From: Mytilus edulis
Lineage: Eukaryota
DNA length: 64,000 nucleotides
NCBI RefSeq assembly: GCF_963676685.1
Contig: NC_092349.1
Coordinates: forward strand, 76,034,473 to 76,098,472
Reading direction: 5' to 3'
In this document: one piece after another, positions 1 through 64,000 of the stretch
How positions within the stretch are numbered: the stretch's first letter is position 1
How the letters are laid out: every line of letters starts with the position of its first letter
Made by a program: the position numbers and the translations under genes
Notes under the pieces: generated by a model
Seen by the model: only the letters and a program-made list of their open reading frames with translations
What the model was told of the DNA's origin: nothing
The model's database searches: none

Positions 1-352
1 TATAACTGAGTTTAAGCAGTACTTCAATGATGGCTACGTAAGACAGAGACCGGTACAGAAACTCTCAAAATACGTAAACGATAAATTATTGTTTTATTCA
101 ATATGAATTTTGTATTTTGTCAAAGCATGCCCAAATTTAGATTGAATACAAAAAAGTATAAGAAAAATAACTAACTCCAATGCAAAGCTATGTTGAGTTT
201 GTGAGTCACCAGTTTATTTTACAAATCCAAAAAAAAAAATCAACTGTCGAGAGTGGATAAATACCGTATCACACGAGATTTGGTGGTGCAATATGTTTCT
301 GTAATGATTTTAGAAGATATGCAAGCAATATATATTAATCCTTCTTTTCAAC
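1..352. repeat. ~350-bp direct repeat, copy 1 (partner at 1170-1530, about 90% identical); may extend beyond window start
   Basis: tataactgagtttaagcagtacttcaatgatggctacgtaagacagagac... repeated at 1170. Both end ...tccttcttttcaaccttc. Confidence 0.7.
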
Positions 353-1169
353 CTTCTTTTCAATTGACCCCATAAGGAGTTATTACCCTTTAAAGTCAAA
401 TTTAACAATTTTTTTGAAATTTTTGTAAACTTTTATAAAAGTCTTCTCCTGAAACAACTGAGACAAGTTTGACCAAATTTGACCACAATAAGCATAAGGG
501 TATTTAGTTTAAAAATGTGTCCGATGACCCTGTCTGCCTACCAACATGGCAGAAATGGCTAAAATGTAATATAGGAGAAACATGCAGTTTTTTGTCATAT
601 ATCTGAAACTAAAGCAAAAGTATAACGGTTGCATTATTTCATGCATCAATTGTAAAAAAAAATATATCATGTGGGCGACATATATAGCTAGGTTCATTGG
701 AGCCTCTAGTTTATATCTACACAATTTTCAGTTTTATATTAAACAACTATAGCTGTTGTCAATAATCCGAGAAAGATAGGAAACATAGGTAGATGATCGC
801 GTGAAGAGGGTAAACACACAGAAAACAATAAACTTATGGGTTTGTCATGATGTAGAATTGTCCAAAAAATTGTTAATCCTGGACAGCTTAACATTGAATA
901 ATACATTTCACTTGCCTTGATTTTATTCCCCCACCTTTTATAAATCCTTGATCTGATCCAAATTACTATACCTTACATTGTAAAACATTTGAAACATAAG
1001 GTGTCCAAACATACGGACAAAAAGTTACTAATGTGGCCGTCTACAGAGATCTATTATATGTTAACTCTGAGAGTTTTAGTTTCTTACTTTGTTCATGCAT
1101 GGTGAGCCGTGTTAGACTTTGACGTACTTTACGTTTGATGTACATACCCACTTTGTTGTTGGAAATTAT

Positions 1170-1530
1170 TTATAACTGGGTTTAAGCAGTACTTCAATGA
1201 TGGCTACGTAAGACAGAGACTGGTACAGAAACTCTCAAAATACGTAAACGATAAATTATTGTTTTATTCAATATGAATTTTGTATTTTGTCAAATCATCC
1301 CCAAAATTAGATTGAATACAAAAACGTATAACAAAAATACCAAACTCCAATGCAAAATTAAGTTGAGTTTGTGAGTCACCAGTTTATTTTACACATTTAA
1401 ACAAAAATTCAAATTCAACTGTCGAGAGTGGATAAATACCGTATCACACGAGATTTGGTGGTGCAATATCGGTTTCTGTAATGATTCGAGAAGATATGCA
1501 AGCACTATTAATCCTTCTTTTCAACCTTCA
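1170..1530. repeat. ~350-bp direct repeat, copy 2, followed by a short CRE-containing segment (gtgacgtcac 1582-1591, ttgacgtcat 1630-1639)
   Basis: Direct alignment with 1-352. Confidence 0.7.
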
Positions 1531-2696
1531 AAATGTTGTGTTCTTTCTTCGTGATGTCTAACGCATGTTTGCCTTTTTTCGTGACGTCACAAGACATGCA
1601 ATAGGAATTTCAAGAGGAAAGCAAGAAAGTTGACGTCATAATGGAATTTTGAACAATGAAGAACTGAGATCAAACGAACCATACGTTGATTGAAGAAAAA
1701 TAATCAACAGGTCAAAAAAGGGATAAATGGAATAAGAATTAGAGAAACCAATGTATCCGCATAGGTTATTGGAATAAGCACAAACACATACCTACCGGAG
1801 CACCAGAGATCACCCCCGGTTTTCTGTGGGGTTCGGGTTGCTCAGTATTTAGTTTTTTATATTGTTTATTGTGTACTGTTATGTGTCTGTTTTTAGCCAT
1901 TGCGTTGTCAGTTTGTTTTCGATTTATTAGTTTGGCTGTTTCTCTGGTATATTTCGCCACTCTTTGCTAAAGCTAATTCATTATTGATGGGAGACAAAGT
2001 TAAAGAACGTCTAGACATCACATGTGTAAACCAGATAAACAGAAAAGTCAATTCTTTAGTCTTTATGACAATGCATAACCTTCCTTGTCATACTACCTCC
2101 ACCGTGGCTAGGGTGCTTATATCAAGTGCGGCAATTCATTGGTTTTATACAACTTCTCCACTACACATGCCACATTTAGGAGTGAGAGAAAAAATCTGGT
2201 TACGGAGAAATGCCTTGGTGCAGACTGTAACTTGTTCGTAAGCATGTTTATATTCTGCTCAGCATGAGGCCAATTACAAAGCAGGATTTAAATTCATATC
2301 TCATTATCATTCTAGATCTCCTGTCCTGAATATGCATTTAATTTTCCACTGGACATTAACCAGCCACACACCCATCTTAATCCTACTAACATTATGCCAA
2401 ATATTGCACACAGATCCCTACTTTTCTTTTCACAAATTTGATACATATAGCTTAAAAAGCCATTCCTGAAAATCTTATTTAAATAAACTAGAGGCTCACC
2501 TTAGTCTATGTGCATATTAAACAAAGGACACAGATGGATTCATGACAAAATTGTGTTTTGGTGATGGTGATGTGTTTGTAGATCTTACTTTACTGAACAT
2601 TCTTGCTTCTTACAATTGTCTCAATTTATAATGAACTTGGCCCATTAGTTACAGAGGAAAATATTTTGTTAAAATTAAAAATTTATAAAAAATTTA

Positions 2697-3125
2697 AAAA
2701 TTGACTATAAAGGGCAACAACTCCTTAAGGGGTCAACTAACCTTTTTGGTCATGTTGACTTATTTGTGGATCTTACTTTGCTGAATAATATTCAGGATAA
2801 TAACCAAAAACAGCAAAATTTCCTTAAAAATTTCAGGGGCAGCAACCCAACAACCTGTTGTCGAATTCATCTGAAAATTTCAGGGCAGATAGCTCTTGGC
2901 TTGCAAAACAATTTAACCCCCATGTCTGAATTGCTCTTAATGTTTTGGTTTCAGAGTTATAAGCCAAAATCTACATTTTACCCCTATGTTCTATTTTTAG
3001 CCATGGCGGCCATCTTGGTTGGTTGTTTTTTTAAACAAGATAACTCAATGATGATTATAACCAAGTATGGGTAAATTTGGACCGGTAGTTTTAGAGGAGA
3101 AGATTTTTGTAAAAGATTAGAAAAA
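2697..3125 (+). mobile_element. SINE/MITE-like dispersed repeat (~450-550 bp family), copy 1
   Basis: Head ctataaagggcaacaactccttaaggggtcaactaacc; body ...cagggcagatag...tacccctatgttctatttttagccatggcggcc...cagaggagaagatttttgtaaaag. Recurs at 3143-4325, 48935-49440 and inverted at 48040-48215. Confidence 0.7.
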
Positions 3126-3142
3126 ATTAGGAAAAATTGGTA

Positions 3143-4325
3143 AAAAATGCCTATAAAGTGCAATAACTCCTTAAGGGCATACGATACAGTTTTGAACCTG
3201 TATTTACATGTTGATGAAAATTTGCATTTAGGCTATTTTTTACCTGATTAAATCAAATATGTAATAAAAAATATATCTTCATGTGCTACTTTTTGAGTAA
3301 AATGAGGTCGAAATTTTGTATATTTGCTCAAAATTCAGATTAGTGTCCGTATTTTCTTTTTCGAAAGAAAGACATAACTTTTTTGTTTTAAAAGATAAAC
3401 ACAAATTTTTTTTTGTTAAATAATCGGTAATTTCTGTATTTTATAAGTATCATTAGGAATTATGCGATTTTTATTCAGAAACAACTCATATTTATCAAAT
3501 GTTCATGAATAGAGGAAAAAACGTCATTTTTTGCTGCATGTTTATCAAAATTAAAAAAATTGCGCTATTTACAGTTTTATAAAATTCGGGTCACATAATC
3601 TCCTTGCAAAATGAAACAAATTGCCGTTTTAAAAAATAGTGGTCCATGCAATCGTTTTCAAATTAAATCAGTTTGAACGATAAAAATCAGTCGAAAAATG
3701 CATCTTTTCCCGATATGTCATAGTTTGACGTCGCGAAAATAACATTTTACGTTAGCAACGTCATTACCTCCCCTGTAACTGTATCGTATGCCCTACAGGG
3801 GTCAACTGACCATTTAGTCATATTAACTTATCTAAACTTTCTTTGCTGAACATTATTGCTGTTGCAGTTTATCTCTATCTAAAATAATATCCAAGATAAT
3901 AGCCAAAAATCGTTATAATTTCCTTAAAATTGCCAATTCAGGGACAGCAACCCAACAACGGGTTGTCAGAATCGTCTGAAAATTTCAGGGCAGATAGATC
4001 TTTACCTGATAAACAATTTTACCCATGTCAGATTTGCTCTAAATGCTTTGGTTTTTGAGTTATAAGCAAAAATCTACATTTTACCCCCTATGTTCTATTT
4101 TTAGCCATGGCGGCCTTCTTGGTTGGTTGGCCGGGTCATGCTACACATTTTTTAATCTAGATACCCCAATGATGATTGTGGCCAAGTTTGGTTTAATTTG
4201 GTCCAGTAGTTTCAGAGGAGAAGATTTTTTGTAAAAGCTAACGACGGACGACGACGACAGACGCAAAGTGATAAGAAAAGCTCACTTGGCCCTTCGGGCC
4301 AGGTGAGCTAAAAAGGTACCAATGT
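3143..4325 (+). mobile_element. Same SINE/MITE-like family, copy 2, carrying a ~620-bp nested insertion (3176-3797). Ends with (GACGAC)n and hairpin gctcacttggcccttcgggccaggtgagc
   Basis: Head ctataaagtgcaataactccttaaggg is split from ggggtcaactgacc by an insert bounded by gggcatacgatacagtt ... aactgtatcgtatgccc (17-bp perfect inverted termini). Confidence 0.6.
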
Positions 4326-4642
4326 TAAATGTTTGAAAAATTTTGCGAGAACCAATTCCTGACAAATTTTCAATGGCTTTATATCTTATAAACATGGGTG
4401 ACACAATTTTTAGTTCTGTTATTTATATTACTATCATTATATTAAAAAGCATGTTATTCGGAAAGAGAGTAGCAAACATCCTTAATTATTATAAACTGTC
4501 TGCTATCTATATTTCATGCTATCATAACATTTACTTTAACACCGTGACCTGATACTACTATGTTAAACTAGTCTCAGAAGGACATAGGACAAATCCCCCC
4601 ACTGAAATTTGGCAAACTGGTGAAAAAGTGGGGTGATTAGGT

Positions 4643-4656
4643 GGGGGGGGGGGGGG
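4643..4656. repeat. G14 homopolymer, with flanking ggggtgatt repeats
   Basis: gtgggggggggggggggcgatttgccagtggggtgatttg. Produces the artefactual PPPPPP ORF 4558-4764. Confidence 0.9.
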
Positions 4657-5773
4657 CGATTTGCCAGTGGGGTGATTTGTCATGGATTCTCTCAGAATAC
4701 ATTTATATACTAGTATATGTACTTCCTTATTCAGTAGTTCGGATATTTCAGTAGTTGAAGGCATATTGATCTGTAAACTGTAAACTGTGAAGTTGAATTA
4801 TTTATTGACTATAAAACTATATAATAATGTACATCATTATAAGCATATATATACATATTTCATTGTATCAACCAAGGCTTTACCAAAACATATTTTGTTA
4901 CCAGATGTTTATTACAAAGATGTTAATTTGTCAAATATGTTTTTTGGTAAGACCTTGGTTCATATCTATTTTGTCCAAAATCTATGTGCAAAATGGTTCT
5001 TTTATGACAAATATGTCAATATGTTACTGACGCCAAAGTGACATACCAACCGCAGACCTTTCTTCACTAAAGGTTCCAGACTATAGCAGCATGTTTATTG
5101 ATGAATATCTGTTACTAACCGAATATTACAAGGCATTAATTATTTCTATTTTTAGAATTACAGCTCTTATTATACAGGTGAATTCCCAGTATATGTTTTA
5201 ATTTTGCGAATTCACGAAACAGTCTATACAGTTTTACATGTTTTATATCAACATGTATCAATTTTGCTGCCACAGATGCATATTTTTACAATAATGTCTT
5301 TTCCGTACAAATAAAGGGCAAGGCTTAAATAATTGGAAATCCAATATCTTTTTAATGGGGAATCTATATATGTACCGCATAGAAAATTACTGTACAAAAA
5401 CCTGTCCTCAAAACATTTTGTCATTTTTAAATTAATTTGACTTGAACAACTAATGGCATTCGTTATGCATTATTAAGATTGAAATCAAAGTGATTACTAT
5501 GAAGCCTATTGTCAACAGCAGTGTTCAGCTATTCATTACTTGTTTTGTGTGATGTTAGTGAATATTTGAATTTCATTTGAAGATTTTAGTACAGGAGATT
5601 TACTTTAAAAGCTTGTTTACCCTATCAGTTAGATCTAAATGGTAAGAAAAATTATGAAAAAATGGGCTGCACTCAATTATATGTCGTGTGTTAACAAGGA
5701 CTCTGTTTTGTGTTAATTCAGGCCTAAACAAAGTTGACGCAGTCTGATTGCAGCACATGTAAAGTTATAATCA

Positions 5774-7609
5774 TCATAATACGCAGCTATACGAAAATAT
5801 TTCCTTGCTAATAAGATCTCTGTCACCTAACATCTGAAAAGCTATTCCTAGTAATATTAAATTATATGCATGTACATCTATATACAGTTCTCTTGATTGA
5901 ATGTAATTACGAACTGTTTCTAATAACTTGTTTATACAATACTGACATGATTCAAAGTCATGGAGATGGCAACAACACAAAAACCGGAGGAAGTGTGCAA
6001 ATGGTTGAGAACTAATTGATTCCAATGAATTAAAGGCATGGGGACACTTTAGTTCAACTGGGATAACTGAATTTAATCTAAACTTGTGGAATAAGAAATA
6101 TGGAGATGGTATTTTCTTAACTAGTGACATTAGCTTCAATGTCTTTGTCTGCTTCAGTGTAATCTTTGACAAACATGATTCATCTGTATATTTTGACAAA
6201 GTGTAATTGATTATATCTGTTGATATTAAATGATTTTTGTGACCATAGAAGAAAGAAGCCAATTTCAGCCACCCCAATACAGCATCTGCCTGTACACCAA
6301 CCAACAACTGGCTTATGTCATGTTTGTAGAGCTTGTATTGCTGTGTATTGTTTGGTTTATTTACATGTAGTAGTGCAAAAGGTATTATTTGATATGCACT
6401 TGCAGTTGACAGTTTAAAGATACATCTGGATAATTCAGTTTTACAATGATACAGCAAAGTGTTCAATATGCGTAAAGTATTTGGAAAAGGTGACTGTACC
6501 TTCTCTATAATTATTTTCATTAATACAGTTATTTCACACATTGATCTTGTAGTTTCACATGGAAATCTTCTGAAATCATGTAAAGTCTGAGATGATGAGA
6601 AAATTTCAATTCCTTTTTGGTATGATTGTTTTAGGAAGTTGATTAATGTGTTCCATTGTTTATTGTTAAATCTTAGATAGAACAAGTTGTTATCAGGAAT
6701 GAAATAATGTAACAATGTTGAATACTCTATACAGTATAGTAACCTTTTTAAACAGGCAATAAAACAGGCAATGATATTGTAGGGTCTCCAGACTGATGTT
6801 TTATTTTCTTCTGATATCCAAAACATCCGGGTCTTCAGGAAGTATGAACACAATAAACCTTGTATGTCTTCCTCTCTGTTCACTATTTCTTTCATTAATA
6901 TCTTTATCAAAACATAGCATAGTAGCTGAGTATGACTGAAAGAATATATCAGTATCTTCTTTGCAACAGAAAATGATATTCGCCACTAAGAATTCTCATT
7001 TGTAGATCCCTTATTACCGATTGGAACAAATAAAGTATCGCATGAAGTTATTTTTAAAATAAGTTCAGATGAAGGCCATATTAAACGTGATCTTGAGATC
7101 AATGGTTGGGCTTGAGATACCTACTGATCACATTTAATACAGCTTGCAAAATCATAGTTATCATACTTGTCTGATATGCATGGACCATGAATACTCATAT
7201 ATGATGCTAATCCTTTTAATCCTTTGAACTTTTGTGATTTATAAAGCTCACTTGAAAGTAGGTGTTTTCCATTGTGTTGTTGTAGATTTTGTTTGATATG
7301 ATTTGGTAGACTATTAACAATCACATTGGAATATAATCGTAGTTGTGTAAAACATGGCTGTGCATCCTCAGTATCCATAACTAACATTGTCTTCCAATCC
7401 TGTATTAAAGCATCGTTATCTGATTCATATACTATATATTTAAGAACAATTCGCATTAAATCAAGATCACTACCTTTAAGATCCAATCCTTCTCCCTTAC
7501 TTCCACTGGTTATATAAGGAATGAATTTGCTGGTATTTTGAAAGTCTTCACATATATATTCTAATTGTCTTGCTCTTATAACTTTCTTTGATCCAATCCT
7601 CTGACACAA
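5774..7609 (-). pseudogene. cGLR paralog (copy A) body: NTase core ORF 7121-7609 and C-terminal 378-aa ORF 5774-6910, interrupted by in-frame TAG and a frameshift
   Basis: About 75% aa identity by eye to the intact cGLR over NTase (SGSKGEGLDLKGSDLDLM, LVMDTED) and helical domain. Where the intact gene reads CDQWVSQAQPW this copy reads CDQ*VSQAQPL (TGG to TAG near 7118-7120). Frame shifts between ORF 6801-6986 and ORF 5774-6910. N-terminus separated by a LINE. Confidence 0.7.
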
Positions 7610-9400
7610 CCATTGTTCAAAGACGTTCCGTTATTTACATCATTTAAAAATCTTTCAGAAGACGAAGTTAAGACCATCATAAATAAATTGCAATGTAAAT
7701 CATGCGAACTTGACATTTTGCCTACGAAAGTACTTAAATCGTTCCTTAGTGAATTGTTGCCTGTTATCACAAAGTTAGTTAACTTGTCTCTTAGTCAAGG
7801 CGTCTTCCCATTAAGATGGAAGCAAGCGGAAGTCAGGCTTCTGCTGAAAAAGGCTGATCTTGAACTAATTTACTCAAATTATAGACCAGTAAGCAACTTG
7901 TCTTTCCTGTCTAAATTAATTGAAAAATGTGCGCTATATAGACTGAATGAACACGTGAAAGATCATGATCTCCTTCCTACAAACCAATCTGCGTATCGTC
8001 AATTCCATTCGTGCGAATCGGCCCCTCTACGACTCGTTAATGACATACTCGATGGGATGGAGCATAAAGAAGTCACCGATATGATCGCCGTTGATTTAAG
8101 TGCAGCATTCGATACTGTAGATCATAGTATTTTGATAAAAGTACTCGACTATCAGTACGGTGTAAATGGAACCGCACTTAAATAGATCGATTCCTATTTG
8201 AGACCTCGAAGCTGTCGTGTAAATGTCAGGTCTACAACATCATCAGAGCGACAACTTGAGTGTAGCGTACCACAGGGAAGTTGCTTAGGTCCCTGGCTTT
8301 ATTTAGTCTACACCGGAACTCTATTCGACATTATTCCACCATCTATTACTGTGTACGGATTTGCCGACGACCATACTGCTAATAAACGTTTCGTGCCAAC
8401 ATTAACGAATGAGATGGATGCAATTCGTGACTTACAGGACTGCGCTGTTCATATAAACACCTGGATGAACAGTAACAAACTAAAAATGAACAATGCGAAA
8501 ACAGAGTTTATTCTCTTTGGCAGTCGACACCAACTCTCTAAATGTCAGACAAAAGAAATAATCATTTGTGGAGATGTTATAAAATCAAAAACATGTATAC
8601 GGTACTTAGGAGCTTTTCTGGATGAGACTCTAAACTTCAAAGACCATATTACTAAAAAATGTAAAACAGCAATGATGAACTACTACAAAATAAAGTGCAT
8701 AAGATCCTATCTATCGAAAGAAGCAACTGAAACTTTGGTCTTATCTTTGGTTATATCACATTTAGATTATTGCAATGTTATACTTTTTGGAATTTCACAA
8801 ACTGATTTATATAAATTGCAACGTATACAGAATATGTGTGCCAAACTTGTGTTAAACCGTTCTAAGTATGATAGTGCCAAGCAGGCATTGTTTGACTTAC
8901 ACTGGCTTCCGATCGAAGCCAGAATTACATTCAAAATCTTAACATATATGTACAACTGTCATGTAGGTAATGCGCCGTCATATTTGATCAATTTGTTAAA
9001 TCCTCAAGTGTCGAAACGTTCATTAAGGTCGTCAGAGTCATCTATTGGTTGTTATGCAGTCCCATATAACAAAAAGAAAACTTTTTCAGATAGAAGCTTT
9101 AGTACTGTTGGGCCAAAATTGTGGAATGAACTAGGTACAAATGTAAGAAACTCTGAATCTTTGGATACTTTTAAATGTCGGTTGAAAACATTGTATTTCC
9201 AAAATTATTTTGAACTTTTCTGACTTTTTTCTTGTGTATCACAGTGTATATTTTCAATTTTTGGTATAGTACATACATATTGTATTTTTGTATAGTATTT
9301 TTGTATTTTATATGTCATTTATGTACAACGCCGTTGAATACATATTGTATATGTAGAAATAGGCGTTTAATTAAGTTTTCATGTTTCATGTTTCATGTTT
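7610..9400 (+). mobile_element. 5'-truncated non-LTR retrotransposon (LINE) fragment, RT domain (ORFs 7613-8185 and 8198-9223, one internal TAG) plus 3' UTR ending in (TTTCATG)n
   Basis: RT motifs YRPVSNLSFLSKLIEKC, QSAYRQFHSCESA, VDLSAAFDTVDHSIL, SVPQGSCLGPWLY, YGFADDHT. Tail ttcatgtttcatgtttcatgtttca at 9376-9400. Flanked by duplicated CAA of the interrupted cGLR codon (short TSD). Confidence 0.85.
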
Positions 9401-9445
9401 CAAGTATTTATAAAAACGTAAGGATTCTGTTTTACTGTGAGACAT
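9401..9445 (-). other. Displaced first 15 codons (MSHSKTESLRFYKYL) of the cGLR pseudogene copy A, left on the far side of the LINE insertion, followed by the cGLR 5' flank
   Basis: Reverse complement of 9401-9445 reads atg tct cac agt aaa aca gaa tcc tta cgt ttt tat aaa tac ttg, matching intact start MSHSTTESLHFYKYL. Nucleotide homology to 33763-33807 continues into the upstream flank. Confidence 0.65.
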
Positions 9446-9464
9446 GGTATTTAACTTTGTAGGA

Positions 9465-10150
9465 ATTCTAAATAGAACAGTGATGTTGCATTACTGTCCA
9501 GATATTTTTTTCTCTTTTTCTTTGTGATGGTTTCTGATTGACTATCCTGTTTTATTGTCTAGATTGTCTTTAATCCTGGTGGTTTCTGGATAGTATTGTG
9601 AAATTGTCCAGATATTCTCTCTTGCCTTATAATGGTTTCTAGATGTTCGTGTCAAATTGGCCTATTCGTCCAATATTCTTTACTGTTTTCTATATGGTAC
9701 TGTATAATTGTTTAGTTCGTCTTTTATCCTTGCAATGGATTCTGTATGGTAATGTATAATTGTCTAGATATTCTAACTGTCCGTGTATTGGTTTATAGAA
9801 GTTCCTGTCAAATTGTCGAATATTTGATCTACTCTTCTTTTCTTTTACTTGTTTCTACATCAGGTACTGTATAATTGTCTAGTTTGTCTAATATCCTTGT
9901 AATGGGATCTGGGTGGTACTGTATAATTGCAAAGCTGTTCTCTCTAGCCTTGTAATGTTTTATCAATATTCTTGTCAAATTGTCCAATATTTTCTCTACC
10001 CTTTTTTTTTCTTTTCTTTTACTGGTTAATCTAAATGGTCATGTATAATGTTTGGTTTGTCTTTAACTCCTGAAGGGTTTCTGGTTTCTGATACTGTATG
10101 ATAGTCTAGACATTTGTTCATACTTGGAATGGTAAGTGTGGGTTTTCTTA
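9465..10150. repeat. Minisatellite (~60-90-bp degenerate units) in the 5' flank of the cGLR pseudogene (copy A); copy B at ~21743-22428
   Basis: Recurring blocks such as ggtactgtataattgtctag, ccttgcaatggattctg and attgtccagatattct. Homologous to the 5' flank of the intact cGLR at 33830-34210. Confidence 0.6.
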
Positions 10151-12039
10151 TGACGTTCCTTTAAAATAAACAAAGATAATCTGTTTTACATATTGTCAAA
10201 GATGGAAATTGTGTAGTCAAAGTTTGAACTGGAAATTTCCCATTTCACCTTTTCTAGTGAAGTCTTATTTCTTTTACTATTCTTTTTTATATATATTTCT
10301 GATGTAACTGACACATCTTGTTTTAACTATAAGATACATTTAAAGTCTATATTTCAATAATTTTTCCTAGTTGCATGTTTCATAAATTTCAGTGGCAGAT
10401 ACATAATTTCTAAAAAGAAAGCACTGACTGCCTAAGAGCATCACTCATGCTTCAGTTATTCCGTATTTAATTAACTACATTTCCCTCCTGCCCCCTATAA
10501 ATATGCCTCTGAAATTTGTATTTAATGTACTGCTTTTCATAGAATTATATTTTTAGAATCATTTGCAATGAGGATCCTTTTTTATAAGAAACTAAATTAG
10601 CACGCATTTCCCATACTTTCTTATTAAACAACTTAATGATATTTCCTCCTACAGTAGCTTGAACTAGGAAATATTTCTCTGTACTGAAGCAAGAGGATAT
10701 GATATGTTCAGTTTCATAACTTCAAGGTATTTTTATTCACTGTTCATTTTTAAATGTGAAATATTTATATTAAATGATATCGATAAGGAAATATTGTATG
10801 ATAAATGGAATGATAAATTATGACAGCTAGTATGAATAAAAATAATATTTCATATCAAAACTTGTAAGATTTAGCCTTTTCTTAGGTTTCAAAAATCAAA
10901 AAGTAAAAGTTTAGGCATATGGAAAGTACACGAGCTTTCTGAAGCACTCAATAGGTGCCCCTTTCTTAAAATTTAAATGTATATTTACAGCATCATACAG
11001 CTTCCCCTTTCTAAAATCAAAGTGGTGAACTTTCTAGAACATTGGATAGAACCCTTTTCTGTCACAAAGTAAAACTTGTATGGTGTTTCCAGTACCTGCT
11101 ACAACAACATTTATTTAAGGTTGGAAGTTAGGTCCGTTTAAAGAGAAACCTACTAGTCATTCAATATGCACTTGTAAAAGCATTTACACATTTGATTATT
11201 TGGTCTTTCCCCTTTATTCATGATCTATTGACTTTGAAACTTTTGCATAGTATACATGTTAAAAGTTGGTGGTTAGGTCAGTTTAAGGATAACTACTAAC
11301 TAATAAGTCACTGATACAAGGTTTGCAGTTCTCATTGGCAAATGTTATATCGCAAACAATATTTTGCCCCGTTCCTTCAGTCATGGTTCATAGACTTAAA
11401 AGTACAAGTATTTTGCATAATTACCATGTTTAAGTATTACCGTTTTAAATTTCAACATTTAAATTTCACTATCAAATTACACAATGACAACACATATCTC
11501 TGTGTCCGCAGTTTAATTCAAAACATGTATAAAATGATTGATCTTTATTTTCTATATCAGTAATAATGAGCGGAACGAACAAGTATCTTGTTCAAATAGG
11601 TTTAGCAGTACAATTCAAAATTCTCCTGAAATACTTTTTTTGACCATGTCTGCTTGTTACAATTTGTTAAGATTTGTAAAATTCAAATCATTTAGGCAAC
11701 TTTAATGCAGAAATGTGTAATCATAAAGCCTCTCTACTAGGTAACACCGTTTGCAAATGTTGTATTGGGCTCATGACGCCTGGTCCATGGAAATTCTGCA
11801 TTTCTCATTTAAAATTGAATGCTGCTTTTTGTACTTATTGTAGTGTATGAGCATGTCAAAGCATATTAAATCTAAAGCACAGATGTCCTTCGTAATTAAG
11901 ATTCATGGATTGTTAACCCTTTTACAACCCTGTTAAGTTTCAAAAGAAGCATTTATTTCTTATTATTGCAATGTTATGTACAAATCTGATATGCTATGTT
12001 ATTATAACAAAACAAACCATCTACATCATTTTGACTCTG

Positions 12040-12830
12040 TTGGAGAGAAGTCTTGTCTCATTGGTAACTTTTAATCTCTTGTGGAAAGTTGTCTCATTTG
12101 CATTCAAGCATTTCATACCATTTGCCACATCTACATCATTTGGTCTTAAGGGAGCTACCATTTGCTTTTTATCGAGGGGGGGCTAGGATGAAATTTTGAA
12201 AAAAGGCAGGACGTCGTAGCCCCCCCCCCCCCCCCCTTATAAGATCAAATGGTAGCTACCTAAGTGAAAAGTTGTCTCATATGCAATCATACACCTTACC
12301 ACATCTACATCATTTGGTCTCTGGTGGCAAGTTATCTTCATTTGGTGTCTGCTAGAAAGTTGATTGCATCACTGGTAATCCAACCACATCTAAATCATTT
12401 GGTCTTGAGTGAAGAGTTGTCTCACCGGCAATCAAACGACATCTACATTATTTGGTCTTGAGTGAAGAGTTGTCTCACCGGCAATCAAACCTCATCTACA
12501 TTCTTTGGTCTAGAGTGGAGAGTTGTCTCACCGGCAATCAAATGACTTGTACATTATTTGGTCTTGAGTGGAGAGTTGTCTCACCGGCAATCAAATGATA
12601 TCTACATTATATGGTCTTGAGTGGAGAGTTGTCTCACTGGCAATCAAACGACATCTACATCATTTGGTCTTTAGTGGAGAGTTGTCTCACTGGCAATCAA
12701 ACCACATCTACATTATTTTGTTTTGAGTGTAGAGTTGTCTCATTGGCAATCAAACCACATCTACATTATTTCGTCTATGGTGGTGAGTTATCTCATTGGC
12801 AAACATACATCATCAACATCATTTGGTATA
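12040..12830. repeat. Satellite array, ~57-bp unit (consensus roughly catctacattatttggtcttgagtggagagttgtctcaccggcaatcaaacga), about 12 units; duplicated at ~24318-25105
   Basis: Head-to-tail repeats visible directly. ORFs 12264, 12611 and 12723 are translations of the repeat. Confidence 0.85.
12151..12260. mobile_element. 110-bp palindromic insertion inside the satellite: 14-bp TIRs (ggagctaccatttg / caaatggtagctacc), G7 and C17 complementary homopolymers, flanked by TAAG direct repeats (12147-12150, 12261-12264). Copy B at 24430-24535 with C13
   Basis: Satellite unit reads continuously ...ttggtcttaag | insertion | taagtgaaaagttgtctc. Inverted termini and G/C arms seen in sequence. Confidence 0.5.
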
Positions 12831-12959
12831 CCGTTATGTAATATATGTGAAACAAATGCCAACATTTATATCAATTGTCATAACAACAAATTCCTTCCTA
12901 TTTTCAATGATTGTGACATCACTGACTAAGCTGTTCTTATATGAACGTAGCATGTACAA

Positions 12960-13650
12960 TAGGTGAAACATGTGAAGCAGGATCATCTAACCCTTATCTG
13001 TATAAAAGAGGGACGGAAGATATCAGAGGGACAGCCATACTCATTAATCGAAAATAAACTGACAACGCCATGGCTTAAAATGAAAAAGACAAACAGACAA
13101 ACAATAGTACAGAAGACACAACATAGAAAAACTAAAGAATAAGCAACACGAACCCCACCAAAAACTAGGGATGATCTCAGGTGCTCCGGAAGGGTATCCT
13201 GCTCCACACGTGGCACCCGTCGTGTTGCTCGTGTTATAACAAATCCGGTATATAGTCTAATTCGGTAGGTCACATTTATGGAAGGGAAGGGGATTGTAGT
13301 TACGACGTAAGGAACATATCCTATATCATCTGTAAAACGGTTATTCTCTAACGATCAACCAATTCGTGATGGCCTGATGATTGTATAAATCATCCATATT
13401 TTAATGAGCTTCAGGTAGGTCAGTCGTTTGTTTTCTACGTAGTTTTTTGTTAACATGTTCATGTTTTTACGCTTTGACATTGTTAGTTTTTCTTCTAGTT
13501 ATGATATTTTTAAAATGTCCTTTTGGTATATTTTACCTCTTTTTATACCAGAGCTGACGAATAGTTGCCTACATCTCCATTATTTGGACTTTGTGAATAT
13601 TAGCTTATTGACAATCATATCACGACTCCTATTTTTTATGTAAATAGTTG
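12960..13650 (-). mobile_element. SINE-like dispersed repeat containing ORF 12983-13273 (TRATRRVPRVEQDTLPEHLRSS...). Copy B at 25235-25925; related copy at ~1750-2240
   Basis: gatctcaggtgctccggaagggt (13181-13203) reappears as reverse complement ccggagcaccagagatc at 1796-1812. Similar heads ggctcctgacgttgg...gcggcgggattaaacacgtgtg at 45680-45760, 47400-47470 and 56620-56680. Confidence 0.5.
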
Positions 13651-16600
13651 GTTTTTTTTTTATAATAAACAGTATGTTGTTTCTTAATTCTTCTAGACAG
13701 TTTTATGCATTTTAATAAAATGGTGGAACTGGTTTTAGAATATTGCTATCTTAGCTGGTTTCCAGATGTCGGTAGTATATTTTGGCCGACACGGTGTATC
13801 TACTTTTCATTGCATGTGCTGTCTTTGGTTTTTCTTGTTCAAATTAGTGGAACTCCTGTTTGTAGCTAAACTATGCAGATTTTTACAGGACTAACAGTAA
13901 AACAATTTTAAGAATACTGAAACGTTACTCTATCAGGATATGAAATTTCAAGTTTGTGACAAGCAAAGATAAAAATCTGAGATACTTATTTTTTAAAGAA
14001 ACCCCTCAACACATTTTAGGCCCAATACCGTGAATTCATTAATATCCGTTAGATACTAATTTTCGTAGATTTTGTGGGTATGTGGGAACCATGAATTTAA
14101 ATGTTCAACGAATTACAAATTTCCTAGAGGAAGGTATGCAGACTTTGCCAAAAGCACGAAGTAAGATATACACGAATATGCAAGTTTTCCTCAATCCACG
14201 AAAATAAATGAATCCACAGGAGCAATTTGATTCAGAAACACGAATGAATAGTAATAAAAGATATTGACTGTTTTAATTATAAATTTTTGTCAGATATTGG
14301 GAATCCTTCTGTTTATCCATGTAGAACCATAAAAAAAATTGCGCCTACTATCCCCTACTTTTCTATTATAATTTTGCATTAGTTTAAAAAGGCAAATCTC
14401 AAAATATTAGAAAAATTCTTGTTATTTTTTAGTGTTTGAAAAAAGTACTAGCTAATGTTAAATGTTTGACTTTATATCTTTACACTATGAATGACAGACC
14501 TTCCATGTTGATTATTTTAGAGATATACTTGCATATAATTCCTTTGTATATCAAAATGTATATCAAATTGCCATCTATTGATTATTGTGGAAAATTTTAT
14601 TTATCAAATTGAAGTTTTTGATAAGAATAATGAAAGTGTTTTGTCAGTATCATATGTGAATCCTTTTTTGTTCAAGATCTGTATTGATATTAAAGTTGAT
14701 TCCCACACTTTTGTTAAATGCTCATATTCCAATTCTTGCATTATGTAATTGAGATTACAATTACAGTGTAAAGGACAGCTACCATAATTTTCAAACAATT
14801 ATACTGAAAGGTGTAAGTATTAATTGGATGTAACTCTACCCAAATACAGTTATATTGATATATCATGACAGCTGATTATTATATTGGTATTCAGGTCAAG
14901 AATGTGTGTATTTGATCTGTTACACATCTAACTAGTACTAAATGCACAAAATCTTGACATCAATAGTAGTAACATTCGTTTCATAATCATTTGATATAAG
15001 CTATTTTAAATTATTGTCTCTTTAAGTTACAGTTATGGGTAATTTGGTTGAAGCCATACACACAATTGCATAACTCTTACATGAGCGTTTTTTGCAAAGA
15101 AATATTTTTTTTATTCCCATTATATTGCTTTTTAAAAATAAGTAATTAAAAATTATCTCAACGTTAGGTATTTGTGCATGTTTATATGAATACAGGAAAT
15201 GTATTTTTCCTTAATGAATAATAAACATCAATTTGAATAAAAGATAGTTATTAATTTTTTTGTGTTGACAAATTGTTCTTGGAATTATTAAGCCAATTAT
15301 TATTGATGGTATATGAAAATATGGTACACATTTGATGATTTCTCTTAACACTCTTGTCAAATTGATTGATTTTCAAATGTTTCTTAAAAATTATGAAAAA
15401 AATCTTATAGTGTCTTCAGTTGAAATACCAAGATAATTGCATCAATAATGCAAAATTCTCCATCGTTTGGCAATAGAATAGAATTTGTGCAGTGAGATTA
15501 TGGAAATAAAATAACAAAGAAAAATTGAAAGTATGGTCAGAAAATAATTGCAGACTACTGAAATGGCTTAATCTTAACATCCATGATGCTTTAATTTTGT
15601 TGTTTGTATACTATCAATTTTATATAACAGTCTTTTAAAAAGCATGATATTTTGAAACAGAGTAGCAACATTTTTACTTGAGTTAATATGTCTGCTATCT
15701 ATATTTTGTACTATCATTAACTTCTCTGAAACACACTCGAGACTACTATATTACAGTAGTCTCAAAATAAATCTGCTTTTACTCACTTATTTAGTAGTTA
15801 AGTTATTAACTAACTACAGGCAAAGGGAAAATGCTATGAAGTAAAATGATTTATCGACTCTAGAATTATACAACAATGTTCATAATTATTTACTCATAAT
15901 TGTATAGTGTGTGTGCAGTTACATGTTTTATTGACCCTAACACTATTTAATAAGAATGTAGTTATTCATTGTAAAACAGAATAGATATGAAACAACAATT
16001 CAGGAAAGAGGAAGTATGAAAAGGTTACTTTGTTGGCCCTTCCAAACGACAAATCTAGATGTATTAAATATTAAGCCAATGAGATTTACCTCAACAATAC
16101 TTTTTTAAGATTTTCAGTTAATAATTTGAAAATGAAGAGATATATGTAGATAAGATGTATTTGACTAAGATGTTAATAGATGTAAAATATGTTTCTGGGT
16201 AGGACCTTGACTCATAAATATTGTTTTTCCAAAAAGGAGTGTAAAATAGTGAAAATATCCTTTGAGCATTACAAATTCCTATCTTATAGTGCATAATCAT
16301 TATCAATATAATTAACAAATGGCTCTCATCATACTTCCTCCTTTTTAGATGTGATTAAAGTTTTAAAAAAATCAACAGTTTATTGAATGATAAATTCATA
16401 AAATATTCCATTCATTTATTTTTAACTTCTATCCAATGAATGTATTAAATTGATCAATTCGGAAGTTAAATTAAACAAATATAAGCTACAAGTTGAGTTT
16501 TAAGCAGCATTATCAACTTTACCAATACCAATTTTGGTGCTATAGATACATATATTTATTGCCTCATCCGTACTAGTAATGCTTATGACAAAAATAGTTC

Positions 16601-18299
16601 AAAATTCAATACTTAACATGCTTAATGGATAAATTCATAATCCTCGTAGCAAAATTACTATCTAAGGCTAAGGTTATTCATTATATTAATATTGCAGTTT
16701 TAGTGATTACAATGTAATTTAATAGACTCATTCAAGGCTAGAATTAACAGAAATTAATAGGTTTTGTGTGATATGATAGCCTATTTTAATGTCTGCTTAA
16801 TAACGTTGTTTTAACCGGACAGAATTTTAAAGTCAAATGAAACTTCAAATGTAAAACAAAAAGTTGTATGTGTTTTACATACATGTACTTGAATAGTTTA
16901 ACTATAAAATAATGTACAAGAACGTTAATGTGAAGGAGAATCCTTTATATCATCAAAATCTTCATATTGTTCATTTAATATCTATATATTGTAGAAAAAA
17001 ATAAGAACTCAAACATTTAACTTCATAATGTTTGGTCTACAATTACAAAAGTTTCCCATTAGTTCTTCATGTTATATTTATTTTTTGAAGTGTTGAGTTC
17101 CTGATAGAGTACGTATAAATTGTGTAACGGCCTTCTAATCAAAACAAAAAAAACATATATCCATGTGCTTTGAATGTTTGTTTCTTTATACAATGTGACT
17201 TTACCTATTTGAATATTAAAGACAACAAATGAAATGATCATCACTTAATAGTAATAAAGAGACCTAATAAGAAACCATTTTGGCCAGAAATTATGTAATT
17301 AAAAGTCAGAGCTCGTAAATATCATATATTATCATACATCAAGGTAGAAAAATATAAATTTGACAAAAATGAATATGGAGATTTTTTTTCTGCAAATATA
17401 TAAATTACAAATGCAAAATAACGGCACACTGCTTTTAAATTATTGTTTTCCTGTACACTAATTTACCGATGTGTTCCCGTATGCAGTGAACTTATCAACT
17501 ATGAAAGATCTCGTTTGAGGTTCGGAAACTGCACAGCGCAAGTGCGAAGGAAACCCTTGACGAAGGAACGTAAACAGACGTGCAGTGGAAATTCAATAGT
17601 AATACCTGATTTTAAAGAACAAATTAAATACGCAAAATCATTTAACAACTTTACAGGAAAAGTTTAATTAACTTTCGGAATAAAAATAATATATAAATGA
17701 AATATCATGGTTCTAAATTGTACTTAATGTGTACGTGCTCCACATGCTCTCTGCGTTGATTGTTTATCAATGTCGTTATCTGGTAAACTTTGGAAACATA
17801 CTCGAAAGTTAATAAGCTTAAGACCAACAACCACTGAAATAAATATTGTTTGTCAATAATACGTTATAAATTAGTAATAAAGGTAAAACTTTGCATATAT
17901 GACTTAGCTAACTAATTCGCATTACTATAAGACGTGTTACGGTACTTATCTATCCCAAATTCATGTATTCAGTTTGATGTTATATTTGTAATTCATAATA
18001 TCGGATCTTGTCAAATGTGTTGACGTTTTACTATCATATTCATGTGTTATGGTAAGGAAAATTAATCACCGCCTTCATTTATTAGATTTGATTTTGTTTA
18101 ACGTAATCTGTACGATGTTTTACGTTTGAAGTTAGATTCAAAACAAACCGGACATAGCTATATAATATAGTTAATTGCTACTTCTGTTTTCTATTAATAA
18201 GTATTGCAATGTGCATTGTTATTAAATGTAATATCAGTATTTAGTTCAAAATATAATCTTAAATCAATTCTAATTCTATCTTACTTTTGAGATATAGTT

Positions 18300-18410
18300 T
18301 TAGTCATTCAAATGTGACGTCATTTTTGTGCTGTTTCAAAATTTCAAATATGACGTAATTTTTGTGCCTTTTCACCACTTCGTATGTGACGTCACTTGTT
18401 TCACCTATTG
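18300..18410. promoter_or_regulatory. Three ~36-bp direct repeats each carrying a CRE-like palindrome (TGACGTCA, TGACGTAA, TGACGTCA); duplicate at 30578-30688
   Basis: aaatgtgacgtcatttttgtgctgttt / aaatatgacgtaatttttgtgcctttt / cgtatgtgacgtcacttgtttcacc. TGACGTCA is the canonical CREB/ATF site, so the regulatory reading is inference only. Confidence 0.35.
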
Positions 18411-18533
18411 CGTTGAGGCCTTGACTAAGTCGGGTGTGTCTATTTTTTGTGTTGGTCTTTGTAATGTATCAGGGTTTTGTTTTCTGTAATTAGTTAAAAC
18501 TTCAGTTTAATAATGTATATCTTTTATATTCAT

Positions 18534-19887
18534 AAGCCAATTTCAGCCACCCCAATACAGCATCTGCCTGTACACCAACCAACAACTGGCTTATGTCATG
18601 TTTGTAGAGCTTGTATTGCTGTGTATTGTTTGGTTTATTTACATGTAGTAGTGCAAAAGGTATTATTTGATATGCACTTGCAGTTGACAGTTTAAAGATA
18701 CATCTGGATAATTCAGTTTTACAATGATACAGCAAAGTGTTCAATATGCGTAAAGTATTTGGAAAAGGTGACTGTACCTTCTCTATAATTATTTTCATTA
18801 ATACAGTTATTTCACACATTGATCTTGTAGTTTCACATGGAAATCTTCTGAAATCATGTAAAGTCTGAGATGATGAGAAAATTTCAATTCCTTTTTGGTA
18901 TGATTGTTTTAGGAAGTTGATTAATGTGTTCCATTGTTTATTGTTAAATCTTAGATAGAACAAGTTGTTATCAGGAATGAAATAATGTAACAATGTTGAA
19001 TACTCTATACAGTATAGTAACCTTTTTAAACAGGCAATAAAACAGGCAATGATATTGTAGGGTCTCCAGACTGATGTTTTATTTTCTTCTGATATCCAAA
19101 ACATCCGGGTCTTCAGGAAGTATGAACACAATAAACCTTGTATGTCTTCCTCTCTGTTCACTATTTCTTTCATTAATATCTTTATCAAAACATAGCATAG
19201 TAGCTGGGTATGACTGAAAGAATATATCAGTATCTTCTTTGCAACAGAAAATGATATTCGCCACTAAGAATTCTCATTTGTAGATCCCTTATTACCGATT
19301 GGAACAAATAAAGTATCGCATGAAGTTATTTTTAAAATAAGTTCAGGTGAAGGCCATATTAAACGTGATCTTGAGATCAATGGTTGGGCTTGAGATACCT
19401 ACTGATCACATTTAATACAGCTTGCAAAATCATAGTTATCATACTTGTCTGATATGCATGGACCATGAATACTCATATATGATGCTAATCCTTTTAATCC
19501 TTTGAACTTTTGTGATTTATAAAGCTCACTTGAAAGTAGGTGTTTTCCATTGTGTTGTTGTAGATTTTGTTTGATATGATTTGGTAGACTATTAACAATC
19601 ACATTGGAATATAATCGTAGTTGTGTAAAACATGGCTGTGCATCCTCAGTATCCATAACTAACATTGTCTTCCAATCCTGTATTAAAGCATCGTTATCTG
19701 ATTCATATACTATATATTTAAGAACAATTCGCATTAAATCAAGATCACTACCTTTAAGATCCAATCCTTCTCCCTTACTTCCACTGGTTATATAAGGAAT
19801 GAATTTGCTGGTATTTTGAAAGTCTTCACATATATATTCTAATTGTCTTGCTCTTATAACTTTCTTTGATCCAATCCTCTGACACAA
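18534..19887 (-). pseudogene. cGLR pseudogene copy B (tandem-duplicate copy), 3'-truncated at the duplication breakpoint; carries the same nonsense and frameshift lesions
   Basis: ORFs 19399-19887 and 18502-19188 are near-identical to 7121-7609 and the N-terminal part of 5774-6910. Homology to copy A stops at 18534 (aagccaatttcagcc). Confidence 0.7.
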
Positions 19888-21678
19888 CCATTGTTCAAAG
19901 ACGTTCCGTTATTTACATCATTTAAAAATCTTTCAGAAGACGAAGTTAAGACCATCATAAATAAATTGCAATGTAAATCATGCGAACTTGACATTTTGCC
20001 TACGAAAGTACTTAAATCGTTCCTTAGTGAATTGTTGCCTGTTATCACAAAGTTAGTTAACTTGTCTCTTAGTCAAGGCGTCTTCCCATTAAGATGGAAG
20101 CAAGCGGTAGTCAGGCTTCTGCTGAAAAAGGCTGATCTTGAACTAATTTACTCAAATTATAGACCAGTAAGCAACTTGTCTTTCCTGTCTAAATTAATTG
20201 AAAAATGTGCGCTATATAGACTGAATGAACACGTGAAAGATCATGATCTCCTTCCTACAAACCAATCTGCGTATCGTCAATTCCATTCGTGCGAATCGGC
20301 CCCTCTACGACTCGTTAATGACATACTCGATGGGATGGAGCATAAAGAAGTCACCGATATGATCGCCGTTGATTTAAGTGCAGCATTCGATACTGTAGAT
20401 CATAGTATTTTGATAAAAGTACTCGAATATCAGTACGGTGTAAATGGAACCGCACTTAAATAGATCGATTCCTATTTGAGACCTCGAAGCTGTCGTGTAA
20501 ATGTCAGGTCTACAACATCATCAGAGCGACAACTTGAGTATAGCGTACCACAGGGAAGTTGCTTAGGTCCCTGGCTTTATTTAGTCTACACCGGAACTCT
20601 ATTCGACATTATTCCACCATCTATTACTGTGTACGGATTTGCCGACGACCATACTGCTAATAAACGTTTCGTGCCAACATTAACGAATGAGATGGATGCA
20701 ATTCGTGACTTACAGGACTGCGCTGTTCATATAAACACCTGGATGAACAGTAACAAACTAAAAATGAACAATGCGAAAACAGAGTTTATTCTCTTTGGCA
20801 GTCGACACCAACTCTCTAAATGTCATACAAAAGAAATAATCATTTGTGGAGATGTTATAAAATCAAAAACATGTATACGGTACTTAGGAGCTTTTCTGGA
20901 TGAGACTCTAAACTTCAAAGACCATATTACTAAAAAATGTAAAACAGCAATGATGAACTACTACAAAATAAAGTGCATAAGATCCTATCTATCGAAAGAA
21001 GCAACTGAAACTTTGGTCTTATCTTTGGTTATATCACATTTAGATTATTGCAATGTTATACTTTTTGGAATTTCACAAACTGATTTATATAAATTGCAAC
21101 GTATACAGAATATGTGTGCCAAACTTGTGTTAAACCGTTCTAAGTATGATAGTGCCAAGCAGGCATTGTTTGACTTACACTGGCTTCCGATCGAAGCCAG
21201 AATTACATTCAAAATCTTAACATATATGTACAACTGTCATGTAGGTAATGCGCCGTCATATTTGATCAATTTGTTAAATCCTCAAGTGTCGAAACGTTCA
21301 TTAAGGTCGTCAGAGTCATCTATTGGTTGTTATGCAGTCCCATATAACAAAAAGAAAACTTTTTCAGATAGAAGCTTTAGTACTGTTGGGTCAAAATTGT
21401 GGAATGAACTAGGTACAAATGTAAGAAACTCTGAATCTTTGGATACTTTTAAATGTCGGTTGAAAACATTGTATTTCCAAAATTATTTTGAACTTTTCTG
21501 ACTTTTTTCTTGTGTATCACAGTGTATATTTTCAATTTTTGGTATAGTACATACATATTGTATTTTTGTATAGTATTTTTGTATTTTATATGTCATTTAT
21601 GTACAACGCCGTTGAATACATATTGTATATGTAGAAATAGGCGTTTAATTAAGTTTTCATGTTTCATGTTTCATGTTT
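19888..21678 (+). mobile_element. LINE RT fragment, copy B of the element at 7610-9400
   Basis: ORFs 19891-20463 and 20476-21501 differ from copy A by about 5 aa (AEV/AVV, LDY/LEY, ECS/EYS, KCQ/KCH, GPK/GSK). Same TAG interruption and (TTTCATG)n tail. Confidence 0.85.
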
Positions 21679-21723
21679 CAAGTATTTATAAAAACGTAAG
21701 GATTCTGTTTTACTGTGAGACAT
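21679..21723 (-). other. Displaced first 15 codons of cGLR pseudogene, copy B
   Basis: Identical to 9401-9445 at offset +12278; cat (ATG on minus) at 21721-21723. Confidence 0.6.
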
Positions 21724-24700
21724 GGTATTTAACTTTGTAGGAATTCTAAATAGAACAGTGATGTTGCATTACTGTCCAGATATTTTTTTCTCTTTTTCTT
21801 TGTGATGGTTTCTGATTGACTATCCTGTTTTATTGTCTAGATTGTCTTTAATCCTGGTGGTTTCTGGATAGTATTGTGAAATTGTCTAGATATTCTCTCT
21901 TGCCTTATAATGGTTTCTAGATGTTCGTGTCAAATTGGCCTATTCGTCCAATATTCTTTACTGTTTTCTATATGGTACTGTATAATTGTCTAGTTCGTCT
22001 TTTATCCTTGCAATGGATTCTGTATGGTAATGTATAATTGTCTAGATATTCTAACTGTCCGTGTATTGGTTTATAGAAGTTCCTGTCAAATTGTCGAATA
22101 TTTGATCTACTCTTCTTTTCTTTTACTTGTTTCTACATCAGGTACTGTATAATTGTCTAGTTTGTCTAATATCCTTGTAATGGGATCTGGGTGGTACTGT
22201 ATAATTGCAAAGCTGTTCTCTCTAGCCTTGTAATGTTTTATCAATATTCTTGTCAAATTGTCCAATATTTTCTCTACCCTTTTTTTTTTCTTTTCTTTTA
22301 CTGGTTAATCTAAATGGTCATGTATAATGTTTGGTTTGTCTTTAACTCCTGAAGGGTTTCTGGTTTCTGATACTGTATGATAGTCTAGACATTTGTTCAT
22401 ACTTGGAATGGTAAGTGTGGGTTTTCTTATGACATTCCTTTAAAATAAACAAAGATAATCTGTTTTACATATTGTCAAAGATGGAAATTGTGTAGTCAAA
22501 GTTTGAACTGGAAATTTCCCATTTCACCTTTTCTAGTGAAGTCTTATTTCTTTTACTATTCTTTTTTTATATATATTTCTGATGTAACTGACACATCTTG
22601 TTTTAACTATAAGATACATTTAAAGTCTATATTTCAATAATTTTTCCTAGTTGCATGTTTCATAAATTTCAGTGGCAGATACATAATTTCTAAAAAGAAA
22701 GCACTTACTGCCTAAGAGCATCACTCATGCTTCAGTTATTCCGTATTTAATTAACTACATTTCCCTCCTGCCCCTATAAATATGCCTCTGAAATTTGTAT
22801 TTAATGTACTGCTTTTCATAGAATTATATTTTTAGAATCCTTTGCAATGAGGATCCTTTTTTATAAGAAACTAAATTAGCACGCATTTCCCAAACTTTCT
22901 TATTAAACAACTTAATGATATTTCCTCCTACAGTAGCTTGAACTAGGAAATATTTCTCTGTACTGAAGCAAGAGGATATGATATGTTCAGTTTCATAACT
23001 TCAAGGTATTTTTATTCACTGTTCATTTTTAAATGTGAAATATTTATATTAAATGATATCGATAAGGAAATATTGTATGATAAATGGAATGATAAATTAT
23101 GACAGCTAGTATGAATAAAAATAATATTTCATATCAAAACTTGTAAGATTTAGCCTTTTCTTAGGTTTCAAAAATCAAAAAGTAAAAGTTTAGGCATATG
23201 GAAAGTACACGAGCTTTCTGAAGCACTCAATAGGTGCCCCTTTCTTAAAATTTAAATGTATATTTACAGCATCATACAGCTTCCCCTTTCTAAAATCAAA
23301 GTGGTGAACTTTCTAGAACATTGGATAGAACCCTTTTCTGTCACAAAGTAAGACTTGTATGGTGTTTCCAGTACCTGCTACAACAACATTTATTTAAGGT
23401 TGGAAGTTAGGTCCGTTTAAAGAGAAACCTACTAGTCATTCAATATGCACTTGTAAAAGCATTTACACATTTGATTATTTGGTCTTTCCCCTTTATTCAT
23501 GATCTATTGACTTTGAAACTTTTGCATAGTATACATGTTAAAAGTTGGTGGTTAGGTCAGTTTAAGGATAACTACTAACTAATAAGTCACTGATACAAGG
23601 TTTGCAGTTCTCATTGGCAAATGTTATATCGCAAACAATATTTTGCCCCGTTCCTTCAGTCATGGTTCATAGACTTAAAAGTACAAGTATTTTGCATAAT
23701 TACCATGTTTAAGTATTACCGTTTTAAATTTCAACATCTAAATTTTACTATCAAATTACACAATGACAACACATATCTCTGTGTCCGCAGTTTAGTTCAA
23801 AACATGTATAAAATGATTGATCTTTATTTTCTATATCAGTAATAATGAGCGGAACGAACAAGTATCTTGTTCAAATAGGTTTAGCAGTACAATTCAAAAT
23901 TCTCCTGAAATACTTTTTTTGACCAAGTCTGCTTGTTACAATTTGTTAAGATTTGTAAAATTCAAATCATTTAGGCAACTTTAATGCAGAAATGTGTAAT
24001 CATAAAGCCTCTCTACTAGGTAACACCGTTTGCAAATGTTGTATTGGGCTCATGACGCCTGGTCCATGGAAATTCTGCATTTCTCATTTAAAATTGAATG
24101 CTGCTTTTTGTACTTATTGTAGTGTATGAGCATGTCAAAGCATATTAAATCTAAAGCACAGATGTCCTTCGTAATTAAGATTCATGGATTGTTAACCCTT
24201 TTACAACCCTGTTAAGTTTCAAAAGAAGCATTTATTTCTTATTATTGCAATGTTATGTACAAATCTGATATGCTATGTTATTATAACAAAACAAACCATC
24301 TACATCATTTTGACTCTGTTGGAGAGAAGTCTTGTCTCATTGGTAACTTTTAATCTCTTGTGGAAAGTTATCTCATATGCATTCAAGCATTTCATACCAT
24401 TTGCCACATCTACATCATTTGGTCTTAAGGGAGCTACCATTTGCTTTTTATCGAGGGGGGGCTAGGATGAAATTTTGAAAAAAGGCAGGACGTCGTAGCC
24501 CCCCCCCCCCCTTATAAGATCAAATGGTAGCTACCTAAGTGAAAAGTTGTCTCATATGCAATCATACACCTTACCACATCTACATCATTTGGTCTCTGGT
24601 GGCAAGTTATCTTCATTTGGTGTCTGCTAGAAAGTTGATTGCATCACTGGTAATCCAACCACATCTAAATCATTTGGTCTTGAGTGAAGAGTTGTCTCAC

Positions 24701-27700
24701 CGGCAATCAAATGACATCTACATTATTTGGTCTTGAGTGAAGAGTTGTCTCACCGGCAATCAAACCTCATCTACATTCTTTGGTCTAGAGTGGAGAGTTG
24801 TCTCACCGGCAATCAAATGACTTGTACATTATTTGGTCTTGAGTGGAGAGTTGTCTCACCGGCAATCAAATGATATCTACATTATATGGTCTTGAGTGGA
24901 GAGTTGTCTCACTGGCAATCAAACGACATCTACATCATTTGGTCTTTAGTGGAGAGTTGTCTCACTGGCAATCAAACCACATCTACATTATTTTGTTTTG
25001 AGTGTAGAGTTGTCTCATTGGCAATCAAACCACATCTACATTATTTCGTCTATGGTGGTGAGTTATCTCATTGGCAAACATACATCATCAACATCATTTG
25101 GTATACCGTTATGTAATATATGTGAAACAAATGCCAACATTTATATCAATTGTCATAACAACAAATTCCTTCCTATTTTCAATGATTGTGACATCACTGA
25201 CTAAGCTGTTCTTATATGAACGTAGCATGTACAATAGGTGAAACATGTGAAGCAGGATCATCTAACCCTAATCTGTATAAAAGAGGGACGGAAGATATCA
25301 GAGGGACAGCCATACTCATTAATCGAAAATAAACTGACAACGCCATGGCTTAAAATGAAAAAGACAAACAGACAAACAATAGTACAGAAGACACAACATA
25401 GAAAAACTAAAGAATAAGCAACACGAACCCCACCAAAAACTAGGGATGATCTCAGGTGCTCCGGAAGGGTATCCTGCTCCACACGTGGCACCCGTCGTGT
25501 TGCTCGTGTTATAACAAATCCGGTATATAGTCTAATTCGGTAGGTCACATTTATGGAAGGGAAGGGGATTGTAGTTACGACGTAAGGAACATATCCTATA
25601 TCATCTGTAAAACGGTTATTCTCTAACGGTCAACCAATTCGTGATGGCCTGATGATTGTATAAATCATCCATATTTTAATGAGCTTCAGGTAGGTCAGTC
25701 GTTTGTTTTCTACGTAGTTTTTTGCTAACATGTTCATGTTTTTACGCTTTGACATTGTTAGTTTTTCTTCTAGTTATGATATTTTTAAAATGTCCTTTTG
25801 GTATATTTTACCTCTTTTTATACCAGAGCTGACGAATAGTTGCCTACATCTCCATCATTTGGACTTTGTGAATATTAGCTTATTGACAATCATATCACAA
25901 CTCCTATTTTTTTATGTAAATAGTTGGGTTTTTTTTTATAATAAACAGTATGTTGTTTCTTAATTCTTCTAGACAGTTTTATGCATTTTAATAAAATGGT
26001 GGAACTGGTTTTAGAATATTGCTATCTTAGCTGGTTTCCAGATGTCGGTAGTATATTTTGGCCGACACGGTGTATCTACTTTTCATTGCATGTGCTGTCT
26101 TTGGTTTTTCTTGTTCAAATTAGTGGAACTCCTGTTTGTAGCTAAACTATGCAGATTTTTACAGGACTAACAGTAAAACAATTTTAAGAATACTGAAACG
26201 TTACTCTATCAGGATATGAAATTTCAAGTTTGTGACAAGCAAAGATAAAAATCTGAGATACTTATTTTTTAAAGAAACCCCTCAACACATTTTAGGCCCA
26301 ATACCGTGAATTCATTAATATCCGTTAGATACTAATTTTCGTAGATTTTGTGGGTATGTGGGAACCATGAATTTAAATGTTCAACGAATTACAAATTTCC
26401 TAGAGGAAGGTATGCAGACTTTGCCAAAAGCACGAAGTAAGATATACACGAATATGCAAGTTTTCCTCAATCCACGAAAATAAATGAATCCACAGTAGCA
26501 ATTTGATTCAGAAACACGAATGAATAGTAATAAAAGATATTGACTGTTTTAATTATAAATTTTTGTCAGATATTGGGAATCCTTCTGTTTATCCATGTAG
26601 AACCATAAAAAAAATTGCGCCTACTATCCCCTACTTTTCTATTATAATTTTGCATTAGTTTAAAAAGGCAAATCTCAAAATATTAGAAAAATTCTTGTTA
26701 TTTTTTAGTGTTTGAAAAAAGTACTAGCTAATGTTAAATGTTTGACTTTATATCTTTACACTATGAATGACAGACCTTCCATGTTGATTATTTTAGAGAT
26801 ATACTTGCATATAATTCCTTTGTATATCAAAATGTATATCAAAGTGCCATCTATTGATTATTGTGGAAAATTTTATTTATCAAATTGAAGTTTTTGATAA
26901 GAATAATGAAAGTGTTTTGTCAGTATCATATGTGAATCCTTTTTTGTTCAAGATCTGTATTGATATTAAAGTTGATTCCCACACTTTTGTTAAATGCTCA
27001 TATTCCAATTCTTGCATTATGTAATTGAGATTACAATTACAGTGTAAAGGACAGCTACCATAATTTTCAAACAATTATACTGAAAGGTGTAAGTATTAAT
27101 TGGATGTAACTCTACCCAAATACAGTTATATTGATATATCATGACAGCTGATTATTATATTGGTATTCAGGTCAAGAATGTGTGTATTTGATCTGTTACA
27201 CATCTAACTAGTACTAAATGCACAAAATCTTGACATCAATAGTAGTAATATTCGTTTCATAATCATTTGATATAAGCTATTTTAAATTATTGTCTCTTTA
27301 AGTTACAGTTATGGGTAATTTGGTTGAAGCCATACACACAATTGCATAACTCTTACATGAGCGTTTTTTGCAAAGAAATATTTTTTTTATTCCCATTATA
27401 TTGCTTTTTAAAAATAAGTAATTAAAAATTATCTCAACGTTAGGTATTTGTGCATGTTTATATGAATACAGGAAATGTATTTTTCCTTAATGAATAATAA
27501 ACATCAATTTGAATAAAAGATAGTTATTAATTTTTTTGTGTTGACAAATTGTTCTTGGAATTATTAAGCCAATTATTATTGATGGTATATGAAAATATGG
27601 TACACATTTGATGATTTCTCTTAACACTCTTGTCAAATTGATTGATTTTCAAATGTTTCTTAAAAATTATGAAAAAATCTTATAGTGTCTTCAGTTGAAA

Positions 27701-30700
27701 TACCAAAATAATTGCATCAATAATGCAAAATTCTCCATCGTTTGGCAATAGAATAGAATTTGTGCAGTGAGATTATGGAAATAAAATAACAAAGAAAAAT
27801 TGAAAGTATGGTCAGAAAATAATTGCAGACTACTGAAATGGCTTAATCTTAACATCCATGATGCTTTAATTTTGTTGTTTGTATACTATCAATTTTATAT
27901 AACAGTCTTTTAAAAAGCATGATATTTTGAAACAGAGTAGCAACATTTTTACTTGAGTTAATATGTCTGCTATCTATATTTTGTACTATCATTAACTTCT
28001 CTGAAACACACTCGAGACTACTATATTACAGTAGTCTCAAAATAAATCTGCTTTTACTCACTTATTTAGTAGTTAAGTTATTAACTAACTACAGGCAAAG
28101 GGAAAATGCTATGAAGTAAAATGATTTATCGACTCTAGAATTATACAACAATGTTCATAATTATTTACTCATAATTGTATAGTGTGTGTGCAGTTACATG
28201 TTTTATTGACCCTAACACTATTTAATAAGAATGTAGTTATTCATTGTAAAACAGAATAGATATGAAACAACAATTCAGGAAAGAGGAAGTATGAAAAGGT
28301 TACTTTGTTGGCCCTTCCAAACGACAAATCTAGATGTATTAAATATTAAGCCAATGAGATTTACCTCAACAATACTTTTTTAAGATTTTCAGTTAATAAT
28401 TTGAAAATGAAGAGATATATGTAGATAAGATGTATTTGACTAAGATGTTAATAGATGTAAAATATGTTTCTGGGTAGGACCTTGACTCATAAATATTGTT
28501 TTTCCAAAAAGGAGTGTAAAATAGTGAAAATATCCTTTCAGCATTACAAATTCCTATCTTATAGTGCATAATCATTATCAATATAATTAACAAATGGCTC
28601 TCATCATACTTCCTCCTTTTTAGATGTGATTAAAGTTTTAAAAAAATCAACAGTTTATTGAATGATAAATTCATAAAATATTCCATTCATTTATTTTTAA
28701 CTTCTATCCAATGAATGTATTAAATTGATCAATTCGGAAGTTAAATTAAACAAATATAAGCTACAAGTTGAGTTTTAAGCAGCATTATCAACTTTACCAA
28801 TACCAATTTTGGTGCTATAGATACATATATTTATTGCCTCATCCGTACTAGTAATGCTTATGACAAAAATAGTTCAAAATTCAATACTTAACATGCTTAA
28901 TGGATAAATTCATAATCCTCGTAGCAAAATTACTATCTAAGGCTAAGGTTATTCATTATATTAATATTGCAGTTTTAGTGATTACAATGTAATTTAATAG
29001 ACTCATTCAAGGCTAGAATTAACAGAAATTAATAGGTTTTGTGTGATATGATAGCCTATTTTAATGTCTGCTTAATAACGTTGTTTTAACCGGACAGAAT
29101 TTTAAAGTCAAATGAAACTTCAAATGTAAAACAAAAAGTTGTATGTGTTTTACATACATGTACTTGAATAGTTTAACTATAAAATAATGTACAAGAACGT
29201 TAATGTGAAGGAGAATCCTTTATATCATCAAAATCTTCATATTGTTCATTTAATATCTATATATTGTAGAAAAAAATAAGAACTCAAACATTTAACTTCA
29301 TAATGTTTGGTCTACAATTACAAAAGTTTCCCATTAGTTCTTCATGTTATATTTATTTTTTGAAGTGTTGAGTTCCTGATAGAGTACGTATAAATTGTGT
29401 AACGGCCTTCTAATCAAAACAAAAAAAACATATATCCATGTGCTTTGAATGTTTGTTTCTTTATACAATGTGACTTTACCTATTTGAATATTAAAGACAA
29501 CAAATGAAATGATCATCACTTAATAGTAATAAAGAGACCTAATAAGAAACCATTTTGGCCAGAAATTATGTAATTAAAAGTCAGAGCTCGTAAATATCAT
29601 ATATTATCATACATCAAGGTAGAAAAATATAAATTTGACAAAAATGAATATGGAGATTTTTTTTCTGCAAATATATAAATTACAAATGCAAAATAACGGC
29701 ACACTGCTTTTAAATTATTGTTTTCCTGTACACTAATTTACCGATGTGTTCCCGTATGCAGTGAACTTATCAACTATGAAAGATCTCGTTTGAGGTTCGG
29801 AAACTGCACAGCGCAAGTGCGAAGGAAACCCTTGACGAAGGAACGTAAACAGACGTGCAGTGGAAATTCAATAGTAATACCTGATTTTAAAGAACAAATT
29901 AAATACGCAAAATCATTTAACAACTTTACAGGAAAAGTTTAATTAACTTTCGGAATAAAAATAATATATAAATGAAATATCATGGTTCTAAATTGTACTT
30001 AATGTGTACGTGCTCCACATGCTCTCTGCGTTGATTGTTTATCAATGTCGTTATCTGGTAAACTTTGGAAACATACTCGAAAGTTAATAAGCTTAAGACC
30101 AACAACCACTGAAATAAATATTGTTTGTCAATAATACGTTATAAATTAGTAATAAAGGTAAAACTTTGCATATATGACTTAGCTAACTAATTCGCATTAC
30201 TATAAGACGTGTTACGGTACTTATCTATCCCAAATTCATGTATTCAGTTTGATGTTATATTTGTAATTCATAATATCGGATCTTGTCAAATGTGTTGACG
30301 TTTTACTATCATATTCATGTGTTATGGTAAGGAAAATTAATCACCGCCTTCATTTATTAGATTTGATTTTGTTTAACGTAATCTGTACGATGTTTTACGT
30401 TTGAAGTTAGATTCAAAACAAACCGGACATAGCTATATAATATAGTTAATTGCTACTTCTGTTTTCTATTAATAAGTATTGCAATGTGCATTGTTATTAA
30501 ATGTAATATCAGTATTTAGTTCAAAATATAATCTTAAATCAATTCTAATTCTATCTTACTTTTGAGATATAGTTTTAGTCATTCAAATGTGACGTCATTT
30601 TTGTGCTGTTTCAAAATTTCAAATATGACGTAATTTTTGTGCCTTTTCACCACTTCGTATGTGACGTCACTTGTTTCACCTATTGCGTTGAGGCCTTGAC

Positions 30701-31893
30701 TAAGTCGGGTGTGTCTATTTTTTGTGTTGGTCTTTGTAATGTATCAGGGTTTTGTTTTCTGTAATTAGTTAAAACTTCAGTTTAATAATGTATATCTTTT
30801 ATATTCATTTGATAAAATTTACTGTTTGCAATAGCATAAATTGTTCTAAATAATAAGGATGTTCTTATCCCAAGCAGAAAACCCTATCTGTATTTGGCAC
30901 AGCCTTTTTGAACTTATGATCCTCAGTGCTGTACAATTTTGTACTTTTTTTTACTTTCGAACTTTTATATCTGGGCGTCACTGGTGAGTCTTGTGTGGAC
31001 GAGTCGCGTTTCTGACGTATTGAATTTTAAACCTGATGCCTTTTGTTAGCTATTATTCATGTGTTTCTAATATGTCTAATATGTTCTATTTATTTGTATT
31101 GTAATCCTGTAATATTATGTTGTCATTTTAATGTTATATTTAACATTGGCATTAAAGTGCGAGGTTTGGCATGCCACAAAACCAGGTTCAACCCACCATT
31201 TCTTTCTTTAAAAATGTCCTGTACCAAATCAGGAATATGGCCATTGTTATATTAAAGTTCGTTTCTGTGTGTTACATTTTAACGTTGTGTTAGCGTTGTG
31301 TCGTTTATTTTCTCTTATATTTGAGTGTGAATTCACATTACTATAAGACGTGTCACGGTACTTTTCTATCCCAAATTCATGTATTTGGTTTTGATGTTAT
31401 ATTTGTTATTCTCGTCGGATTTTGTCTAATGCTTAGTCCGTTTCTGTGTGTGTTACATTTTAATGTTGTGTCGTTGTTCTCCTCTTATATTTAATGCGTT
31501 TCCCTCAGTTTTAGTTTGTTATCCCGATTTTGTATTTTGCCTATAGATTTAAGAGTTTTGAACAGCGGTATACTACTGTTGCCTTTATTTAACTACATAT
31601 GCATGCATTGGTTCAAAAATTTCGATAACAATAATATTACAAAAAAACCTTTGTGATTTAAAGTTATTAGTACAATAAATATTACTAAAAAGCAAAGCAA
31701 GCTTGTATGACAATAGCAGTGTGATCTTATTGGCTATTGTTATCAAAAGAATGAAAATATTGAGTTACAAACTGCAGCTGTGCTATTAGCGCAGTTAATT
31801 TATATTTCGAGACAATGTATGGTTATTTTATGCATACTAAATTCTATAAACCATACTGTTAAAGGGCACAATCGTTTGGTCATAACTCAGGCC

Positions 31894-33807
31894 TCATCGG
31901 AGTTGAAGCAGTCTAAAAGCAGCACTTGTATGGTTGTCGTCATCGATCTGCGCAGCAATGTGAAAATATCTTCTTGCTAAATCTCTCTCACCTAACATCT
32001 GAAAAGCTATCCCCAGTAAAAGAAAATTATTTGCTTTAATATATATATTTTCCCCTGGTTGGTTGTGTTCTCTTGCTGTTTCTGATAACTTGTTTATACA
32101 ATACCGACTTGATTTAAAGTTCTGGAGATGGTAACAACACAGGAAACGGAGGAAATGTGCAAATGGTAGGGAACTCATTGGTATTATTAAATCAAAGTTA
32201 TGATGAGACTTCAGTTCCAATGGAATGACTGAATTAAATCGCATCTTGGAAAATGAAATATTTGGAGATGCAATATTCTTACATAGTGATATTAGCTTCA
32301 GTATCACTGTCTGTTTCAGTGTTATCTTTGACAAAGATGATTCGTCTGTACATTTTGACAAAGTGTAATTTATAATATCTATTGATGTTAGATAATTTTT
32401 GTGACCATAGAAGAAACAAGCTAATTTCAGCCATCCCGATACTGCATCTGAATGTACACCAACCAACAACTGGCTCAGGTCACGTTTGTAGAATTTATAT
32501 TGCTGTTTATTGTTTGGATTATTTATATGAGGTAATGCAAAAGGTAATGTTTGACATACACTGGCAAATGACAGTTTAAAGATACATCTTGATAATTCAG
32601 TTTTACAATGATACAGCAAAGGGTTCAGTATGCCATAAGTGTTTGTAAACAATAACTCTCTCTTTTCAATCATTGTTTGTATTAATGAAGTTATTTCACA
32701 CACTGATGTTGTATTCTTACATGGAAATCTTCTGTAATCATGTAAACTCGGAGATGATAAGAAAATCTTAATTCCTTTTTGGAATGATTTGGTAAGGAAG
32801 TTGATTAATGAGTTCCTTTGTTTATTGTTAAACTTTAAATAGAAAAAGTTGTTATTAGGAATGAAATAATGTAATAACGTTGAATACTCTATGCAGTATA
32901 ATAATCTTTTTAAACAGGCCATATAACAAGGAATGATATTGTCTGGTCTCCAGACTGATGTTTCATTTTCTTCTGACATCCAAAACATCAGGGTCTTTAA
33001 AAAGTATGAACAAAATAAATCTTTTAGGTCTTCATTTCCATTTACTATTTCTTTCATTAATATTTTTAACAAAGCATAGCACAATAGCTGGGTATGACTA
33101 AAAGAATATATCAGCATCTTTTCTGCTACAGAAAAGGATATTCGCCACTGAAGATTCTCATTTATAGATCCCTTGTTGCCAATTGGAACAAATAAGGTAC
33201 CACATGACGTTATTTTGGAAATGAGTTCAGGCGAAGGCCATATTAAACGTGATCTTGAGATCCATGGTTGTGCCTGCGATACCCACTGATCGCATTTAAG
33301 GCATTGAGCAATATCAATTGTACCAGCATTGTCTGCTAAGCATGGACCATGAATATTAAAATCTGAGAGAAAGCCTGGCAGTAATTTCAACCTTTGTGAT
33401 TTGTAAAGCTCACTTGATAGTAGAATTTTTCCTCTGTGCTCTTGTAGATTTTGTTTTACAATATTTGGTAAAGTATTAACATTGGTATATAATTGTAAAT
33501 GTGTAAAACCTGGTTGTGTGTCTTCTGTGTCCATGACTAGCACTATCCTCCAACAATCCTTTACAGCATCTTTCTCTGATTCGTAAAGTGCATACATAAG
33601 TTCAATTCGCATTATATCAAGATCGCTACCTTTCAGATCCAGTCCTTCTCCCTTACTTCCACTAGTTATTTCAGGAAAATGTATTGCGGTACCTCTGAAG
33701 TCACTTCTTATGTATGACAATCGTCGAGCTTTTACCATTTTCTCTGATCCAATCTTTTGACACAAATATTTATAAAAATGTAAGGATTCTGTTGTACTGT
33801 GAGACAT
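31894..33807 (-). CDS. cGAS-like receptor (cGLR, Mab-21-family nucleotidyltransferase), 637 aa, apparently single exon, with ~250-aa C-terminal extension of unknown function
   Basis: Uninterrupted 1914-nt ORF. NTase signature ITSGSKGEGLDLKGSDLDIM (G-S, then D-h-D) and downstream VLVMDTED. Mab-21/cGAS helical-domain signatures WRISFSVAEK (cf. cGAS WRLSFSHIEK), CSYFLKTLMFWM (cf. SSYHVKTAFFHV) and LHYFIPNNNFFY (cf. YFIPEFNLF). Family call from remembered cGAS/Mab-21 motifs, not a search. Confidence 0.75.
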   Translation of the reverse strand: MSHSTTESLHFYKYLCQKIGSEKMVKARRLSYIRSDFRGTAIHFPEITSGSKGEGLDLKGSDLDIMRIELMYALYESEKDAVKDCWRIVLVMDTEDTQPGFTHLQLYTNVNTLPNIVKQNLQEHRGKILLSSELYKSQRLKLLPGFLSDFNIHGPCLADNAGTIDIAQCLKCDQWVSQAQPWISRSRLIWPSPELISKITSCGTLFVPIGNKGSINENLQWRISFSVAEKMLIYSFSHTQLLCYALLKILMKEIVNGNEDLKDLFCSYFLKTLMFWMSEENETSVWRPDNIIPCYMACLKRLLYCIEYSTLLHYFIPNNNFFYLKFNNKQRNSLINFLTKSFQKGIKIFLSSPSLHDYRRFPCKNTTSVCEITSLIQTMIEKRELLFTNTYGILNPLLYHCKTELSRCIFKLSFASVCQTLPFALPHINNPNNKQQYKFYKRDLSQLLVGVHSDAVSGWLKLACFFYGHKNYLTSIDIINYTLSKCTDESSLSKITLKQTVILKLISLCKNIASPNISFSKMRFNSVIPLELKSHHNFDLIIPMSSLPFAHFLRFLCCYHLQNFKSSRYCINKLSETAREHNQPGENIYIKANNFLLLGIAFQMLGERDLARRYFHIAAQIDDDNHTSAAFRLLQLR

Positions 33808-33829
33808 AGTCTTTAACTTTTTCCAGATA

Positions 33830-34210
33830 CTATTTTTGTTTTCTCTTTTTCTTTGGACGGCTTCTGTTTGATGCTCCTGTATTATTATCTTATTATTATC
33901 GCTGATGAGTCTTATGTAGACGAAACGCGCGTCTGGCGTACTAAATTATAATCCTGGTACATTTGATAACTATATTATCCTGTAGTGGTTTATTGGTGGT
34001 ACTGTATGATTTCTTAAGCCTGTTGTAATGGTTTATAAATGTTCCTGTCCAGTTTTCCTATATTTTCTCCATTCCAGATTTATTACTTGTATCTTAATGG
34101 TACTGTATATTTGTCTAGATCGTTCTGTTATCCTTCCAATGGTTTCTGGTTTCTTGTACTGTATAGAAGTCTAGATACTTGTTTATCATTGTAAAGATTA
34201 GTGTTGATAT
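33830..34210. repeat. 5'-flank minisatellite of the intact cGLR, homologous to 9465-10150
   Basis: ccagatactatttttgttttctctttttctttggacggcttctg parallels tccagatatttttttctctttttctttgtgatggtttctg. Terminal block ggtttctggtttcttgtactgtatagaagtctagatacttg...cctttaaaataaaaataaaacattatc parallels 10075-10200. Confidence 0.6.
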
Positions 34211-34433
34211 TTCCTTTAAAATAAAAATAAAACATTATCTAACTCACATATTATCTGAGATTCAGACACTTGATTTTATAATAGGACTGGTTATTGTTTT
34301 GTCATATTTGGAGATTGCATTTTTCTATTTTATACTTATTTATGCCTCTTTACAAATGGAAAATTTCTGTTTATTTTTTGCTTCTCTTACCTCGGTAAGC
34401 CTCAAACAGATGTTATGAAACTTATACAAAATG

Positions 34434-34944
34434 CATCTTTGCTAGCCAAGGGTTACGATCCACTTTTTTCTCCACCCTTTGCGGATTGAGAGAGAATTTC
34501 GGATTCACGATTTATATTGGCTGCAGTGGTAACTGGCTGCATTCAATCAAATAGCGCACATAACATAATCACGTGTAAATGTAGAAAAATATTGGTAAAC
34601 AATTGCCACGTGCTGATAGTGCCACATGTCTTTACCCCCTGCAACATACAACGATTTAAAGTGACAATTTAAATGTTTTTAATGAACTTATAGAAGTTCC
34701 TGAGTATTTTTCTTGCACAAATGTGGGAATGTCAACATATATTTAGGTTTCCTGCTTTAAAAAGTTTGTAGACTCTAGATGCTACCGTGTGTTCACCTTC
34801 ACACTGAAGAGAGTTCAAGTGCTACCATTGGTCAAGAATATAGGATTCGGAATGGCCATGACTTTAATCAACATCACAAATGTTGGCTTAATCTGCCAAG
34901 GATGGAGAGGAGGTGAGTAGATTGTAACCCTTGGCTAGCGAAGT
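34434..34944. mobile_element. Candidate ~500-bp MITE: 20-bp TIRs gctagccaagggttacgatc (34441-34460) and gattgtaacccttggctagc (34921-34940), flanked by a 12-bp direct repeat TTATACAAAATG (34422-34433 and 34945-34956)
   Basis: TIRs and flanking 12-mers seen directly. 12 bp is unusually long for a TSD, so exact boundaries are uncertain. Confidence 0.45.
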
Positions 34945-35264
34945 TATACAAAATGTTTATAACTACAAAAAACAGATCAAGTTTGAATATTGGTGGCGTC
35001 GATTTTACTGTTCGACAGTAATGCCCCTTTATAAATGGAAACATTGCTGAATATATCTTTTCCGTTCTCTAACCTAACACTGAAAGTCGAAAAGTCTTTA
35101 AAGACCAATTTTTGTCTGAATGTGTACGAATTTTTACTCGACATTCTTTCTTTGTATGAATTATTTTTAAAAATCCTTTCATAGTATGAATTTGTCTAAA
35201 AACATTCTTGATTTTTCTTGACAAGTGTCTTGAAAGTATTGATACCCAGCAGGCACACAACGTT

Positions 35265-35510
35265 GAACCAACGTTAAAAATATGTTGAAAATTGGTTGTA
35301 GCGTTAATCAACGTAACAGCAACGTTGTAACAACGTCAATCCTATCAACGTTTAAAATACGTTGTTGAATCAACGTTGATTTGTGGTTAAAAATATCAAC
35401 GTTGAACTGTCAAAGTTGAATCAACATTGAATTTGAGTTGATGCTTTCAATGCTTTAATTGGTGGAAAATATAACGTTGATAAAAGGTTAAATTAAGGTT
35501 GATGACTTTA
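35265..35510. repeat. Dense array (>15 copies in ~250 bp) of the palindromic motif AACGTT / TCAACGTTGA
   Basis: Examples read directly: acaacgttgaaccaacgttaaaa, atcaacgtaacagcaacgttgtaacaacgtcaatcc, atcaacgttgaactgtc. Confidence 0.8.
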
Positions 35511-38054
35511 TGTGTCGACCAAGATTTCAGTCAAGATGCGTTTGAACCAACTTTGTATAGTGCTTTTTGCTGAAATAATCACTTTTCATTTTATACTTTT
35601 TTACTGATGTTTTTGAATAAATTCAATGATTACTGTTGCATATATAAATTAATCTTTAAAAATAAAAATATGACACTTACTCGAAACGAATATCTTTTTT
35701 TTCTGATTGGCGCATGCGTATGAGGCAAACATTTCGAATTTATTTTGCGCCTATTTGATTACCACATCAAGTTAACAGTTGCTCTCAGCAGTGCAAAGTA
35801 AGTATATTTTCATATATTGTTTGATTTAATAATAGTTATATGAAAACTTAATGTATGCAATACTGTGGCTGTAATTTTATGAGTATAGTGATCATTTAAG
35901 CAGTTCAGATATAATGTATAATTATACACGTAGTTCCAGATAAAACGCACACAATGTGTTTAAATCTCGGAGGAACAACAAGGTTGACCTTAAGATATAT
36001 GTGTTCATTTATTGGTTGAGGCAACTTATTATGTAAAGACTTGAAAAAAGGGGAGTACGTGTGTTTATGAACAATGATTTGGTAATTTACAGCGTTGAAA
36101 AGCGTATGGCAAAGAATTATATTATTGCAGATATTGGTTTATAATATATCTTGGAACTTTGGATAGAATTAAAGAATTTATTCGTCTGGCAAATAAGAGT
36201 AATCAGTTATTGAAGTTACATATGTGATCGCGAACTAGTTCTTTTACATGTTTTATGTGTTGATATGATTATAAAAGTCAACGATTTACAACACATGGCA
36301 TTCCTGACCTTGCAACACATTTAAAACAAACAAACCCTTTTCTCTGGGTCAGAATAGATGTCACTCAAAGCATGTATTCCTAGGATGCAATATGGCAGAA
36401 ATTAAGAAACACGTGTGACCATAACAAATTAATACACAATGACCTGACCAATTTTGAAGTGGTTTATATGAAAACGTCTAAAAAGATGCGTTATCAATTA
36501 ACCATAGTGTCATTATTACAGCACAAAACATTCAAGGTAATAAAGATATTTCTATAGTTTAAATTCACTTTTAATATCTAAGCTTAATCCATATACATGC
36601 AAATCACCCCGTATAACCCCGATACAAATGAATCCGGACGTTTACGCGTTCGAAGCGATAATCAGGACAACATTTGGTATGACAACAATTTCGAATGCCT
36701 CTCTAGCACTTATTTGAGTATATGTAAATATGTCAATGTGCATGTTAGTTTATTTATTCAATTATACAGTTGTTGTAAGTTTTAGATATTGCATAGAACG
36801 TTTGATAAAACTGCTAGATGCAAAACGCACAGACATGGTGCAATTTCATACGTTTTATGAGGTAAACAATGCTGAATATCTTTTCGTGCATACACCTTTG
36901 CATATTAATACCTTAAGCAATAATAAATAACTATACGTTGAATTACTACGTGTCTTCAAATGTTCCCTAGAACTTAGAATAAACGCAATATCATACTAAA
37001 TAAATTTTCTCTTACTGTATTGTTCGTTCAATCAAATGTGTCGCGTTCGTTGTGCGTTTTTTTTTTTAAATAATCACTATACAGTTCGTTGACAAAAACC
37101 GTCACAAATCACTTTCTTGTCAAGGTATTCGAGATGGTGTCGGCGACCCTTTTTCTGTATTTTATTGTAAATGTTTATCTTAATCAAAGTAGTTTAACTT
37201 AAAATATCTGTCATCCAAAGCCAAAATTGCAATATTTAACCAGCGTGACATCTGATAGGAATGCTTCTATTGAAAATTGGGACTTTCAACGTTATTCCAG
37301 ATGAAATGAACAGTTAATAAATATATTCCAGTAGAAATTTTATAGTTGATTTTCAGCACTTTTTATAGTTGGTTTTGGTGTTGTTTTTGGGGTTGGACTA
37401 ACTCGACTTGGTTTAGCTAGAGGTTGGATGAAACTTTGTATATTTAGATAACCAGTACTTTTTATGCTGTTCGTGTTTAGGACTCGTCTGGATCATACCA
37501 CAAGGGTTTCAGAAATAGTACCTTTACCTTTAAATAAAAACACAAAGTTCTGTTCAGCTGGAATTTACAGATCTGTTTTAATTATTATAATACAATACAA
37601 AACATCAAATTAAAATACAAATTAAAAATAGTGATAATTAACAAATACAATAAAGTTGTAAATAAATCAAATGACATTGAATAATTTAAGTTTTCCGTTA
37701 AATTGATAAAGTTAAACGAGTACATTGATTCTATTTTCGGATAACAGTTTAAAAATTTACTTTTAACCACAGATTCTTTCTCAATTAAATTGATTAAGTC
37801 GTTACCAAAAATGTATAAAGTTTACTAACCTTTAAATAAAAACACAAAGTTCTGTTCAGCTGGAATTTACAGATAGTATTCCAACTGAACAAACTTGTTT
37901 ATATAGTCCCGGAGAAATTATCCCATTATTCAAATAAAGTCATAAATGTCGGTACTTAACTTTTGCAACTTTGAAGTGACCGATGAATTACCCTTATTAA
38001 AAGTCTTAACTCCCCCAATACACTTAAAAGTAACATGTGTCATGGTGTTTATGT

Positions 38055-39038
38055 CGGCGTTTTGCATTTGCGCCGATCTGCATTTCATTTGCGCCGATTT
38101 TTTCTTTCATTTGCGCCGATTTTTCTTTTCATTTGCGCCGATTTTTTTACAGGTAAATAACAGGTAAATTACAGGTGAAATGATATAAGAGGATGTGGTA
38201 TGAGAGCCAATGAGACACCTCTCCATCCCAGTAATGTTATTTTCATTTATCATTAAAGACTTCTTCCGTTAGCCAGTTGTACATGTGTTATGAATTGTCA
38301 ATCATAACATGTATACAACTGTTGTCTCCTGCTTAAAATCAAGAAGTAAAAAACCTAAGATAAAAGAACTTTGTTGATACTAAAATGACGAATTAAAAAT
38401 ATATGTAGCAGCATTTAAATCCATAAAAACGGAATACATTCAAATCATAAATCTGTTCTTGCCGAGTATGTATAGGCAACACATCTAATGTATCCCTTTC
38501 TTATGATTTCGTCTCTATTTCTTCTATATTTGGCAAAATTGTCGATGACGAAGGTCTCTTTTTTTTTGTCTGGCATACGTACTTGTGGGGACATTTCTAG
38601 AGTTTGCATTTTCTCACAAGGAAGCTATTAAACCAAGAGTTCCAAATGGTGAAGTTGAAATAATCCCTTCTTTAATTTATGGACGCCATCACGAATTGGT
38701 TGACCGTTATGGAATGTGTACTTGTACGTTGTCTAAGAATGTATGACATTTGCCATCAGAAGGAGCGTCAGACAATGTCAAACGTGAAGCAGTCATCGAT
38801 TTCATTTAGGGAAAGGAACCGTAACCCGAAACATTGGGATAGCCATTTACCATGCAATTGCAATGTCACTTGATTTGTCTGTATACTCTGTGCTCAGCCA
38901 ATGTAAAAGTATGAACTTACCTGTAACTTACCTGTAAATCCAATTAAGAAAAAATATAAAATCGGCGCAAATGAAAAAATGAAATCGGCGCAAATGAAAG
39001 AATGAAAATTTTCAAAATCGGCGCAAATGTCATACGCC
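38055..39038. mobile_element. Non-autonomous DNA transposon (MITE-like, 984 bp). About 110-bp complex TIRs with subterminal catttgcgccgat repeats (x4 left, x3 right inverted) and acaggtaa/ttacctgt. 8-bp TSD GTTTATGT (38047-38054 and 39039-39046)
   Basis: Paralogous uninterrupted site at 45023-45030 (ggtgtttatgtaacatggtcattc) shows the exact empty target. 8-bp TSD is consistent with hAT or P superfamilies. Internal ORF 38679-38873 is not transposase-like. Confidence 0.75.
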
Positions 39039-40029
39039 CGTTTATGTAACATGGTCATTCAGTTATCTGAATGTAGTGTTTATTCACATCATAAACCCCA
39101 CTGGCTAAATTTGTACATGGTCAATAAAATTTTATACATGGTCATTTATCTGAACAAGTGCAACTAAACTATGATTACATTATACTTCAAACTTTGAAGT
39201 ATTTTTAATGAAAATCTCTCTATAATAATACTCCCCCACTCCATTTAATTTTGGAGCTCCAAAATTTTAGATAAAAAATCAACAACACAAATAATTGAGA
39301 TTATTATGTAGGAATAAAAAAATGAAGCATATAAAAGAAAACTATATGTTTTATTCTTAAATTTTTTTTAAAGATTGCGCTTCGAAACATATGGAATAAG
39401 TCTTATTTCTTTTGATGTTATATATATATATATATGAGATGACTGATTGCCTTTTAATTGTTCTTATTCGTGACTTTATATGACCATTTACATGTAGTAT
39501 TTTATTTGCAGCTTATTCTTTTTTTTATATAAAAAAATAAAAACCCAATTTTAGTCTTAAATATTTTTCATTTACAAAAATATCTTTATTCTTTATCATA
39601 AGCATGATAAGAGAGTTGGTGTTTTAATCAATATTATTATTATCGTTTCTGTATTACTTTTGTAGTAAGCCCTCTTTTCTTGGTAGTCTGCTCGAACTCC
39701 AAACATACCCGAGTCATTTACTCTCTCTTTGGAGTATGCTCATTTTCCTGGGTATTTTGCTCCGACTGCAGAACTACTGCAAGACATAAGCTCATTTTAT
39801 ATTTTATCACTTTAGTCAAATATGCTGTCTGTTTTACAATGGTTAGTTTACTAAAACATCTGATTACAGTTAAGATTTTGCATTACATGGATAAGGATTT
39901 GCCTATGCTAGAATAATAGTATGTTTGCTACAATCAAGGTTTTACATGAAGACTAGCTAGGTCAACATATTTAACAATAATTTAATTAGTGAATCAGCAA
40001 AATTAAATTCTTATGATTAAACTAACATT

Positions 40030-40678
40030 CAATTATTGCACACATTTTGTATAACTTTATGTTTTTAAAATATTCACAGAATAATTGTAAGTCTGAATGG
40101 GTTATGTTTATAAAAAATATTCTCGATACATGTGGTTATAGTAATATCTGGTTAGCACAAACTGGCTTTAGCACAAAATGGCTAAGTAATAGTTTAAAAC
40201 AGAAACTATTTGATCAATTTCAACAGAACTGGCGTTCAGATATATGTAATTCGTCAAAAGGTTATCATATCGATTATATAAGGATAAGTTTGAATTCGAA
40301 AAATATTTAGATATATTACCAGATAGAGATAGGGTCACATTTTGTAGATTTAGAACTGGTAATCATAGATTACCAATTGAAACTGGAAGATGGATAGGTT
40401 TAGATAGAGAAATGAGATATTGTAATGTATGTCAATGTCAAGAATTAGGTGATGAATTTCACTTTCTTTTGAATTGTAGATCCTTAGACGACTCAAGAAA
40501 ACTGTTTTTGGATAACTGTTATTGTAACAGAGTAAATATAATTAAATTTTGTAAATTATTCCAAACAACACATAGAAATAAGTTAAAAAATATATGCAAA
40601 TGTATAAAGGTTATAAATTCAGTAGCAGGTCTTCCTGGTTAGCCTTTGTCTATTTGTTTTTCTATTATAATAACTTTT

Positions 40679-40744
<66 letters not shown>

Positions 40745-40881
40745 AATAGTAATTGTAACATTCCTATCTTGTCATGTGCACACTTTATTTTGTATACTAT
40801 GTATTATTATTTCATTCTTTGTACCAATGTGTATACAGTGGTTTTAAAGAATAAAATTGTCTTGTCTTGTCTTGTCTTGGA
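40030..40881 (+). mobile_element. Degenerate 3' fragment of a LINE (ORF2 C-terminus plus 3' UTR), containing (TA)26 and ending in (GTCTT)4
   Basis: ORF 40047-40310 NNCKSEWVMFIKNILDTCGYSNIWLAQ..FDQFQQNW parallels the C-terminus of the minus-strand LINE (YSFKWLSSLKQILDDTGFSFVWNAQ..VDQFGQSL). CNVCQCQELGDEFHFLLNC parallels CCHCDSNTIGDEYHYFFVC. Multiple stops. Confidence 0.7.
40687..40738. repeat. (TA)26 microsatellite within the LINE 3' UTR remnant
   Basis: tatatatatatata... read directly. Confidence 0.95.
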
Positions 40882-41867
40882 ACCATAAAACACATGTTTT
40901 ACTCAACAGTTTTATCGTAATCGCTTTAGAACCATTAAACACTTTAACAATCAACCAAGTTTATGATTATTTTTTTCATGTGCATTTCTCTTAAAATTAC
41001 TATTCATCTATCATGTCTATTAATCTATATTTGTTCCTTATAGGACACTGTACCTTATCTCGACATTTTCTTATGTAGACGTTTTATTCTACATAATATC
41101 AAGTTTTTGAGTCCTTAAACAACCAACCTCTTCTTATAGATTTTTTTTTAATGAACTTTTATCGTTTAAAGGTTAAAGTTCATGGCATTATTTAAAAGTT
41201 CTCATATAAACAAGGATAGTTCTTTCTTTCCTTTTTACGTTTAATGAATTTGAACCGCCTGAACTTAAGCTTCTAAGACATATTACATTTTAATATAGTT
41301 ACTCTAAGTTACTTTCTGGGGTTTTTTTTTTTGCTATTAAGTAAACTAACAATATTTTCTGGTCATCTCATATTTCTTTTTTTTTTATTATCTTTTACAT
41401 CAATTATCATTATTTAGTATCTTATTTGCCATTGACAATTTTCAAAATTAAATGATTTTTTATCAAGACTTTTAATGAAGCTGTTTCAGCACTTATATAT
41501 CATAATTCATACTAGTATTCCGTTTATTTCAATTTAGAGATTCCTTTCAAAATTACCTTTATCAATGACTCAATTTTCAATTTAGCCTTATTCCTACATA
41601 TATTTTTAAACACACTTAAATTTATCTTCTATCTTTTTTTTACCTAATCGCTTATTTATCTACCTTAATTTTAACTTTAACTTTTTTTTTTTGATATTCA
41701 AAATATTTCTTATATTAATGTTAACCTACTTGCTATTTATAACTACAATATTTTTACCATAGAACATACTATACATACACATATCGTGAAACAACAGTTA
41801 AATTTAAAATCCATTGTTTATAATACAAGTCCGAAATTATGTTCCGTCCTGGGCCATCCTTCTCCAA

Positions 41868-44800
41868 GACAAGACAAGACAAGACAATTTATTACAACTT
41901 AGGCACACGTATGGTGCTACAAGAGGATAACAATTATACATTAAAAATTACATACATATAAATACATTTACAAGAAAGTCACACAATAGATTAATAATTG
42001 ATATCATACAATAAAACTGAAATATATTTGGTTGATTTGTTTGCAAAATTCTTAATTGCAACGTGGTTAGAAATTATTGTAACATGCTATGAATTATGAA
42101 AATATTTTTTCAATATGTCTTAGAAACATGCACACTTTTGTTAGCACTGGCACGTTACAGTGTGATAATAGACCAATAAATTTCAATTGGGAAGGATTTT
42201 TTATGTAATATGTAGGTATATACCTTTCTCTTAAAGACATAATTTGTTTATTGGAACATACAAAAAAATAATGATATTCGTCACCAATGGTATTTGAATC
42301 GCAGTGACAGCATATACGATTTTCTCTTGGTGTATTTTTCCATCGACCAACTTCTATAGGGATTTTGATGTTTGAACATCTAAATTTACTGTAGATGTAT
42401 CGATCTGCCACTTTAAGATTGAGTAAATATGGCTCTAAACAAAACATTGTTTTGTATGAAGCATAAAACACACCTCTAGATGAGTTTGTCATATCAGCAG
42501 ATAGGCTCTGTCCGAATTGGTCAACCAATCTCTGTTTTATTTCTTTTTTAATATCCGAACTTTTGATATCACCCTGTGCATTCCAGACAAAAGAAAATCC
42601 TGTATCATCTAAAATTTGTTTCAAGGAAGATAACCATTTAAATGAGTATTGGCCTGAGTTATGTAAGTTATACATTAACTGATACAAGATCCCAGATAAT
42701 TTGTTACTACTGCTTTGCACTAGCCTTGACCAAAAGCATAGTAATTTAGTTTTGATATTAATTTTTAATGGAAATCTGCCAGTTTCCCCATAGACCATAT
42801 AGTTTGGTGTTGTTGATCTAACATTCAGGACTCTTTTTAGGAAACTCAAGTGCACCTTTTCAATCATGTCAACATTTTCATGACCCCAGATTTCCGACCC
42901 ATAAAGCAAAATTGGAGCGACCATACAATCAAATAGTCGAAACTGCAGATCTGAAGGGATGTTTACATTTCTTAACTTATAGTATAATGCATACAGTGCT
43001 TTTTGTGATTGTTCAACAAGTTTTTTCTTTGATAAATTAAAATTACAATTGTATCTTTAATATTAATAATCCCAGGTAATTATAACTGTCGGTGAGCTGT
43101 AACTCCTCGCCCCTTAGCATGAATCTCATATTTCTTTTACGCTTCGCCTTCTCAAACACCATTACTTTTGTCTTATCAATGTTTACATTTAGTTTCCAGT
43201 CAGTACAGTATTCATCAAACTTGTTTAACATTATTTGTAAATCGTTAGCTGATTCTGCCAATAATATTGTATCATCAGCATATAATAGCAAGAAAATTCG
43301 AATATAAATGCCTAGTTCATTTAGACAGTATTCATTTACCTTTTCTAAACCTGTTATATCATGCTGAATAAAATAGCTTTCAAGATCATTAAGGAAAAGA
43401 GAAAAAAGAAAGGGTGATAAGTTTTCACCTTGCCTAACTCCAACTTCGCACGGAAAGAAATTTGAACAACTCGAGTTATGTCTTACACATGATTTGACAT
43501 TAGAATAGAGGTTATAAATAGAGTTAAATATTTTGCCGGTTATGTTACTAGAAATAAGCTTTTGCCACAGTCCTACCCTCCATACAGTATCAAAGGCTTT
43601 CTTGAAATCTACAAATGTACAGAATAAACGTTTTCCAGAGAGTAAATAAAGTTGAATCAAACAGTATAAACTAAATATATTATCAAGTGTGGAGTACCCT
43701 TTCCTAAATCCCGCTTGGCATTTTGAGAGTTATTCTACTTCTTGGGCAAACTTGTCTAGTCTGTTATTTAGTATAGCTGTAAATACTTTACCTAAACATG
43801 ATACCAGTGTAATACCTCGATACGAGTCTGGATCGTTAAGAGCTCCCTTATTCTTATAAATGGAATTAATTATTCCCATTGACCAGATTTCGGGTATAAT
43901 TCCTGTGTCGAATACAAAATTGAACAATTTTACATGAAGAGGTAAACATACAGACATGGAATTTTTAATAAACTCGTTTCTTATTCCATCATATCCAGCG
44001 GCTTTGTTATTTTTTAATTTTTTAATGACTTTGATAATTTCTTCCTCGGTAATAGGCCCATTTAAAATTTCGTCGAACTCATTTAACTCTAGGTTAGGTA
44101 ATTGAAACTCTTCCAACTCATTTGCCACAGTTTCGTTAAGCTTCTTAAAATGTGCATACATTACTTCTAGTGAAATTGGACTTTCCTTTTTTTGTTTCGG
44201 AGAGAATTTATTTAAAACTTTCCAAAATTCTTTTGGGTTATTTGTTGATATATTACGAAGCTCTTTTTCTGTCTTCAACTGATAGTTTTGAAAACATTTG
44301 TTTATTTCTTTTTTGTATTCCTTACTTGCTCTTTTCAGTGAATTCTTATTATTTATACTTTTCTGTTTATTATATTTATATTTAGCCGAGTGAAATTGTT
44401 TTCTTTTCAGCTTACATGATTTATTAAACCATGGTTTATTCCTATTTTTGGCCCCATGATTTTTTTTAATCGGATTTTTATTAGCAAAGGTTCCAAAAGA
44501 ATCCTTAGCTGCCTGCGAGTAAAAATTTGTTAAACTAGTTATAACTCTGTTTATATCATGATTACCTTTTTTTGAGGATTCTATTTCATTACACAAATCA
44601 AGAACTTTTACCTCGTTCTTTCTTATATTTTCGATGAACTTGTGTTTATCCTTTTCAATCCATTTTATTGTCTTCCTTTTATGTGAACTTTTTTCTTTTT
44701 CTATAGTACTCATTTCTCCGTTCTCCGTTCTCCTGTCTCTGTTCTCCTTTCATCATTCTTTGTTATACTTTCTCCGTTCTCCATTCTCCTTTTTTTCGCC

Positions 44801-44960
44801 GTTCGTCTTCAAAATATATTTTCCACAAATCTTTCTTTTCCAATGTCAAGAACACTCGTACGCTAAATATTATCTTCTTTGCTGTTTTGGATTTTCTGCT
44901 ACTTTTAAGCTTCATCCACCGGAAATCGTTTCTTTTCCTCCACCACTTTTTATAGTTGGA
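41868..44960 (-). mobile_element. 5'-truncated LINE (second family): ORF2 split into ORFs 43730-44713, 43043-43660 and 42094-42924, then 3' UTR ending in (GTCTT)n at 41868-41886
   Basis: KAAGYDGI, YRGITLVSCLGKVF, FVDFKKAFDTV, GVRQGENLSPFLF, LLYADDTILL, C-terminal CCHC motif. No recognisable endonuclease domain upstream. Confidence 0.85.
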
Positions 44961-44961
44961 C

Positions 44962-45230
44962 TCCAGCACTTATTAAAAGTCTTAACTCCCCCAATACACT
45001 TAAAAGTAACATGTGTCATGGTGTTTATGTAACATGGTCATTCAGTTATCTGAATGTAGTGTTTATTCACATCATAAACCCCACTGGCTAAATGTGTACA
45101 TGGTCAATAAAATTTTATACATGGTCATTTATCTGGACAAGTGCAACTAAACTATGATTACATTATACTTCAAACTTTGAAGTATTTTTAATGAAAATCT
45201 CTCTATAATAGAAATAAAGTTTCAAAAAGT
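44962..45230. repeat. ~265-bp dispersed repeat (ttattaaaagtcttaactcccccaatacac...ctctataata), empty-site paralog of the repeat that hosts the MITE (37995-38054 plus 39039-39230)
   Basis: Direct sequence match across both flanks of the MITE. Abuts the 5'-truncated end of the minus-strand LINE at ~44960. Confidence 0.7.
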
Positions 45231-48039
45231 ATAGTACAGTCAATAAAACTGTATTGACTTACTTTTCACAATTTGAGACTCTTCCAAATGCCGATATATC
45301 GATGTTGGTCCTATTTCGACTAGACGAAAGCAGACATAGGAACTCGTTGAACTTATTTTGCCGAATGACATAGATGGCATTCCAACTGCTTTATTTTTTT
45401 TATTTATTTTTTTTATATATATAAAGCTTTGTAGATGTGGTGTGATGGCCAGTGAGACAACTTTCCACCAAAGTTTAAATGAAGTGGGTGTATAAAGCAA
45501 TTATTATAGTCCAATGTACAACATTTAACAATACCATAAAGTCGACTAAAAAAGGCCCCGATATAAACAAAAAATTAAAACGATAAAACTAAGTAACGGT
45601 AATATTTTTATAACTTATGAATTATGTATTAAAGAAGAAGACAAAATGACAGATCTATATAACCAACGTACTACAGGCTCCTGACGTTGGACCGACACAA
45701 ACAAATTGCGGCGGGATTAAACACGTGTGACCCCAACCCTCTCCTTAACTTGGGACACTGGTTTAACAGCACAACATGATAAAAAAAACCTGTACAGTTG
45801 CAATTGCTCAAAATGTCGGTACAAGGCAGAAAAACCATATACAATATCGACAAAAGAAGTAATTTTAGTAACTGATAGTTATTTCAAAGCGAATTACAAC
45901 TAAGAGGTAAATCATGTATCTATAGTATTAATCAGTATATATCCAACGCTTTTAGGTAAAGACGACCCATGGACTTGTGCAATGCCAAATATAAACAGTA
46001 TCGAGAGGATGTACAGTATTATGAGTTCTCATAAGTGTGCATATATTGTAATAATGTTAAGTGGTTAACCGGTACAGCACAACTTTCTATATTGTAGCCA
46101 AATTTTTTTAATTCATGAAATAATTTGGTAAAGGATGACTGGGAAATATACTATTAGATATGGTCACTTTGGTTTTTATCCGACCGGCAGTAAAACCTGA
46201 CCGAAGTTGGCCACCCGTTTAGTTGTGTGGGATGTAAAATTACGCAGTCACGTTAAGTCCGAATGGGAATATAAGATCCAATGTCTTGTGTAAAGAGAGT
46301 ACTACGCTAACTACACTGTACGAACCCTGCAAATACTTTATGAGAGGTCCATAAATGACCTGTTGAAAGGCAACATTTGTGTCCTTATTCAATATACCTC
46401 ATTTTATCCAGTGGCAGTCCAAACTTCCCTAACGTAATTCCGGAGGGCCACCTTTCAGGACCTACATGTAGTATGTGTTGCTACTTTGTGCTCATCCTGA
46501 ACATGCATGACATATTTGCAAATAGAACGTTAAGCAACTAACAATCAGCCATTACGTACGCGTGTAATAAACTAAAAAAAGGGTCCAGAAATTGTTCAGT
46601 ACCAACTGCGAAACGTTCCATTTTTTATTGATAACTATTAAGACATGAAAGAAGAAACACAGCAAATGTCTAAAGTTAGGTTGATGATTGATTCTTTGCT
46701 CATCTGCATAATTTACCCATGACGCCAAGGGTAACTGGGGAATATAAATATGGTCCCTTTCAGGTCTTCTCCGAAATAAGTAAAAATTTGAATGAAATGC
46801 ATATGGGTGGGTTTAGACTTTAAGGTGCTTATAATAACCAGAATGACCAATCATTTAGATTTTGGCACCACAGTAGAAAGACTGTAATATTCGAGGAAAT
46901 TAAGCATAATCTTTATACCTTAAAAATTGAACAAACAAAAAACATAATTGAAAAAGCAAACCAGTTATAGTTAACAATTATATCTTCATCTTTATATCTT
47001 CACATAAAAGTAGCTGTATTACTATTGATGGCTATCAGTTACATGTTTATTGTATAAACATATTCTTTAGCTTTAATGTAACTCTATTGTAATCTATGAC
47101 CCCTAGGACCCGCTTCTGAGATTCAGTCCAAAAGGCTTAACCTATAATCCATTAATTGTTTTTGATTGCCGTCTATATAAAAAAATGTGGTATTGAAACA
47201 ACTTTTTCGCAAGAGACCAAACGAAACAAAAATGAACAACTATAGCTCACCGTACCGCCTTCAACAATGAACAAAGCCCATACCGCATAGTCAGCTATAA
47301 AACACACCGAAATGACAAATGTAAAACAATTCATACGAGAAAACTACCGGCCCAATTTATGCACAAAACAGTGAACATAAAAATATATATAACCACTGAA
47401 TTACACGCTCCTGGCTTTAGACTGGCACATACAGAATATGGCGGGATTACACATGTTAGCGGGCACCCAACCCACCACCTAACCGTACATTAAATGTCGT
47501 ATGGTAAAAACTTTCAAAAATGCTATCAAATTAGAAATCGGACGTGTGTATCTGTATGCTTAGCCATATTTGCATCTGTCGAGTTATTGTATTTTCCTAC
47601 CTTTGATAACTATTCCTACCAATTTACACTTTCGTATACATAAGGATTTTTTTACATGTACAAATTTCCTCCAAGAGTGTTTCGACAATCATAACGGATA
47701 TTATGGGTTGCTGTCTGCATGTTATGGTGGGAAATTATTATTTTCATACATGCATATTATTGGTTATAATCATACCAAAGCAAAATTTAATACATGCAAA
47801 ATTCATTGACAAACACAATATTGTGTCAACGAAGCGTACAGTATAAAAAAGTGTAACGACAACGAAGCGTACACAACATGAAAATAAAGACACTTTAAAA
47901 CGTGTATTTTTGTTTGTATCTAGATACAACATAAACAAACGATCTTTATAAGTTTGTTAATTATACTATGAAATTTTCCAAAATGTATGTTTTAAAAACT
48001 ATGAGGTACGAGAAACATTAAACTTGCTGCCCTAGAATT

Positions 48040-49440
48040 AGTAATTTTAAGGAAATGTTGCAGTTTTTGGTTATTATCTTGAATATTATAATAGATAGAG
48101 ATAAACTGTAAGCAGCAATAATGTTCAGCAAAGTAAGATCTACAAATAAGTCAACATGACCAAAATTGTCAGTTGACCCATTAAGGAGTTATTGCCCTTT
48201 ATAGTCATTTTTATACGCCCGTCAAAATTTTGACGGGACGTATTATGGTATACAAATGTCCGGTGTCCGTCCGTCTGTCTGTCCGGCGTAAACATGTCGC
48301 ACCGTAACTTAAGGACGACTTTTCTAAATTTCATGAAACTTAATATAGTTGTTTTTTATGATGGTCAAATGATACTTTTTGGTGAAAATAAGATTTAAAC
48401 TTTTTGAGTTACGGCACTTTGTAACTAAAACAGGGGTGTTTTTTTTTCACATGTCGCACCGTATCTCAAAAACGATTCTTGATTATTGCTTAAAACTTTA
48501 CACACTTCTTAGTTATATTAATCTTAATATCTGTATACTTTTTTGTGATGATTCAAAATTTCATTTTTGAGTTATTGAGTATTTTGTAAAAAAGGGGGAG
48601 GGTTTTTTACATGTCGCGCTGTATCTCAAAAACGTTTTATGATTATTGCTTAAAACTTTACACACTTCTTTCTTATATTAATCTAAAGATCTGTATACTT
48701 TTTGGTGATGATTCAAAATTTCATTTGTGAGTTATTGAGTATTTTGTAAAAAAAGGGGAGGGTTTTTTTTACATGTCGCGCCGTATCTCAAAAACAATTT
48801 ATGATTATTGCTTGAAACTGTACACACTTCTTTGTTATATTAATCTAAAGATCTGTATACTTTTTGGTTTGATTCAAAATTTTATTTTAGTGATATTTGA
48901 AAAAAAAAAGACAGGGGGGGGGGGTTCACATGGTAATTGCTTAAACTTTCTCAGAAACTATTATTGCTCTTTACAGTTTATCTCTATCTATAATAATATT
49001 CAAGATAATAACAAATAACAGCAAAATTTACTTAAAATTAACAATTCAGGGGCAGCAACCCAACAAAAGGATGTCCGATTCATCTGAAAATTTCAGGGCA
49101 GATAGATCTTGACCTGATAAATAATTTTACCCATGTCAGATTTCCTCTAAATGCTTTGGATTTTGAGTTATTAGCCAAAAACTGCATTTTACCCCTATGT
49201 TCTATTTTTAGACATGGGGGGCCATCTTGGTTGGTTGGCCGGGTCACGCCACACATTTTTTAAACTAGATACCCCAATGATGATTGTGGCCAAGTTTGGT
49301 TTAATTTGGCCCAGTAGTTTCAGAGGAGAAGATTTTTGTAAAAGTTAACGACGACGGACGACGACGGACGCCGGACGCCAAGTGATGGGAAAAGCTCACT
49401 TGGCCCTTTGGGCCAGGTGAGCTAAAAACGAATGAAAAGA
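48040..49440. mobile_element. Composite: inverted head/body fragment of the same family (48040-48215, minus), central ~160-bp x3.7 tandem repeat (48290-48900), then + oriented body/tail copy (48935-49440) with (GACGRC)n and terminal hairpin
   Basis: The two arms share ~130 bp in inverted orientation (cagtttatctctatct..ataataaccaaaaac). Perfect 20-bp palindrome cccgtcaaaattttgacggg at 48219-48238. Confidence 0.55.
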
Positions 49441-50789
49441 TTTTTCCAATTTCTGCCCTTGCCATATTGGGATCGTCGTAATTCCAGTTACGATTATCAG
49501 TTTAACACCAGTGTATATGAGTTGTCAGTCTTTCCAGGCCATAATTGATAATTTTACATTCAGTTCGCATTAATGAATCATACATTAATTTCCAAATTTA
49601 TACAGATTTCTTTTTAATATAAATTAGATTATGAATTTATTTTCCCTTTTTATTGCATGTTTATACATACTCCTTCTGTTGCATTTCTTCCCGTTTTCGT
49701 TTCCTTTCTATATTTTATCATTTCCTGATGCTTTCTTAGTCGCAAAATTTCTAGGTAGTTAAAAATTTTGGATTCATGTTTTTCTCATTTCCGTATTTTT
49801 GTTGCATTATGCATATCCTTTGATTTGTTATAATTGCCAGCAATGTTTTTTTTTCCTTTTTATTTTTTTAACATAAAAATTATGCATGTTGCTTTCGATG
49901 AATTAAAAATTGCAGATAGACAACGTTCCTTGAATAAAACAAATGTCATGAATGTGCTGAAAAAAATCTAAGATCCCGATATTTTTCATATCAATGTCAT
50001 TTGGTCAACATCTGAAGTTAAACTTAAAATTTTCCTTTATCATATATTGGTTATTTTATAACTAATATTCTTATATTCATTAATTAAACTGGAAACAATA
50101 ATTATGATATTAAATTAAAAACCGGAGCATGACATCAATTACGTTTTGCGAACGTTGAGACAAAACTGCTATACTTTTTGAAACGATCTAAAAATCTTGT
50201 TGCTTATCGAAAAATGTTAAACACTATATTGCTTAAAAAGAAAAAAAAAATTACCGCCCAGTTTTATTTTCTATGATCTAACTATGCTTATTCAATATAA
50301 AGTGAATCGGTTAAAACCTCAATTGTAAAGAAAATACAGCGTTTTTTTTTCGTTGGGACAAGATGGCTATACATTTTGAAGTTTTGAAGTCATTGCAATA
50401 GAAACTATACGCATTGAATCCGGCCAAAAATATCATGAACCAGGAGAAAAGTAAAAAAACTTTCAAAATATCATAAAACATTTTCCTCTCAGCTTTTCAA
50501 ATTTCACGGTAGAATTGCGCAAACCCGATATATGCTTACCTTGCATATGCTTGGACATTTTCAGACCGTTTTCAAAAATAGCATTTTCTGGCTTACGGTT
50601 TCAGTGATATTGATTTTGCTTTAACACGCGAATAACAATAACAATTAAAAACCAATTGTTCAAAGAACAATTGAAGGTCTTTCCACAAGTAGAGATCTAT
50701 ATTATTATCAAAATATTAAAAAACAATCTAAAATGTCAGTTCCTATGGCTTTATAATGTATAAATATGAATTCAAAGCAAAGGTCAAAA

Positions 50790-51240
50790 TCTAGAACATG
50801 CAAATTACCTATGACCTTAACCTTAATTTCAAGGTCATAAACCAAGGATCTCAAATCAAAAGACCCTAGGTCTTTATTATGTATGGTTAATGAGTTATAT
50901 CACTTTATTCTAAATATAAGATGGGCGAAAACTCCTATTTATTGTTTACGCACCCTGTCAACCAAAATTTATAAGTAACGGCATGTCTCAACTAACAATT
51001 TAGTGAAAATAAGATGTTGATATGTTATAAGGTTTTGAAAACTAGTAAAAATAAGCCAAAATAAAAAATAAAAATTTAGAATATGACCTTGACCTTTGAC
51101 CTTGACCTTATTTTAATTTTTTTGGACCAAGGATCTCAAATCAAAAGACCCTAGGTCTCTATCACTTAATGTTTACCAGTTAGAAATGCATTTCACTTAT
51201 ATCAAATACAAAAGAGGGAATAACTCTCATATGGAGTCTC
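50790..51240. repeat. Two ~130-bp direct repeats (50795-50930 and 51105-51240) sharing ggaccaaggatctcaaatcaaaagaccctaggtct; (gacctt)n-like run at 51085-51115
   Basis: Read directly. Confidence 0.6.
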
Positions 51241-52519
51241 CGGATAGCTTCGGTCAAAACTAAACTCCTAATCCTGAAGATGTAACGAGCAATTTGGAAA
51301 AATAAATTTGTCGTAATCTTGCATGGTTGCGAAGGAGTAGTGGCCACAAGAAAAACAGTGTTTGGGGAGATAACTCTTACAACGCAAAGTATTTGGTTTA
51401 CGCAGTTGTCAGTTTTAAAAGCGCATCCACTTTATGATATCATATTCCAAATATCTAAGCGATATCTTTTGAAACATCAACAATACGCAAGAAAAAAATT
51501 AGGCGGAAGAAAAAAAATAATAATCAGAACAAAATCAAAAGGTCTTTCCACGGAAAGGTGGAAAGACCTAATTACAATACTCTTGTGAAGTTTTACGATG
51601 ATTAGAAAAAAAATACCGTAGGAAAGAAACGGAACTCCGATCTGCGCAACGTCACTGTTAACCAAAATATTTCGTATTTGGTGTTCCGAATGTCAACTTG
51701 AAAATGAGATTAGTCCTGTTAAGTGGTTAAATATTTATTTCAAATTAGCTTGTTTAGAATCTGATTCAGAATAATTCATTTTTCATTCTTTGTCCTTTTT
51801 GAAGCCGCGAGTTGTGTACAAGCCAAACAAGAGACACTACATCCTTATCGTACAATATAGGTCGTGATATATTACTTAAGGCATTGGAAGATATTGGTTT
51901 GGATAAATCTTCAGTTCGAGTTGCAAAGTCTTAGAAGCGGAGGGGCCACCTCGGTAGCTGATAACGGGGTTTCTGATAGATTTTAGAAGGCACACGATAG
52001 ATGATCATCAGATCAGTCTAAAGATGGTAATATGAAGGACAATTTATATCGTCAGTTTGTAATATCTTTTTATCTTGGCATCTAGTCTGAACTGCGGTTT
52101 ATAAAGTTTTTTGAAGTTATTTTTTTTTTTTTGTTCAAGGAATAAAAATAAATATTTTGTCAAAATTTTATGAAATTAGACGACCCAAATTAATTTTAGT
52201 CAAGGTGTTTGTCATCACCTTTTAAGATGTGTTTAACATAAAACCCACCATTAAATAAGTCAGAAACACATAAATTTTGAACAAATATAAAAATGAAACA
52301 TTACAATTGAAAACAAAATAATTAAAAAGGCATACACTACATCGGAAAGAACAAAGATAAAAAGTTACTGTCAGCTGTATAAAAACTAAATGTAATTACA
52401 TTATGTATACTGAAAGTGAGTCTAAAATGATGTGTATTCAAATTAAAACTAAAAGTTGTTGGAGTCTTCATATCTTTGATGGCTAGGGGAAGATTTCCAA
52501 ATGGCTCACAAAGATTGAA

Positions 52520-53040
52520 TATAGAGTTGTCTCGATGGCCATCATACCCCAGCTTCATCATTTGGTCTTTGACAGAGAGTTGTCTCATTGGCCATTTTAC
52601 CACATCTACATAATTTGGTCTCTGATGGAGAGTTTTCTTAAAGGCAATCATACAACATCTGCATCATTTGATCTCTGCATGGTTGAGAGTTGTCTCCTTA
52701 ACAATCAAACCACATCTACATTATTTGGTCTCTGATGGAGATTCGTTTCATTTACAATCATGCCAGATTTTTGGTGGAGCTAGAGATGTCTCATTGGTCA
52801 TTTTACCACATCTACATAATTTGGTCTCTGATGAAGAGTTATCTCATTGACAATCATACGACATCTACCATGTCTACATCATTTGGTCTCTGGTAGAGAG
52901 TTGTCGCCTTGACCATCATACCACATCTACATCAGTTGGTTTCTGATGGGGAGTTGTCTCTTTATCAATTATACCACATTATTTTATCTCTGTTGTAGAG
53001 TGGTCCCATTGGCAAGCATACCACATCTTCATTATTTTTA
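52520..53040. repeat. Second, more diverged array of the same ~57-bp satellite family (about 9 units)
   Basis: Units such as catctacataatttggtctctgatggagagttttcttaaaggcaatcatacaa and atctacattatttggtctctgatggag. Single dispersed monomer-like copies in reverse orientation at ~38185-38230, ~45425-45475 and ~56375-56425. Confidence 0.75.
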
Positions 53041-55882
53041 TACATGTAAGTATCAGTGCGACGCCACTTTATTTGAAATCTTAACAATTAATAATTTTAC
53101 TTACCTTCTAATTAAACTGCAGACATTTAATCATTAGAAAACATAAACTACAGAGTGTTCATAACTCCAACTGAGAAAATGTCTCTTATAAGATAAATCA
53201 TTTTCAGTTTCCGTGTATTATAATAGATTGATGAAAAGGTAAAAATATCTATTTCCTCAAAAAGTTCTCGTGTTACTTTTATTTATAATGAAATTTTCAC
53301 GTCACAAAGCTCTAGATGATCAAATAAATACCTAATATTTGTGTGTTCAAATATCATACATACTAGTATATCAAAAGTTGTCCAATTTGTCTAAAGTATA
53401 TGCCCCTAATGGTTAATATGCATACATAGACTCTGAGGAAAGTACTGGTAACGATTTTAGTTTCTAGAGAATTTTTATATGTAAGCATATAGTCCTTGCT
53501 TAGTCATTGATTTTATACGAGGCATTTGTATTCTGTTTTGTCGATATCTGCGTAAGCGTCCAAAGAAATTTTGGTACGCAGACAATTACTTGAAAATACT
53601 GAAAGTACGCGAATGGATCTCTAATAATTTTTAAACCACGATTATTACTCAAGTTATTTCACTTGACTGGGCGGAGTCTAGCCAATTCGCTCATAATAAA
53701 CCAGTCCATCTTAACATAGGTGTTTTAGGATAAACTCATCAATAAAGTGTGCAATCATTGTTTTGTAAATTCATTTGATGACACTGATACATGTAGGTGA
53801 TTAGAAATCGTTAATAATTATAACGGCAATCATCCTTATCACACACATCTATTCTTCAAATAGACTGTCCTTATGCAAATTAAAACATAAACTCCGCCCG
53901 ATCAGTTGAAATAACATTGGTAATAAATACCACTAAAGGATGGATGGGATTGTTTTTGGTGTATTTGTTTTCCAATTATTTAATTAGTGGGCAAGAAGAG
54001 TCTGTTTTACTGGTTCATAGAAAATAAATCGGTTCGCAGACAATAACTTTAGTATAAGTGTTTGGATATGTATGAAATTTTAGCACAAGGTTCTATACCA
54101 CAATAGCGGGATTTGGTTTACTTTTTATGTCACCATAAAAGCTGTTTAGCAATAATGGGCAAAAAGGGACTATCAACACAATTTGTTTTGTTCATAAGCA
54201 ATATCTTGAGTATAAGGGTATGGGTCACTATAAAATTTTAGCACAAGGTGCCATTCCACAATAGGAAGTTTGTTTAGTAATTAAGAGCCAAAAAGGGACA
54301 GAAAACATTTTTCAAGTTTCTGGGCAATTCTGGGAGTTTGTGTAAGATAAAGGCAACAGTAGTATACCGCTATTCAATAGACATAAATGGATTGGGCGAA
54401 TTAAAATTCGGGTCACAAACCAGTAACGAGGGAAACGGATCGACAATCAGGAAATCACGGAACAAACAGAAACACTGAACTGCTACAAAACCAAATGCCA
54501 ACATACATAGAAACGGACTATTTGATAACAACTGACATATTCCTGACTTGGTTCATGACATTTAAAAAAAAGGTGATGGGTTGAACCTGTTCTATTGCTA
54601 GATTAACCCCCTGCTTATAAGGCAATGTTAAATAACCGTTAAAATGACAGCATTGCGTGACAGGAATATAGTTCAAATAACGTTCGGTACTTAGCAGACT
54701 AGACGACATAGATGGTTTTAAACATTTGTTAAAACTACAATCTAAGACGTGGTAAAAATGTCGTTGGTTAGTTAGACACAGACACTTCGTAAAGATGAAC
54801 CTATTCGTGATGGTGTCAATAATATTTACGGAGTGTCATTTTTAATATGTCCTCCTTATGGAGCAGTTTCTGCGATAAGGAGCACACTCCTGTATATGAA
54901 GTCCATTTAGGGAAAACATAACGTATCAACTGAGATATATAAAAACACGTTACGATGGAGCAGATGGTATTTTACTGCTGAGAAATGGGAAATTGATAAT
55001 TGAGAACTTGAAATCGTCACAATTACATAGTTGTTAGTGGGAAGTCGTTCATCGGTGTCAATATTAAGTAAACAATCAAGGTATGAAGCAATCCTTTTAG
55101 TATCAGTACTCAGTAGTATCCTTAATTTCATGCTATATGTATGGGTTATTCAGTGATAAGACATCATCAGTATATCTGAAAGTAGAATAAAGGAATTTTG
55201 AAAGGTGCTTTTCCTTTTCGTCTTTTATTAGGTTCTGAATACGAGTACAAAAACAAATCGGTCAGTAGGAGTGCAAATTAGTACTCATTGGAATACCGAC
55301 GGTTTGTTGAAATATCAATCTTTCAAACTCAACAAATATATTGTCGATCAAAAAGTCCAGATTTTTTTTATAATATAAGAGTATGGATCTTTATGAAATT
55401 TAAATTAAGGTTCCTTACTTCAAAAGGAAAGTTGGGATTAATTTAGGGGGTCATGGTCCAACCGTTAAATAATTAGCGGTCGAAAAGGAAACAAAAACTA
55501 GGATTTTCTGGGTTCTCGACAATAACTTAAGTATAAGTCCATATATTGCTGTTAAATTGTGTCACAAGGTGTTATACCATACAATAATGTTTGGGATTAT
55601 TTTTAAGGGTTATGACCGTAAAGGTTTTAATTTTGAAAAGTTGAAAGGGGCTAAACATAATTCTTTGATAATTTGTTGTATAATTTGCTTATCTCTTTAG
55701 CAATTTCAATGGGGTTTAGTTAAAATCGATAATCGATTGTCATAAATCATGTAACTTTCAAACTATTTTAATCTTTTAGTATCGTCTGTTCATTCTGTTA
55801 AAGAGATAAGTTTGCCTTTGGTTCCCTTATACGTTTTATATTGTTATTCGTCTGTTAATCTTTAACTTAATACCCATAGATT

Positions 55883-55978
55883 TAGTCCGAGATAACTCTG
55901 ACGTCCAAGGTTTTTTGTCAGACAAGCCCAGCTAATCTGGCAAAACAGTCGTTGGACGTCAGAGCAATCTCTGACTAA
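55883..55978. mobile_element. Miniature MITE (96 bp): ~24-bp imperfect TIRs (TAGTCCGAGATAACTCTGACGTCC / GGACGTCAGAGCAATCTCTGACTAA), 8-bp TSD CATAGATT (55875-55882 and 55979-55986)
   Basis: Termini and flanking direct repeat read directly. Inner stem ctctgacgtccaa/ttggacgtcagag gives a cruciform. Confidence 0.6.
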
Positions 55979-57377
55979 CATAGATTGAAACGTTTACCAA
56001 GACCGCACGAGTGTTTAAACGCATTTTATAAAAAATATGAAATCAAGTAGAAAATAAAAACGGTGAGATTGAAGAAAAGTCTTAATTTATGGTCCTGTTT
56101 GTAGAGACAAAACGCGAAACAATCATATGCATCTGCAGATCGAGACCACTCTCTCTCTCCTATTGTTTTTCAACGGAGTCGATTCGTTGTCAAGCGAAGT
56201 GATGTCACATTAATGAACGTTTATACCTCTACCAGAAGATTGACTCTGATAGATTATCAGTTTTTCTTCGTCTGTCCTATATCTGTGTAGGCCATATGAG
56301 CTTATTAATTGGCGCCTGTTAGGGTCGCCCGACTGTCGTCTAAATAAAGTCGTCGTATATAGATATATTAAGAAGATGTAGTATGAGTGTCAATGAGACA
56401 ACTCTCCATCCAAATCACAATTTATAAAAGTAAGCCATTATAGGTCAAAGTACGGTCTTCAACACGGAGCCGTGGCTCACAACTATCAGCAAGCGATAAA
56501 GGGCCCCAAAAATTACTAGTGTAAAACCATTCCAACGGGAAAACCAACGGTCTAATCTATATATAAAAAAACGAGAAACGAGAAAGGTTTATGAACCACA
56601 TCAACAAACGACAACTACTGAACATCAGAGTCCTGACTTAGGACAGGTGCAAACAATTGCAGCGTGTTTAAACGTTGTAAGGGTACCAAACCTTCAACCT
56701 TATCTGAAACAATAGTATAACATCAACAAAGAAAGACACACTATATAATATCAATTGAAATGGTTTAACTCTATCAAAAGAAAATATCAACACAAGTGAA
56801 CATACACTGACGAATAAATTTGATTTATGATACAATGTAAATACAAAATCAATAAAATACGGGATGAATGATTAAAGTAAAAGTATTATACCGCTGTCAA
56901 ATTTTGAACAATTTCAGAAAATAACATTGAACACAAATCCGCCATTCACAATAATAGCATACACAGGTAAATCAAAATAATTTTGTTGTATATGAAAACC
57001 ACTGAAAAATTTCAGGAGTTATTTACTATTTTCTTATCATGCTTATCGGCAAGAGCCATCTTTGTCCTGACGATAGAAAAAAATAATAACGTTTTTAATC
57101 CTTGAATGATGGACTTTTTAATTCTAATTTATATTATTGATTCACTTTATGTTGTGATGGTCAATACACACAAATATAATCTGATAACATTTTATAGTTT
57201 TGAATGTGTTAGTAACCAGTTTACTATGATAAGGTCACAATAGGTGGAAGTATTTTTTTTCAAAGAGCATGACACTCAGCAATTATCATTTTGTGTATGA
57301 CGTGATTATTAGAATCTTATTATATCACTTTCTAGGTACCGAATGATTTTACCATAACTTTGTAAAAGTTTTAACCG

Positions 57378-59514
57378 GTGTATATGTCGTGTACAAGTTG
57401 CGATTTTGTACAGGTTATAACATGTGCAAAAATATTGTAAATGTTATAACTTGTATAATGCAAAAATACAAGTTATAACATGTACAAAAGTACCTCATAC
57501 ATGTTATAACCTGTACAAAATATTGCTTAAAAATGGTTTTAACTTGTACAAAATTTAAAATAAATCTTAATGAAGTAAAATATACATTTAAATTCACCAA
57601 TGCATAACATGCATAAAGAACAACAATAAATAGGCCAGAACGTGTCTTTTTCTTTAGAGGACAATGATCAAAAAGTTTCAGAAATATATGTTTCATGACT
57701 TATGTTGGCAAAATGTGTTTTCTGTAATTGTATGTTTTATACCCATTATGGCTTAAATAAGTGTGAAACTATTTACTAAAAGCTTGCATTCCTCAATGAC
57801 AATTACATTAGATACTAGTAATTAATTCTTCCAAAAAAGTTTAAGAACGATTCCTAATAATTTTGGGAAATACTCCTCCCTCTCAATTTTATAGCATGCA
57901 AAGACTAAAACAATGTCTTATATGCTTACCATGTAAAAGCAAGAGAGAGAGGAAATAGTTTTCATCGGACCACGCTTCATTATCAATATCTTTGGATCTA
58001 CTCTTCAACATTTTTGGCCTTCAGCATGACTTATGTAAATTTATAACTCAATTTTTAACCGGATTTTTGTGACAAAAATGTCGGTTATTGATTTGGGGAT
58101 GTACGGCGGGCGGCCGGGCGGGCGGGCGGTCGGTCGGTCGGGCGGGCGGGCGGCAATCAAATGTTGTCCGTGCATTAACTCATGAACCGTTCAACCAAAG
58201 CTTTTAAAATTTTAATATGTTATTACTGACAACTATACGAAGGTCAAGTTCAATAATGGCGATTTTGACTTTTACCGTTCAGGAGTAATGGTTCTTGAAA
58301 GATTGAAAAATGGAGTTGTCCGTGCATTTACGCATATACTGTTCTACCAAAGCTTCCCAAATTTTAATATGTTGTTACTAATGAAAGAATGGAGGCCAAG
58401 TTCAATAATGACGATTTTGACTTTTACCGTTCAGAAGTTATGGTTCTTGAAAGATTGAAAAATGGTTTTTCCCGTCGTGTCCGTGTATTTTCTCATGAAC
58501 CATTCAACCAAAGCTTTTGAAATTTTAATATGTTGTTACTGATGACAAAATAGAGGTCAAGTTCAATAATGACGATTTTGACTTTTACTGTTCAGGAGTT
58601 ATGGTTCTTGAAAGATCGTAAAATGGTGTTTCCATTCAGGTTGTTGAATTTACTCATGAACCATTCAATCTAAGCTTTTCAAATTTTAATATGTTGATAC
58701 TGATGACAAAATGGAGGTCAAATTTGATATTGACGATTTTCACTTTCACCATTCATCAGTAATGGTTCTTGTGATATTGCCAGGACACAAATAAATGTTA
58801 ATAAATCCGGTTTGCTGTCGTTGTGACAGCCTCTTGTTGTTTATAAACTATAAGATCATGGCATGAGGCAAATGTCATTTTGATGTTTTAAATATATATC
58901 CTCTACTTTGAAAGCATTTATTTGTGGCCTTTGGATGTTGTCTGCTCCATGGGCGGGTTGTTGTCTTTTAGACACATACCCCGTTTCAATTCCCAATTTT
59001 ATTTGTAGACACATCTATTCTGGCTATCCTCTTATGTCTTTTAGTGTCAACTAGAATGAAAGTATTTTACTATTGCCTTCAAAGTGGACACTCACAATTA
59101 TAATTCATCAAATAAAGATATGTCCATAGATAGTCATAAGAGGATCATAAGACATGTCCTAAGATATATCTTATGACAGGTCTCAGGAATGCTTTGTAAT
59201 ACCGACTCCTGGACATTAACTGTCTCAAAAAAGGAAAAAAAAACACACTAACATGAAGGAATAATAAGTAAGTTATGAAAATGTTGTTGAGGTCAATATC
59301 ATCTGTTGCGATAATAGAAAAATATCGTTATTTTTCGATTTTGTACAAGTTAAAACCATTTTTAAGCAATATTTTGTACAGGTTGTAACATGTATGAGGT
59401 ACTTTTGTACATGTTATAACTTGTATTATTGCATTATACAAGTTATAACATGTACAATATTTTTGTACATGTTATAACCTGTACAAAATTGCAACTTGTA
59501 CACGACATATATAC
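57378..59514. mobile_element. Foldback-like element (~2.1 kb): ~175-bp TIRs about 95% identical (57378-57558 and 59338-59514); internal (GGGC/GGTC)n (58105-58154) and about four ~155-bp tandem repeats (58163-58785)
   Basis: Reverse complement of the right arm (gtatatatgtcgtgtacaagttgcaattttgtacaggttataac...) matches the left arm. No clear TSD and no transposase ORF. Confidence 0.6.
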
Positions 59515-61499
59515 TGATAATATAAAAAAAATCATGCCTTTTGCAGGACTTCTGATCCATGTAGTATGACATATTTTTGAGATGTGGTTATGGAGGATGG
59601 ATGTTCATGAAGGGCCTGTAGTTCAAAGTATATCATTGGAGCTCTTTTTCTAAGTGTATTATAAAATGTGCTTTGCTTTAAGCTCAGTTCATTTTGATGC
59701 AATTCATTCTTTGTATAATAAAGATTTGAAAGACAACTCACATATGCACGAGGAATTGTTGAAGTCACTGAATATCCATTCTATGTAAGTGGTAATTGGG
59801 AGATAAAAGGATTGTATTTACATTTGTCAAGTTTTGTCAAGAAGCCAAATAAAAAAAACAAAAAAACAATGCGACTCGTGCTACTAGCAATATTATGATG
59901 CTAGGCTTTTTAACTTAAACATCTGTACTGCCTACGCAACTAAGTCCTGAGTGCAAATGGTCATTCACTATGTAAAAGAAAAGGACACAATTCATAAGGA
60001 CAATCTGGCCTATTTGATTTCTAAATTCCTATTTCATTGTTCAACATTTATCATTCATTCATTCGTTAATTCCTTAATTTGTCACGTCATGGTGAATTAA
60101 CAATAATGATGTGAATTACAGCACTGTCCTCTTTTATACCAAAACAAAACTAGTTTACTGTACTGGTATCATTGATATTTGTAACTGTATAACATTTATA
60201 TAAATGTCAAATAATAGGTACCCAAAGATACCTATGGATCATCATATGCCGCCTCAGGTCACTGTATATCCAAACCTGAAAGCGAGTGTCTCCTCAGATG
60301 ACAGTCTTGAACATAAAAACTAAATATTAAATAAACAACACTGCTAATGTTTAGTGTTTGGTTCAGGTTGGCTTCCATTGTGCAACACAGTTTAATATAG
60401 AACCCTATGGGAAAAACCAGAGAGCTCTTTTTGTCAGAAAACACTGGCAAACATCCAAACATTCTATCCACACTGATCTGTGTCCACACTTGTATTCTAA
60501 GAAGAAGAAAAAAATAAATCTTGACATTTTCCAAATTTTAAGCCAATCTGTTTAGGAATTTGGAAAAAGCAATAACTTTTTTTTTTCTGTCAGTCATAAC
60601 ATTGATTGGTTATAACTTATGAATCGACTAGTCTATCGCTATAATATGAACATCATGGGCCGAAATTCATTGGGCCGAATTATCTTATTGTGTAAGGAGA
60701 GTCTGATAACCAGAAACGTTAATTAAATATAAATCCTAATCAAATATCCTTTTAACAAAATTTTAATACAATAAATATATCAGGTCGCATGATTTTAATT
60801 CTATACTATCAATAATGTATTCTGTTGTTTTAATACAAAATGAAATGCCACAATGGGCGTTTCCATTTGTTGGGATGGTTATTGGAGCAGACCTTGGGAA
60901 CAAATTAAAATAATAACATTCATGATGGTCTCATCACTGTACAATAACCAAGTTGTCCTTCAAATAATATGCACAAACAAACACACAAATACATGTCCAT
61001 AGTTATGGTACGTTTAACTCTTTTTTCTGAATTTATTTTACAAAGGCTGGCTGAGGCTCTTCATGCGTCTTCACAATCACTACTCGTCCAAATAATTATG
61101 ACGTCTTGAATAGACGTCATAATTATTTGGACTAAATCACTACATGCACAAAATGATGCACATGATGCATATGATATTGATAAGGGATTGTAGTACATAG
61201 TGAGATATTTGTTATAAGCATGCATGGATTTGATCCTTTAAACTGTTGTATAATCTTACTTTAAAAAATCTTCATAGCTGTGGAACTGTCAACCTATATA
61301 TTTGTTCCGAATAAGATTTGTTCCTGATTTTTGGGTCAGGAATGATATTATATAATATTTTTTCCAATGGGAATAGATATTACAATATAGACAATAGACA
61401 ATATTTTATTCGCACAAACACATTTACATTAAATGGTTATGGCATACAAAATTAAAACAATAAACTGACAATAGTTAAATTGATTATAACTATATTAGA

Positions 61500-63060
61500 G
61501 TGACAGTGGTATTCACAGCGAAGAAGAAAAAGGCTATAAATATCAACAGTTTACACATTGTTAATGTTCATGAACAATTATAAAAAAGAACACAAACAAA
61601 AATTAGGTTGCATATTAAACAAAGTTACACAGATGTTCTTAATAAAAGACAATCATTAATATACTTTATGGTGATTTTTATAATGACTGGTAGACTGCTA
61701 TTTAAAAGTACAGTCAAATGATTTAGTGTTATAGTGGACTGCAATTTAATAAAATTGAAATTAAGATTTTTATTAATATTTTGTATATAGGTATCCCTTA
61801 ATGATTTATAGCATGGACAGATTGAGAAGAAATGGTATTCATCCTCAATTTCTTGTTTGTTACAGGATAAGCAAATGCGTTTATTTCTTTCAATGTTGGT
61901 ATAACGCCCTCTTTCAATTGCTAGGGAATGCGCACTTAGTTTAAATTTACTGAAAACTGATCGGTCGGTTTTGAATTTACATATATCAATATATGGGGGC
62001 CTTTTTCTAATTCTTTTAGTATGACAAAAGAAATTTAATTTTTCACATTTATTGATAGAACAATTCATAATTTGATAAGCCTGGTCATAGATTCTTTGTT
62101 GGATACTATTTATGTGATATTTTAAATTAAAAGTATTAAAAGTGAGATGACCAAAACCTAATTTATTTAACCAGTCTTTTACAATGTTAACCCATTTACT
62201 TGTTTTCTCTACATTATTATATATTTTATGGACTAAAGTGTTAGGAGAGTTTACAATGTGGTTTAGAAATTTTATAGCTGAAAGGTGAATTTTAAAGTAC
62301 AAAGGGATTCTGTTTGTCTCAGTTAAACAGGCTACATTTGTTGTTTTGCACTGTACTCCTAAAATTTCTTTAATAAATTTAATATGTAAATGTTCAAATG
62401 GATCTGAATCTTTGAACACTTGGCATACACCCCAAACTTCACTTCCATTATCATAAAGAGTTATTGGAACAACTAAAGTATCAAATAATTTTTCAAGCAT
62501 ACTGCAGGAATTATCTAAAGAGACTGTTTTTTTAATTTTAAACCAAGCTTTTCTTCCTTTTTCCATAAGATTTTTTTTTGAATGATTTAAACTTCCTGAA
62601 CAATTTATAGTTATTCCAAGGTAACAAATAGATTTAACAGTCTCAAGATGTTCTTTTTCTACTTTAAAATAATTACAATGAGATTTTCCATTAGAATTGA
62701 ATATTATAATTTTTGATTTTTGTTTGTTAACATCAAGTTTCCATAGGGAACAAAATTTAGTTAACTCATTTAGTGCATTTTGTAGCCCTTCTTGGGTTTC
62801 AGACAATAAAATAATGTCATCTGCATATAATAATGATGTTAGTTTAACATCTCCTATAATAATTGGTTGAGTGTTTGCATGATCAAGGTCATTTACAAGG
62901 CCATTTATATAAATATTAAACAAAGTGGGGCTAAGTACATCCCCTTGTTTTACTCCGCAATTTGATATAAATTCATGGCTAATACCATTTTGAAATTTAA
63001 TTCTGCATTTGTTGTCATTATACATTGATTGGATGACGTTAAAAAGTTTGCCTGGAAGTC
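61500..63060 (-). mobile_element. 5'-truncated LINE fragment (third copy/family): ORF 61625-63025 encoding the C-terminal half of RT plus CCHC tail
   Basis: GVKQGDVLSPTLF, LLYADDIILL, RICLSCNKQEIEDEYHFFSICPCY. Element ends are approximate. Confidence 0.75.
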
Positions 63061-64000
63061 TGTTTTGGAGTAGAATGTAGAATAAACCCTAATACTTAGA
63101 ATTAAACATAATACTTTTTCCAATCGGAATAATTATTACATCAGATTTTTTCCATTTTTTTCATTTTAATGAATGATATTTCAAAATGATAAAAGTCAAA
63201 ATGTTATACCAGTCATAAGATAAAATTTCCACCATAATATTTATTCCAAAGATAATTTATTAGCCCCACAGGACGCAATTACGACTGGACACAATTACGA
63301 ACGATTTCCAATATTTGCCCTCTGAGATCATATTTATTTATATTTATCAATAAATGTTTTTATAAATAAAAACCCTATTAAAATTCCCTTGTTTTTGTGA
63401 TAATACAATTTATGTGCACTTGGTGAATGTTGATGACGATGACAAAATCATTCTGAAAATATTATAAGAACGGCAATCTGGCCAGCAAGTTATATAAAAA
63501 AAAACATAAAGGTAAGTGCATATTGCCTTCTTTTGTTAATATATAGAAAGAAAAATATCTCCTGATTCCGTCATATGCGTAATGCCTTTTATCTTGCCCA
63601 AATAACCCCACAATTGACGGTTTTCAGACTCTTGTGACCGTATTTATGGTCAAAAGAAAATATGTTAATTTTATTGAAAATTCCAGAGAACTCCGAAAGA
63701 AATGTTGACCTATATAAAAAAAATTCATAGATTAATGATAAGTACACCACCGAAATGGATAAACTTGAATTCAGGGCTCCTTTAAAGGAGGAACTTACAA
63801 AAAACAAAAAAAATCAGAAATCTTTCCTTTACACATGACCGACATTTCGTCTGCAACCACTGCGGAAGTAATTGAAGTAAAAAACAAACTTGTGCATCTT
63901 ATTTTCCTATGCAAATGTGTGTTGAGATAAAGATTAATGTATGCTTTATCAATCTAGACTGTTGTCATTGATTTCTCCTGCAAAATATATCAATATAGTG

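Follow-up and report, generated by a model that had tools for sequence, protein, structure and literature searches.

A Probable Young Non-Processed Pseudogene of the Mab-21/cGLR Family in Mytilus edulis, Disrupted by an Antisense LINE, Nonsense Codons and a Frameshift

Introduction

cGLRs are characterised by making, once a ligand activates them, a nucleotide second messenger that acts through STING, and non-processed (duplicated) pseudogenes broken by a retrotransposon form a textbook class. We know of no activity or ligand for any member of the Mytilus subfamily considered here; likewise, a literature search found no paper on Mytilus cGLRs or on the C-terminal extension of this subfamily, and no subfamily member that had been characterised. 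In bivalve radiations the cGLRs number more than 200 genes per genome (Li et al. 2023, PMC9980059), and decayed copies are therefore to be expected. Massive gene presence/absence variation has also been described in mussels (Gerdol et al. 2020, PMC7653742). The locus presented here lies in a window of 64,000 nucleotides of Mytilus edulis DNA (assembly GCF_963676685.1, contig NC_092349.1). It is very probably an ordinary, young, non-processed pseudogene of a Mab-21/cGLR family gene, broken by a LINE, by stop codons and by a frameshift. The features on which this reading rests are collected in Table 1.

Table 1. Features of the pseudogene locus and its surroundings (positions in the window)
Feature	Positions	Strand	Evidence or detail
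Intact single-exon paralog, 637 aa	31894-33807	-	Same sequence as an NCBI Mytilus edulis protein (100% identity)
Pseudogene stub with the start codon, 15 codons, MSHSKTESLRFYKYL	9401-9445	-	58-bp blastn match to the intact paralog (stub and 13 nt upstream), 91% identity
5'-truncated APE-type LINE, antisense to the gene, 1,791 bp	7610-9400	+	RVT_1 matches on the + strand; single reading frame from the junction
CAA, 3-bp target-site duplication	7607-7609 and 9401-9403 (codon 15, TTG on the gene strand)	+	3-nt overlap of the two blastn matches to the intact paralog; junction sequences
Rest of the pseudogene CDS, codon 15/16 to the ancestral stop	5713-7609	-	80% nt and 70% aa identity to the intact paralog over about 1.9 kb
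Nonsense codon 177, TGG to TAG, directly after CDQ	7121-7123	-	Family-invariant Trp (W175 in the intact protein)
Nonsense codon 222, CAG to TAG	6986-6988	-	Taken for a frameshift in the initial annotation
4-nt insertion CTTA, position certain only to within a few nt	5812-5815	-	Alignment to the intact paralog; tblastn finds the old tail in another frame
378-codon open frame with TTG start (Mab-21_C, most of the helical extension and 9 out-of-frame residues at the end)	5774-6910	-	
Two head-to-tail copies of a 12,278-bp unit	6256-18533 and 18534-30808		99.67% identical, 41 differing positions, blunt junction
Second, 3'-truncated pseudogene copy	18534-21723	-	Stub 21679-21723, LINE 19888-21678, codons 16-466 at 18534-19887

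The Intact Paralog and Its Relation to Described cGLRs

The family of the locus was established through its intact neighbour. Pfam searches of the 637-residue protein gave a partial match to PF03281 (Mab-21, E = 1.9e-7) and a match to PF20266 (Mab-21_C, E = 1.8e-14), a domain order, Mab-21 NTase followed by Mab-21_C, that is the one of cGLR/Mab-21 proteins. The best sequence match among solved structures was found to be a cGLR (8gjy, E = 7e-12). The AF2 model (pLDDT 83.6) was compared with the PDB by Foldseek, and cGAS was matched with a probability of 1.00 and target TM values of 0.66–0.72, as were Cv-cGLR1 and Sp-cGLR1, with target TM values of 0.68 and 0.61, respectively (both probability 1.00). 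The model thus predicts a bilobal cGAS-like fold with a helical C-terminal extension. The active site was scored as G-[GS]-x(9-13)-[DE]-h-[DE] plus a third acidic residue; G50, S51, D62 and D64 were invariant in 55 family members and are kept by the pseudogene as SGSKGEGLDLKGSDLD, and a candidate for the third carboxylate lies in the conserved VMDTED.

The intact paralog therefore resembles the bivalve cGLRs, such as Cv-cGLR1 of Crassostrea virginica (PDB 8GJW), in its Mab-21 and Mab-21_C domains and in its predicted fold, and the Mytilus family resembles them in its invariant G-S...D-x-D, which even the pseudogene retains. Unlike the solved cGLRs, the Mytilus subfamily adds a helical C-terminal extension of about 290 residues (residues 350–637), within which some members present TPR Pfam matches. 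The locus under study also differs from the bivalve cGLRs in being a dead copy.

Structure of the Disrupted Copy

The segment 5713-9445 of the minus strand is a paralog of the intact gene, split after codon 15 by the LINE. The two genes are old tandem paralogs arranged head to tail on the minus strand, and it is the downstream copy that was hit by the LINE and the other lesions. The claim of the initial annotation that a cGLR-family paralog had been inactivated by a LINE plus point lesions was thus borne out by homology, by the anatomy of the element and by the TAG codons, and so were its placement of the first stop directly after CDQ and its pairing of the stub and the 5' flank with the intact gene. 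Beyond the stub match, weaker similarity to the intact paralog (67–82%) continues upstream for about 450 bp. If transcription began at the old promoter, the product would be no more than a 19-residue peptide, MSHSKTESLRFYKYLKHET.

When the LINE is removed, the pseudogene CDS can be read in one single frame and matches the intact paralog from end to end. The frameshift that had been placed near 6910 is therefore absent, and the break at this point is due to the second nonsense codon. A true frameshift was found near the 3' end, where the CTTA insertion replaces the last ~30 family-conserved residues with 9 unrelated ones, while the old C-terminal tail can still be followed in the other frame as far as a TAA at 5713-5715. 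In addition to W177*, Q222* and this frameshift, the dead copy bears five replacements of family-invariant residues in the NTase half (R29, W175, W182, G203 and E229). Full-length homology to a presumably functional paralog together with disabling lesions is what, on sequence grounds, would be expected of a non-processed pseudogene.

The C-terminal open frame had been described as 378 codons still intact from an internal Met, about 75% identical to the intact gene. A 378-codon frame does exist, but it starts with TTG; its first ATG is codon 6 (6893-6895), which leaves 373 codons, and the stretch from stop to stop comprises 403 codons. The frame matches PF20266 (E = 2.9e-14), its identity to the intact gene is 70% at the amino acid and ~80% at the nucleotide level, and its C-terminus can no longer be called intact owing to the CTTA insertion.

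A tandem duplication of 12.3 kb, overlooked in the initial annotation together with the second pseudogene copy that it created, is also present in the window. Through this later event, the stub and the LINE came to be present twice, along with three quarters of the dead gene from its 5' end. The second copy carries the same LINE and both TAG codons, and the two copies present 2 differences in the shared CDS and none in the shared part of the C-terminal frame.

The LINE Insertion

The element had been described as a 5'-truncated LINE of about 1.8 kb inserted after codon 15 in the sense orientation, with CAA at both junctions. Its size class, truncation, position and the CAA repeats were confirmed; its orientation was not, since the reverse transcriptase is encoded by the plus strand and the gene by the minus strand, which makes the insertion antisense. 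The reverse transcriptase/C-terminal ORF occupies 7610-9223 with one in-frame TAG at 8183-8185, and RVT_1 was matched on both of its pieces; a 3' UTR follows, and then a tail of (TTTCATG)3.7 at 9377-9402 (TRF), the last 2 nt of which overlap the CAA duplication. The copy begins at residue 402 of the ORF2 of a full-length relative (P0125, 938 aa), which carries Exo_endo_phos and RVT_1. Many further copies were found in M. edulis and M. galloprovincialis, with 96–99% amino acid identity to the copy in the window. The reverse transcriptase ORF, the endonuclease of the full-length relative, the 5' truncation, the 3' tail, the target-site duplication and the copy number identify the element as an APE-type non-LTR retrotransposon. 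It presumably belongs with the APE-type elements that carry short tandem-repeat 3' tails (CR1/L2/Jockey-like), with which it shares the reverse transcriptase domain, an endonuclease in full-length relatives, 5' truncation, a repeat tail and many near-identical copies; the copy in the window differs from them in having neither ORF1 nor a 5' end.

Relative to the intact paralog, the LINE junctions are exact to the base. The 3-bp CAA duplication is weak on its own, since chance or microhomology with the tail repeat could also produce it. The element, a young LINE, sits antisense in codon 15/16 of the single coding exon, where target-primed reverse transcription placed it, and it cuts the gene body off from its start codon.

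Splicing of the LINE region as an intron, which had been raised from the outset as the result that could overturn the disruption, was also considered and rejected. In the sense of the gene, the insert is bounded by AA and GG rather than GT...AG, and the family CDS is a single exon, with a gene length of 3 x (aa+1) in the intact paralog and in relatives from M. trossulus and M. californianus. The GT/AG pairs available within the stub and the resumed CDS join in frame only with the deletion of conserved residues, and any transcript spliced through them would still meet the TAG at codon 177.

Age of the Lesions and Possible Intact Alleles

The age of the insertion was estimated by converting residue differences into neutral divergence. 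Compared with the consensus of its closest relatives, the LINE copy shows 16 residue differences in 537, along with one stop, which corresponds to a neutral d of ~0.011–0.013. Similarly, the stop count of the pseudogene (2 stops in 625 codons) gives a d of ~0.019. The two estimates agree that the visible lesions are young, at about 1–2% neutral divergence. The earlier suggestion of a recent inactivation holds for these lesions, on account of the LINE divergence, the stop count and the old tail that can still be read; relaxation in the NTase half, however, appears to have lasted longer (see below).

Such a young insertion (d ~0.012) from a LINE family that was recently active (many copies at 96–99% identity) raises the question of whether the lesions, although real, define a null allele rather than a fixed pseudogene, with the LINE and possibly the stops polymorphic and intact alleles segregating in M. 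edulis. The massive presence/absence variation reported in mussels (PMC7653742) speaks for this reading, as does the finding that none of the other Mytilus proteomes searched contained a protein that exceeded 71% identity to the pseudogene or to its intact neighbour. As in that variation, the locus is a lineage-restricted member of an expanded immune-type family, in an unstable region with a transposable element and a recent tandem duplication; the published variation, in contrast, concerns whole genes among individuals, whereas here a single assembly is considered. Segregating intact alleles are nevertheless unlikely. All the lesions, LINE and stops, occur in both tandem copies, and the relaxation of the NTase half and the loss of invariant residues suggest that function had gone before the LINE arrived. 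Moreover, no intact ortholog or allele was found in the annotated Mytilus proteomes searched, where the closest protein to the conceptual translation had 71% identity.

Selective Constraint and the C-Terminal Open Frame

Constraint was examined over the whole gene and in its two parts. The substitutions specific to the pseudogene fall evenly on the three codon positions (28:31:26), whereas third positions account for 43–52% in three intact lineages (Fisher p = 0.011). The omega of the pseudogene branch was 0.57 (0.36–0.98) or 0.64 (0.41–1.22), depending on the outgroup, compared with 0.30 or 0.26 for the intact branch (bootstrap P = 0.004–0.014). For the NTase half, the values were 0.72–0.74 for the pseudogene and 0.19–0.22 for the intact branch, and for the C-terminal 366 codons 0.49–0.55 and 0.35–0.39, respectively (P = 0.2–0.3, not significant). 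Constraint on the pseudogene lineage is relaxed over the whole gene, clearly so in the NTase half and not significantly in the C-terminal half. On the pseudogene branch the relaxation seems to extend over a longer portion than the visible lesions account for, at least in the NTase half, where its onset would predate the LINE.

Milder decay in the C-terminal part is the trace that a selected decoy frame would be expected to leave, and the initial annotation had proposed such a truncated, NTase-less product. Under this proposal, the NTase half died first, and selection preserved the remaining part (Mab-21_C lobe and extension), translated from the ATG at 6893-6895, to act on intact cGLR paralogs as a decoy or regulator. 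Several contrasts point in this direction: besides the omega values, the lineage-specific nonsynonymous to synonymous changes are 14:4 in the N part and 12:12 in the C part; the pseudogene deviates at 8 of 70 columns conserved at ≥90% in the NTase half, as many as in only 1 of 91 full-length family members, and at 4 of 60 in the C part, which is within the family range; the five invariant residues lost all lie in the NTase half, with none of 20 lost in the C part; and both stops lie upstream of the open frame, within the first 40% of the gene, an arrangement with P = 0.16 under a uniform distribution. None of these N-versus-C contrasts, which are not mutually independent, was significant (Fisher p = 0.11 and 0.38, bootstrap P = 0.23–0.30). 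Selection on the C-terminal frame alone, evaluated by codon counts, conserved columns, codon-position spectra and bootstrapped branch omega, gave no significant result either, and the substitutions in this part are even across codon positions (13:15:16).

The survival of the open frame is itself no evidence of selection, since the probability of finding no stop in 378 codons is 0.28–0.53 for d = 0.01–0.02, that is, at the estimated age. The frame also starts partway through a C-lobe helix (H238-255 of the intact-paralog model) and has lost the family-conserved C-terminal ~30 residues to the frameshift. The LINE has lost its 5' end and is directed away from the frame, which leaves it unable to supply a sense promoter, and no promoter can be seen. 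Among the 120 best matches from 5.8 billion clusters, identity to the locus did not exceed 71%, in a search that would miss short called fragments. The exact 378-aa and 373-aa products were also not found in look-ups, a negative that is weak because the M. edulis assembly is apparently outside the gene-position index; the M. edulis proteins P0001 and P0004 were likewise not found. The decoy product was thus left with no positive support, and selection for it from the ATG is very unlikely. Highly improbable, too, is a version in which the 373–378-codon frame, which lacks the NTase core, is transcribed from a cryptic start downstream of the LINE and selected as a catalytically dead partner or decoy of cGLR-like paralogs. 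Under the preferred reading of an ordinary pseudogene, the locus would yield no functional protein, and the 378-codon frame would be a stretch not yet struck by a stop.

That the LINE, the stops or the duplication are absent from the animal and result from assembly or sequencing can practically be dismissed: although a unit repeated at 99.67% identity with a blunt junction could be a mis-joined haplotype, both copies have the LINE with its CAA junctions and the two TAG codons despite 41 scattered differences, which implies two separate assemblies of these features, each from its own reads. Against the paralog, moreover, the LINE junctions fit to the base, and the lesions agree with the independent evidence for neutrality from the substitution pattern.

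Significance

The pseudogene has the characteristics of non-processed pseudogenes disrupted by a retrotransposon, namely a nearby parent in the same orientation, a coding exon that holds a transposable element flanked by a target-site duplication, nonsense codons along with a frameshift, and neutral-looking substitutions. Nothing essential differs from this class, and the oddities are the partial tandem re-duplication and the target-site duplication of only 3 bp. The locus adds a further decayed copy to the very large cGLR-like radiation of bivalves and has little import beyond annotation; a bearing on cGLR regulation would arise only if expression of, and constraint on, the C-terminal frame were demonstrated. 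For annotation, 5713-9445 and 18534-21723 can be masked as pseudogene, which avoids N-terminally truncated gene models. The LINE family can be regarded as a young and probably still mobile element in the M. edulis complex, and the locus can serve as a candidate marker of structural polymorphism. The pseudogene is an ordinary by-product of an innate-immune gene family with hundreds of members, and birth-and-death can be followed in it at a single locus, from an old tandem pair through relaxation, a LINE in the exon and point lesions to the 12.3-kb re-duplication.

Anatomy of the Disrupted Locus

The start-codon stub of the cGAS-like receptor (cGLR)-like pseudogene, together with the 13 nt upstream of it (9458–9401), was found by blastn to be 91% identical to the intact paralog, a match already recognized in the initial annotation, and the pseudogene body (7609–5705) was 80% identical to the same locus. 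The stub and body matches overlap on the query by exactly 3 nt; therefore, the 1,791 bp between them are an insertion, placed as annotated after codon 15 and flanked by the duplicated CAA described at both junctions (TTG on the gene strand). The plus strand of the insert holds 537 codons in frame from base 1, with a reverse transcriptase (RT) and a C-terminal domain and only one TAG (8183–8185), followed by a 3' UTR and a (TTTCATG)3.7 tail adjoining the stub. M. edulis and M. galloprovincialis both carry relatives that are 96–99% identical to it at the amino-acid level. In a relative of 938 aa, an APE endonuclease precedes the RT, and residue 402 of this protein corresponds to the start of the window copy. 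These features identify the insert as the 5'-truncated LINE that had been proposed, but it lies antisense to the minus-strand gene rather than sense.

Once the LINE is removed, the CDS keeps a single reading frame throughout and contains only two stops, at codons 177 and 222, the former being the TGG to TAG change noted earlier. This rules out the frameshift reported near 6910, which had been assumed because the open frame restarts there. That frame has the 378 codons described, but its initial codon is TTG and the first ATG lies six codons in. Nor is it intact, as was thought, since the CTTA insertion displaces the conserved tail LARKYFRIAA..N.T.AA.RLRQLC, which is legible in another frame down to a TAA (5713–5715). 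In each half, 70% of the amino acids are identical to those of the intact paralog, not the ~75% first given.

Features of the pseudogene, the intact paralog and the surrounding repeats
Feature	Position	Strand	Remarks
Pseudogene stub	9401–9445	minus	ATG at 9445, 15 codons; reads MSHSKTESLRFYKYL
LINE insert	7610–9400	plus	1,791 bp, in codon 15/16 of pseudogene
Nonsense codon 177	7121–7123	minus	TGG to TAG, directly after CDQ; family-invariant Trp
Nonsense codon 222	6986–6988	minus	CAG to TAG; stop in LINE-removed CDS
4-nt insertion CTTA	5812–5815	minus	Shifts frame near end of 378-codon ORF
Second pseudogene copy	18534–21723	minus	Stub, LINE and codons 16–466, both TAG codons
Intact paralog	31894–33807	minus	637-codon ORF
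12,278-bp unit	6256–18533; 18534–30808		Head-to-tail copies
53-bp tandem repeat	12369–12827; 24644–25102		8.7 copies
~167-bp repeat	9696–10008; 21974–22286		Upstream of pseudogene
Retroelement remnants	42094–44713; 61625–63025	minus	RVT_1 matches in ORFs 43043–43660 and 61625–63025

Self-comparison revealed two copies of a 12,278-bp unit (99.67% identity, 41 scattered differing positions) with a blunt junction lacking microhomology. The left unit boundary falls inside the pseudogene, which accounts for its second, partial copy. The LINE and both stops are present in both copies and are therefore older than the duplication, and their having been assembled twice argues against sequencing error. 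It reflects either a duplication of very recent date or the joining of two haplotypes during assembly. A 53-bp tandem repeat and a ~167-bp repeat were also observed. The latter recurs in the 5' flank of the intact paralog (67–74% identity), and may be an upstream repeat common to both paralogs or a small non-autonomous element. Further retroelement remnants lie elsewhere in the window; their flanking ORFs (42094–42924 and 43730–44713) gave no match in a Pfam search.

Age of the Lesions and Relaxation of Constraint

Measured against a consensus of the six relatives nearest to it, the LINE copy has 16 differing residues out of 537, corresponding by our own conversion to ~1.1–1.3% nucleotide divergence. 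A random substitution would produce a stop in ~4.7% of cases for the LINE ORF and 5.6% for the pseudogene; on this basis, the one LINE stop gives d ~0.013 and the two pseudogene stops d ~0.019. The agreement of these estimates and the still legible shifted tail mark the visible lesions as young, and for these the recent inactivation originally proposed holds. The probability that 378 codons acquired no stop is 0.28–0.53 at d = 0.01–0.02, so the long open frame requires no special explanation.

The dN/dS comparison with the intact neighbour that the initial annotation had proposed (pairwise Nei–Gojobori) gave dN 0.170, dS 0.417 and omega 0.41; the pair is old, most of its divergence being earlier than inactivation. 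Intact, single-exon relatives from M. trossulus (P0005) and M. californianus (P0008) served as comparison CDSs. Branch omegas were three-taxon estimates with 1,000 bootstraps and two outgroups (paired values), P referring to a pseudogene omega no higher than the intact one. For the whole gene, omega was 0.57 [0.36–0.98] and 0.64 [0.41–1.22] in the pseudogene against 0.30 and 0.26 in the intact paralog (P = 0.004–0.014). The corresponding values were 0.72–0.74 and 0.19–0.22 for the NTase half (P ≤ 0.002), and 0.49–0.55 and 0.35–0.39 for the C-terminal 366 codons (P = 0.2–0.3). Between the two pseudogene halves, omega did not differ significantly in the three-taxon bootstrap (P = 0.23–0.30). Where the other three sequences were identical, changes confined to the pseudogene were uniform over codon positions (28:31:26; 13:15:16 in the C part alone), whereas 43–52% of the changes specific to intact lineages fell at third positions (p = 0.011 for the contrast). 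Compared with 91 aligned family members, the pseudogene departs from 8/70 strongly conserved columns of the N half, with only one member as deviant, and from 4/60 of the C half, inside the family range. Of the residues invariant in the family, the N half has lost five (R29Q, W175*, W182L, G203D and E229K) and the C half none of 20. Together, these comparisons suggest that this copy was already under relaxed constraint before the LINE inserted, at minimum across its NTase half. Decay seems milder in the C half, but the difference is not significant.

In the comparison with L001 and L002, the intact paralog's own branch showed about twofold uneven dS (~0.40 in the NTase half, ~0.21 in the C-terminal half), and the pseudogene branch was short in both (~0.15). 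Rate heterogeneity or earlier gene conversion between paralogs could explain the unevenness.

The Intact Paralog and Its Family

The NCBI entry 'uncharacterized protein [Mytilus edulis]' and the intact paralog are 100% identical from end to end. The paralog has Mab-21 and Mab-21_C Pfam domains and matched >680 related proteins, nearly all from Mytilus species. Its top sequence match among solved structures was the cGAS-like receptor 8gjy (E = 7e-12). The AlphaFold2 model (pLDDT 83.6) superposes on cGAS (probability 1.00, target TM 0.66–0.72), Cv-cGLR1 (target TM 0.68) and Sp-cGLR1 (target TM 0.61), with an extra all-helical C-terminal extension of ~290 residues (~350–637). In the G-S...D-x-D motif, G50, S51, D62 and D64 are invariant across 55 family members. 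Fold and motif thus justify the label cGLR-like, any activity of the family being putative. More than 200 cGLR genes per bivalve genome are already known (PMC9980059); no paper was found describing a Mytilus cGLR-like subfamily with a helical C-terminal extension. Some of the homologs P0099–P0118 have TPR Pfam matches in this extension, and P0108 (824 aa) has TIR domains as well. The annotated M. galloprovincialis, M. trossulus, M. californianus and M. coruscus proteomes showed no relative of the intact paralog above ~70% identity. The paralog may be confined to its lineage, or may be a dispensable gene of the presence/absence type.

Origin and Fate of the Pseudogene

The simplest account is that a duplicated paralog would have drifted out of use, then been struck by a recently active LINE and point lesions, part of the dead gene being duplicated again later. 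Transcribed from its old promoter, the gene would meet a stop four codons inside the antisense LINE. The alternative, that the C-terminal ORF yields an NTase-less decoy, lacks support: no promoter is evident, given that the LINE has lost its 5' end and is directed away from the ORF; the open frame begins within a C-lobe helix of the predicted structure; and the conserved C-terminus is gone. An exact-match look-up found no product of the locus on record, and nothing >71% identical appeared in the 120 best matches from 5.8 billion protein clusters, a weak negative since the M. edulis assembly is seemingly outside the exact-match index and short fragments would not rank. Polymorphism of the insertion is plausible, given its youth and the presence/absence variation known for mussel genes (PMC7653742). 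The original interpretation thus stands as to a pseudogene with recent visible lesions, and falls as to orientation, frameshift and intactness. Biologically, the locus is an ordinary pseudogene belonging to a gene family of very large size and rapid turnover.

Follow-up and report, generated by a model that had tools for sequence, protein, structure and literature searches.

We report that a 64,000-nucleotide stretch of the Mytilus edulis genome (contig NC_092349.1, assembly GCF_963676685.1; herein the window, to which all coordinates refer) probably contains a real and very young tandem segmental duplication, which on the evidence of its sequence would have arisen by non-homologous end joining within a cluster of cGLR (cGAS-like receptor) genes. 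Two copies of a single unit lie head-to-tail, copy A at 6256..18533 (12,278 bp) and copy B at 18534..30808 (12,275 bp). Self-BLAST returns them as a single alignment of 12,281 columns at 99.666% identity, with 32 mismatches and 6 gap openings, and global alignment resolves the 38 differing events into 32 substitutions and 6 indels, the latter falling without exception (6/6) in homopolymer runs. A repeat finder gave an A-to-B offset of 12,275-12,280, in agreement with self-BLAST. A match of 12 kb at 99.7% is far beyond chance, and two adjacent direct copies of one unit at 99.67% identity are the arrangement that a tandem segmental duplication would leave. An earlier sequence-only reading had proposed a near-identical tandem duplication (>99.5% identity) comprising a pseudogene fragment, a LINE, the cGLR 5' flank, a satellite and spacer; the identity, obtained here by both self-BLAST and global alignment, and every item of this content hold, and the start of the unit moves by one base, from 6255 to 6256.

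The order of the locus before the duplication was a dead cGLR gene with a LINE in codon ~14, the 5' flank of that gene, a 53-bp satellite, ~5.6 kb of AT-rich spacer, a repeated element of ~860 bp and an intact cGLR paralog. The intact paralog (31894..33807, minus strand) is a single-exon, cGLR-like gene of 637 aa that lies outside the duplication, with its stop codon 1,086 bp from the right breakpoint, and its product matches an annotated M. edulis protein at 100% identity. It carries both domains expected of the family, Mab-21 (the NTase; PF03281, 1.9e-07) and Mab-21_C (the C-terminal HhH/H2TH-like domain; PF20266, 1.8e-14), and its best solved relatives are cGLR1 (8gjy, 7e-12) and cGAS. A GSKGEGLDLKGSDLD motif is visible in the intact gene and in the pseudogene and is a candidate for the catalytic G[S/G]...[D/E]x[D/E] signature of cyclic-nucleotide synthesis. 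The intact gene has no close counterpart (>70% aa) in other Mytilus annotations, and exact-protein look-ups for the same locus in other assemblies or individuals (with the intact cGLR, P0001 and P0004) gave 0 matches. Three M. trossulus loci (L001-L003) were considered as orthologs of the unit and rejected, all three genes being paralogs at ~78-81%; they still served for the right-boundary test and as outgroups.

The pseudogene in copy A (5774..7609, minus strand) forms a single reading frame that aligns to amino acids 11-613 of the intact paralog (69% aa, 80% nt) with 2 in-frame stops, and pseudogene ORFs match PF20266 (2.9e-14). The LINE interrupts its 5' end, and the left duplication breakpoint (6255/6256) lies inside the gene, where it had been placed before. 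In copy B the pseudogene (18534..19887, minus strand) has both of these stops and the LINE and is short of ~160 codons at its 3' end, a loss already recognized in the sequence-only reading, with the 482 nt at 5774-6255 lying outside the unit; its open frame reads on for 32 nt across the junction into copy A, to a stop at 18502. Relative to the intact paralog, the disabling lesions are thus two in-frame stops and the LINE, identical in both copies. Because these lesions are common to A and B, pseudogenization preceded the duplication, and the earlier label of pseudogene is apt. When the pseudogene ORF crossing the left breakpoint was used to look for homologs, no annotated protein of the collection matched it above 70% identity, which suggests that the pseudogene and the junction ORF are both unrecorded.

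The LINE is a 5'-truncated fragment of a non-LTR retrotransposon (7610..9400, plus strand, in copy A; 19888..21678, plus strand, in copy B) inserted in pseudogene codon ~14, with one in-frame stop and an RVT_1 domain spread across two consecutive ORFs, with only ~78 aa ahead of the RT domain and no endonuclease. Its 3' tail is a simple repeat, (TTTCATG)n, of 3.7 repeats (9377-9402), and against the intact paralog the insertion is clean, with a 3-bp target-site duplication (CAA), so that RT domain, 5' truncation, repeat tail and target-site duplication are all in place. The two LINE copies are separated by exactly 5 nucleotide differences, all of them non-synonymous, in keeping with the ~5 amino acid changes previously counted in the LINE ORFs. 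The insertion separates the first ~13 codons and the promoter of the pseudogene from the rest; these codons remain with the 5' flank (9401..10203, minus strand; 21679-22482 in copy B), a segment that includes a 156-167-bp tandem repeat and has its homologue at 33763-34261, ahead of the 5' end of the intact gene.

The remainder of the unit is noncoding. A poly-C tract (12220..12236, plus strand) has 17 C in copy A and 13 C in copy B (24499-24511), the same counts as in the sequence-only reading. The satellite (12369..12827, or 12258-12928 with its degenerate edges) has 8.7 copies at 87% matches, and its copy number is the same in copy B (24644-25102); its period is 53 bp, and the 57 bp claimed earlier is wrong. 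The prior structural account, a young head-to-tail duplication truncating a cGLR pseudogene, is supported wherever it can be tested. Within the AT-rich spacer (12929..18533; 25204-30808 in copy B) there is no ORF of at least 100 aa and no Pfam (longest ORF), Rfam or tRNA match, and we reject the idea that it hides genes or RNAs. The spacer contains pieces of dispersed repeats (13004-13372 and 17914-18017) and a 36-bp tandem repeat (18307-18394).

The junction between the copies is the sole novel join in the structure. It lies at 18533/18534 (18525..18544 with its immediate flanks), exactly where the sequence-only reading had put it, and global alignment shows TATATTCAT abutting AAGCCAATTTC with 0 bp of microhomology and no filler bases, that is, a blunt join. 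Both outer boundaries, by comparison, can be followed without interruption in related sequence. On the left, 5705-7609 aligns to the 80% paralog at 31874-33765 in one self-BLAST alignment that runs straight through the breakpoint; on the right, 30808/30809 is unbroken in the M. trossulus copy of the ~860-bp repeated element (30736..31593 here; L003 12595-13439, 84.8%), whose left end lies 72 bp from the breakpoint, and alignment shows copy A departing from the M. trossulus element exactly at 18533/18534. Since both outer boundaries keep the ancestral order and copy A diverges at the breakpoint, only the A/B join is new, as expected of a tandem segmental duplication.

The breakpoints also constrain how the join could have formed. 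Sensitive BLAST detects no homology between the parental breakpoint regions (around 6256 and 30808), and there is 0 bp of identity flanking the junction; lacking shared homology, the breakpoints exclude NAHR and offer no repeat that could mislead an overlap assembler. Breakage induced by a hairpin or palindrome was also considered and set aside, the inverted repeats near either breakpoint being weak, imperfect (71-85% complementary) and in no way distinctive. Nor is the whole unit a mobile element: it ends inside a gene at one side and inside another element at the other, without terminal repeats or a target-site duplication. An exact search of a metagenome collection with a 32-mer across the junction gave 0 matches, as did a control 35-mer from the unit start, such that this absence is uninformative.

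We hypothesize that one break occurred inside the dead cGLR (6255/6256) and another 72 bp into the repeated element (30808/30809). A direct, blunt ligation with neither microhomology nor filler would then have connected one chromatid (or homologue), at its end, to the start of its partner, leaving two successive units with a single new junction. Blunt joins are a signature of classical NHEJ (PMC7407515). It would be equally possible for replication restart to have led to a ligation of this type. The differences between the copies, 32 substitutions (0.26%) and 6 changes of homopolymer length, would have arisen later, or would partly be pre-existing alleles if two homologues were joined.

The amount of divergence between the copies is consistent with a young event. 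Substitution divergence is 0.26%, with a transition to transversion ratio of 19:13 and three differences that are CpG transitions, a spectrum that appears biological rather than error-like. The distribution of these differences is less readily accounted for. The 38 differing sites are spread over ~9.3 kb, with counts per 2 kb along the unit of 4, 7, 13, 9, 4, 1, and 0 (a central peak), and the sequence-only reading, which had described few differences between the copies, needs correcting in that a 2.9-kb tract across the junction (16265..19206, with partners 28540-30808 and 6256-6928) has none, where ~9 are expected (P about 0.0014 in circular and 0.016 in linear form, both post hoc). The nearest differing sites on either side of it are 16264 (G/C) and 19207 (A/G). 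This uneven spread is not predicted by simple divergence after duplication and counts against our best reading.

A variant of that reading is that the duplication is real and arose by exchange between homologous chromosomes, or was later subject to gene conversion, such that most of the 38 differences are allelic or mosaic and do not act as a clock. The irregular spacing, the identical 2.9-kb tract and the central peak look more like patchy allele genealogies or a tract of conversion than like even decay, and when differences were polarized with outgroup paralogs, all three sites that could be resolved were derived in copy A; however, three sites are too few to discriminate between models (two-sided P = 0.25), and the evidence for nonuniformity comes from a post hoc test that reaches only moderate significance when the unit is treated as linear (P = 0.016). 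Nothing speaks specifically against this variant, and its inter-homologue and gene conversion forms predict an identical present-day structure. We regard it as possible, though tentative. If an inter-homologue origin were true, the event may be only generations old, and this qualifies the earlier description of the duplication as very recent: the divergence of 0.26% does make it young, with the caveat that, under inter-homologue exchange, the 32 substitutions could be allelic and the event younger still.

Another alternative is that the duplication is an artefact of assembly, in which a single-copy locus is represented by the two haplotypes of a heterozygous mussel laid end to end, through contig-end overlap or faulty gap filling. 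Mussel genomes are highly heterozygous and partly hemizygous, and one M. edulis assembly retained 11.3% duplicated BUSCOs after haplotig purging. Moreover, a 12.3-kb unit falls within the range of long-read lengths and is thus also of the size of a contig-end overlap, the differences are interior with identical unit margins, as if two haplotigs overlapped, and a join of read ends would likewise yield a blunt, arbitrary junction. Published hallmarks of false duplication are half depth, a gap between the pair, discordant pairs and 1-copy k-mers (PMC9516828). The gap is the sole one that can be tested here, and the two copies adjoin without one, the 64-kb window containing 0 N. The source is probably the HiFi-based Darwin Tree of Life assembly, whose pipeline marks joins with N. 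Overlap assemblers, furthermore, require shared sequence for adjacency, and none exists between unit end and unit start.

The level of divergence is low for two haplotypes. Published mean heterozygosity in Mytilus is 1.73 +/- 0.24%, a rate at which 12.3 kb should contain ~212 allelic SNPs, and 32 are observed; divergence is thus about 6-7 times (~6.6) lower than the mean, although local heterozygosity varies and can sit far under the genome mean, so that 0.26% alone is compatible with two alleles. In 12 kb of noncoding, repeat-rich DNA there are also 0 non-homopolymer indels, and satellite copy number is equal. Taken as a whole, the evidence internal to the sequence leans clearly toward a real event over uncollapsed haplotypes, and we consider the artefact unlikely. 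Least probable is a true array of at least three units collapsed to two in the assembly: near-identical tandem units collapse easily, and further units would be difficult to position given the difference-free tract at the junction, but no sequence evidence supports it, and with 38 diagnostic sites over ~9.3 kb accurate long reads should normally be able to tell the units apart.

The preferred reading, a real duplication by end joining, finds its closest parallel in end-joining tandem duplications and CNVs, with which the mussel unit shares head-to-tail copies, one novel junction, unrelated breakpoints, no flanking repeats, kilobase scale and a blunt join (PMC7407515). Many of these have 1-5 bp of microhomology, whereas the mussel unit has none and no filler, and its mechanism is read from the junction only. 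False heterotype duplications resemble it in their adjacent near-identical copies, heterozygous genome and long-read-sized block; in contrast to those, the mussel copies are without a gap, diverge well below the mean allelic level and show no structural differences (Ko et al. 2022, PMC9516828). The unit also recalls the presence/absence variation and hemizygous blocks of Mytilus, as a young and probably polymorphic variant in an expanded innate-immunity family; however, the duplicated block has no functional gene and is extra DNA with no dispensable gene (Gerdol et al. 2020, PMC7653742). Finally, as in the cGLR expansions of bivalves, the setting is a tandem cluster of single-exon Mab-21/cGLR-like genes, although what is duplicated here is a dead copy, which illustrates the death side of the process and raw duplication and adds no new receptor (Li et al. 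2023, bioRxiv 10.1101/2023.02.22.529553).

In M. edulis and in M. trossulus alike, several cGLR paralogs with ~80% nucleotide identity share a chromosome, the window itself holds an older block of 80% paralogy, and in M. trossulus a ~40-kb inverted duplication surrounds two cGLR genes. The older block and the M. trossulus inverted duplication indicate that multi-kilobase segmental duplication is recurrent in the cGLR cluster. We speculate, with considerable reserve, that the mussel unit is a hemizygous CNV seen just after its birth in a cGLR array and that the 2.9-kb tract is the footprint of ongoing exchange or gene conversion between the new copies. Taken with the older block and the M. trossulus inverted duplication, this would mean that blunt end-joining duplications of ~10-20 kb happen often, with concerted evolution and decay in their wake, and that both the mussel cGLR arrays and the presence/absence variation characteristic of immune genes in mussels are their product.

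The duplication copied no functional gene: the two premature stops and the truncated LINE are present in A and B alike, and copy B is also missing ~160 codons. Eukaryotic genomes commonly contain young tandem duplications, and with no functional gene gained this is an ordinary event of limited importance. For annotators it is a flag, as copy B, left unmarked, would add one more cGLR fragment to the count, and depth should be checked before copy-number claims are made. The duplication is probably still polymorphic, as a copy-number or hemizygous variant, and would be selectively neutral, an example of the birth-and-death turnover that builds the large cGLR arrays of bivalves. It offers a clean, base-resolved example of cGLR turnover and structural polymorphism in mussels, in which stops and a LINE came first and a blunt duplication of ~12 kb followed.

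The self-comparison of the window is dominated by a single alignment, in which positions 6256-18533 (copy A) match 18534-30808 (copy B) over 12,281 columns at 99.666% identity, with 32 mismatches and 6 gap openings, and a repeat finder recovers the same register (offsets 12,275-12,280). In a global alignment the copies differ by 38 events, of which 32 are substitutions and 6 are indels; each indel alters the length of a homopolymer run, among them a poly-C tract of 17 versus 13 bases. The copies adjoin directly, with ...TATATTCAT running into AAGCCAATTTC... at 18533/18534 and nothing in between. The bases outside the left boundary differ from those before the junction, as do those after the junction from those outside the right boundary, so the A/B join shows neither microhomology (0 bp) nor filler. 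The sequence-only reading of this block was otherwise correct, save that the duplication starts one base later (6256) and that the satellite within it has a period of 53 bp, not 57 bp.

That reading had allowed for either a real event or an assembly artefact. Judged from the sequence itself, the 12.3-kb tandem duplication is probably real, and we regard an artefact as unlikely, even though the unit is about as long as one long read, heterozygosity can be locally low and retained duplicated haplotypes are known in mussel assemblies. Published signs of a false duplication are read depth at half the normal level, a gap separating the two copies, discordant read pairs and heterozygous k-mers present in single copy (PMC9516828); the gap is absent, as the window contains no N. 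An overlap-based assembler would, moreover, need shared sequence to place the copies side by side, and the end and start of the unit share none. The published mean heterozygosity of Mytilus is 1.73 +/- 0.24%, accompanied by abundant large indels and hemizygous blocks, whereas substitution divergence between A and B is 0.26% (32 differences against ~212 allelic SNPs expected over 12.3 kb), there are no indels outside homopolymers and the satellite copy number is equal in both copies. The substitution spectrum also looks biological, with 19 transitions (3 CpG transitions) and 13 transversions.

The differences between the copies are unevenly spread (4, 7, 13, 9, 4, 1 and 0 per 2 kb of the unit, with up to 13 in the centre), a pattern not predicted by uniform decay after duplication. 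Both the last 2,269 bp and the first 673 bp of the unit lack differences, so that a 2.9-kb difference-free tract spans the junction (16265-19206; partners 28540-30808 and 6256-6928); in simulation such a tract has P = 0.0014 (circular) or 0.016 (linear), both values being post hoc. Gene conversion between the copies is one possible cause. Another possibility is an origin of the duplication in an exchange involving two homologues; the differences would then be inherited alleles with a patchy genealogy. Chance combined with regional variation in mutation rate is also possible. Polarisation with outgroup paralogs places all three polarisable differences as derived in copy A, too few to decide between these causes.

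The left breakpoint (6255/6256) lies within sequence that is unbroken in a paralog of 80% identity, 5705-7609 aligning to 31874-33765 in one piece. The right breakpoint (30808/30809) falls 72 bp inside a repeated element of ~860 bp that is unbroken in its M. trossulus copy (84.8%; 12595-13439 of L003, a locus with a cGAS-like receptor (cGLR) paralog), and in a three-way alignment M. trossulus tracks copy B on into the flanking sequence to the right, and copy A diverges from both exactly at the breakpoint. Because the left and right sequences are continuous in the paralog and in M. trossulus, both outer boundaries represent the ancestral order, which leaves the A/B junction as the single new join; the breakpoint structure is that of a textbook simple tandem duplication. 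Blunt joins that lack microhomology are characteristic of classical end joining, whereas many tandem duplications carry short microhomology (PMC7407515). The join seen here would point to classical end joining, a pathway whose precise form we infer only; candidate routes are a pair of breaks, either on sister chromatids or on homologues, and a replication restart that ends in ligation. No notable hairpin was found at either breakpoint. Comparison within the window found the two parental breakpoint regions to be unrelated in sequence, which excludes NAHR, and the unit is not a transposon, since its ends are not element termini.

Beside the unit lies an intact cGLR ORF (31894-33807, minus strand; 637 aa) with Mab-21 and Mab-21_C domains, which matches an annotated Mytilus edulis protein with 100% identity; the closest solved structures are cGLR1 and cGAS. 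Its residues ~340-637 carry no Pfam domain, and more distant paralogs among the matches bear TPR-type domains. The unit begins inside a paralogous pseudogene (5774-7609, minus strand), which holds one reading frame throughout and contains two in-frame stop codons; its alignment with the intact protein covers residues 11-613 of the latter, and identity is 69% for amino acids and 80% for nucleotides. The pseudogene is interrupted at codon ~14 by a 1.79-kb LINE fragment (7610-9400, plus strand), a 5'-truncated non-LTR retrotransposon, given that it encodes an RVT_1 reverse transcriptase broken by one internal stop, lacks an endonuclease part and has a (TTTCATG)n tail; the insertion is clean relative to the intact paralog, with a 3-bp CAA repeat. 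Immediately past the LINE tail, 9401-9458 matches 33763-33820, where the intact gene has its leader and first codons, at 91%, and weaker similarity continues to ~10203 and 34261, including a 156-167-bp tandem repeat. This repeat is common to the 5' flanks of the pseudogene (9547-10062) and the intact gene (33973-34261), and thus belongs to the older (80% identity) duplication block; it may be part of the promoter region. The poly-C tract, the 53-bp satellite and an AT-rich spacer of ~5.6 kb follow in that order, the spacer yielding no sizeable ORF, Pfam hit, Rfam family or tRNA. Copy B starts at the breakpoint, without the last ~160 codons of the pseudogene, and shares both stops and the LINE with copy A; the gene was therefore already dead when it was duplicated.

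The window is repeat-rich along its whole length. The satellite lies next to a ~370-bp module (13004-13372), the two together falling within 12258-13372 and 24533-25647. The satellite recurs at 52515-53037 (70-76%) and upstream of a M. trossulus cGLR gene (2096-2800 of locus L002; ~72%), and the module is 82-85% conserved downstream of two mirrored M. trossulus cGLR genes; poly-C, satellite and module may form one composite repetitive element. A 242-bp sequence (44969-45210) recurs at 37993-38054 and 39040-39227 (99-100% identical), split by ~985 bp, and minus-strand ORFs between these repeats (42094-44713) include an RVT_1 reverse transcriptase (6.3e-25), so that 37993-45210 resembles a young LTR-type retroelement in which one of the terminal repeats has taken up an insertion. 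Further features are a 466-aa reverse-transcriptase ORF (61625-63025, minus strand; RVT_1 3.7e-21), a 183-bp inverted repeat pair (57378-57560 and 59332-59514; 95.6%, ~1.8 kb apart), dispersed repeats pairing 1-356 with 1171-1529 (91%; within 1-1529) and 3833-4314 with 48942-49428 (88%; within 2784-4314 and 48024-49428), and tandem arrays whose units repeat every ~157 bp and ~152 bp (48292-48897; 58163-58779).

Large cGLR expansions are a known trait of bivalves. Except for one M. trossulus pair at 90%, the retrieved paralogs share ~78-81% pairwise nucleotide identity, whether the comparison is made within a species or across M. edulis and M. trossulus. Two cGLR genes of M. trossulus (P0022 and P0005, one per arm) are mirrored in a ~40-kb inverted duplication (CM071709.1:10175599-10216513, merging loci L002 and L001), whose arms are at least 19 kb long and 88-97% identical (468-19674 versus 40915-19852 of the merged stretch, centre ~19,760), making multi-kb segmental duplication a recurring feature of the cGLR cluster. 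The mirrored gene bodies are 87.9% identical versus 93-97% for the surrounding arms, a hint of diversifying selection or of conversion by other paralogs. The M. trossulus loci are paralogous only and were rejected as orthologs of the unit. Look-ups for the duplicated locus in other assemblies found nothing, and exact searches of metagenome contigs returned 0 matches for the junction sequence and likewise 0 for a control sequence. In the annotations of M. galloprovincialis, M. trossulus, M. californianus and M. coruscus, no relative of the intact gene exceeds 69% amino-acid identity, though the species are close; this fits rapid birth-and-death or presence/absence variation, and marks the gene as possibly dispensable (subject to presence/absence variation) or as a possible member of a family with very fast turnover.

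No functional gene lies within the duplicated block, and the intact cGLR is unaffected: 1,086 bp separate its stop codon from the breakpoint, and its promoter sits at the opposite end of the gene. The best reading is of a neutral, recent and probably polymorphic event, a fresh case of a well-known kind of variant, and its main use is as a caution for annotation and as a clean, base-resolved example of cGLR array turnover.

What the first reader, a model, noticed from the sequence alone, without database searches (positions are those of the whole stretch)
31894..33807. Intact, apparently intronless cGAS-like receptor (Mab-21 NTase) with a long uncharacterised C-terminal extension
The 637-aa ORF has the Pol-beta-type NTase signature and the Mab-21 helical-domain motifs of cGAS/cGLRs. 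After the point where the Mab-21 fold should end, ~250 further residues remain, ending in a helical, TPR-like segment (LLLGIAFQMLGERDLARRYFHIAAQIDDD). cGLR families are hugely expanded and domain-shuffled in bivalves as innate immune sensors producing cyclic dinucleotide signals. An uncharacterised C-terminal module on an otherwise catalytically complete cGLR is a candidate ligand-sensing or signalling domain. That reading is inference.
Basis: partly seen in the sequence, partly recalled or inferred. Interest (0 to 1): 0.7.

Follow-up and report, generated by a model that had tools for sequence, protein, structure and literature searches.

The report
Mussel cGAS-like receptor with TPR tail
This is an intact, single-exon blue-mussel gene for a cGAS-like innate-immune enzyme fused to a TPR-type helical tail, one ordinary member of a family of several hundred near-identically built mussel genes whose architecture class has already been described.

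The parts
31894..33807 (-). Complete single-exon CDS, 637 codons plus a stop at 31894-31896, of a cGLR-TPR protein (= M. edulis XP_071177885.1)
   Evidence: An in-frame stop lies 46 codons upstream of the ATG. The N-terminus matches the family consensus MSxxxxESLxFYxYLCQKIG.
32758..33807 (-). aa 1-350: cGAS/cGLR (Mab-21) nucleotidyltransferase domain, N-lobe plus helical C-lobe
33610..33669 (-). aa 47-66, ITSGSKGEGLDLKGSDLDIM: GS loop (G50, S51) and the metal-binding pair D62/D64
   Evidence: G50, E54, G55, S61, D62, D64 and M66 are invariant in 88/88 paralogues, and S51 in 87/88. The homologous stretch of paralogue P0079 hits Pfam NTP_transf_2 at E 6e-7.
33295..33324 (-). aa 162-171, GTIDIAQCLK: strand carrying the third catalytic Asp, D165
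   Evidence: D165 is invariant in 88/88. It aligns to 'sVDLTLGIK' of the solved cGLR 8gjy. It lies on strand E164-172 of the model.
   Evidence: D93 is kept in 51/88 (N in 20, E in 9) and D96 in 56/88.
32800..33081 (-). aa 243-336: Mab-21 C-terminal HhH/H2TH-like helical domain, the most conserved part of the protein
   Evidence: Pfam PF20266, E 1.8e-14. It has the lowest column entropy. Mean identity over aa 201-350 is 67%.
32518..32757 (-). aa 351-430: helical linker, poorly conserved and modelled with low confidence
   Evidence: pLDDT 52-69. Mean identity is 26%, and 1 of 80 columns is >=90% conserved. Entropy reaches 3.0 bits.
31897..32517 (-). aa 431-637: degenerate TPR-type alpha-solenoid, interrupted by an insert at about aa 487-545 that holds the conserved S-x-I-P-x-E-L motif
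32341..32442 (-). aa 456-489, VSGWLKLACFFYGHKNYLTSIDIINYTLSKCTDE: first TPR-like hairpin (W4, L7, A8, F11 signature positions)
   Evidence: pLDDT 90-94. Weak TTC7B, ANAPC3 and TPR_17 matches at this position in the profile and in paralogues. Read directly from the sequence.
31933..32034 (-). aa 592-625, ANNFLLLGIAFQMLGERDLARRYFHIAAQIDDDN: terminal canonical TPR motif
   Evidence: In the query, TPR_2 scores E 0.03-0.04 and is sub-threshold. The same position in paralogues gives TPR_2 4e-8 and TPR_1 1e-8; 11/24 members hit TPR_2. Designed CTPR proteins score E 1e-4. pLDDT 96-97.

Best explanation
The ORF encodes an intact member of a Mytilus-expanded subfamily of cGAS-like receptors, built as a Mab-21 nucleotidyltransferase fused to a C-terminal TPR-type solenoid. 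Shown here: the enzyme domain has the whole cGAS/cGLR fold, and its pol-beta catalytic set (G50-S51, D62, D64, D165) is kept in every full-length paralogue examined, so purifying selection is acting on catalysis. Inferred: like characterised cGLRs, it is a cytosolic pattern-recognition enzyme. On this view a ligand activates it, probably a nucleic acid given the basic enzyme domain (pI 8.6). It then condenses NTPs into a cyclic di- or oligonucleotide second messenger, which is read by one of the 8-9 mussel STING paralogues. Also inferred: the TPR tail is a protein-interaction or regulatory module (autoinhibition, oligomerisation, or recruitment of a partner or ligand). It has its own near-invariant positions but evolves faster than the enzyme. 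I put the identity claim (an intact cGLR-TPR family member) at about 0.9. I put the full mechanistic chain at about 0.5-0.6.
Against: There are no expression, biochemical or ligand data for this gene or for any TPR-fused cGLR. No paper in the searched library reports any. The literal active-site regex of Li et al. is not matched: S49 replaces Q/T before GS, and the spacer is 98 aa against a maximum of 90. It matched 0 of 120 family members. Pfam's Mab-21 NTase model does not recognise the N-lobe. The family-median pI of the enzyme domain is only 7.8, so nucleic-acid sensing is not a family-wide expectation. The two adjacent paralogue copies are a pseudogene and its truncated duplicate, so turnover at this locus is high and an intact ORF does not prove function. 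I could not inspect the model's inter-domain geometry (PAE or coordinates).
Confidence: 0.6

Rival explanations
1. It is an active nucleotidyltransferase whose output is not a cyclic dinucleotide. It could make linear 2'-5' oligonucleotides as OAS does, or act as a terminal transferase or protein nucleotidylylase, and so signal outside the STING axis.
For: The GS-x-G-E-G...S-D-x-D loop and the NTP_transf_2, MTPAP-like and PAP Pfam hits in paralogues resemble generic pol-beta NTases more than the Pfam Mab-21 N-lobe. The N-lobe spacer (91-108 aa) is longer than in catalogued cGLRs. Product chemistry cannot be read from the sequence.
Confidence: 0.15
2. It is a non-catalytic Mab-21 scaffold or adaptor, like MAB21L1 or MiD49/51, which uses the TPR tail to assemble complexes. 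On this view the conserved acidic residues bind a nucleotide or metal only as a cofactor.
Against: All five catalytic positions are invariant or nearly so across 88 paralogues that have diverged to 37% identity, and so are the surrounding E54, G55, S61 and M66. That pattern is what selection on catalysis would produce. The model is closer to active cGLRs than to MAB21L1 or MiD49.
Confidence: 0.07
3. It is a young, functionally redundant or unexpressed duplicate in a fast birth-and-death gene cluster. The ORF is intact only because there has not been enough time for it to decay.
For: The same 64-kb window holds a pseudogenised paralogue, ~80% identical at the DNA level, with stops, a lost start and a frameshift. 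It also holds a truncated copy of that pseudogene, made by a 99.67%-identical 12.3-kb duplication. Retroelement ORFs are abundant. Its closest intact relatives are only ~68-70% identical, and no transcript evidence was available.
Against: At ~30% protein divergence from its nearest paralogues, a 637-codon frame in 32%-GC DNA would not stay open by chance. Every family-invariant residue is retained. RefSeq models it as a protein-coding gene.
Confidence: 0.1

Closest known systems
TPR-fused cGLRs, a minority architecture class in the metazoan cGLR census of Li et al. 2023 (Cell; preprint PMC9980059, Fig. 1C and S2A)
   Same: The domain order is the same, a cGLR enzyme followed by tetratricopeptide repeats. 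The host group is the same too: bivalves with >100-200 cGLRs per genome, including M. galloprovincialis at 218 and M. coruscus at 119.
   Different: I could not establish whether this Mytilus subfamily is among the catalogued entries. The stored supplementary tables are truncated, and neither the accessions nor the family peptide motifs were found. The family does not match the paper's literal motif. No TPR-fused cGLR has been characterised functionally in the literature I searched.
Cv-cGLR1 (Crassostrea virginica, PDB 8gjw; dsDNA-activated, makes 2'3'-cUA) and Sp-cGLR1 (Stylophora pistillata, PDB 8gjy; dsRNA-activated, makes 3'3'-cUA)
   Different: Identity is only 20-22%. They are single-domain enzymes of ~350 aa with no TPR tail. 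The focal protein has a longer and more variable N-lobe insert (aa ~100-160).
Vertebrate cGAS
   Different: The query has a gap opposite the 12-residue cGAS insertion 'ktccessgakcc'. From published cGAS structures, that insertion is the Zn-thumb used in dsDNA recognition. The query also lacks the disordered basic N-terminus and adds a 287-aa tail.
TPR sensor and regulatory domains of STAND NTPases (e.g. PH0952, PDB 6mfv) and PlcR/Rap peptide receptors
   Different: This is fold-level resemblance only, at 7-12% identity. It is an analogy for mechanism and not evidence of homology or of the same ligand type.
MAB21L1 / MiD49-MiD51 (non-catalytic Mab-21 proteins)
   Different: They score lower than the active cGLRs do. 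The focal family keeps a strictly conserved catalytic triad.

Membership tests
cGLR (criteria of Li et al. 2023, PMC9980059) | Catalytic residues of the active site are present: GS loop, [DE]h[DE]h, and a later h[DE]h | tested here: met
   G50-S51, D62-L-D64-I and I164-D165-I166 are present, and are invariant or kept in 87/88 across 88 paralogues. D165 aligns with the catalytic strand of solved cGLR 8gjy.
cGLR (criteria of Li et al. 2023, PMC9980059) | Literal motif h[QT]GS-X8-20-[DE]h[DE]h-X50-90-h[DE]h | tested here: not met
   It matched 0 of 120 family members. S49 replaces Q/T. The spacer is 98 aa in the query and 91-108 aa in most of the family. The paper's own Table S1 contains 'SGS' entries, e.g. 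XP_019643132.1, so the rule was applied loosely. I treat this as a variant and not as a disqualification.
cGLR (criteria of Li et al. 2023, PMC9980059) | Sequence homology across both the NTase core and the C-terminal helix bundle | tested here: met
   PF03281 scores 31.8 bits and PF20266 scores 54.1 bits; both are above the 24.1-bit cut-off. N-lobe homology is supported only indirectly, through the NTP_transf_2 hit in paralogue P0079.
cGLR (criteria of Li et al. 2023, PMC9980059) | AlphaFold-predicted structural homology to known cGLR/CD-NTase enzymes | tested here: met
cGLR (functional definition) | Ligand-stimulated synthesis of a nucleotide second messenger that activates STING or another receptor | not testable with these tools
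   This needs biochemistry. No published data were found.
Pfam Mab-21 (PF03281 + PF20266) | Scores above the gathering thresholds | tested here: met
   The PF03281 match covers only profile positions 123-196.
TPR repeat proteins | 34-residue helix-turn-helix repeats recognised by TPR profiles and forming a solenoid | tested here: met
OAS (2'-5'-oligoadenylate synthase) | Closest fold or sequence relative is OAS | tested here: not met
Bacterial CD-NTase (CBASS) | Match to CD-NTase defence-system models | tested here: not met

The most novel reading that the evidence does not exclude
The TPR tail is the actual sensor. It would recognise a non-nucleic-acid ligand such as a pathogen protein or peptide, or hold the enzyme autoinhibited until such a ligand binds, as the TPR arrays of bacterial STAND/Avs and PlcR/Rap receptors do. 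The several-hundred-member Mytilus cGLR-TPR family would then be a diversified repertoire of protein-sensing cGLRs. Alternatively, the tail could couple cGLR output to a TIR or other effector without going through STING. My evidence does not exclude either reading: the tail is family-specific, it has its own near-invariant residues together with hypervariable segments, and it is basic.
Probability: 0.15. Interest if true: 0.75.

Novelty: new member of a known kind. Interest (0 to 1): 0.3.

Why it matters
As it stands, this is one annotated member of a very large and already recognised bivalve cGLR expansion, and its architecture class (cGLR-TPR) has been published. Its value is as an entry point. 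No TPR-fused cGLR has a known ligand, product or partner. The family analysis here gives a clean construct map: enzyme aa 1-350, linker 351-430, TPR 431-637, catalytic residues D62/D64/D165. It also shows that the subfamily falls outside the literal published active-site regex (SGS instead of [QT]GS, and a 91-108-aa spacer), so regex-based censuses may undercount it. If the tail proved to be a ligand sensor or an effector adaptor, that would extend cGLR signalling beyond nucleic-acid sensing.

Tried and rejected
1. The VLVMDTED aspartates as the third catalytic site: rejected, because they are not conserved, and D165 takes that role.
2. The tail as part of the Mab-21 helical lobe: rejected. 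cGAS and cGLR structures align only to about aa 1-350, and the tail on its own matches TPR proteins.
It aligned only the C-lobe (aa 189-336, 97% probability) and could not confirm N-lobe residue equivalence.
5. Checking whether this subfamily is in Li et al.'s Table S1/S2, by accession and by peptide motif. Nothing was found, but the stored files are truncated, so this is inconclusive.
6. The look-up of encoding contigs for the focal protein: not on record.
7. Foldseek against AFDB50, to look for the two-domain architecture in other species: the library was unavailable.
8. Looking for the tail outside Mytilus. Every named hit is Mytilus. P0102 and several JGI/ENA members are unnamed and may be other bivalves, but the organism could not be determined.
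9. Literature searches for functional work on TPR-cGLRs or Mytilus cGLRs returned only Li et al. 2023 and incidental mentions.
10. tRNA scan, PADLOC and NCBIfam: all empty.

Full report
OBSERVATION. The window is AT-rich eukaryotic DNA, about 32% GC. The reported ORF exists at 31894..33807 on the minus strand: 637 codons starting with ATG. With this base composition a stop is expected every ~13 codons, so an open frame of this length is expected 2.8e-17 times in the window. The translation is 100% identical over its full length to a RefSeq protein of Mytilus edulis, XP_071177885.1, 'uncharacterized protein', on a 93.9-Mb chromosome record. The window is therefore blue-mussel DNA, and the annotated CDS is exactly this single ORF. 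An in-frame stop lies 46 codons upstream of the ATG, and the N-terminus matches the family consensus, so the start is correct. Three other family members for which DNA could be fetched (P0010, P0102, P0375) are also single uninterrupted ORFs. 'Intronless' therefore holds for the coding region. Introns in the UTRs cannot be excluded without transcripts.

The protein therefore belongs structurally with the active cGLR/cGAS group and not with OAS or generic NTases. The cGAS C-terminus aligns to family-profile position 349, so the Mab-21 fold ends at about aa 350.

ACTIVE SITE. In an alignment of 88 full-length paralogues (37-70% identical to the query), G50, E54, G55, S61, D62, D64, M66 and D165 are invariant, and S51 is present in 87/88. 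D62 and D64 sit at the start of strand E63-68, and D165 sits on strand E164-172 of the model. D165 aligns with the 'VDLTL' strand of the solved cGLR 8gjy. In paralogue P0079, the stretch homologous to query aa 37-104 passes Pfam's NTP_transf_2 threshold (E 6e-7). A sub-threshold alignment pairs the family's GS...SDlDvM segment with mouse cGAS GS...EFDVMF. The literal motif of Li et al. 2023, h[QT]GS-X8-20-[DE]h[DE]h-X50-90-h[DE]h, matches none of 120 family members. The reasons are that S49 precedes GS and that the spacer is 98 aa in the query and 91-108 aa in most members. The paper's own Table S1 contains 'SGS' entries, so this makes the family a variant rather than excluding it. The query has a gap opposite the 12-residue cGAS insertion 'ktccessgakcc'. 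From published cGAS structures, that insertion is the Zn-thumb.

THE TAIL. Residues 351-637 (287 aa) lie outside the Mab-21 fold. They divide into two parts.
- A linker (aa 351-430). It has low pLDDT (52-69), 26% mean identity and almost no conserved columns.
- A region (aa 431-637) with confident helical hairpins (pLDDT 88-98 at aa 455-486 and 546-637), 41% mean identity and 21 columns that are >=90% conserved.

FAMILY AND DISTRIBUTION. The full protein has 683 homologues at E<=1e-3. The best 120 (E<=1e-114) are almost all Mytilus (edulis, galloprovincialis, trossulus, californianus, coruscus), and most are 600-700 aa long. An exhaustive HMMER search of 1.84 billion representatives with the tail profile finds 191 clusters at E<=1e-30 and 445 at E<=1e-10. 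Every named hit examined is Mytilus. A few unnamed ENA/JGI members have the same architecture but sit ~38% from all Mytilus sequences alike, P0102 for example. They may come from another genus. Variants exist, such as a TIR-Mab21-TPR protein (P0108). RefSeq names some paralogues 'cyclic GMP-AMP synthase-like receptor 2'.

LOCAL CONTEXT. tblastn finds two further copies in the window. The first, at 5731-7621 (-), is a pseudogene. It has in-frame stops, has lost its start where a degenerate reverse-transcriptase element abuts it, and has a C-terminal frameshift. The second, at 18517-19899 (-), is a truncated duplicate of that pseudogene. It was created by a 12,278-bp head-to-tail duplication (6256-18533 versus 18534-30808, 99.67% identical) whose left edge lies inside the pseudogene. 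The focal gene is ~80% identical to the pseudogene at the DNA level and is the only intact copy. This is a typical birth-and-death cluster.

WHAT IS KNOWN. Li et al. 2023 (PMC9980059) catalogued more than 3,000 cGLRs. They noted extreme radiations in bivalves, with 218 cGLRs and 9 STINGs in M. galloprovincialis and 119 and 8 in M. coruscus. They stated that some cGLRs are fused to tetratricopeptide or ankyrin repeats (Fig. 1C, S2A). They also report that nucleic-acid-sensing cGLRs have pI >8.5. The focal enzyme domain has pI 8.64, and the family median is 7.84. I found no functional study of a TPR-fused cGLR or of Mytilus cGLRs. Whether this exact subfamily is in their tables could not be decided, because the stored supplements are truncated.

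MECHANISM. Shown: a complete cGLR fold, a strictly conserved catalytic set, and a separate TPR solenoid with its own conserved positions. Inferred: ligand-activated synthesis of a cyclic nucleotide second messenger that acts on STING, with the tail serving as a regulatory, oligomerisation or partner/ligand-binding module. The rivals are a non-CDN NTase (0.15), a non-catalytic scaffold (0.07) and a silent young duplicate (0.10). All are weaker, for the reasons given in their entries.

VERDICT. This is a new, already annotated member of a known kind, so interest is modest (0.3). The most novel reading still open is that the TPR tail is itself a non-nucleic-acid sensor or an effector adaptor (probability about 0.15).

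Noticed in passing
window 6256-18533 and 18534-30808: A 12,278-bp head-to-tail tandem duplication at 99.67% identity. Its left breakpoint lies inside a Mab21-TPR pseudogene. It is either a very recent segmental duplication or an assembly artefact.
   Followed up: partly
window 5731-7621 (-) and 18517-19899 (-): Two further copies of the same gene family. The first is a pseudogene, ~69% aa and ~80% nt identical to the focal gene, with in-frame stops at the W175 codon and just before W221, a lost start codon and a C-terminal frameshift. The second is its duplicate, cut off after aa ~472 by the duplication boundary.
   Followed up: yes
window 7613-9223 (+), 19891-21501 (+), 43043-43660 (-), 61625-63025 (-): Fragmented reverse-transcriptase (RVT_1) ORFs from retroelements. 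The one at 7613 abuts the 5' end of the pseudogene exactly where its homology to the focal gene stops (codon ~14), which suggests that an insertion removed the start and the promoter.
   Followed up: partly
window 12369-12827, 24644-25102, 52523-52960; also 9696-10008, 21825-22286, 48427-48887, 58165-58771: A 53-bp satellite array of ~8.7 copies is present in both duplication units, with a diverged third array. There are also several 156-167-bp tandem repeats. No tRNA genes are present.
   Followed up: no
related protein P0108 (M. edulis XP_071147330.1, 824 aa): This paralogue has an N-terminal TIR domain in front of the Mab-21 and TPR modules (TIR_2 E 9e-7). It is a three-part TIR-cGLR-TPR architecture that links the family to TIR signalling.
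   Followed up: no
family alignment A1; query aa 47-66 and 66-164: The whole subfamily falls outside the literal cGLR active-site regex published by Li et al. 2023: it has T/S-S-G-S instead of [QT]GS, and a DxD-to-D spacer of 91-108 aa against a maximum of 90. Regex-based censuses could therefore miss it.
   Followed up: partly
query aa 432-448 (window 32464-32514) and aa 526-533 (window 32209-32232): The tail carries two conserved non-TPR motifs of unknown role. One is N-N-K-x-Q-Y-x-x-Y-K, where N433 and K434 are >=90% conserved, Y437 is invariant and Y440 is >=90% conserved. The other is S-x-I-P-x-E-L, where P529 and E531 are >=90% conserved; it lies inside a low-confidence insert between TPR hairpins.
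   Followed up: no
L002 10001-11944 (ENA ERZ21930238 contig ctg25753l, 568 kb); L003 1117-2913 (JGI 3300042084): These are unnamed assemblies that encode the same cGLR-TPR architecture as single ORFs. P0102 is 82% identical to a few unnamed sequences but only 35-40% identical to every Mytilus member, so it probably comes from a different genus. The organism was not identified.
   Followed up: partly

Follow-up and report, generated by a model that had tools for sequence, protein, structure and literature searches.

We interpret the segment at 38055-39039 of this stretch of Mytilus edulis DNA as a non-autonomous class II (cut-and-paste) transposon with terminal inverted repeats (TIRs), 985 bp long and of the foldback or composite-TIR type, and we put the probability of this reading at about 85%. 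The whole stretch analyzed, referred to here as the window, is 64 kb long and contains one copy of the element. The segment combines the features that define a class II TIR transposon, namely TIRs, a target site duplication (TSD) together with an empty site, an interior without transposase coding capacity, and the same termini in different contexts, with the tip and TIR of a second copy (L002) lying in an unrelated flank. The insertion is recent, with a perfect TSD, host copies that differ at 2 of 242 positions, and a high CpG observed/expected ratio in the element (1.08 vs 0.68 for the window). The coordinates of all features are collected in Table 1.

Table 1. Features of the element, its insertion site and the paralogous empty site, in window coordinates
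Feature	Position	Strand	Details
Left portion of interrupted 242-bp host repeat	37993..38046	+	ends at TSD
Left 8-bp TSD	38047..38054	+	GTTTATGT
Left tip	38055..38060	+	CGGCGT
Left array of four perfect 13-mers	38065..38142	+	CATTTGCGCCGAT; starts 38065, 38086, 38108, 38130
Left TIR inner tier, three 11-bp tandem repeats	38148..38181	+	(T/A)ACAGGT(A/G)AAT
Non-coding internal region	38182..38913	.	
Common mussel repeat core, copy inside element	38186-38228		GCCAATGAGACA(A/C)CTCTCCA
Palindrome inside element	38274-38321		48 bp
Internal block common to L002 and L005 copies	38333-38587		
Internal block common only to L005	about 38590-38720		seen in L005
Right TIR inner tier, two 11-bp repeats	38914..38937	-	TACAGGTAAGT
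Right array of three perfect 13-mers	38961..39029	-	CATTTGCGCCGAT; at 38961, 38984, 39017
Right tip	39034..39039	-	GGGCGT, read inward
Right copy of 8-bp TSD	39040..39047	+	GTTTATGT
Right portion of interrupted host repeat	39048..39227	+	
Uninterrupted host-repeat paralogue (empty site)	44969..45210	+	one GTTTATGT at 45023-45030

Insertion boundaries and the empty paralogous site

The left flank with its TSD copy (37993-38054) is 100% identical to 44969-45030, and the right TSD copy with its flank (39040-39227) is 98.9% identical to 45023-45210. When the flanks are rejoined (37993-38054 plus 39048-39227), the resulting 242 bp align to the paralogue at 44969-45210 without a gap and with 2 mismatches, and the octamer GTTTATGT, single in the empty site, is doubled in the filled one. 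The base 5' of the left TSD copy is T and the last base of the element is C; the base 3' of the right copy is A and the first base of the element is C. These mismatching bases beside both copies prevent the boundaries from sliding, so the duplication is exactly 8 bp, a length that rests on one insertion since both ends were seen in one copy only. Repair of an 8-bp staggered cut in the target produced the GTTTATGT duplication, and the 242-bp repeat had already duplicated when the element entered one of its copies.

An earlier note on this DNA had described a transposition caught with filled and empty sites in the same window, and the agreement of the rejoined flanks with the paralogue bears this out; the perfect 8-bp TSD that it reported is likewise found as exact octamers at 38047-38054 and 39040-39047. 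Several of its measurements need adjustment. The start of the locus that it placed at 38047-39046 is correct and the end is one base short, the right TSD copy ending at 39047, and the element between the TSD copies is 985 bp long rather than 984 bp. The host repeat is indeed interrupted, with a measured length of 242 bp in place of about 265 bp, and the paralogue is uninterrupted at exactly the octamer named (45023-45030), with a span of 44969-45210 instead of 44962-45230.

An RT element sits between the two copies of the host repeat. A reading of the 242-bp direct repeats as LTRs around this intervening element was rejected, since they have neither TG...CA ends nor a TSD, and since the RT element is of the 5'-truncated non-LTR type and lies on the opposite strand. 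Rfam and tRNA scans of 37.3-45.6 kb for a tRNA-derived SINE in the host repeat returned nothing.

Ends, interior and further copies of the family

The two ends of the element are composite: in each, an inverted repeat of about 125 bp opens with a 6-bp tip and continues with 13-mers and then 11-mers. There are four 13-mers in the left end and three in the right, and the TACAGGTAART 11-mers number 3 and 2, respectively. The 13-mers are spaced at 21, 22, and 22 bp in the left array and at 23 and 33 bp in the right, with linkers of 8-20 bp between them. Exactly seven perfect copies of CATTTGCGCCGAT occur in the 64 kb, all of them at the element ends and in inverted orientation, as expected from the earlier description of long complex TIRs with four left-hand subterminal repeats and three inverted on the right. 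A search that tolerates up to 2 mismatches would be expected to yield 0.49 chance matches to the 13-mer, and none of 100 shuffled sequences contained as many as 7. A 23-nt end pattern is also confined to the element's two ends, whose inverted alignment over about 125 bp contains 95 matches, 10 mismatches, and several indels. The left tip and the CGCCG core of the first 13-mer are inverted complements of each other, which produces a small terminal palindrome, and a terminal hairpin appears in the predicted DNA fold of the element, which folds back on itself with a minimum free energy of -152 kcal/mol (z = -6.55 vs shuffles). The CATTTGCGCCGAT arrays are presumed to be transposase binding sites.

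The element encodes no protein. Its longest wholly internal ORF is 64 aa and a Pfam search with its internal ORFs gave no match, in agreement with the earlier statement that there is no transposase ORF inside and that the element is non-autonomous. The only protein homologue of the element's ORFs is the translated ORF of another copy. A 58-aa frame (YGRHHELVDRYG) searched against 5.8 billion proteins found nothing, exact-sequence look-ups of 10 ORFs from the window and 9 from L002 and L005 found none in the protein collection, and the translations of all TIR frames, joined into a single bait for ORFs called across other copies, yielded 2833 word candidates, none of them significant. There are no transposase domains in the window's open frames of at least 85 aa. 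A conserved 54-aa ORF was rejected as a transposase relic: it carries frameshifting indels between copies (of 1 nt and 6 nt), the DNA is similarly conserved past the stop codon, and a hand count on the alignments of the copies gave about 8 non-synonymous vs 4 synonymous changes.

The element belongs to a multi-copy family in which the ends are common and the middles differ. Two further copies, L002 and L005, were found, both in marine metagenome contigs, and of the three copies seen altogether the 985-bp element is the only complete one. Counted from the tip, L002 agrees with the element at every position for 87 nt and at 95% identity for about 120 nt, and it also matches about 250 internal bp at 83% identity, with a different centre. 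Its similarity ends exactly at the GGGCGT tip and the flank beyond is unrelated, which supports mobility. L005 matches the internal part of the element at 95.6% identity over about 550 bp.

L002 was one of four loci (L001-L004) returned by a scan of metagenomes for a paired-13-mer DNA pattern, and the only related one; the other three were rejected as unrelated sequences in which the 13-mer is shared twice by chance. The same pattern had 0 matches in bacterial and archaeal genomes and 0 in viral contigs. The window encodes a 637-aa Mab-21 protein, to which database entry P0001 is identical. Neither the element nor the host repeat was present in 72 kb of sequence from four mytilid-like ENA contigs obtained via paralogous Mab-21 proteins. 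The 13-mer, the tips, and the 11-mer array were all without a match in the supplementary transposable element libraries of PMC10294476, and a literature search for the 13-mer CATTTGCGCCGAT and the mussel core repeat GCCAATGAGACA found no paper.

Superfamily and proposed mechanism

The earlier note took the 8-bp TSD to point to a hAT- or P-like superfamily. The TSD is compatible with both, but the restriction to these two is too narrow: MULE and Merlin elements likewise make 8-bp TSDs, and the tips of the element are unlike those of hAT or P. Reported TSDs are 8-11 bp in MULEs (8/9 in Muta1 and 8 in Spectre) and 8-9 bp in Merlin (PMC5499845, PMC6446971, PMC8101967). A library of autonomous bivalve elements holds 133 hAT, 39 MULE, and 3 Merlin families and no P families, and every mollusc examined had both MULEs and hATs (PMC10294476). 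Foldback-type elements have been reported among MULEs and likewise in the P superfamily (PMC5499845).

In our analysis, a Mutator-like foldback element of the Muta1/Tm1/Phantom type appears to fit the architecture and the 8-bp TSD best, an assignment that we make tentatively and at a little under even odds. The TSD lies at the low end of the MULE range, and the TIRs are of the long MULE kind, exceeding 100 bp, with a terminal motif, tandem subterminal repeats, and unequal ends. This likeness to foldback MULE ends is structural only, with no sequence similarity. Against this best explanation, 9-bp TSDs are commoner than 8-bp ones among MULEs, and the two tips are non-complementary at position 1 (C vs G). 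Since no autonomous partner or transposase was found, binding, mobilization in trans, and superfamily are things that we infer.

A hAT-superfamily MITE, in which a BED-finger hAT transposase would bind short subterminal repeats and make the 8-bp TSD, seems to us doubtful. hAT TIRs reportedly begin with YARNG (CAG or TAG), a rule attributed to Yuan and Wessler in 2011, but the tips here are CGGCGT and GGGCGT. hAT TIRs are also short, 5-27 bp, as in CAGGGGTAGGC of Mar (PMC3517528), whereas the TIRs here are composite and about 125 bp long. The canonical hAT TSD is 8 bp, as it is here (PMC3517528), and hAT, with its 133 curated families, is the commonest bivalve superfamily that makes TSDs of this length (PMC10294476). 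The octamer GTTTATGT also fits the Buster-family target nnnTAnnn, the Ac-family consensus being nTnnnnAn (bioRxiv 10.1101/2022.09.16.508221), but a single TSD matches a 2-position pattern by chance 1 time in 16, and the 8 bases beside the L002 tip (AAAAAAAG) do not fit. Subterminal repeats are a feature of hAT ends too, where transposition requires them, but these are 4-6 bp long, scattered, and in both orientations (bioRxiv 10.1101/2022.09.16.508221), whereas the 13-mers here are tandem, in one orientation, and in regular phase.

We consider it quite unlikely that the element is a non-autonomous member of the P superfamily, either BuT5-like or a Galileo-type foldback, with a THAP transposase that would bind the 13-mers. 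The P TIR is 31 bp (CATGATG...), and the tips here are unlike it. An 8-bp TSD falls within the 7-9 bp of P-superfamily elements; the P element itself makes 8-bp TSDs and BuT5, a MITE of about 1 kb derived from a divergent P element, makes TSDs of 8/9 bp, but those of Galileo and 1360 are 7 bp (PMC3698922). Galileo TIRs are long and internally repetitive, with several THAP binding sites (PMC3688188), and against a P origin stands the count of zero P families among the curated autonomous bivalve elements (PMC10294476). Marginally less likely is a non-autonomous Merlin element, mobilized by an IS1595-like DDE transposase. In Merlin elements the TSDs are 8-9 bp, the TIRs span 24-462 bp, and the terminal 5'-GG is conserved (PMC8101967), and the right tip and the L002 tip, both GGGCGT, begin with GG, but the left tip begins with CG. 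Three Merlin families have been curated from bivalves, where the superfamily is rare (PMC10294476), and tandem subterminal repeat arrays are not among its described hallmarks.

For a non-autonomous foldback transposon of the kind that we favor, a DDE transposase encoded elsewhere in the genome would recognize each element end. It may bind the terminal palindrome, where the tip CGGCG faces the CGCCG of the first 13-mer, together with the phased 13-mer array, in which the spacing of about 22 bp (two helical turns) would place all of the 13-mers on one face of the DNA. At each end several protomers would then act: they would bring the two ends together, cut the element out, and integrate it. The TACAGGTAART repeats of the inner tier could either be a second set of binding sites or be left over from the 5' leader of the partner. 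These 11-mers read as the metazoan 5' splice-site consensus, perfect and in tandem (CAG/GTAAGT and CAG/GTAAAT), and run inward from each end. If they were functional splice donors, the element would supply a donor in either orientation and could rewire mussel transcripts rather than be a passive MITE; that it is an exon-trapping or introner-like element of this sort, or that its partner comes from an undescribed bivalve-specific transposase lineage, strikes us as very improbable.

Barely credible is the reading that takes the long form as ancestral and derives the "empty" paralogue from it, through deletion between the 8-bp direct repeats or through precise excision: precise excision of Muta1 with one TSD copy is frequent in yeast (PMC5499845), so an empty site alone gives no direction to the event, but a chance deletion would need to coincide exactly with a segment that has inverted repeats at its borders, identical ends occur in the unrelated L002 flank and show the segment to be mobile, and precise excision is itself transposase activity and is thus compatible with the transposon reading.

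Significance and closest known systems

The locus gives base-exact boundaries, a TSD length, and the end architecture for one recently active transposon family of Mytilus edulis, and may be usable as a presence/absence marker. Bivalve genomes are rich in unclassified MITEs, and those of PMC10294476 were left unclassified; given this abundance, the locus is a good starting point for curating the family and searching for its autonomous partner. The general understanding of transposition is unchanged by this element. If the partner were a Muta1-like MULE, a mollusc example would join the few animal foldback MULEs with repeat-driven transposase binding.

Muta1 of Aedes aegypti has a 145-bp TIR made up of a 10-bp palindromic terminal motif (GGGTCTACCC) and nine 12-bp tandem repeats, with TSDs of 8/9 bp, and its subterminal repeats raise transposase binding, cleavage, and excision; a natural non-autonomous derivative, Muta1NA1, has 3 and 7 repeats at its ends (PMC5499845). 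The mussel element resembles Muta1 in its 8-bp TSD (8 or 9 bp in Muta1) and in having a TIR of more than 100 bp that starts with a G-rich, partly palindromic terminal motif and continues with tandem 12-13-bp subterminal repeats, and it resembles Muta1NA1 in its short non-coding interior and unequal repeat numbers (4/3, vs 3/7 in Muta1NA1). The sequences are not similar, the tip being (C/G)GGCGT in the mussel and GGGTCTACCC in Muta1. In contrast to Muta1, the mussel element has inter-repeat linkers of 8-20 bp instead of 3-4 bp, fewer repeats, and a second inner tier of 11-bp repeats.

Tm1 of Meloidogyne, a Mutator/Foldback family, has 13-15-bp tandem TIR repeats and asymmetric tips (PMC3169594). 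It shares with the mussel element composite TIRs, variable numbers of tandem repeats, ends of different length, extreme tips that are imperfectly inverted, and a family that includes MITE-like non-coding members with differing interiors, but its TSDs are 9 bp, its tips are 7-bp asymmetric motifs, and its sequences are unrelated (PMC3169594).

At 985 bp the element lies at the upper edge of the MITE size range (BuT5, about 1 kb; Vege, 884 bp). BuT5 of Drosophila, likewise a MITE about 1 kb long, is similar in its 8/9-bp TSDs and has nothing but its ends in common with its master element, but it has 3-bp TIRs and 17-bp sub-TIRs without tandem arrays (PMC3698922). Galileo, of the P superfamily in Drosophila, is comparable in the repeats within its TIRs, which are THAP binding sites (PMC3688188), and differs in its 7-bp TSDs and kilobase-long TIRs (PMC3698922, PMC3688188). 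The hAT MITEs Mar and Vege of Drosophila (0.6-0.9 kb) match the mussel element in size, lack of coding capacity, and 8-bp TSD, whereas their TIRs are 11-12 bp long and begin with CAG, without the composite structure of about 125 bp or the 13-mer arrays (PMC3517528).

Filled and empty sites of one insertion

The earlier note had described a host repeat split by an element with an 8-bp target duplication (TSD) and an uninterrupted paralogue in the same window, and all of this is present in the sequence at 38047-39047. Coordinates and lengths are slightly corrected; the overall structure stands, and the segment between the two copies of the TSD GTTTATGT is 985 bp rather than 984 bp, with termini 5'-CGGCGT...ACGCCC-3'. 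Rejoined, the flanks form a 242-bp repeat that aligns without gaps and with 2 mismatches to the paralogue, in which GTTTATGT occurs only once. Since the bases adjoining both TSD copies differ from the terminal bases of the element, the boundaries cannot slide, and the duplication is exactly 8 bp, a length known from one insertion of a single complete copy. The element was inserted with an 8-bp staggered cut of its target. The finding is real and the inference of transposition is sound, with filled and empty sites in the window and the same tip in a different flank in a related copy (L002, below).

The insertion looks young because the two TSD copies are identical, divergence between the host repeat copies is 0.8%, CpG observed/expected is high (1.08 in the element versus 0.68 in the window), and all 14 CpGs within the seven 13-mers described below are intact. 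The host repeat has no TSD or TIR of its own and gave no tRNA or Rfam match; within it are ACATGGTCA repeats and a pair of short palindromes. A perfect 47-nt direct repeat with a spacing of 302 bp lies immediately upstream of the insertion.

Positions of the element, its target and neighbouring features
Feature	Position	Strand
Element	38055-39039	
TSD copies	38047-38054; 39040-39047	
Host repeat, split copy	37993-38054 + 39048-39227	
Host repeat, empty site	44969-45210	
GTTTATGT in empty site	45023-45030	
47-nt direct repeat	37526-37572; 37828-37874	
12.28-kb tandem units	6256-18533; 18534-30808	
Mab-21 / cGAS-like pseudogene, one per unit	5774-7609; 18502-19887	minus
RVT_1 reverse-transcriptase ORFs adjoining pseudogenes	7613-9223; 19891-21501	plus
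~53-bp tandem arrays	12369-12824; 24644-25099	
31-nt matches to interior	13343-13373; 25618-25648	
637-aa ORF	31894-33807	minus
Interior stretch with core	38186-38228	
(TA)n microsatellite, ~70 bp	40657-40758	
AATAAA + (TTGTC)4 tails	40841-40881; 41863-41898	plus; minus
Non-LTR retrotransposon fragment	42094-44713	minus
Other repeats with core GCCAATGAGACAACTCTCCA	45434-45474; 52909-53035; 56369-56411	

Composite ends and a noncoding interior

The inverted-repeat ends are composite. Across the 64-kb window there are seven copies of the 13-mer CATTTGCGCCGAT, each of them perfect; the left end has four on the plus strand and the right end three on the minus strand, placed and oriented as the subterminal repeats of the earlier note. 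Chance would give 0.49 matches when up to two mismatches are allowed, and seven were never reached in shuffles. At the left end the copies are spaced by 21, 22, and 22 bp, at the right end by 23 and 33 bp. Inside the 13-mers is an inner tier of 11-bp tandem repeats, TACAGGTAART (three left, two right). Aligned in inverted orientation, the ends match over ~125 bp (95 matches, 10 mismatches, and several indels), and as single-stranded DNA the element folds into a foldback (-152 kcal/mol, z = -6.55). Each end opens with a small palindrome, since the first 13-mer has a CGCCG core to which the CGGCG tip is the inverted complement; this palindrome is also seen as the terminal hairpin of the fold. 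Position 1 of the two tips is noncomplementary (C left, G right). One oddity stands out: in each TIR the 11-mers form an array of 5' splice-site consensus sequences, and there is a small chance that host transcripts receive splice sites from the family.

The element has no coding capacity, in agreement with its description as non-autonomous and free of a transposase ORF: the longest ORF wholly within it is 64 aa, and neither a Pfam match nor a homologue among 5.8 billion proteins was found for the internal ORFs. When a 54-aa minus-strand ORF was run through a full HMMER scan against 1.84 billion representative proteins, the one match was the 73-aa P0121, which is a translation of another element copy. 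We reject this ORF as coding because 1-nt and 6-nt indels fall inside it across three copies, DNA conservation runs beyond its stop codon, and differences are ~8 non-synonymous and 4 synonymous (hand count from alignments). Open frames of at least 85 aa in the window contain no transposase domain, and the autonomous partner is therefore not in the window.

One interior stretch, with the core GCCAATGAGACA(A/C)CTCTCCA, resembles other mussel repeats in the window, and the interior has a 31-nt match to two positions. The core GCCAATGAGACAACTCTCCA sits in the unit of the ~53-bp arrays and recurs in several otherwise unrelated repeats, this interior stretch included, and probably represents a repeat module widespread in bivalves.

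Relatives and surroundings

Metagenome contigs were scanned for two 13-mers 6-24 bp apart, yielding four loci, three unrelated and one (L002, 1174 bp, marine metagenome) a true relative. Inward from GGGCGT, the first 87 nt of L002 are identical to the right end of the element, with 95% identity over ~120 nt, and beyond this exactly conserved tip the flank bears no relation to the host repeat. Within L002, ~250 bp are 83% identical to 38333-38587 and the central segment is different. A 568-bp ENA contig found via P0121 (L005) is 95.6% identical to 38160-38720 and has the centre seen in the window. Because both share sequence with the element but the L002 centre differs, the family comprises several copies of at least two subtypes, with common ends and different middles, as is typical of non-autonomous DNA transposons. 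Among the unrelated loci, L003 shares the 13-mer by chance; at 1179-1270, the end of this GC-rich contig, (C/T)ATTTGCGCCGATTG is present in three to four iteron-like direct repeats set close together.

The window (27-37% G+C) contains Mab-21 genes and pseudogenes as well as several fragments of non-LTR retrotransposons that carry RVT_1 domains. Its tandem duplication is perfectly head-to-tail, at 99.67% identity. The intact 637-aa ORF encodes a Mab-21 / cGAS-like receptor for which NCBI has a Mytilus edulis protein of 100% identity; a protein search found no close orthologue in other Mytilus, where the closest relatives, also Mab-21 / cGAS-like, are only ~68% identical, which suggests a gene family that evolves fast or varies among species. 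The two AATAAA + (TTGTC)4 tails face each other 981 bp apart and look like oppositely oriented 3' ends from one family of non-LTR retrotransposons; the minus-strand tail belongs to the frameshifted fragment, which has an RVT_1 domain without a recognisable endonuclease domain and ends 255 bp from the empty site.

Superfamily and likely mode of transposition

The element represents an ordinary Mytilus family of non-autonomous DNA transposons, apparently undescribed. Assignment to "hAT or P" from the 8-bp TSD is one of several options and probably not the best, since MULEs (8-11 bp; Muta1 8/9 bp, Spectre 8 bp; PMC5499845, PMC6446971) and Merlin (8-9 bp, with terminal GG; PMC8101967) also make such duplications. 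Weighing bivalve frequencies against the fit of tips, TIR type, and TSD, we favour a MULE-like element, at a probability of roughly 0.45.

The TIRs of hAT elements start with CAG or TAG. A hAT origin is unlikely given the tips CGGCGT / GGGCGT and a TIR of ~125 bp against 5-27 bp in hAT, although hAT elements do make 8-bp TSDs (PMC3517528) and are the commonest in a curated library of autonomous bivalve elements (133 hAT, 39 MULE, 3 Merlin, and 0 P families; PMC10294476). Another or unknown superfamily takes the remainder of the weighting. The P element also makes an 8-bp TSD, and its MITE BuT5 one of 8/9 bp (PMC3698922), but P-type termini are not evident and the library holds no P family, which makes this superfamily improbable. 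Merlin is likewise improbable; its TSD length fits, and GG stands at one end only.

By analogy with comparable elements (Muta1, Galileo, and Hermes), a DDE transposase supplied in trans would bind the palindrome at each tip and the phased array of 13-mers, then pair the ends, excise the element, and integrate it. In Muta1, the terminal motif is needed for binding and end joining, and extra subterminal repeats raise binding, cleavage, and excision (PMC5499845); the Galileo THAP domain binds repeated sites within long TIRs (PMC3688188), and the Hermes BED domain binds subterminal repeats (bioRxiv 10.1101/2022.09.16.508221).

The closest described architecture is that of foldback-type MULEs, a likeness of structure without sequence similarity. 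In Muta1, a 10-bp terminal motif that is in part a palindrome, GGGTCTACCC, precedes nine 12-bp tandem repeats, and the ends described here are of like type; its natural non-autonomous derivative has 3 and 7 repeats, compared with 4 and 3 13-mers here. Tm1 (PMC3169594) resembles the mussel element in structure as well: its tandem repeats are 13-15 bp long, its ends are unequal and its tips imperfect, and it includes MITE-like members.
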